From a virus (lineage: Duplodnaviria > Caudoviricetes), in the IMG/VR virus record IMGVR_UViG_3300031519_000185, positions 1 through 26,440 of that record: DNA of 26,440 bases; one strand, 5' to 3'. The position numbers and the translations under genes were made by a program. The notes below the pieces were generated by a model. It saw nothing but the letters and a program-made list of their open reading frames with translations, did no database searches and was not told the DNA's origin. The stretch's first letter is position 1; each line of letters begins with the position of its first letter. Positions 1 to 26,440 of this stretch are shown piece after piece.

Positions 1-33
1 AAAAGTGGTAATTAAATAGACTATAACACTACT

Positions 34-62
34 ATTATACTATCTAAACCAGTCAAAGTCAA
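34..62 (-). promoter_or_regulatory. Sigma70-type promoter firing leftward out of the window
   Basis: Minus strand TTGACT (62-57), 17-bp spacer, TATAAT (39-34); lies immediately downstream of the terminator at 66-94. Confidence 0.8.
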
Positions 63-65
63 GAC

Positions 66-94
66 AAAAAAAAGCCCACTACGTGAGTGGGCTT
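66..94 (-). terminator. Intrinsic terminator ending the late/structural region
   Basis: Perfect 9-bp stem AAGCCCACT/AGTGGGCTT with a 5-nt loop, running into T8 on the minus strand. Confidence 0.85.
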
Positions 95-184
95 ATAACG
101 CACGGAGCGTTTGAGTAAGTGCTAAGGTAATATAAAAACAAAATGGCAATTTTATTTTAGGAGTGCGTTGTCAGATAACGCATA
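66..184. ncRNA. Candidate structured small RNA or 3' UTR element
   Basis: No long ORF; hairpins at 97-111 and 164-182; ATAACGCA repeated at 95 and 175; TATAAATG upstream on the minus strand (192-185); terminator downstream. Confidence 0.3.
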
Positions 185-219
185 CATTTATATTACTTGT
201 AGAAAGTAAAGTGACAGCC

Positions 220-540
220 TTACTTGCTCTTACAGTTGTATTTAGTTGTTCTGCGTAAATTATGGTAAAAAGCGGTTAGTTCTTGTGATGTGCTGTCAAA
301 TTTGCCTGTTTCTTCACTAAGAAATAGTTTGCACACCCTACATTGTCTTCTCCAATGCACATATGGAGTTAGATGTCTTTTTAGTGTTACCACACGCATT
401 TCTTTTTCAATTTGTAGATCACAATCGTCGCAAGGTGCTGGAATAGGACGTATGCCCACAACTTCAGGCTGACCACCATTGTGCGTAGAAGTTATGTATT
501 CTAAACGATCTTGTATTTCTTTTGGTATGCCCTTGTCCAT
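220..540 (-). CDS. Hypothetical Zn-finger protein, probably leaderless
   Basis: Two CxxC pairs (CDDC, CRVC); no SD; TAAATA lies 5 nt before the ATG. Confidence 0.7.
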   Translation of the reverse strand: MDKGIPKEIQDRLEYITSTHNGGQPEVVGIRPIPAPCDDCDLQIEKEMRVVTLKRHLTPYVHWRRQCRVCKLFLSEETGKFDSTSQELTAFYHNLRRTTKYNCKSK

Positions 541-545
541 ACTAC

Positions 546-551
546 TATTTA
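546..551 (-). promoter_or_regulatory. TAAATA late-type promoter box (leaderless)
   Basis: Minus strand reads TAAATA-GTAGT-ATG in a 34-bp intergenic gap. Confidence 0.6.
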
Positions 552-574
552 AAGGACCTAAACTTTTGGATGGG

Positions 575-814
575 TTAAACTGGCATTGAACTTATAATTG
601 TTGCAACAGCGCCTACTAGAGCAACAACAACGGTGCTTACCGCAACGATCATAGCCTTGACTAATCCTTTGTTGCCTTTGATAATACCTTGATGTAATTC
701 ACTTACTGCTGTTTCAACTTTTTCTAAACGGTCATTCAATTGTGCATACCTTATGGCACACAAATCAACGTGTGCTTCTAAATGGGCTCGCTCGTATTCT
801 GTAGTATCAGGCAT
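575..814 (-). CDS. Holin-like / XhlA-like membrane protein
   Basis: Coiled coil (LEAHVDLCAIRYAQLNDRLEKVE) followed by a C-terminal hydrophobic helix; located after the tail genes; 1-nt overlap with the upstream stop. Confidence 0.55.
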   Translation of the reverse strand: MPDTTEYERAHLEAHVDLCAIRYAQLNDRLEKVETAVSELHQGIIKGNKGLVKAMIVAVSTVVVALVGAVATIISSMPV

Positions 815-1236
815 TACGTGGCGCTAATAGTTGCACCAAGTGCTACTACCTTCCAATTTGTTCCGTCATATACACCCAAGCATAATGCGCCTGCGTTGCC
901 ATTTGAAACCATTGCAACATCACCTTCTGTGTTAGTGCTTAGTGCATTTACTTGTGCTGTTGTTAGTGAACTAAGACGTAGAACGTTTTGAATGTTTACT
1001 ACGCCGTTGGTTGGATTAAAAGTTTGTGTGCCTGTTGCCGTTATAGTGTTGGGCAATTTAGCGGCTGTGATCTTGCCACTTGCATTTGCTACAACAACGC
1101 CATTTGCGCCATTTGCATCTGCAATAATTGAGTTGAGACTGGTTACAGCATCAAACAAATCTGAACGTGCCAATGATGGATCGTCGCTCGCTGAATCTAA
1201 GTTAGTTGTGCCAATTTGACTTGTTGGAAATGCCAT
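814..1236 (-). CDS. Putative tail fibre or virion accessory protein
   Basis: Ala/Thr/Asn/Gly-rich; C-terminal LGVYDGTNWKVV motif typical of phage fibre domains; SD GAGG. Confidence 0.6.
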   Translation of the reverse strand: MAFPTSQIGTTNLDSASDDPSLARSDLFDAVTSLNSIIADANGANGVVVANASGKITAAKLPNTITATGTQTFNPTNGVVNIQNVLRLSSLTTAQVNALSTNTEGDVAMVSNGNAGALCLGVYDGTNWKVVALGATISAT

Positions 1237-1256
1237 ATTTTACCTCTCTCTGTTTA

Positions 1257-1262
1257 TATTTA
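1257..1262 (-). promoter_or_regulatory. TAAATA late-type promoter box
   Basis: ATAAATA in the 46-bp gap, 20 nt before the ATG at 1236. Confidence 0.55.
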
Positions 1263-1282
1263 TTTGATTTCATAAAATACCC

Positions 1283-2026
1283 CTATCTAACGAGGATATT
1301 TCCTTGTGTATCGCAATACTGTTCTGGTAATACTGCTAATTTTATGTCAAAGACAGAATTAGTGTAAATGCCTTCATATGTGGCAAAACTTACTTTTGGT
1401 ATAAGTCTATCTTTTTCTGCTATATTTGCAAACACTGGTGGTGCTGTTTCTACATAATCTGGTGCAACATAATCAACTGTAAAATACCCACCTGGTTGAT
1501 GAGGCTGAATGAACATTGAGACCACCTTTGATGCCTTCCTTGGCAATACAAGTTCTTTGGCTTGTAATCCACCGTTCAAATCTGCTGAATTGATATCTGT
1601 AAGCACAATTTCTAATCTTTCTGATGTTGCTGTTGCTGAAATATCTGAAATACTAGGTGGTCCACTTGCGGCATCATAATCTACAGTTACAAGAACAACC
1701 ACATACTGTCCATAAAACCCTTCTATGTTTGTGTCGCCAGGTGTAATTGTAGTAGATGTTTCTTCACCTGCAAAAGACCCTGTTTGACTTACATATACAG
1801 TATATTCACTGACTGTGCCTATGGCTGTTGTTGACACTTGTAGGTTAAAATACTGTGAACTTTCTAGGTCTAGTTGTTCTGATAACCAAGTTAATTGTGC
1901 CGCAGGCTCACCACTCCAATTATTCCAGGCATCCCAAGTGGTTAGATCGCTCCAATCACTGGTGCTAGGTGCTTCAATTAAGTTAGTGGTTAAATTAAAT
2001 ATGCCGTTGTAGGTAGGTAGTGCCAT
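1283..2026 (-). CDS. Tail-tip associated structural protein (fibre adaptor-like)
   Basis: Overlaps the central tail gene stop by 1 nt; acidic and beta-rich; Trp repeat (WSDLTTWDAWNNW); carries YFTVDYVAPDYVET. Confidence 0.6.
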   Translation of the reverse strand: MALPTYNGIFNLTTNLIEAPSTSDWSDLTTWDAWNNWSGEPAAQLTWLSEQLDLESSQYFNLQVSTTAIGTVSEYTVYVSQTGSFAGEETSTTITPGDTNIEGFYGQYVVVLVTVDYDAASGPPSISDISATATSERLEIVLTDINSADLNGGLQAKELVLPRKASKVVSMFIQPHQPGGYFTVDYVAPDYVETAPPVFANIAEKDRLIPKVSFATYEGIYTNSVFDIKLAVLPEQYCDTQGNILVR

Positions 2027-5000
2027 TATAATCTCCCTGGTGAAACACTAGTCAGTGTAAATGATGTAAATGCTTTTCTGTTCCACAATCTAGCACTATC
2101 TGCTAATGGCGCTATTGCTTGGTCTAAATTCTTTTCTAAAACAGTAGGATATACACTTAGGGTAAGTGGATCAATTTCTGTAATTCTATCACCTGGGTTT
2201 GGAATAAACACACCTTGTCTTGTTCCATTAAATGTTGCTGAAATAGGAGGCAATCTAAGTGCTATACTTGATTCTCCACCTGAGGTTTGAGCAACAGCAA
2301 CATATTCAAAATTTTCACCAGTAAAGCCATCTACCCATCCAGGAAACCTTCTCAATTGATTGCTGTTTGAGACAGCCTTTGCAGGATCAAAATAACCATT
2401 ATATTCTTGCTGACTTAGTGGATATTTTAGATGTGCTGTTACTGTTCCACCTGAGTTGGTAGTTGTAACTTGCACTTTCTCCCATCTGCCAGCACCTAGT
2501 TTGTTTAGAGTGTAACCACCATATGAGTTGTTTGGTTTGTAGTATCTGCGATATACATTTAATTGTGTATATCCTCCAATGTGTGCGTGACTAAACACTA
2601 ATTTGAAATAACCATTTGGACCATTAAAGTTGCTCTTTGGTATGTTTAGACTCCACTCTTCTACGTTTATTCTAGGATTCGCAGGAGCAGGAAACGGCTT
2701 GTCTACTTCTACAAGAGCATCTGCTGTTGTTAATAGTTTAAAGTTATACTTTTCTTTAAAGTTAGGTGGAAAGCCGTTGCTTGGTATGTCAGCGCCTTGT
2801 TGTCTATCTGTGATATAACTTGCACCTAACCAACTAAACTTTGCTTCTTCTCTTGAACTACCATTCCAATACAAAGGTGTAATTACAACTTCATATTCAT
2901 CTTCATATGTAATAGGTATTCTATCAAACCATAAACCTTCTGCGGTAAGTCCAGTCTTTGTAATAACAGTTTCTTCAAACTCTGGATCAGTGCCTGGCTC
3001 AATTATTCTTGTTCTTACTTTTATGCCTGCCCAATCTAACAAGAAACTTGAATCTGGTGGTGATAAAAACAATCTAATATTTGGATTGTCATAGTCTGGA
3101 AATAGCGTATGCACTCCAACTGTGATCAAATCTTTTGTGCTTGGTGCATTTGGATCTGCCAACACAATATTAACAGCGGTGTGATCCTCTGTTCTTGTTG
3201 CCGCACCATATGTAGGATCAAAGTCATAAAAACCAAACGCATTGACTTCTACTTTTAAGCCCTCAAATCTTACTTGTTTTACACTTTCCTTGCCATCCTT
3301 GTATGTAAGCCTAAGAATGAAATCATAGTGCTGTTGATCATTTGTTGGTGATGAAGGATATATTGGATTTCCAAACACGCTCATTGTTACTGTGTTTGCT
3401 GTGCCTGGCACATAATCATTTTGAGTTGTGCCAAATAGAAACTCTTGATAATTCCAAACCGTTGCAATAGTTGGTTTGTAATATATTTTTACACCATTAA
3501 CATCAAAGTTGATTGGATCATTATATATTTCTTGTGTTAGTGTAAAGTCAATTTCCCTTGGTGACTTAGGTGTGCCCCCGCTAAGTTGTGTTCTTGCTTC
3601 AATTTTAGAGAACGTGTTGTCTCTGTCTGTTGTAGTGCCTACTTCAGGTGGTGTCCAACCTGGACCTACTGTTTCTATAAAGTCTTTAGGCTCACTAGTG
3701 TCAACTGCCGCACCTGGTGTTAGAAATACTGAGTTTATTTTAGTAGAATATTCTCCACTACCATATTTTACTCTTGTTCTAACTGTGATACTTGAACGTG
3801 AATTAGCCGCAAAAGGACCTAATTTGAAACTTGCTGTTTCGCCAGGACCTGGACGATCTTTAACTTCTAAATATCTCCAAGGTTCATCTCTACCTTGTCT
3901 TTGGTAATAAACTTGTAGGCAAAGATATGCTGGATTCTGTGGCTGACGGAAATAAATGTCAGCATATACTAGGTCACCTTCAGCAGAGTAATCAATAACT
4001 GTAATATCTGCAATATCTGTAAGTGGCAATGGTTCAGGCACTACTACTGGTGGATTTGTAGGTGGTTCACCTGGTGGTGGTGGATCACTTGGTGGATCTG
4101 TAATTCCAGGATCATCTGGAGGTGTAACAATTGGCGGATCTTGTATTGGATCATCTGGTGTTCCTGTAGTTCCGTCAATTCTTAAAACATTATTTTGTCT
4201 AGCACTCAAACTACCAAACGCACTAGTATTTTGAACTTGAACATCATATGGTTGATTGGAACTATCCATTGAAGCAATAGTTTGTATTACTACTTCACTG
4301 GTGCTGTTTAATGATGTTGAGTTTGGTGTATATTGTGTGCCATCATCGCCAATGAATACTGCACTTAGACCTGTTTGAAAGTTTATGCCTGATACTGTAA
4401 CTGCATTTATACCTGGTGATCCAAACGTCTGTGGTGAAACACCAGTTATGCTTGGCGGTAAATGAACAATAGGAACAACTCCATTAGTAGGCGGAACAAG
4501 TCCAATTGGAATAGTAGTGTCAAACTCAGGATAGATAATTGATGCGCCTCTTGGTGTATAGGTAGGCAATACAATATCTTCTTCACCAACTCTTGTGTGT
4601 GGATATATTGAGTCTGGGTTTCTAACACACGCCAATGCCACGCTCATATCGTTGTTGTATTTGATTGAAACAATACGCCAAGGTGTTGTGCCAAAGTTCA
4701 ACATATGACTTTGTATTCTAATGTTGTCACCAACTTCTAATTCAAGACCTTGTGAAGTTACTGTTAGTGCGGCACTTTCTTGATAACGTGATTTATTAAA
4801 AATTAGTTTAGCCATATCTTTTGCAATGGCATAGTTTGTAAGAGCGCCAAATGTTGCGTCAAGTTTGTTTACACGCCCACCGTCTTTGTTAATGTATGTT
4901 TGTCTCTCTGCTTCAGTCTCAGGATACACAACCGTATCATTTGACCATTTGTTGTCTGGGTTGACGTAGGTTATACTTACTTGGTTATATTTTGATCCTG

Positions 5001-6117
5001 CTTCAACAGCACCATAAGTAATATCTCCAACTATGTTGTCTTTGTCAAATGTTGCCACAATGGTTGCCACACCGCTGGTAATATCTGTGTCATTGCCAGC
5101 GTCTTCTACTCTTAATTTGAATTTACCTTGTATGTAAGGCATATATGCTCTACAGTTGGGTAACATTGTTTTGATGTTGTTGAATATAGTGTTGCCAGTG
5201 TTTACTACAAAGTTAAATGTGTGTATTGGTCCACTAATACCACTTACATATTCTACTACTGTGTTGAATTTGGCTGATGTTGCTTGCCAACTAGCCCAAT
5301 CAATATCGTCATTAACAAGTCCTTTACCATAACGCGGATTACGTAGGTAATCTAAAATACATTCTGCAGGGTTTGTTGAATATCTTGTTGGTGCGTTTGC
5401 GTAGGTGTAATTTTGTGGTGTGCCTGTAAGTGCGGCAACCTTTTTACCTAGTATGCAGGCTTTTAAATCTGGTATGCTTCCACTAAATGGATTTGCTTCT
5501 GAATCTTCATTTGTTTCTATTTTCTTCCAATAGTAACGTGCAAACACCACAGCCATACCATTGTATACCATTGAGTTTTTCCAACTAGGTGCATCACTAC
5601 AAATACTCCAAGTGCCAAGATTACTTACGCTTGGGTCTGAATTGTAAATGCCGTGACTGAATTGTAATTGCACTCTGCCTGCGTATTTGCCAGTGGTTAT
5701 GTCTACAGTTTGTCCATTGTTTAATTGTCTAATAATTGTTTCTGGTAATTGATTGTCATCAAGAAACATTTCACGTAGGCCTTCAATTGTGCCTTCACTC
5801 AGCACATATGCAACCCAAAGATATTGATTGTTTGTGCTTCCTGTTTCTGCAAATGTTATTGCTCCGCCAACTTTACGATATCCATATACTACAGGTATTG
5901 CTGTTTCACTGCCTTGACGTGTAAGTTGCACACCTTGTTGACGATCCGCTTCTGCTTGTGCATCTGGTGCATCATATCCCCCAAATAATCCTAGGAATGG
6001 TTGTGTAACAAAACTAACAACACTTGATACTACCTTAACAACGGCTTTGACTACACCTTTGACTGCCTTAACTACACCTTTGACAACCTTTTTAATGGCT
6101 CTAACTATACCACTCAT
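2026..6117 (-). CDS. Central tail/tip attachment protein (lambda gpJ-like hub with IPT/Ig and FN3-like extensions)
   Basis: IPVVYG, LSEGTIEG and STNPAECILDYLRNPRYGKG motifs typical of gpJ-like proteins; IPT-like PSITGVSP...VTVSGINF; Pro-rich linker; position in the tip module. Confidence 0.85.
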   Translation of the reverse strand: MSGIVRAIKKVVKGVVKAVKGVVKAVVKVVSSVVSFVTQPFLGLFGGYDAPDAQAEADRQQGVQLTRQGSETAIPVVYGYRKVGGAITFAETGSTNNQYLWVAYVLSEGTIEGLREMFLDDNQLPETIIRQLNNGQTVDITTGKYAGRVQLQFSHGIYNSDPSVSNLGTWSICSDAPSWKNSMVYNGMAVVFARYYWKKIETNEDSEANPFSGSIPDLKACILGKKVAALTGTPQNYTYANAPTRYSTNPAECILDYLRNPRYGKGLVNDDIDWASWQATSAKFNTVVEYVSGISGPIHTFNFVVNTGNTIFNNIKTMLPNCRAYMPYIQGKFKLRVEDAGNDTDITSGVATIVATFDKDNIVGDITYGAVEAGSKYNQVSITYVNPDNKWSNDTVVYPETEAERQTYINKDGGRVNKLDATFGALTNYAIAKDMAKLIFNKSRYQESAALTVTSQGLELEVGDNIRIQSHMLNFGTTPWRIVSIKYNNDMSVALACVRNPDSIYPHTRVGEEDIVLPTYTPRGASIIYPEFDTTIPIGLVPPTNGVVPIVHLPPSITGVSPQTFGSPGINAVTVSGINFQTGLSAVFIGDDGTQYTPNSTSLNSTSEVVIQTIASMDSSNQPYDVQVQNTSAFGSLSARQNNVLRIDGTTGTPDDPIQDPPIVTPPDDPGITDPPSDPPPPGEPPTNPPVVVPEPLPLTDIADITVIDYSAEGDLVYADIYFRQPQNPAYLCLQVYYQRQGRDEPWRYLEVKDRPGPGETASFKLGPFAANSRSSITVRTRVKYGSGEYSTKINSVFLTPGAAVDTSEPKDFIETVGPGWTPPEVGTTTDRDNTFSKIEARTQLSGGTPKSPREIDFTLTQEIYNDPINFDVNGVKIYYKPTIATVWNYQEFLFGTTQNDYVPGTANTVTMSVFGNPIYPSSPTNDQQHYDFILRLTYKDGKESVKQVRFEGLKVEVNAFGFYDFDPTYGAATRTEDHTAVNIVLADPNAPSTKDLITVGVHTLFPDYDNPNIRLFLSPPDSSFLLDWAGIKVRTRIIEPGTDPEFEETVITKTGLTAEGLWFDRIPITYEDEYEVVITPLYWNGSSREEAKFSWLGASYITDRQQGADIPSNGFPPNFKEKYNFKLLTTADALVEVDKPFPAPANPRINVEEWSLNIPKSNFNGPNGYFKLVFSHAHIGGYTQLNVYRRYYKPNNSYGGYTLNKLGAGRWEKVQVTTTNSGGTVTAHLKYPLSQQEYNGYFDPAKAVSNSNQLRRFPGWVDGFTGENFEYVAVAQTSGGESSIALRLPPISATFNGTRQGVFIPNPGDRITEIDPLTLSVYPTVLEKNLDQAIAPLADSARLWNRKAFTSFTLTSVSPGRL

Positions 6118-6578
6118 AGTTCAATCTCCTTTGTCATAAAGCATCCATCTTTGAATCCAATACTTGAATATACACGTTTACTTCTTTCTGGATCAATACC
6201 AATGTCACCTGCGGTTATGCTAGATGCATCCATACTAATTGCCCATTCTTCAACTGAACCTACTAATTTACGAAACACATCCATTGAACGCTTTTCTTTA
6301 AGCACAAAGATCATTTCAATGTGTGCATACAGTATGTCAAAGTTCCAAGGTGCTTGTGTAAGAGCGCCACTTATAAAGCCCACAGGACGTCCGTTGTCCA
6401 TTAAACTAAACCAACACGCATCTGGAGCAATAACACGACTTCTAATACTCTCTATAACTGAGTTTTCATCATATTGTGCACCTAGTGCTGGATTTGTTTC
6501 ACTGGCTTCATCAGCATATTGACGAAATAGATTTACATTTAGATCTATTTCTTCTGGACGCATTGTTCTTACAATCAT
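6114..6578 (-). CDS. GNAT-family acetyltransferase
   Basis: N-terminal VRTMRPEE, GRPVGFI strand, IFVLKEKR...RKLVGSVEEWA (motif A-like) and VYSSIGF (motif B-like); ATGA overlaps with both neighbours. Confidence 0.75.
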   Translation of the reverse strand: MIVRTMRPEEIDLNVNLFRQYADEASETNPALGAQYDENSVIESIRSRVIAPDACWFSLMDNGRPVGFISGALTQAPWNFDILYAHIEMIFVLKEKRSMDVFRKLVGSVEEWAISMDASSITAGDIGIDPERSKRVYSSIGFKDGCFMTKEIEL

Positions 6579-7189
6579 TCGTTTCTACCCCATAAAAATT
6601 CTGTGTTGCCCACGTAACCAGCCTTTTCCATTGCTGTGTCGTATTTGACACCTTGCAATAACCAATTACTCCAATTGTTAGTTCTACGCCCTGCTAGTCT
6701 TTCAAAGTCTGCAAACTTGCTTGAACATTCTACGGTGATTGCACAAGTTGCTGAACTTTCTTGTATGCCTACATTGTATATCACACCATCATACATTAGT
6801 ATAGGTGATGAAACAATTTGTAAATCTGTGGTGCTTAAAAATGCCTTATAGACACACACTCTTTTTAGTTCTGGTTCTTTGTTTACAAATCTATCAATGT
6901 AGCCACTAGGTAGCCCTGACAAGTTGATTGAGAACTTGCCTATCTTTACGTCAAAGTCTTCGTTAATTGCTGAATATGCAAGAAACTCACCTTGTGCTGA
7001 ATATGTGTTTGTGCCTGCTTCTGGTGCTGTTGGTGAATTGTAATCAATATCAACACCGCCTGATGCTAGGTATATGGTAGCGTTGCCATTTGATGAATCT
7101 TTGAGATGTAATTCAAGTAAGTCTACAGCAAAATTTACATCACGGTAGTATTCATCTCTCAGTGCTGTATCTGAATAAAAACTTTTCAT
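6575..7189 (-). CDS. Tail tip/baseplate hub-associated protein (gpL/DUF2163-like)
   Basis: Follows the distal tail gene; C-terminal ITVECSSKFADFERLAGRRTN...WG motif seen in this family. Confidence 0.7.
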   Translation of the reverse strand: MKSFYSDTALRDEYYRDVNFAVDLLELHLKDSSNGNATIYLASGGVDIDYNSPTAPEAGTNTYSAQGEFLAYSAINEDFDVKIGKFSINLSGLPSGYIDRFVNKEPELKRVCVYKAFLSTTDLQIVSSPILMYDGVIYNVGIQESSATCAITVECSSKFADFERLAGRRTNNWSNWLLQGVKYDTAMEKAGYVGNTEFLWGRNE

Positions 7190-7801
7190 TTACCAGGTCT
7201 CTCTCATACTGACGCTTAATGAAGTAAAACCCCCTACGCCAATATCATATTGTTGAACATCTGCATCAACTATTGCTGTGAATTTTACATCATCAAATTC
7301 AATTACTGTGCCACTTGGAACATCTGCTACCAAACTACCTGAGAAGTAAAGTTGCATAGCGCCAGCACTATTTGATGTGGCTGTGCCTACTACTTGATAA
7401 ACTTTTGAATGGTTTGCAAACTTAATGTAATCACCACCAATTAGTGTTTTAGCATTACCACATCCTGCAAGTGTAACTGTTTTTACACCTTTTGATACTG
7501 CGCCATTTGTAGTTGCACCTGTGGTAATTGGTGTTAGGCTATTTGTATGACTTATTTCAGGTAAGATAATTTCAAAACTAAAAGCAGGACCATATGTTTG
7601 ACTTAGATATCCAGTAATGATTGAACTTTCTACTGCTGTTAGTGTAGGATACTTTACTTGCCAAGAATAAAAACTTGTGCCATATCCTGTTCTACGTGAT
7701 TTGCCACTAAAAGTCTCAGTTGTCAGTGTTGGTGTGTTAGTTTTAAAACTAATACCACTAAAACTTGGATCTTGTGGATAAAGTGTTACTATGTCTGCCA
7801 T
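7190..7801 (-). CDS. Distal tail protein (Dit-like)
   Basis: Directly after the tape measure gene; SGKSRR, WQVKYPTLT and GDYIKFANHSKVYQV motifs. Confidence 0.75.
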   Translation of the reverse strand: MADIVTLYPQDPSFSGISFKTNTPTLTTETFSGKSRRTGYGTSFYSWQVKYPTLTAVESSIITGYLSQTYGPAFSFEIILPEISHTNSLTPITTGATTNGAVSKGVKTVTLAGCGNAKTLIGGDYIKFANHSKVYQVVGTATSNSAGAMQLYFSGSLVADVPSGTVIEFDDVKFTAIVDADVQQYDIGVGGFTSLSVSMRETW

Positions 7802-10401
7802 TAGAATCTACTCCTTTGTCCGCTTTCTAACATTGCATCACTAATTACACTTTGAATGACACCTTGCCTGCTTATTAATAATTCATCAAATGATGCTGTG
7901 TCAACAGCGTTGATTGTAAAGTTAACCTCTACCGCTCGTCCTCCACCTACATCACTGTTTCTTGTAATACTTCCTGAGTTTGTTGGTGTAAACATTTCAG
8001 GTCCATTCTCACCAACAATATAACTTTGATTGCTTGTAACAGGTCCACCAAGTGATCTACCTGAATATCTTTGACTTTTAATTGCACTTACTTGTGCCAT
8101 ACCAGCCGCAAGTGCGCCTGCTACATATATGAACGATATAGGTGGTCCTGGAGGAAATGCTATTGCCATTGCCGCCGCTTGGTATGTTGAAATCAATGCT
8201 TGTGCAATACTCAATGCCTTGTGTGCTTCAAATGCTTCTTTTGACTGTCCAGCCATTTGACCCAACACATTATTCATTGCTGATAGTGCGCCTTGTGCGC
8301 CTACTACACCACCCTGTTGAATCATAGCAACAGCATCCATCTGTGATGTTACAGCATCAACTATTGATTGGTTAGTAACACCATTCAACTTCATTTGTTC
8401 TTGAGCATCTTTTTTGCGTAGATCCAGCATCTTTTCGCTGTGTTCTACATTTAGTTTGGCTTTGGTGCGTAGATATTCTTCTTCGTTAATTAAGTCTCTA
8501 TCACGTAAACGATCTAAGCCTTTTAATTCTTTTGCATATTGTTGGTTTACGCCTTCTAAAGGATTGGCTCTGCCAAATGCACTTGCGCCTGCATTTACTT
8601 CTTCTGCGGCTGTGCTTTGACGTCTAAATTCTACAAGTGCTTTTTCTAAATGTAATTTTTCTTGTATTTTAGCAATTTCTAATTCTCTTGCAAGAATTAC
8701 TTTACGGAATGCCGCCGCTTCACCGTCTTTGAGATTTACATTTTTCTCAATAAAGTCTTGTTCTGCTTTGAGACTTGCTAGGTGTGCTTTTCTAACACTT
8801 TCAGTTTCATTTAATAAACTAATTTCTAAATTAAGTGCGGCCGCTGTGTTTGATAATGCTGTTTCTTGTGTTTTTTGATATTCTTTTAATTTTGATATTC
8901 TTGCTTCTTCAATTTGAAGACCTTTGAGTTTCATATCATTAAGCGCCTCTGTAGCCGCTTCTTCTTGACTCATTTGAACATTGTTTTTCTTGCTTAGTTC
9001 AAGTAGTTCTTCTGTGCGTCTTGCTAGTTCTGCACGATAATCAGTTAGACTGCCTGTAACACCAAGCATATCACCCATTATATTTTTGCCTGTCTCAAGT
9101 GCGTCACTTAGACTGTCAATGCCTGTTACTGATTCAAATGCTTCTGCACCTAAACCTGTAATTTCATTTGTAACTTCTGATATCTTGTCCATTGCTGTGC
9201 CAGCAAAGTCATCAATTGATTGTTTCATTGATGTGCCAAACACCCAATCCCAAGCCGCCGCAAGTCCATATGCCGCCGCGGCAACGGCTCCTGTTACTAA
9301 TACAATTTTACCAAAGGCAAGTGCAAGAGCACCAAGTGCTCCTCTAATAAGTGTTCTTACTAAGAATACTGCTAGACCTTTAAAGGCTTTGAGTAGACCC
9401 ATTACAGCAACAACGGTTGTTGTAATAATCATTTTGCCTAGATTGAACATAAACTTAACAATACCAATACCAATCAATGCTGAAACAGCAATTAGAACCT
9501 TGTCAAAGTTTTCAAACAACAAGAACAATGCATCACCTGCAAGTAGAGTTGCTTGTGTAAGTCCCCTTGATATTGATTCTGTTAGTTGTGTATTTGTGTC
9601 AAGTGCGGTGCTCATTCTATCTGCTAGTTGCCCAACAGCCGCTCCAAAGCCAGCGTCACCAATATTTCTTTGTGCTCGTGTAACTGAGTCACTCATTCTA
9701 CTGAGAGCACCAGTTAGTGTGGTTGCTTGTGCTTCAGCCGCTCCAAAATACTTGCCGCCTTTTTCACCCAGGTCTTCAATTAAACTAATTAATTCTTGTC
9801 CTGAGTTTGCAACGCCTAGTATTTGATCGCCTAGTAATACAGTGGTTCTTCCGTTTTCACTTCTTACTTTAACACCAAATTCTTTTAGACGTTCATATTC
9901 ACCAGTGAGTGCATCACCAAGTGCTTCTGCCAATTGACTCATATTTTTATTATTGGCACTTGCAATGTTTGCAAATGCTGTCATACTGGCATTGGCTGTG
10001 CTTATACCATATCTGTTGAGAACAACAAATCCATTGGTTAAATCTTGTAGTGTTTGAGGAAGACCTTTTGCAAGTTGTTCCATTCTTGCCAACTCAGCAT
10101 TGGCTCTTTGTTGTGAGCCTAGGTATGCTGTAAGTTGTGCTCTAAAGCCTTCAAAGGTTGTGGTTGCTTGTATGATACCTCTAATGCCGCTTGTGGCCGC
10201 AAAGCCTACAAATGCCGCACCAGCAAGTTTCAATGCTGAGGATACTCTACCAGCCGCACCTTCAATTTGAGTTAAACTTTTGCGTGCCCCTTTACCATTA
10301 CGGTCAAGAGTTCGCATACTTCTATTAACTTGTGTTAGTGTGCGGTTAAGGTGACTTGCGTCGCCTTTAAACCTAATGTAAATATCCTGTGCCACGGTCA
10401 C
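7801..10401 (-). CDS. Tail tape measure protein
   Basis: 866 aa, helical and Ala-rich with hydrophobic segments; C-terminal GGPV...YIVGENGPEMFTP motif; GTG start overlaps the TGA of the frameshifted chaperone. Confidence 0.92.
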   Translation of the reverse strand: MTVAQDIYIRFKGDASHLNRTLTQVNRSMRTLDRNGKGARKSLTQIEGAAGRVSSALKLAGAAFVGFAATSGIRGIIQATTTFEGFRAQLTAYLGSQQRANAELARMEQLAKGLPQTLQDLTNGFVVLNRYGISTANASMTAFANIASANNKNMSQLAEALGDALTGEYERLKEFGVKVRSENGRTTVLLGDQILGVANSGQELISLIEDLGEKGGKYFGAAEAQATTLTGALSRMSDSVTRAQRNIGDAGFGAAVGQLADRMSTALDTNTQLTESISRGLTQATLLAGDALFLLFENFDKVLIAVSALIGIGIVKFMFNLGKMIITTTVVAVMGLLKAFKGLAVFLVRTLIRGALGALALAFGKIVLVTGAVAAAAYGLAAAWDWVFGTSMKQSIDDFAGTAMDKISEVTNEITGLGAEAFESVTGIDSLSDALETGKNIMGDMLGVTGSLTDYRAELARRTEELLELSKKNNVQMSQEEAATEALNDMKLKGLQIEEARISKLKEYQKTQETALSNTAAALNLEISLLNETESVRKAHLASLKAEQDFIEKNVNLKDGEAAAFRKVILARELEIAKIQEKLHLEKALVEFRRQSTAAEEVNAGASAFGRANPLEGVNQQYAKELKGLDRLRDRDLINEEEYLRTKAKLNVEHSEKMLDLRKKDAQEQMKLNGVTNQSIVDAVTSQMDAVAMIQQGGVVGAQGALSAMNNVLGQMAGQSKEAFEAHKALSIAQALISTYQAAAMAIAFPPGPPISFIYVAGALAAGMAQVSAIKSQRYSGRSLGGPVTSNQSYIVGENGPEMFTPTNSGSITRNSDVGGGRAVEVNFTINAVDTASFDELLISRQGVIQSVISDAMLESGQRSRF

Positions 10402-10939
10402 CGTCCCCTTTTATTTTTAGAATTCTGCATTGCTTTCTTATTTTCTTCTGCTTCCATTTTATAGAAAGCCGCCCAGCCTGCAAATTCTGCTGTTGTCATT
10501 TCAAACACCGTCGTTACGGGGAGACCCAAATCCTTCGCTAATCTAAAAGCGAAAACTAGATCTGGATCTCCTCTAAGTTTTTTTCTGCAATCTCCATATT
10601 TGAATCTGCATTGGCACTATTGATTTCCCCAGTGACTCTAATAACCACGTTGGGATCTGCTTCATTCATCAGTGTGACTTTATCCGCAGGTCTAAAGATC
10701 TTGTTTCCATCCTTATCACGTGCTTTTGTGATTAGTGTTTCTACAAGTGCTTCAATTGTTTTGCCTTGTTGGGCAAGACTTAACATTTTTGATTCTTCTG
10801 TTAATGTGTTTACTTCTTTAAAGTAAATTTCCATATCCCATTCAGGAACTTGGATAGATTTCATCTGTCCTGTAATTTTATTTCTAAAATGTCCAGTGAT
10901 TTTTTCTATTGGTCTTACGGTTTGATTTGTTCCGTCCAT
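10398..10939 (-). CDS. Tail assembly chaperone, long (GT-like) form via -1 frameshift, about 180 aa
   Basis: Slippery A AAA AAC at 10583-10577; the -1 frame reads LRGDPDLVFAFRLAKDLGLPVTTVFEMTTAEFAGWAAFYKMEAEENKKAMQNSKNKRGR and stops at 10398. Not in the ORF track. Confidence 0.85.
10556..10939 (-). CDS. Tail assembly chaperone, short (G-like) form
   Basis: Between the tail tube and tape measure genes; VPEW and ARDKDGNKIF motifs; SD AGGAG. Confidence 0.85.
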   Translation of the reverse strand: MDGTNQTVRPIEKITGHFRNKITGQMKSIQVPEWDMEIYFKEVNTLTEESKMLSLAQQGKTIEALVETLITKARDKDGNKIFRPADKVTLMNEADPNVVIRVTGEINSANADSNMEIAEKNLEEIQI

Positions 10940-10941
10940 AT

Positions 10942-11235
10942 CTATTTTCTCCTTCTAGATGTAGCCCTAAGGGTTTGCTTAGTGAAACCCCTTGGTGCTT
11001 GTTTACTTGAACCTTGCTCCAAACGCTCTATATAAGGCACACGGTTTTCAACTTCAAAACCTGTGCTGTCGCTACTAGTTTTCTTCCAGTTGCGTCTAGC
11101 GTTTCCACTTCGCTTTGGTGTTTTTGTCACCACAGTTTTATGGATTAAGTCAGCGTGGCTGTCTATGGTTGCCGCAATCTCTTGGGATGCCGCCTCCATA
11201 AACTGTTTGATACCTGTAATATCAACTCGTGCCAT
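10942..11235 (-). CDS. HK97 gp10-like tail completion/neck protein
   Basis: TPKRSGNARRNW and NRVPYIERLEQGSSKQAPRGF motifs. Confidence 0.8.
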   Translation of the reverse strand: MARVDITGIKQFMEAASQEIAATIDSHADLIHKTVVTKTPKRSGNARRNWKKTSSDSTGFEVENRVPYIERLEQGSSKQAPRGFTKQTLRATSRRRK

Positions 11236-11244
11236 TCTAAATTC

Positions 11245-11652
11245 TTACGATGTTGCGTATGTTAATGGGCCTGAGCCTTGGAAACTTACACTTGCTTCAA
11301 TCATACCGTCCATTTGTGCGGTGATTGAATAGCCAGTTACAAGAATGTTGCCACTCCAGTTTGCTCCAGTGCCTTCAGGATATACAACAAGTGCTGTTGG
11401 TGCTGAACCTACTGCACCTTGAATTAAGCCGTCTAAGTCTGGATTAGTTGATGCGTCAAAATGCGTTGCATCCCAATATACATCTGCTGATCCTGAAAAA
11501 GCGTGTAGCCCTTTGATATACTGACGACTTGCATCGCCCATTGCTGTTGTTTCAATTGTGTCTGAAGTGATTTCTATTGAATAACTTCTTACTTCTGCCA
11601 CCGCTTGTGAATTCACGTTGATGACTCCTGCGTTACCTACTAAAGATGCCAT
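11245..11652 (-). CDS. Major tail tube protein
   Basis: IETTAMGD...YIKGL..FSGS and IEASVSFQGSG motifs; SD AGGAG; 135 aa. Confidence 0.85.
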   Translation of the reverse strand: MASLVGNAGVINVNSQAVAEVRSYSIEITSDTIETTAMGDASRQYIKGLHAFSGSADVYWDATHFDASTNPDLDGLIQGAVGSAPTALVVYPEGTGANWSGNILVTGYSITAQMDGMIEASVSFQGSGPLTYATS

Positions 11653-11654
11653 AA

Positions 11655-11870
11655 TTAATATTCTCCTTTGTTATCTTCATTTGTTGTTAGTGTTGTTACT
11701 GCCTCTTCTGAAGAAGATTCTTTTTCTTCGTCAACGGCGGGTTTTTTTGTTACCGTAGTTTTTACTGGCTTTAGTTTGACTTTTTCGTCTCCACTCCAAC
11801 CTTGTAATTCGTAATAATCAAGTCTTGATTCATCAATAAATTTGACTATTCCATTCTTTGTTATCTTCAT
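11655..11870 (-). CDS. Small hypothetical protein
   Basis: SD AGGAG; fills the gap between neighbours; low-complexity C-terminus. Confidence 0.65.
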   Translation of the reverse strand: MKITKNGIVKFIDESRLDYYELQGWSGDEKVKLKPVKTTVTKKPAVDEEKESSSEEAVTTLTTNEDNKGEY

Positions 11871-11909
11871 TTTAGTTCTCCTTTAAACCTAGCCCTCACG
11901 CTCTGGCTC

Positions 11910-12347
11910 TTAGTTGTTTTTCATCACATAGTTATATGTAACATCAAAATTCATTACAAATTCAGCCAGTGGCGCTTGACGTTCTATAATGTCAATGCTC
12001 ACAACGGTTGAGTCCATTACGACTGAACGTGTTTTGTCTCTGTATCTATCGCCATCAAGAATCTCATCAATGGCTTCAATTAAGTCATTGCGTTTTGAAT
12101 CTAATTCATTGCCTCTTACGAAACAACGGATTTGATAACGAATCACACCTTGTTTTCTGCCACTAGCAGAACCCATAGTGAGTAATTCTCTATCTTCAGT
12201 TGTTGTTTGGACTACGATGGCGGGGAATTGTGTAATTGCCAACTCTTCTACATTGAAGGGTTGACGAGTAATTAGAACAGGTTGAGGTGAACTAATTTCT
12301 GCTAGGGTTTCAACTATATTGTTGGCTAAGTCTTCTCTAATGCTCAT
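11910..12347 (-). CDS. Tail terminator / head-tail joining protein
   Basis: MSIREDLANNI start, FPAIVV and terminal VTYNY motifs; located before the tail tube gene. Confidence 0.7.
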   Translation of the reverse strand: MSIREDLANNIVETLAEISSPQPVLITRQPFNVEELAITQFPAIVVQTTTEDRELLTMGSASGRKQGVIRYQIRCFVRGNELDSKRNDLIEAIDEILDGDRYRDKTRSVVMDSTVVSIDIIERQAPLAEFVMNFDVTYNYVMKNN

Positions 12348-12356
12348 AAGTCAACT

Positions 12357-12803
12357 CTATCTTCGCAATCTTAAAAACACGTCTGGAGTTTTTTCAACGT
12401 CTTGGAATACATTGTCGTCGTTTGCATCATAGCGAACGCCTTGACGTAAACACAAGTCAAATTCATCTTCAAACCTACCACGATAATAATCCATCATTTC
12501 TCTAAAACGATCTGATTCAGCCTCAAACTTTGTAAGTTTAGGGCAAATGTGATATGCTAGTGCGTGAAATACTGTTGCTTTGGTCCATTGTGTTGGATCC
12601 AACTTTGTTTCATCCATTAAGACGGCTAAGTTGGAATAGCGAATGTCAGTGCGTCCCTTGTTGTAACTTGGGAACCATCTAACTGATAAGAGTCTGTTGA
12701 TTTCTTGTTCTGATCTTGCAAGTTCTGCGTCAAACTCCAGCACACCATATTCTGTAATGTGTGGGTCAACATCTAGCAAGTCTTGAATAGTTGCGTATGC
12801 CAT
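12357..12803 (-). CDS. Head-tail adaptor
   Basis: First gene after the capsid gene; MAYAT..DL start typical of adaptors; helical; 148 aa. Confidence 0.75.
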   Translation of the reverse strand: MAYATIQDLLDVDPHITEYGVLEFDAELARSEQEINRLLSVRWFPSYNKGRTDIRYSNLAVLMDETKLDPTQWTKATVFHALAYHICPKLTKFEAESDRFREMMDYYRGRFEDEFDLCLRQGVRYDANDDNVFQDVEKTPDVFLRLRR

Positions 12804-12852
12804 ACGAAGTCCTTCCCCGTGATTTATATAGTTGAAACAGTCCTTCTGTCTC
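12804..12852 (-). promoter_or_regulatory. Tandem hairpins with identical AAGGA loops in the adaptor-gene 5' UTR
   Basis: GAGACAG-AAGGA-CTGTTTC (12852-12834) and ACGGGG-AAGGA-CTTCGT (12820-12804); the second abuts the ATG. Confidence 0.65.
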
Positions 12853-12860
12853 TTATATTG

Positions 12861-12878
12861 TATTTAGCGAATTCGCTA
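12861..12878 (-). promoter_or_regulatory. TAAATA box overlapped by a 14-bp palindrome
   Basis: TAAATA at 12866-12861; TAGCGAATTCGCTA at 12865-12878; just downstream of the capsid terminator. Confidence 0.55.
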
Positions 12879-12899
12879 GATACCAGTTTAATAAGTGCC

Positions 12900-12927
12900 A
12901 AAAAGGGGGAATGTTTCCAAACCCCCT
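12900..12927 (-). terminator. Intrinsic terminator after the major capsid gene
   Basis: Minus strand AGGGGG-TTTGGAAACATT-CCCCCT running into T5. Confidence 0.75.
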
Positions 12928-12961
12928 CCTTGACGTATTAACAATTAAGTTGCCCTAATTA

Positions 12962-13819
12962 TTAGTCAGTTGCTGATCCTACAATCTTAACACCGTGAGT
13001 GTTTTGTAAAATGGCTTCGCCTTTTACAACACTAATCATAATGTCAGTTGCACGAGCCGCCGCTTGACGTTGCTCTTCCATTGTAACTCCGCCACGAATA
13101 GCGTGTCCAATAGCACTTGGAGCAAATACAGCGCCAACCATATTCAGTTCTGCGTCAGCATCTGTATCTAGGTCTGATTTAACAAGACTTGATTCATATA
13201 CTGTGCAACCTGCTAGTGTGCCAATGTAGTAGCCACGAAGTGCTTCATTACCCACAGCGTTTGCTGTAAGTGCTGTAGTTCCACCTGTGCCTGCTAGTTC
13301 TTTCTTCAACTGTAGTGCTTGACGTGGGCCAAGAACACAACTCAACGGACCAATAACTTTATTGCCACGTAGAGTAGCAACAGCGTCAAGAATATGATCA
13401 ACTGTGATCACACCATCTTCTGTTCCTACAGAGTTAGTGAATGAACTAAACAATGCAAATGCATCTGCGTCCATTTTTTCAGCAATCGCTCTACCTGCTT
13501 GTGAACCTAAGTCCGCAATCACGTCGCGTTGTGCTGAGTCACGTAACATATCTGTTACTTGGAAGTATGTTCCAACTTCTGCTAAAGCAAGAGCAACACT
13601 TGTAGTGTTAGTGTCTGCCGCTGATGGCGCTGTGCCTTCAGTTAGTGCTGTTGCTGTTACACCAGAATAAACTGGGATTTGTAAACTTTTACCTGCGTTT
13701 GATGGGAAGTTGAACGGTGTTACGATTTGACGAGCAATTGAATTCTCATACATCGCAAACTGTGCTTCAGCCAACAGATTGGTAAAGAGTTCACTATTGA
13801 TAGTAGTATTATTAGCCAT
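12962..13819 (-). CDS. Major capsid protein (HK97 fold, scaffold-dependent type)
   Basis: 285 aa after the scaffold gene; GKSLQIP, LTEG, GRAIAEKMD and GTLAGCTVYES motifs; strong SD; terminator downstream. Confidence 0.9.
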   Translation of the reverse strand: MANNTTINSELFTNLLAEAQFAMYENSIARQIVTPFNFPSNAGKSLQIPVYSGVTATALTEGTAPSAADTNTTSVALALAEVGTYFQVTDMLRDSAQRDVIADLGSQAGRAIAEKMDADAFALFSSFTNSVGTEDGVITVDHILDAVATLRGNKVIGPLSCVLGPRQALQLKKELAGTGGTTALTANAVGNEALRGYYIGTLAGCTVYESSLVKSDLDTDADAELNMVGAVFAPSAIGHAIRGGVTMEEQRQAAARATDIMISVVKGEAILQNTHGVKIVGSATD

Positions 13820-13842
13820 TATAGTTCTCCTTATATTTTAGG

Positions 13843-14529
13843 CTATGCAGACTGTTTTCTAAGTTCTGCATATATTTTTCTATGTTCTGGATTTGACATA
13901 TCCAATTTGCTAACATCAACATTCTTAGTTTCATTCATTACAGAACTTTGTGTGTTGGCTGTGCTTGGAGTAGGATTTACAAAATGTGGATTTGTGTCAA
14001 GAAATTCTTTTACCAAATCATCAACGCCCATTGCTGAACCGTTGTCTGTATATCTTACTGTTCCATCAGCGCCTACTACTTCAACTTCCCCTTCTGAGCC
14101 TAATCGTAAATTGCCTTTCAGCAACGATGTGACTTGTCCTGGGTTGATTGAACGGTATTTTGCCGCCGCATTAACCAAAGGTGTATCCACCCTATATTCT
14201 CTAATGACTTGATCTCGTTTTGCGATCTCAGCGTCTTTTTTTGAAGCCATATCACTTAGGACCTTTTCAAACTCACCCTTTTTCATTGCTTCTTCAGTCT
14301 GCTTTTGTTCAGCCTGTGTCTTCAATTGTTTGAGTTCTTCAATGTCTCCAAGTTCTTGATAAGGACGAATTGCTTTATTCGTAACTGCGTGTTTCATTTT
14401 CGCCATAGCGTCATCAAACTCAGTTTGCGAATACATTCTTCCTTGTGCTTCTGTCTCTGTTGCCTGACTGTCTTGGTTTGCGTGAGCGTCAGTATTCTCT
14501 ATTGCTTCCGTGGTTGTTGTTGTGTCCAT
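13843..14529 (-). CDS. Capsid scaffolding protein
   Basis: Acidic N-terminus, YSQTEFD motif, coiled coil with KKGEFEK, FLDTNPHFV; SD AGGAGG. Confidence 0.85.
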   Translation of the reverse strand: MDTTTTTEAIENTDAHANQDSQATETEAQGRMYSQTEFDDAMAKMKHAVTNKAIRPYQELGDIEELKQLKTQAEQKQTEEAMKKGEFEKVLSDMASKKDAEIAKRDQVIREYRVDTPLVNAAAKYRSINPGQVTSLLKGNLRLGSEGEVEVVGADGTVRYTDNGSAMGVDDLVKEFLDTNPHFVNPTPSTANTQSSVMNETKNVDVSKLDMSNPEHRKIYAELRKQSA

Positions 14530-14560
14530 CGTTACACTACCTCCTTAGAGTAATTTGTTG

Positions 14561-14580
14561 TAAACTTATTTATCACCATT
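14561..14580 (-). promoter_or_regulatory. Extended TAAATA promoter motif for scaffold/capsid genes
   Basis: AATGGTGATAAATAAGTTTA, 19/20 identical to 24104-24123 on the plus strand. Confidence 0.7.
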
Positions 14581-14608
14581 TCTAATATAGCGGTGTTAAA
14601 TGGTTGGT

Positions 14609-14662
14609 TTACTTACGATTGCCTCGTTTTTTTGATTTCTTCTTTGTTTTCTTCATAGCCAT
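14609..14662 (-). CDS. 17-aa Lys/Arg-rich micropeptide MAMKKTKKKSKKRGNRK
   Basis: AGGAGG 8 nt before the ATG; starts 4 nt after the upstream stop; below the ORF-track size cutoff. Confidence 0.6.
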   Translation of the reverse strand: MAMKKTKKKSKKRGNRK

Positions 14663-14666
14663 AGTT

Positions 14667-14933
14667 TTAGCCTCCTTTCTTAGCGCCAAGTGCCGCACCT
14701 GCGGCAAGTGCTCCTAATACTTTAGAACTTATCAAACTCTTTGGTTTTGCAACCTTAGGTGCTGTAATAGCATATTGATAAGTGTTCATACCCTCATTAA
14801 ATGATTGGCTGTGCGGTGATGGTGTTGCTCCACCGCTTGATGCATAACTGTGCCCTGCTTTATGCCCTCCGCATCCAGCCGTTTTACAGTTATATCCTTT
14901 ATAGGTTGGTTGTAGTGTTGCTTTCTTCGCCAT
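14667..14933 (-). CDS. Small basic hypothetical protein with Cys/His motif
   Basis: CKTAGCGGHKAGH...SQSFNEG motif; SD GAGG; Ala-rich C-terminus. Confidence 0.65.
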   Translation of the reverse strand: MAKKATLQPTYKGYNCKTAGCGGHKAGHSYASSGGATPSPHSQSFNEGMNTYQYAITAPKVAKPKSLISSKVLGALAAGAALGAKKGG

Positions 14934-15237
14934 ATCTAGGATCCTCTAATTGTTGTTTAAATTCTGTAACGTCATCAAATTCATTATATTGCTTTTGTAG
15001 TTCTTGACGCATCCAATATGTTAGTCTATGTAGTGCTAACAGATGTCTTCTGCATCTCTTTCTTGCTGTCATATTCAAACGGTTTTTCCATTTAGGATAA
15101 TCCTTTTGATATCCTTCAAAGTGATACTTGATCAGCGTTTCTGCTAGATCAGTATCAAATGGTTGATAATACAACCAAGGCTGATTCAATGGCGTTAGTT
15201 GTTTGCCAGGTTTCTTAGTTGCTTGGCTGTGACGCAT
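14899..15237 (-). CDS. Hypothetical basic helical protein (possibly Hc1-like)
   Basis: N.TARKRCRRHL..L.RL...MRQEL resembles the histone H1-like Hc1 pattern; overlaps both neighbours. Confidence 0.55.
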   Translation of the reverse strand: MRHSQATKKPGKQLTPLNQPWLYYQPFDTDLAETLIKYHFEGYQKDYPKWKNRLNMTARKRCRRHLLALHRLTYWMRQELQKQYNEFDDVTEFKQQLEDPRYGEESNTTTNL

Positions 15238-16726
15238 TGGCTAACCTTTGTGTAAGAATAGTTAAAAACTCTGGATGTAGTTCAACGATTTGTTCCATTG
15301 TGTAGCCTTGTTGAACCATCTCAGCAATGTGTGCATCAAATGTAGCGGTTGTAAGACTTGAATGTTCCATTTCAGCATTTCTCTTAATGCGGCTTTTCAT
15401 ACGTTCAACATCATCATATATAAACTCTTCTTCATCATCCAACAGCATCTTAACACGGAAGTCCAGTAGTGCTTTTACACTTGGATCTGCAGGTGCTGTT
15501 CTTGCCGCCATTTCTAACAAGCCCATATCTGAGTGTTTGTCTTGTATGTTGAAACTGTCTGGATAGTCAATTGATCCGTCCCAAGTTTTACCTTGATAGA
15601 CAGCAAACAGTCTCCACATCTGCTCTTCAGCAAGTTCTAGGTTGTCTGCTTTTTCTGATAGTTTTGAATTAAGTTGTTCAAATTCCATTTGTCTTGACAC
15701 ACCACTCATTGATGAAGTTTTGTTTTCACGCATTGCTCCTAGGTGTGCAATTCTATCAATAGCATCTACTTTGGCTGTTACACTTTTGTATAGGCTTTCT
15801 AAACTTTCACCACTTGGTTGTAACAAATATGGCTTCAAGCCTGGATCCATATTCTCATCCATTTGAATGATTGCACCAGCACCAGCACCTGCTTCTGTTG
15901 TAGAAACTTTAACTAGGCTTGGGTGGTTTTGTAGTCTAATCAACTGTTCAATTTCAGAGTATTCATTGTATATTGCACGATTCAAATCTGCAATGTCACC
16001 AATCTCTGAAATACCAACACCTCTAATAGGTGAACGATTTGAGTAAACACATATCGCAGGAATCATTCCAAGTTCATTAACTTCATTAAATTGCTTACGA
16101 ACTTCTTTTTTCTCATCATCTAATACAGTTGTATAAATGTCATCTGCTGTCCACTCTTTGATAACAATCTCACCACCAGCCATATCTTCAACATACTTCA
16201 AGTAACTTAAAACATAGTAGCCTGACTGTGAACGTTCATAACGCCAGTCAAGAACTGAAAGAGGAGTTAGCACACTTGCATAAGGACGGACTTCTTGCAT
16301 TAACTCTTCTGCTCTGGTTCTTGCGTTTGTTTTAGGCTTTGTAAGTATTACCCAAGTATGTCCAAACACACTTGAATATGTTGACACGTCTTTCATAAAC
16401 GCATCTAAACTTCTACCTTCTAGATCTGCATCATTTAAGAATGGTTCAAGACTTGGATCATTTTTTAAACTTGCATAATCTCTGTATGCAGGTTGTCTAA
16501 ACAAGAACGAGTTGAAGATTGAAATCACACCCTTACAGTGGTTATCAAGTGGCGTTGTGTAGAGCCTTTCTTGGTATTCAACTTCTGTTTCCATTTGGTA
16601 TCGTGTCAAGTATTCGCCGTTGCGATATACGTCACTTCCCATATAACTAGCGAGTAAAAATTTCCATCGCTTGTGGTGTTTTTCATAAGCATCATTTGTG
16701 CTAGTGAGTCTATTGTAGTCCGTCAT
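15215..16726 (-). CDS. Portal protein (SPP1 gp6-like)
   Basis: 503 aa after terL; DADLEGRSLD, LGMIP, HPSLV, SGVSRQMEF and IDYPDSF motifs. Confidence 0.9.
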   Translation of the reverse strand: MTDYNRLTSTNDAYEKHHKRWKFLLASYMGSDVYRNGEYLTRYQMETEVEYQERLYTTPLDNHCKGVISIFNSFLFRQPAYRDYASLKNDPSLEPFLNDADLEGRSLDAFMKDVSTYSSVFGHTWVILTKPKTNARTRAEELMQEVRPYASVLTPLSVLDWRYERSQSGYYVLSYLKYVEDMAGGEIVIKEWTADDIYTTVLDDEKKEVRKQFNEVNELGMIPAICVYSNRSPIRGVGISEIGDIADLNRAIYNEYSEIEQLIRLQNHPSLVKVSTTEAGAGAGAIIQMDENMDPGLKPYLLQPSGESLESLYKSVTAKVDAIDRIAHLGAMRENKTSSMSGVSRQMEFEQLNSKLSEKADNLELAEEQMWRLFAVYQGKTWDGSIDYPDSFNIQDKHSDMGLLEMAARTAPADPSVKALLDFRVKMLLDDEEEFIYDDVERMKSRIKRNAEMEHSSLTTATFDAHIAEMVQQGYTMEQIVELHPEFLTILTQRLANASQPSN

Positions 16727-16729
16727 TTG

Positions 16730-17980
16730 TTATGCTCCTGTCCTATGTTTCCAAGTTGTGACTGTTGATTGTTTAGTATCTCTTCGTAAAGGATACCTAA
16801 AATGAACCATATACCCTAGGGCATCGTTCCAATGATCGTAGCCACTATCCTTGTCTGGTTGTTGTGATCCTTCTTTGTAGACCTGCCGTTCAAGTCCTTC
16901 AATGATTCGTTTGCACCTAGGTTCTACCACCAGTCTTACTTCACCTGTTGAACTTAACATTCGTGAGTTGACAGCGTTTATTCTGTCTCTTACTGGAGGA
17001 TGGCTGTTGGGTGCTTTAACAACAAAGCCAGCATTTTGTAGTATTATAATATCCGTCATTCCATTGGCTGATGTTTTACGTTGTCTGCCTGCGGGGTCTG
17101 GATAAACAAATATCTTTGATTTTGGATATCTTGTTTTGATTTCCGCAACCATTTCATCTGTGTTACTTGAGAATATACCTATTTCATCTATAATGTGCAT
17201 AACGCCGTCAGCACGTTCATATGCAACAACACTCACACTAGGATCAATGTTAAAGTCTTCCCCTATGTGAAGTATTTCAGGATACTGTCCATTTTCTAGA
17301 TCATATTCTACACATTTTTCAACATTCTTTTCACGTTCAAATGCGTAGTATATTCTACCTGAGAAACTTTCAAATGATCCCTGGTATTCTTGTTTGTATG
17401 TTCTTTCATCTAATAAACGTCTGGCTGATTCTAATTCTTCAGGTGGCACATTGCCTCCCTCTTCAGTTGTAAATTGCCAACTGGCCCATTCGTCATCTGT
17501 TTGTGTGTTGTTGAATAAGTCGTATGCCCAATTCAATCCTTTTGGTGTGCCCATAAACAAGCCTTCACCTAAACTGTCTGAAAGTGTTGGACGAAGTGAT
17601 TCATAAAATGCTTCTGGTTTAATATCTGCAACTTCATCCATTACTAGGAAGTCCACTCTGTTACCACGTAAACTGTCATAGTTTTCTGCGCCCTTGAGTG
17701 CAATCAAACTTCCGTTCTTTAAATATATTGTAAGTTCTGCTTCGTTAATCTTTTTGATCCAATGTAGTGCAAACAGTTTCTTCTTTAGTTTTAACCACCA
17801 AATGTTTTTGGCTTGTCTGTAACTAGGACAAACAGCCCAACATACTGTGCCTGGTTCACTTGCGTGTTTGCATATCTCTCTAATGCCTAGTGTAGTTTTT
17901 CCAAACCTACGCCCACTGATAAGCACTCTCCAACGCTTGGTTGATGTTGCTACTTGTTTTTGTGCGGCTGTTAGTGGCAT
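16730..17980 (-). CDS. terL: Terminase large subunit
   Basis: Walker A GRRFGKT, Walker B LVMDE, coupling motif GTPKG, nuclease motifs IGEDFN and DHWNDALGY. Confidence 0.97.
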   Translation of the reverse strand: MPLTAAQKQVATSTKRWRVLISGRRFGKTTLGIREICKHASEPGTVCWAVCPSYRQAKNIWWLKLKKKLFALHWIKKINEAELTIYLKNGSLIALKGAENYDSLRGNRVDFLVMDEVADIKPEAFYESLRPTLSDSLGEGLFMGTPKGLNWAYDLFNNTQTDDEWASWQFTTEEGGNVPPEELESARRLLDERTYKQEYQGSFESFSGRIYYAFEREKNVEKCVEYDLENGQYPEILHIGEDFNIDPSVSVVAYERADGVMHIIDEIGIFSSNTDEMVAEIKTRYPKSKIFVYPDPAGRQRKTSANGMTDIIILQNAGFVVKAPNSHPPVRDRINAVNSRMLSSTGEVRLVVEPRCKRIIEGLERQVYKEGSQQPDKDSGYDHWNDALGYMVHFRYPLRRDTKQSTVTTWKHRTGA

Positions 17981-18312
17981 TAGATATCCTCATCCGTCCA
18001 AGGTAACGGAGTTGAGTCATCTCCACCATTTGGATTTTCTGATTGTCCAAGTATGTTCTTGCCTAAGAATATAAGCATTCTAGGATCTCCATCCATTGCT
18101 CTAGTCATCTGTGTTCTGCGTAATCCCATTGTGCCGTTTGCTTTGCCTAATTCAATTTCGCCTGAGTATTTCTTTTCTAGTGTGCCTTTGCTTATTCCTG
18201 TGATGTGGGATATTTCCGCCAATGAACAGTGAATCTCAGAGAGACGTTTTACCAAGTCCTTGTTGGCTTTGGCAATCTCCTTGTAATTCTTTTTGTCCTC
18301 TGGCTGGTCCAT
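17980..18312 (-). CDS. terS: Terminase small subunit
   Basis: N-terminal HTH (SLAEISHITGISKGTL) and MLIFLGKNILGQ motif; directly upstream of terL. Confidence 0.85.
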   Translation of the reverse strand: MDQPEDKKNYKEIAKANKDLVKRLSEIHCSLAEISHITGISKGTLEKKYSGEIELGKANGTMGLRRTQMTRAMDGDPRMLIFLGKNILGQSENPNGGDDSTPLPWTDEDI

Positions 18313-18641
18313 TATAGATACCTTTGTTCTACACGGAGTCTAAATCTGCGTATGTCTGTTTCACCATTGGTTGTTGTAATAGTGTTGGTTATGGTGTATA
18401 TTTCTCCTGCACTACCTCCACTTATTTCAACCACTGCTTGTGCTCCAATAATTGTTGTTGCGGCAATTACTACTGGTGCGGCATCACCACTTATAGTTGA
18501 TGCGGCAAATGTTGATGTTGATAGACTATCGCCTCCAGGAACCCAATCTACCCAATCTACTGTATAGGTAAGATAGGCCGCAGGATCTTTGACGATATAA
18601 CTACCTATGGTGTCTTTCTTAAATCCACTTGTATCTGGCAT
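18312..18641 (-). CDS. Putative fibre adaptor (small Ig-like virion protein)
   Basis: KDP...TYTVDW and SGG..G..Y.ITN.ITT..G motifs of a recurrent phage structural family; 1-nt overlaps at both ends. Confidence 0.6.
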   Translation of the reverse strand: MPDTSGFKKDTIGSYIVKDPAAYLTYTVDWVDWVPGGDSLSTSTFAASTISGDAAPVVIAATTIIGAQAVVEISGGSAGEIYTITNTITTTNGETDIRRFRLRVEQRYL

Positions 18642-20569
18642 TATATTCTCTCCGTTCTTGTTGGTGAAACAAACACAATTGGTGCTATTGGCAACTTATA
18701 TTGTCTTGTTTCTTGTTTTACTTTTGCAAGGCTTAGTTCTTGTTCAACAGTATTTAATCGTGTCTCCTGAACTGTGTTTATTTTCCTCAGTTCAGCAACT
18801 ATTGCAAAGGCTCTTGTTTGTTGTTGGACAGTAAGTCTACGATAATCATCAATGATCCATAACTTACCTGCGGCTACTGTGCCACCATTTGATAACAAGT
18901 CTGCTTGACCAAGTAATCTAAAGCCTGCTAAGAATGGTTGTGCAATCGTGCTTTCCATACTCATAAATGACGCTGGTTGTGCAAATAGTAGACTTGTAGT
19001 TGATGTTATTGCTGACGTGCTTGTAAACAAGCCTTGTCCACTCCACAAGTAACCTGGAACAACTTCTGTTGTAAACTCACTTAATAAGTTGCTTATGCCT
19101 GGCAATGCCAATCCACCTAGGCTTGTAACACTACTTGTTGCTAGAGCATCTACTTCAAATCCTTTGAGTATAATGCCTAGGTTGGCTGTTGCTTGTGATC
19201 CTGTGACTACTTGACTTGCACCATTAAAGTTTACTGAGCCTAGAGTCTGAAGATATCCACCTTCAGTTGTAACCTGACTTGCACCAGCAACAATACCCTC
19301 ACCGCCTTGTAACAAGAACGGATGTGTTGGTGCCATTTGTGTAGATGCTACTAGGTCACTTGCAATCTGCTGTAGACGCCCTGAACTAAAAGTAACTTCA
19401 CTTACACTTTCAATAGTTGAAGTGCCTGGACGTAGTCTTCCTGCACTAAAGTCTGTGACGCTACTACCACTTATAAAGGCACTAGCAGGACGATTAAGTG
19501 TTGGTTCGCCCGCAACTTGTGTGTCTGCTACTAATGAACCGCCAATGCTTATTAATTGTCCAAGTAGTGTAGGTGGCATTGTAAACTCACCTGCAAAACT
19601 CTGTGTCATTAATCCACTTACATTAAATGCTGGACTTTCTTCAAAATATTCAGCACCAGTTTCAAAATAGTCCTGGGCCACATAGTCTACAACAATATAA
19701 TCGTCACCAGTTGCAACATAATCATCTTCAATGTATATGCCTGGCACACCTTCTTGTGGGAATGCAACAAAGTTTACTGCTACACTTGTAAACGTGCTTG
19801 GTGTAGTTAATTCGTATGATTCTTCAACGCCTACTTTTACACTAGCGGTGCATACCACAGTTGATTCACTTGTAGCAATGTCAATAGTATCACCGTCAAC
19901 ACCGTCAAATATATAAGTGTTGGCTAACCAATAATTAGTTAGTGTTCCTGACAGTTGCGGTGTTATTGTAGTTAAGGCTATGAAACTGTTGTTTGAAGTC
20001 TTTTCTTCTACAGTATGTTTAACTCTAAAATCAAAGTTAGTAGCATTAAGCGTGTCTGTGCCTGTGCTTGGATTGTAACTATAGTTTAGACCACTTTGAC
20101 TAAAATTGTTGTGGGTAGATGGCCCAACATAAACATTGTTTTGTCCATTAAAATAGTGATAGGATTTATCACTACCCTCTTGTGTGGTGTAGTCTGCGTC
20201 ATTGCCAAAGCCGCTTGTGCTACTTGTAAATGTTGCACTAGTTAAACTAACACGTTGCTGACTTGCCGCAATAAAACCACCACTTGCATTGGTATAATCA
20301 CCAATTGCCCACGACACGCTTTGATTGCGAAGCATTTCAACAAAGCCAATACCTGTTAGTTTAAGTTCTAAACTTTTATCTTGATTGCCTGCACTTGTGC
20401 TAGTATTTGCCAAGTTGGCACGAAGTGCTTGACTAGAGTAGTTAGCCCAGGTTTTGCCTGTGTAATTTTCTCCAGCCGCATTTACATTAGTCTGAGACTC
20501 AGTGAAACTGCCACGAGTTATCGTGATAGTCTGACTGCTAGAAAATGCTTGGCGGGCTACTGTGCTCAT
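18641..20569 (-). CDS. Long repeat-containing fibre-like virion protein
   Basis: Ser/Thr/Gly-rich; Tyr-Asp repeat patch; degenerate ~18-20 aa repeats; C-terminal 9-aa QETR-type repeats. Confidence 0.6.
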   Translation of the reverse strand: MSTVARQAFSSSQTITITRGSFTESQTNVNAAGENYTGKTWANYSSQALRANLANTSTSAGNQDKSLELKLTGIGFVEMLRNQSVSWAIGDYTNASGGFIAASQQRVSLTSATFTSSTSGFGNDADYTTQEGSDKSYHYFNGQNNVYVGPSTHNNFSQSGLNYSYNPSTGTDTLNATNFDFRVKHTVEEKTSNNSFIALTTITPQLSGTLTNYWLANTYIFDGVDGDTIDIATSESTVVCTASVKVGVEESYELTTPSTFTSVAVNFVAFPQEGVPGIYIEDDYVATGDDYIVVDYVAQDYFETGAEYFEESPAFNVSGLMTQSFAGEFTMPPTLLGQLISIGGSLVADTQVAGEPTLNRPASAFISGSSVTDFSAGRLRPGTSTIESVSEVTFSSGRLQQIASDLVASTQMAPTHPFLLQGGEGIVAGASQVTTEGGYLQTLGSVNFNGASQVVTGSQATANLGIILKGFEVDALATSSVTSLGGLALPGISNLLSEFTTEVVPGYLWSGQGLFTSTSAITSTTSLLFAQPASFMSMESTIAQPFLAGFRLLGQADLLSNGGTVAAGKLWIIDDYRRLTVQQQTRAFAIVAELRKINTVQETRLNTVEQELSLAKVKQETRQYKLPIAPIVFVSPTRTERI

Positions 20570-20583
20570 TGATTAGGTTAACC

Positions 20584-21003
20584 TTAAGTTAAACTAACTT
20601 GTAGATTGCCTGTTGCCACCTGAAATTGGTCTCCAGTGGTTACTGTTTTTGTAACGGATAATTCGCCCGCCCATAATACTTGGCCGCCACTACTTGCGTC
20701 AAGAATTGCAATGCAAGTTACTGCCGCATCGTAGTTTCCTGTTGCTGTTGGAAATGTAACAGCCTGGTCATTTGATATTGATCCGCCACTTGCTGATCCA
20801 AATGTTGCTGATTGACGAACGTAACTGCCAAGAGTTACTTCATCACTAAGTGTTCCTGTTTCTAAGTTTGCTAATACACCGCTTGCCGTTCCGTGGAATA
20901 GTCCAAGATAAAGTGTGCTAGGTGATGTGTGACTGCCTGAGTTTCCGTTTAACCAAAAATCCAAGGTAGCGTTTTCTAAATAATTACTTGCCGCATTTGA
21001 CAT
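20584..21003 (-). CDS. Small fibre-associated structural protein
   Basis: SNYLEN..LD, LYLGL, YVRQ, TFPTAT and ILDASSGG motifs of a widespread phage virion family; SD AGGAG. Confidence 0.7.
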   Translation of the reverse strand: MSNAASNYLENATLDFWLNGNSGSHTSPSTLYLGLFHGTASGVLANLETGTLSDEVTLGSYVRQSATFGSASGGSISNDQAVTFPTATGNYDAAVTCIAILDASSGGQVLWAGELSVTKTVTTGDQFQVATGNLQVSLT

Positions 21004-21066
21004 AGTTGTTCTCCTTTGTTTATTTGTTGTGCAGAGCCATTCTGCTGTGTTGTTAAGTCAATCATA

Positions 21067-23229
21067 TTAACTTGGTGTTGTTCCATCACTTGGCGTGTTC
21101 GTTCCGCCTGTGGCGAATCCAATATTTTGTTGTGTTCCGCCGTTTGTTGCAAACGTAGGTGAACTAGTAGTATTACCATTAAAGTAGAACAGTGGTTGAC
21201 TTAGTCCACTGCCTGTTCCGTCTGATCCCATATCAACTGCGCCGTTGTCATAAAACTTGCTTATATTTGAACTTAGATCTATTACGCTATTGGTTGCCCA
21301 AATCTGTGCTATTTCTAGTTGAGTATTGCCTGGTGAGGTCCAAGTAGTAGGTGCTGTTTGTCCGTTAATAACAACTCTATTAAGTCCACTCCAATCAATT
21401 GATTCAGAAGTTGAAATGCTTGGGAATGTTATTTGAACTCCGTTAACATAACCATCCATTGTGTTGTTTACTGTGTCCATACTCATTACAACGTGAACCC
21501 AATCACCTTGTGCGTATAATGATGTTTCACTACTTGTTTTGTCATTGGTGCTATTAATTGTTTGCACATAAAAACGTATACTTGCATTGCCACTCTGGAA
21601 GAAGTATGGACCAATTAGTCGTCTACCACCTGCTTCTAAACAGAATGCACTTGCTCTTGATGCTGAGTTGTTTGGTTTAACCCAACCACTCCAAGTGTAA
21701 CCACCTGAATCACTAAGTGAATTTGATATTGATAGATCGTGATAGTATTCGTTGTTGTCAAATGCCACACTATTAAGTGTAACACTGGCCGCCGCCGCTG
21801 TTTCATCATCTGTTATACTAACACTACCATCTGCACCATCCATATGTAGTAGTGCTAGAGTGTCTGAGTCATTAGTAAACGCCGCTGTTGGAACAGTAAT
21901 TGAACTTGAACTAGGCGTGTATCTGGCAGTCTTTGATATTCTAACTTCGTCAAACCAAATGTCTGTGCCTGCGTTTGCCGCAAGTGCGCCATCTGCGTGT
22001 GAGCCAATACCAATGGGGTTGTCTAGACTTTGTGTCCAACCTGTGCCATTGCCAACTCTTGTGCCATTGAACCATAAACCCCAATCGCCACTTGAGTTTC
22101 TACTCAGTGCCACGTGGTGGAAAGTGTCTGTGCTTATAGCACTCATTGTTACTGGTGCTAGGTTCATTCCGCCAGTTCCGTTTGATGATAACTGTAGTTT
22201 CATATCGTGGTTTCTAAACAGCAACATTAGGTCGCCAGTGTCGTAACCACCTACTCTGTTTGACATTAATGAAACTGTGCCACCGCCTGCGTCAACATCT
22301 ACGTTAAAGAAACATTCCCACGTAAACTCTGTTTGACTGTTGAATGGTATATCTGTAATAACGACATTGTCGCCAGTTCCGTCTAGTAGTAGACTTGCTC
22401 CGCCAAACTTGTTTCTTGAAGTGTCTATTTGTGCATCGCCGCCTACTGTGATTGTGCTTCTTGACGCCGCCGCTCCGCCTGAGGCAAATGTTTCTACCAT
22501 TGATCCTGGTATGGTGAAGTTTGCACTATTATTTGATGTGCCTGTGTAACCTCTGTTTGATCCAATAGTAACCTTAAAGTCTTGAATGTGCCCTTGATAA
22601 TCGTTGTTGTCACTGCTGTTAAACTGTCCAATGTGTAGTGTTGAGAAGCCACTGTTTGAACTTACCCAAGCACCTTTGTAGATGCCATCATAATAGAAGC
22701 GTTTGGTTCCACCGTCACAAACAATAGCAAGATGATGCCAGCCACTGCCTATACCAATGTTGTTTTCATTACCAAAACCAAAACTTGAACCGTTGTTTAT
22801 ACCAAACAAGAATCTACCACCAACTTCACCACTTGATATGGCCCAGTTTGAGTTTGTAGATGAATTGTCAGCATTGAACCAACCTTCAATTACATATGTG
22901 CCACTTGATGCCGCAGGAATTGATGTTGATAGGCCATAAGCCATACTTTGTGTGCCGCCTGTGGCCACGTTTTCTAGTGCCTTGCCGTATGTTGGAGTGC
23001 TCCAATAAACTTCTGCATTGGTCACAGTTGAGTTTGCACCGCTGGTTAGAGTTGCTTGTGTTGATGAACCGTTAATACTTGGTGACACATCATTTAATTC
23101 ATTTGTTTCGTCAAATGGTAATGCTAAAAATACACTACTTGCATATGTGTCTGCTCTATATGCAATTGAACCGCCTGCGGCTATGATTGCACGTGATAAA
23201 AAACTTAATCTACTTGCTCCTAATGGCAT
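21067..23229 (-). CDS. LamG/concanavalin A-like multidomain adhesin (about 3 lectin-like domains)
   Basis: Repeated signatures IEGWF/WHHLAIV, FTWECFF/FHHVAL/DEVRISKTARY and TWSGWVK/WVHVVMS; SD GGAGG. Confidence 0.8.
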   Translation of the reverse strand: MPLGASRLSFLSRAIIAAGGSIAYRADTYASSVFLALPFDETNELNDVSPSINGSSTQATLTSGANSTVTNAEVYWSTPTYGKALENVATGGTQSMAYGLSTSIPAASSGTYVIEGWFNADNSSTNSNWAISSGEVGGRFLFGINNGSSFGFGNENNIGIGSGWHHLAIVCDGGTKRFYYDGIYKGAWVSSNSGFSTLHIGQFNSSDNNDYQGHIQDFKVTIGSNRGYTGTSNNSANFTIPGSMVETFASGGAAASRSTITVGGDAQIDTSRNKFGGASLLLDGTGDNVVITDIPFNSQTEFTWECFFNVDVDAGGGTVSLMSNRVGGYDTGDLMLLFRNHDMKLQLSSNGTGGMNLAPVTMSAISTDTFHHVALSRNSSGDWGLWFNGTRVGNGTGWTQSLDNPIGIGSHADGALAANAGTDIWFDEVRISKTARYTPSSSSITVPTAAFTNDSDTLALLHMDGADGSVSITDDETAAAASVTLNSVAFDNNEYYHDLSISNSLSDSGGYTWSGWVKPNNSASRASAFCLEAGGRRLIGPYFFQSGNASIRFYVQTINSTNDKTSSETSLYAQGDWVHVVMSMDTVNNTMDGYVNGVQITFPSISTSESIDWSGLNRVVINGQTAPTTWTSPGNTQLEIAQIWATNSVIDLSSNISKFYDNGAVDMGSDGTGSGLSQPLFYFNGNTTSSPTFATNGGTQQNIGFATGGTNTPSDGTTPS

Positions 23230-23241
23230 AATATTCCTCCC

Positions 23242-24000
23242 TTACGCTTGGAAATCTGTTGCTATTGAAGTCCAGTATGTGGTTCCGTCATAAAAAATTG
23301 ATACTACACTATCTGTTGTTAGTGTCTTAGCACCGCCTGCAAACTTGTGCGAACCTGTGCCAGTTGCGGCTCCTGATCCACTCACAATAAGTGTTACACT
23401 TTGACCTGTTGCATAATCACTAAATGCTGGTATTGCAAGTCCTGAACTTATAGTAACCTTTTGCACATTACCATTTGATACGGTAATAGTTGGTGAGTCT
23501 GTGGTGCCTAGATCGTGAACTGATTCTTTGTAGTCTTTAAGTTCAGCGTTGGTGATCTTAAATCCACCTGCTGTTAGATCAGCGGCTAAGTCTGGACTAG
23601 TGTCATCTGCTAGTTGTGTGATGCCTGCGGCTTGTGTGTTGGCAATGGTTAGTGTGTTTGTGCCTGTGTTTACTGCTACACTAATATTGGTGCCTGCGGC
23701 AATATTTACTGTTTCACTGTCTGACACATTAAATGAAGTTGTTCCATTTCCAATATCAAAATTGGTAGTGTCAGTGTCTGCTATGGTATTGGCAATAGTA
23801 ATAGTGCCACCTGATTCAGCAACACTTATGCCTGTGCCTGCTGAGAATGTTAGTTGTCCGTTTAATGCAATGCCAGTTGTAGATGAGCCGTCGCCCACTG
23901 TAATAACTGCTGATTGCAGGTTAGTGAAGTTTGCATCTGCTTCACCAAATGTTAGAGCACTTCCTTTGGAAGTCCTTGTTACTATGGTTGGTAATGCCAT
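23242..24000 (-). CDS. Fibre protein, 252 aa (start revised from 24105 to 24000)
   Basis: AAGGAG 9 nt before the ATG at 24000; N-terminal RTSKGSALTFGEADANFTNL anchor-like motif; two AGT.ISVA...TITIANT-type repeats; C-terminal FYDGTTYW domain. Confidence 0.75.
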   Translation of the reverse strand: MALPTIVTRTSKGSALTFGEADANFTNLQSAVITVGDGSSTTGIALNGQLTFSAGTGISVAESGGTITIANTIADTDTTNFDIGNGTTSFNVSDSETVNIAAGTNISVAVNTGTNTLTIANTQAAGITQLADDTSPDLAADLTAGGFKITNAELKDYKESVHDLGTTDSPTITVSNGNVQKVTISSGLAIPAFSDYATGQSVTLIVSGSGAATGTGSHKFAGGAKTLTTDSVVSIFYDGTTYWTSIATDFQA

Positions 24001-24030
24001 TGTGGAGTTCTCCTTAATAATGTTATCGCG

Positions 24031-24054
24031 ATAAACATATTTACCAAATATTTG
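24031..24054 (-). promoter_or_regulatory. Extended TAAATA motif for the structural operon, with adjacent palindrome
   Basis: TGGTAAATATGTTTAT (24046-24031); CAAATATTTG palindrome at 24045-24054. Confidence 0.6.
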
Positions 24055-24103
24055 TATATTAGGCGTCAAAGAGGCTGTATTCACTTTGTTAGGTGTTTTT
24101 AGC

Positions 24104-24125
24104 AATGATGATAAATAAGTTTATA
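24104..24125 (+). promoter_or_regulatory. Extended TAAATA motif, divergent, for the plus-strand genes
   Basis: AATGATGATAAATAAGTTTATA followed by SD AAGGAG and the ATG at 24142. Confidence 0.7.
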
Positions 24126-24141
24126 CAAAAGGAGACTAGAA

Positions 24142-24516
24142 ATGGCAAAATATCAGAAACTTCAAGAACCAGTATTCATCGTTAGTTCAGAACTAATTCA
24201 CAGTCACTACAGTGGCGGAGAAGTATACGAGGTTCATCTTATGGGCATCACTAGCCAAAGCAAATTCAAAACATATGTTGATCCAGCAAATGCAAATTGG
24301 ACACATTGGGAACACATCATTAGCCGTGCCAATTCAAAAGGCATTGTTTTAACCAACTGTAAACTCAAAGATCCTGCAAAGGGATTGATCAACGCTGACA
24401 GCAAAGTCACAATTGAGTATATGGTTACAAAAGAAGAACTTGCTGACATTCTAGAAGACTATTGGAAGAGTCAAGACAGGTTTAACAAACTGTTTGGAGA
24501 TGGGGATGTTAGTTGA
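24142..24516 (+). CDS. Hypothetical protein (beta-rich)
   Basis: Strong SD, own promoter motif, no competing long ORF. Confidence 0.75.
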   Translation: MAKYQKLQEPVFIVSSELIHSHYSGGEVYEVHLMGITSQSKFKTYVDPANANWTHWEHIISRANSKGIVLTNCKLKDPAKGLINADSKVTIEYMVTKEELADILEDYWKSQDRFNKLFGDGDVS

Positions 24517-24730
24517 ATACTTTGCCACTGATGATCAGGACCGTCAACTAGACGTCTTACTCAAAGGCTATGTAATTGAAGAATGGTTCAATCCTCAGGA
24601 TCAATACTATGTATTAGAGTCAATGGATGCTAGAGTGTTGACCATACTGTGCCTATTTGACATTGAGATACGTGTGCTCACAGATGACTTAGAGGCTAGA
24701 GACCATCCAGATCAGTCTGACTCCAATTAG
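24506..24730 (+). CDS. Small acidic hypothetical protein
   Basis: GGAG upstream of the ATG at 24506 (ORF track starts at 24494); similar to the partial ORF at the right edge. Confidence 0.65.
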   Translation: MLVEYFATDDQDRQLDVLLKGYVIEEWFNPQDQYYVLESMDARVLTILCLFDIEIRVLTDDLEARDHPDQSDSN

Positions 24731-25220
24731 CGTAATAATCAGTAGATTGTAACTTAGTTCTTGCGTCTAGTAGTAGACTCTCACGTTGTAGTATTATTAG
24801 TATACACCCATCCATACCAGTCCACACATTAGCCACAGGATAAGGATCTCGTGGGTGATTCACAAGTAGCACACAATCTCTATCACCAAGTGTGTTGGCC
24901 CAACGGTCTGCTGTTCTATGCACACCTTCACTGTTCAATCTATCTCCACTCCCACCTATCAACCCTACTTGTGTGGGAGGATAACGCCAAGCAAGAACTA
25001 TTGCTGTGTGTATACTAGGATCCCATACCTTTGCCCATAGTGCTAGAGTATCGTTCACACTTTCTAGTGCTTCTTTAACTATGAATGAGCCACGATAGCG
25101 TTCAGCATAAGGACAGATTGGCAATCCTCCTAGTTCTGGTTTAGTGGTGGTGAGTTTGTTGGTGATATAGTCCCACACCAACGTCTCAACTTTGGTCTGT
25201 TTTACGGGTGGTTGTGACAT
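24696..25220 (-). CDS. DUF1415-like hypothetical protein
   Basis: GLPICPYA, NHP and LQ...YY.NW motifs; start uncertain (ATG at 25220 versus track start 25250). Confidence 0.6.
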   Translation of the reverse strand: MSQPPVKQTKVETLVWDYITNKLTTTKPELGGLPICPYAERYRGSFIVKEALESVNDTLALWAKVWDPSIHTAIVLAWRYPPTQVGLIGGSGDRLNSEGVHRTADRWANTLGDRDCVLLVNHPRDPYPVANVWTGMDGCILIILQRESLLLDARTKLQSTDYYANWSQTDLDGL

Positions 25221-25416
25221 AGTTAACCAGTTCTCTGTGTGCTTCAGCAAGATTCTGCTGTGTTTTTAGAATGCCTTGTATGGTGTGATGATTGGTATTG
25301 GTTGCTTGAATTAGTTGCTCAACTGTGTTTTCAAGGTTGGTTACTTGAAGTTGCATCCGCATTAGTTCTGCTAGGGGATCAAAGTCAGGGTCAAACATTG
25401 GATCAAATTGGCCCAT
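25186..25416 (-). CDS. Small coiled-coil hypothetical protein
   Basis: FDPMFDPDFDP repeat followed by a heptad pattern. Confidence 0.65.
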   Translation of the reverse strand: MGQFDPMFDPDFDPLAELMRMQLQVTNLENTVEQLIQATNTNHHTIQGILKTQQNLAEAHRELVNYVTTTRKTDQS

Positions 25417-25495
25417 AGTTAATCCAATGTGTAATGGCTACTATAATTGCCACAGCAACTATGCCTAGGGTTGCATAATCATTAGGATCTATCAT
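25403..25495 (-). CDS. 30-aa single-pass membrane peptide MIDPNDYATLGIVAVAIIVAITHWINYGPI
   Basis: ATGA overlap with the upstream stop; fills the gap; not in the ORF track. Confidence 0.5.
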   Translation of the reverse strand: MIDPNDYATLGIVAVAIIVAITHWINYGPI

Positions 25496-25638
25496 AACCA
25501 TTGCCATAGTATGGTTGAAACTGTGAGTGCAAAACTGCACCATATAAACATTGATAGAGCACCATTAACTAGGCTCTGTGTTGTTTTAAATTTGCGGGCT
25601 AGTTCTAGTCCTGCTTCATAGTCTGTGTTTAATTTCAT
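25492..25638 (-). CDS. 48-aa membrane protein (start revised to 25638)
   Basis: GGAG 8 nt before the ATG at 25638; C-terminal hydrophobic helix. Confidence 0.55.
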   Translation of the reverse strand: MKLNTDYEAGLELARKFKTTQSLVNGALSMFIWCSFALTVSTILWQWL

Positions 25639-25963
25639 CTGGTATCTCCCATTCATCAAAAGGTTTATTATTTGGTATTGTGCGTTTAGTTTTGGTAAGT
25701 GTAAGGTGCTCACTGCGAAGCATAATTTGGACATTGTCTACACACCAAGGTTGTGTGGTATCACGCCTAGTCAAACATAGACAGTGGCTGTTGCGTCCTT
25801 TGCGTTCAAAGTCAGTGCCCCATACAGTAGCATACTGTTCAAAGGTGAGTTCATACAGTTCACCTCTGTGTTTGGCCTGTGAGCGATGTCTTGAGAAATG
25901 AAGTCTCTGACGACTTTCTAGTTTGGTTGGGTAATTTAATACACCTTGTCTTGTGCCTGCCAT
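25616..25963 (-). CDS. HNH-like (beta-beta-alpha-Me) endonuclease-related protein, possibly degenerate
   Basis: AKHRG..YELTFE and CLTRRD...W..DNV motifs; SD AAGGAG. Confidence 0.6.
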   Translation of the reverse strand: MAGTRQGVLNYPTKLESRQRLHFSRHRSQAKHRGELYELTFEQYATVWGTDFERKGRNSHCLCLTRRDTTQPWCVDNVQIMLRSEHLTLTKTKRTIPNNKPFDEWEIPDEIKHRL

Positions 25964-25973
25964 TGTTGCTCCT

Positions 25974-25995
25974 TATAAACATATTTATCATCAGT
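25974..25995 (-). promoter_or_regulatory. Extended TAAATA motif
   Basis: ACTGATGATAAATATGTTTATA, 20/22 identical to 24104-24125. Confidence 0.7.
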
Positions 25996-26140
25996 GTGAA
26001 TAAGTGGGGTATAAATGGCGTCAAATCTCTGCGTGTAAATTAACCAAGTTCTTAGTGTGTGTAATAAAGGTGTCTTAGACTTAATACTAGCGTCATACAA
26101 CGCTGTTCGTGTAGTCTGACTACTGTGAGTGCATAGTCAT

Positions 26141-26186
26141 AAAAAAGCAATCCAACTGTGGTTTAAGACTAGTTACAGTGGATTGC
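26141..26186 (-). terminator. Intrinsic terminator
   Basis: Stem GCAATCC-ACTGT/ACAGT-T-GGATTGC with one bulge, followed by T6 on the minus strand, downstream of the edge ORF. Confidence 0.65.
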
Positions 26187-26224
26187 AAATGCTGTTAAAT
26201 GGTGGTTATTGTTTTTGTGGTGTT

Positions 26225-26440
26225 TTAATCACTTTTCATTGCTGTTGCAACTACACTAGACCATCCTTGACTAGCATCATCTTGTGTATACTCATATCCG
26301 TGTAACCCCAAGAATAACTGCAATCGTTTGCTTGGATTTTCTAATGAGTAATGATCTTCTTCGTAGTTATACCAAGCACTGGTATTGGTTGTAAAGTTTG
26401 TGTGCTTGGCTGATTGTAGTTGTTCAAACTCACTGTCTGA
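26225..26440 (-). CDS. Partial hypothetical protein (5' end outside the window)
   Basis: 71 open codons (SDSEFEQLQ...AMKSD) ending in TAA at 26225, followed by a terminator. Confidence 0.6.
   Translation of the reverse strand, partial: SDSEFEQLQSAKHTNFTTNTSAWYNYEEDHYSLENPSKRLQLFLGLHGYEYTQDDASQGWSSVVATAMKSD

Follow-up and report, generated by a model that had tools for sequence, protein, structure and literature searches.

A small marine siphovirus genome with probable T4-type late promoter boxes and its possible dependence on a T4-like helper phage

The stretch of 26,440 nucleotides analysed here (the window) belongs to what is, somewhat more likely than not, a virion-autonomous satellite virus that uses the late transcription of a T4-like helper and probably its replication and lysis functions. 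The virus likely multiplies only in cells co-infected by the predicted helper, a large T4-like phage. The preliminary description had proposed that TAAATA boxes of the window are late promoters of the T4 type and that a co-infecting phage is needed to read them. Its promoter reading stood, being well supported in the relatives by conservation, geometry, terminator coupling and avoidance in genes, and by their sequence the conserved boxes likely act as T4-type late promoters. The dependence itself follows from the absence of reader genes; it is partly supported, as the most economical explanation that remains.

Most of a small marine siphovirus genome is contained in the window. A terminal repeat is absent, so the sequence is not closed; near-identical records extended neither end, contigs from three DNA runs contained no bridging sequence, and about 2 kb are missing as estimated from the relative G001. 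The following genes were recognised:

220..540, minus strand: 106-aa CxxC...CxxC zinc-finger protein, function unassigned, not universal in the clade
575..814, minus strand: holin-like 79-aa protein with a C-terminal hydrophobic helix and no adjacent endolysin
814..12803, minus strand: siphovirus neck and tail block with adaptor, terminator, major tail, neck, chaperones, tape measure (7801-10401), Dit, hub, GNAT acetyltransferase, central fibre/hub (2026-6117) and tip proteins
12962..13819, minus strand: major capsid protein
13843..14529, minus strand: scaffolding protein
15215-16726, minus strand: portal
16730-17980, minus strand: large terminase
17980-18312, minus strand: small terminase
18312..24000, minus strand: fibre/decoration genes, with gp77- and gp80-like adaptors and a LamG-domain protein (21067-23229)
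24142..24516, plus strand: 124-aa protein of a large unnamed family (311 clusters at 50% identity)
25186..25416, minus strand: 76-aa predicted coiled-coil protein with an N-terminal D-P-x-x-x-L motif
25616..25963, minus strand: candidate HNH/His-Me-like nuclease (phrog_16521)

With these virion and packaging genes the window encodes its own encapsidation machinery. As noticed before, no sigma factor, clamp or RNA polymerase was recognised among its 36 ORFs, and no integrase was matched in the window or the relatives searched. Four relatives are closed genomes of 28.8-29.8 kb (G001, G007, G008 and, from GenBank, DSL-LC06). The holin-like family was found in 11 genomes, and its members in relatives match a PHROG 'hemolysin' family. 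The 124-aa ORF had no Pfam match and an Atlas score under 0.9; its family is present in two of the closed relatives and absent from G001 and DSL-LC06. Nine genomes, three of them closed, have the coiled-coil family, and eight, two of them closed, the HNH-like family, whose member in DSL-LC06 is annotated as 'restriction endonuclease PacI'. A large number of accessory ORFs have no annotation, and a divergent factor could be concealed in this set.

TAAATA was located on the sense strand of seven intergenic gaps, exactly where the preliminary description had placed it, and the distances to the start codons, re-measured at each site, were 5-57 nt:

546..551, minus strand: TAAATA box 5 nt before the ATG of the zinc-finger ORF, predicted to give a leaderless message
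1257..1262, minus strand: TAAATA box 20 nt before the last tail-tip gene (814-1236)
12861..12866, minus strand: TAAATA box 57 nt before the head-tail adaptor gene
14567..14572, minus strand: TAAATA box 37 nt before the scaffold gene, the most conserved site
24038..24043, minus strand: TAAATA box 37 nt before the ATG at 24000, heading the fibre/decoration-terminase-portal block
24112..24117, plus strand: TAAATA box divergent from that at 24038, placed 24 nt before the 124-aa ORF
25982..25987, minus strand: TAAATA box 18 nt before the HNH-like ORF

The box at 14567 is predicted to be the main head promoter and that at 12861, just downstream of the post-capsid terminator, the re-start promoter of the tail operon. 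The N4-N5 layout of the 546 box recurs before the orthologue in G001, G002, G003, G007 and G009. Boxes equivalent in position to 1257 were found in G001, G002, G003 and G008, and to 24038 in G001, G002, G003, G006 and DSL-LC06. Inside genes the sense-strand copies were indeed three (239, 18751 and 23703). Six plus-strand copies had not been listed earlier (13, 1996, 3868, 10379, 17720 and 20977); five are antisense within genes and one is in the left non-coding end. Counted across the entire window, TAAATA is under-represented, with 16 copies observed and 24.8 expected. The proposed intergenic enrichment was recovered against shuffled controls: the 1,208 nt assigned by automatic classification to DNA upstream of starts contained six copies, compared with 1.4 (P=0.003), and the density was 4.97/kb there versus 0.16/kb in coding DNA. 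Since another hexamer of the same composition likewise has six upstream copies and TAAATA ranks only 23rd of 4096 hexamers, the window on its own is suggestive and the weight comes from the relatives.

When scaffold genes of relatives were compared, TAAATA was found within 130 nt upstream of the start in 39 of 40 lineages, defined as clusters at less than 85% capsid identity and reaching down to about 40%. The distance to the scaffold start varies from 17 to 87 nt and the flanks are unconserved. The signal is strand-specific, with 39 clusters against 2 for the reverse-complement and a mean of 7.7 for words of the same composition. Before internal genes the box is rare (capsid 2/43, major tail 0/27, chaperone 2/26). 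Upstream enrichment at P<0.05 was obtained for 14 of 15 clade genomes, likewise for the gp55-encoding myophage HTVC008M (40 vs 14.5), and not for HTVC111P (4 vs 6.7). In the coding DNA of 11 genomes TAAATA is the most depleted hexamer pair (85 vs 266, rank 1 of 1974 by z) and is avoided on both strands; it is likewise depleted in the genes of HTVC008M (110 vs 209), not in those of HTVC111P (41 vs 38).

The geometry of the box was then compared with that of known promoters. A TTGACA-like hexamer at a spacer of 15-19 preceded 3 of 71 orthologous sites, versus 2, 1 and 1 in control windows, which agrees with the earlier remark that the boxes have no -35 element; conservation of an extended -10 was not seen at these 71 sites. 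All six bases of TAAATA are invariant. Of T4's eight-base box only these six are conserved here, and neither the full TATAAATA nor the seven-base ATAAATA is the consensus at the clade sites, where the two bases upstream are CA 19, GC 12, AC 11, TA 10, AA 9, GA 6 and other 4. The spacing from box to ATG, taken as a proxy for the transcription start as RNA contigs cannot show starts or levels, peaks at exactly five bases (8/11 close hits vs 11/18 in HTVC008M). Five bases is the prediction from a T4 box that starts at -13 (PMC2988020). Nested TTGACA-TAAATA-TATACT promoters were found in G002 and G003. Shine-Dalgarno sites and sigma70 promoters of the ordinary kind were observed in the clade genomes.

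It could be argued that TAAATA has no promoter function in these genomes and is an archaeal TATA box, a site bound by a protein or simply AT-rich sequence produced by stop codons, given that it starts with a stop codon, that several sites overlap an upstream stop codon, that intergenic DNA is AT-rich and that its rank within the window is modest. The strand specificity, the avoidance on both gene strands and the coupling to terminators described below make this hardly credible. An archaeal TATA box lies about 25 nt upstream, at odds with the five-base gap to the ATG and with the sigma70 promoters, and an archaeal host was ruled out on these two grounds. A reader encoded by the host, whether the housekeeping sigma, another of the host's sigma factors or the product of a gp55-like gene in its chromosome, is distinctly unlikely. 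It would suit the resemblance of TAAATA to a -10 hexamer and the ordinary Shine-Dalgarno sites and sigma70 promoters; in CarD-dependent alphaproteobacterial promoters the housekeeping sigma accepts a -10 element without the last T. The six invariant bases with neither -35 nor extended -10 conserved, however, are unlike sigma70 promoters, and the five-base spacing is that of a gp55 phage. Near-perfect TTGACA/TATAAT promoters are kept separately, sometimes with TAAATA nested inside, and this points to two different readers.

Three further signals in the window bear on how transcription is divided:

12897..12934, minus strand: intrinsic-terminator-like hairpin after the major capsid gene (-25.2 kcal/mol, z -5.3)
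72..94, minus strand: terminator-like hairpin plus U-run ending the late operon (z -4.6)
34..62, minus strand: near-consensus sigma70 promoter TTGACT-17-TATAAT, 11/12 matches, the best in the window's left half

At the hairpin after the capsid gene, RNA contigs from two studies end at 12925 and 12908 and that of a third study crosses. Of 18 lineages with a terminator after the capsid gene, 17 have TAAATA there as well, compared with 0 of the 23 that lack a terminator, a coupling confounded by gap length (60-876 nt with, 10-85 nt without). After the post-capsid terminators TAAATA comes next and no sigma70 promoter, and therefore the tail genes seem to need the box. The sigma70 promoter at 62-34, behind the 94-72 terminator, had been overlooked in the preliminary description; it is predicted to read off the left end toward the missing early region. 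Dependence might also be facultative or historical, with a slow solo cycle by sigma70 read-through and boxes that serve when a T4-like phage seizes the polymerase. The nested early/late promoters and the helicase/ATPase-like genes of some members would fit such a cycle, but the apparently box-dependent tail genes and the closed genomes without endolysin argue against it, and we consider it highly unlikely.

The requirement of a reader from outside was addressed with the closed relatives. In these four genomes no sigma/gp55, clamp, polymerase, primase, helicase, integrase or endolysin was matched, and in the clade gp55, gp33 and gp45 were not found in the same genome as the box. A gp55 profile built from 80 sequences had no match at E<=10 in 24,364 six-frame segments, and Sigma70_r2 matched 0 of 14 relatives and both gp55 controls. 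The preliminary description had offered an unseen late sigma elsewhere in the genome as one possibility; because the four closed relatives have none, this is unlikely also for the window, whose missing part was not recovered. The non-closed genomes G013 and G005 have weak helicase/ATPase-like genes, so the lack of replication genes is not clade-wide. The small terminase is the sole non-core ORF common to all four closed relatives, and no candidate activator is common to them. The zinc-finger family is present in two of the four. The zinc-finger ORF was rejected as an own activator: it had no cultured homologue and no informative Atlas match, its 19 homologues are all unnamed, and its model (pLDDT 73.5) had no PDB match at E<=0.001. 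The relatives' long non-coding stretch was likewise rejected as a conserved RNA, with no Rfam match (6 sources), poor alignment and only short common words.

Coliphage rV5 combines a late motif like that of T4 with the absence of gp55, gp33 and gp45 homologues, and was propagated on E. coli alone (PMC3606486). Because of this precedent, an unrecognised factor of the phage or its host is possible. A self-sufficient phage would redirect the host RNA polymerase to TAAATA by a small, fast-evolving late factor of its own and have its DNA replicated by host enzymes. Most accessory ORFs are without a family, in every genome small unknown ORFs are preceded by sigma70 promoters or there is space for such promoters, and HTVC111P-type phages grow with no polymerase gene of their own; for the G001 homologue of 25616-25963 there is a weak match to the PHROG 'decoy of host sigma70' (E 9e-4, no stretch passing). 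We nevertheless regard self-sufficiency as unlikely, since a reader would be expected to persist with a promoter invariant across 40% capsid identity and the small terminase is the one non-core family that does. In addition, a TAAATA box precedes the zinc-finger gene too, the model of its product has no counterpart among solved structures, and the missing endolysin would be left unexplained.

For the preferred reading, dependence on a helper, candidates are not scarce: gp55 phages are nearly ubiquitous, with an estimated 7,700 stretches or so in the same collection. The restriction-site avoidance of the window was matched by 0 of 42 HTVC008M-type gp55 loci of at least 6 kb, whose GC is 27-38% versus 40% for the window, and the window proteins had no match in HTVC008M. 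One G008 gene is 72% identical in DNA to the T4-like Mosig EXVC030M, whereas the window has no such match. The search by shared genes gave no relative for 24699-25220 and one close relative for the LamG C-terminus; the LamG protein has matches of 26-38%, mostly to baseplate proteins of T4-like cyanophages, too weak to name a helper. The asparagine synthase of G006 and the accessory DNA of DSL-LC06 yielded nothing useful for this search.

A course of infection can be proposed from this arrangement. After injection a few sigma70 promoters, here 62-34, would fire and express small accessory genes. In a helper-infected cell the gp55-RNA polymerase would initiate about six bases downstream of every box and so produce a scaffold-capsid unit up to the 12897-12934 hairpin, a tail unit begun anew and, in some cases, leaderless messages. 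The DNA would be copied from a non-coding region by helper or host enzymes, and, more speculatively, the HNH nucleases could nick it for clamp loading. Own terminase and virion proteins would then package the DNA, and the helper's endolysin would release the particles. It is quite possible, as a more tentative claim, that the clade as a whole consists of widespread marine and freshwater virion-autonomous tailed phages that are obligate transcription-level parasites of T4-like myophages, in effect bacterial virophages that stay inactive until a helper's gp55 appears and then take its late polymerase, replisome and endolysin.

If this is true, a complete 29-kb siphovirus running on a helper's late sigma looks ordinary to every annotation pipeline, and such parasites are therefore miscounted as independent phages. 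It would explain the lack of isolates for the clade, offer co-culture with T4-like phages as a direct isolation route, and mean that the clade taxes large phages that are among the commonest in water. Hidden satellites could also be sought by sequence, from a promoter box that is present, a reader that is absent and coding DNA purged of the box. If the reader is instead a new small factor, it would represent a new late-transcription mechanism convergent on the T4 box. Capsid relatives numbered 327 in IMG/VR, whereas a search of 185,579 prokaryote genomes found none; the 50,697 phage records contained no isolate of the clade, only the metagenomic DSL-LC06.

To our knowledge, phage satellites mostly steal virion parts, and satellite viruses with their own capsid are few, small Streptomyces or Acinetobacter isolates. 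A literature search found no published description of helper-box satellites like those proposed here. The Streptomyces satellite viruses MiniFlayer and MulchRoom, in the part of their description available to us, resemble the clade in having their own terminase, portal, scaffold, capsid and HNH nuclease and in missing primase and other key replication genes, as do the four closed relatives here; MiniFlayer also has no integrase (PMC10690885). They differ in size (15-17 kb vs 28-31 kb) and in having no full tail module, whereas the clade has a complete long-tail module; their need for a helper was shown by co-isolation, that of the clade is predicted from its genes, and promoter-level dependence is not described for them in that part (PMC10690885). 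P4, PICI, cf-PICI and PLE are integrated or plasmid elements that take helper capsids or tails, and PLE activation depends on the helper's transcriptional progress (PMC13587820, PMC13595925). Unlike these, the clade encodes all virion parts and no integrase.

The freshwater phage DSL-LC06 (OR003941) was assigned to a proposed family 'Nanhuiviridae', a grouping that uses the vConTACT2 cluster VC_342_0 with 50 UViGs; the main text of that paper contains neither the word promoter nor satellite (PMC10611076). The core genes and their order, by which the family is recognised, are shared by the window, from the fibre genes through terminase, head and tail, and the TAAATA positions are the same. The capsid is 39.5% and the large terminase 48% identical. 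DSL-LC06 is closed at 29.8 kb, has no annotated replication gene and carries glycosyl- and methyltransferases in its accessory region. In a capsid tree the two stand on separate well-supported branches; as this tree was made by a quick method and its HTVC111P branch is long, we derive no order of events from it. HTVC111P-type pelagiphages are the nearest cultured relatives (large terminase 48-50%, capsid 35-37% identical; bioRxiv 10.1101/2019.12.14.876532). They are like the clade in size, head-tail order and the lack of a DNA polymerase, but HTVC111P was clonally purified and has a DnaD-domain gene, regulator(s) and a lysozyme (bioRxiv 10.1101/2019.12.14.876532). None of four such isolates has the box before the scaffold; two have TAAATA in very AT-rich DNA before a minor head gene upstream of it.

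Late transcription in the T4 family uses the TATAAATA box, the gp55 sigma, gp33 and the gp45 clamp (PMC2988020), and the late box of S-PM2 is NATAAATA (PMC2984593). rV5 shares with the clade the motif before late genes and the absence of gp55, gp33 and gp45 homologues, but is a large self-sufficient myovirus with its own replication genes and the motif TggTAaAAtA (PMC3606486). Unlike T4, the clade keeps a six-base core, lacks gp55, gp33, gp45, gp44/62 and the replisome in its genome, and has the virion of an SPP1-portal siphovirus rather than of a T4-like myovirus. As in the T4 late system, its box is lone and TATA-like without a -35, is followed by AT-rich DNA, occurs in both polarities and leaves five bases to the predicted +1. 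The nested promoters of G002 and G003 resemble the overlapping early/late promoters of RB49 and S-PM2 (PMC2984593), and the box layout is the same as in the gp55 myophage HTVC008M.

The window is a single virus record of 26,440 bases with a GC content of about 40% and no terminal repeat. When its 36 ORFs were scanned against PHROGs and Pfam, those that could be named made up a complete siphovirus set: terminase, SPP1-like portal, scaffold, capsid, neck, tail tube, tape measure, Dit and hub, together with a central fibre, fibre adaptors and a GNAT acetyltransferase. No sigma factor, polymerase, helicase, primase, clamp, integrase or endolysin was found among the 36, in line with the preliminary description, which had recognised no sigma factor, clamp or RNAP. 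Further features of the window are as follows.

94-72: terminator closing the late operon
62-34: sigma70-type promoter TTGACT-17-TATAAT, next after the late-operon terminator and pointing off the contig
13-18 (+): extra TAAATA on the strand opposite to the sigma70 promoter and shortly downstream of it, facing the late terminator, with no ORF behind it
10398-10939 (-): tail chaperone with a short frame downstream of it and a hairpin gap
24142-24516 (+): protein from a large unnamed family of 311 clusters, in which many proteins have a short F-x-x-L-F-like motif at the end

The arrangement at 10398-10939 would fit a programmed frameshift, for which such a layout is typical, and the F-x-x-L-F-like ends may resemble clamp-binding tails.

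Both strands of the window contain 16 TAAATA, where dinucleotide shuffles predict 24.8. The preliminary description had placed seven sense copies in intergenic gaps, 5-57 nt from start codons, and three inside genes; all these positions and distances were exact. With upstream and coding sites classified automatically and without promoter information, six copies fell in the 1,208 nt that lie ahead of starts, where 300 shuffles gave 1.4 (P=0.003), so that the intergenic enrichment over shuffled controls was present, and the density in coding DNA was 0.16 per kb. In the synonymous-codon test, coding DNA held 3 copies against 9.7 expected in sense and 5 against 12.5 in antisense. Since one other word of the same composition also scored 6 upstream of starts, the enrichment in the window taken alone is suggestive only.

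Relatives were collected by their capsid. Searches of IMG/VR gave 67, 15 and the best 80 of 327 loci, and 185,579 prokaryote genomes gave none. Only six of 50,697 GenBank phages matched: the metagenomic DSL-LC06 (39.5%), four HTVC111P-type pelagiphages (35-37%) and one Microcystis phage. At 85% capsid identity, 130 loci formed 45 clusters. Of the 40 clusters whose upstream DNA was long enough, 39 had TAAATA no more than 130 nt ahead of the scaffold start, compared with 2 clusters for its reverse complement and a mean of 7.7 for words of the same composition; the best such word (28 clusters) overlaps the box. The sole cluster without it is represented by locus L130, whose cluster mate G013 has the box, and in the unscored branch of L088 the member L089 carries it. 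The distance to the scaffold ranges over 17-87 nt and the flanks cannot be aligned, so it is the hexamer itself that is conserved. Internal genes seldom had TAAATA in front of them (2/43 for capsid, 0/27 for major tail, 2/26 for chaperone and 2/14 for Dit), and the frequency was intermediate for portal (7/30), TerL (4/24) and the gp80-like gene (4/8). Among lineages in which a terminator-like hairpin follows the capsid gene, 17 of 18 had TAAATA on the 3' side of that gene, against 0 of 23 among those without the hairpin, a contrast inflated by the shorter gaps in the latter.

Four relatives (G007, G009, G012 and G013) share the capsid clade but have a neck and tail module different from that of the window, a tail-module swap in which the TAAATA wiring was kept. 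In DSL-LC06 (1732-9017) and in the accessory region of relative G006, glycosyltransferase, FkbM methyltransferase and asparagine-synthase genes lie under TAAATA boxes, which suggests virion glycosylation.

The phage comes from marine and brine metagenomes of 12 studies, and 20 runs hold the window phage, three of them RNA. Contigs of all three RNA runs cover the scaffold-capsid region. In two studies the contig ends inside the post-capsid hairpin (12925 and 12908), and in the third it passes through. The pattern hints weakly at a transcription unit and carries no information on starts.

Upstream enrichment was significant in 14 of 15 clade genomes, which are partly non-independent as some pairs share 87-94% capsid identity, and also in the gp55-encoding myophage HTVC008M, but not in HTVC111P. 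In 11 pooled genomes TAAATA/TATTTA ranked first by z among 1,974 hexamer pairs for depletion in coding DNA (85 against 266 under synonymous-codon shuffling; rank 41 by ratio). HTVC008M was likewise depleted (110 against 209), whereas HTVC111P was not (41 against 38). Avoidance on both strands of genes is what selection against stray initiation would be expected to produce. In 71 orthologous sites invariance was confined to the six bases and no -35 element was enriched, which bears out the earlier remark that a properly spaced -35 is absent. Where a box lay no more than 12 nt from a start, the spacing was exactly five bases in 8 of 11 cases in cluster representatives and in 11 of 18 in HTVC008M; three control words had this spacing 1, 0 and 0 times. 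The eight-base late box of T4 is described as beginning at -13 without a -35 element (PMC2988020), and therefore five bases remain before +1. TAAATA very probably acts as a T4-type late promoter, and that it is no promoter at all seems very improbable. At G002 4781 and G003 20676, in two further relatives, TAAATA is nested in a near-perfect sigma70 promoter as an early-plus-late composite, resembling RB49 and S-PM2, in which early and late promoters are described as overlapping (PMC2984593).

The reader of the box was sought in the relatives, four of which are closed.

Closed relatives of the window phage
G007: 28,914 nt, closed, head recurs
G008: 28,810 nt, closed, terminal repeat
G001: 28,753 nt, closed, terminase divided between its two ends (residues 1-326 and 329-416); capsid shares 87% identity with that of the window
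DSL-LC06: 29,811 nt, circular

From eight genomes 150 non-core ORFs were scanned (147 of 188 listed and three added), the omitted ones being mainly alternate frames over terminase and tail genes, GNAT copies, small head-region ORFs and DSL-LC06 genes already annotated. They matched HNH nucleases, methyl- and glycosyltransferases, TerS, holin-like proteins and asparagine synthase, and none matched a sigma factor, replisome protein, integrase or endolysin. Against 24,364 six-frame segments, 13 HTVC008M proteins (gp55, gp33, gp45, gp44, gp62, gp43, gp41, gp61, gp32, gp59, lysozyme, RegA and UvsX) reached a best E of only 0.075, and a gp55 profile of 80 sequences found nothing at E<=10. Sigma70_r2 matched both gp55 controls but none of 14 relatives. 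Within the reach of these searches, the genome does not encode the reader. The preliminary description had left two alternatives: an unseen late sigma elsewhere in the genome, which was not detected in the four closed relatives, and dependence on a helper, which is likely, the promoter role in the clade being very likely. The self-sufficient phage rV5 is reported to have a similar motif without gp55 homologues (PMC3606486). Because of this precedent some weight was given to other readers: a cryptic late factor of the phage's own is unlikely though conceivable, a host factor somewhat less likely still, and a merely facultative use of the box improbable.

Of the non-core families TerS alone was common to the four closed genomes, whose HNH-type nucleases, present in each, belong to different families. 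The exceptions, in relatives that are not closed, were a weak DEAD-helicase match in G013 and a weak AAA match in G005. The former (L155:763-2088, minus strand), a DEAD-helicase-like protein of 442 aa (phrog_2467), is preceded by a sigma70 promoter as well as TAAATA and is possibly an origin-binding initiator in this one member. In G005 (L078:807-5143, minus strand) five near-identical sigma70 promoters each stand at the head of one gene, the AAA-like ATPase and homing-endonuclease-like ORFs included. The DSL-LC06 paper states that replication proteins are present in all seven of its genomes (PMC10611076), which neither the GenBank annotation nor our homology searches support. A non-coding stretch of 500-750 nt with hairpins and short shared words follows the late operon in DSL-LC06 (about 570-1330), G001 (17230-17740 of L070), G003, G006, G007, G008 and G009; the word GAGCGATAGC is shared by G001, G003 and G006. 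It had no Rfam match and is a candidate replication origin, of which the right end of the window (25964-26220) may be part.

The simplest account, which we hold to be somewhat better than an even chance, is a satellite virus that would build its particle from its own genes, borrow the late sigma of a helper and probably borrow replication and lysis too. Since late activation in T4 requires a clamp loaded in cis at a nick or primer junction (PMC2988020), the HNH nucleases could, speculatively, matter for clamp loading. Against this account, the searches for a helper or host named none; two G008 genes gave weak matches, one 72% identical in DNA over 206 nt to the T4-like Mosig EXVC030M and another 68% identical to the siphovirus Kolga. 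The window has no AGCT, CATG, CCGG, GTAC, TCGA or GCWGC (about 107, 148, 17, 97, 34 and 48 expected), and each relative lacks a different subset of these plus ACGT, TGCA, GCGC and CTAG. This is extreme restriction-site avoidance, usable as a host fingerprint. The profile of the window is unlike that of SAR11 phages and of 42 HTVC008M-type gp55 loci, and therefore SAR11 myophages are probably not its helper.

The clade has been published as an orphan group around DSL-LC06, and the main text of that paper mentions neither promoters nor satellites (PMC10611076). Full-text searches, in which subscription journals are largely missing, found neither a described satellite of T4-like phages nor T4-type late promoters reported for a siphovirus without a sigma factor. 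The TAAATA observation is real, clade-wide and strange. The box seems to work in the same way as T4 late transcription, but the clade is not a member of that system, since it lacks the reader genes and keeps no more than six of the eight bases. Nor is it among the P4, PICI and PLE elements as these are described (PMC13587820; PMC13595925). In its genomic traits the clade qualifies as a satellite virus by the standard of MiniFlayer and MulchRoom (PMC10690885), a category whose defining test is growth only with a helper. In contrast, the nearest cultured kin, the HTVC111P-type phages, were purified as clones (bioRxiv 10.1101/2019.12.14.876532), and HTVC111P retains a DnaD-domain gene, regulators and lysozyme. 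Their pre-scaffold box is present in 0 of 4 isolates, and 2 of 4 have a box, in AT-rich DNA, before the preceding minor head gene. The contrast with these kin is consistent with the satellite account.
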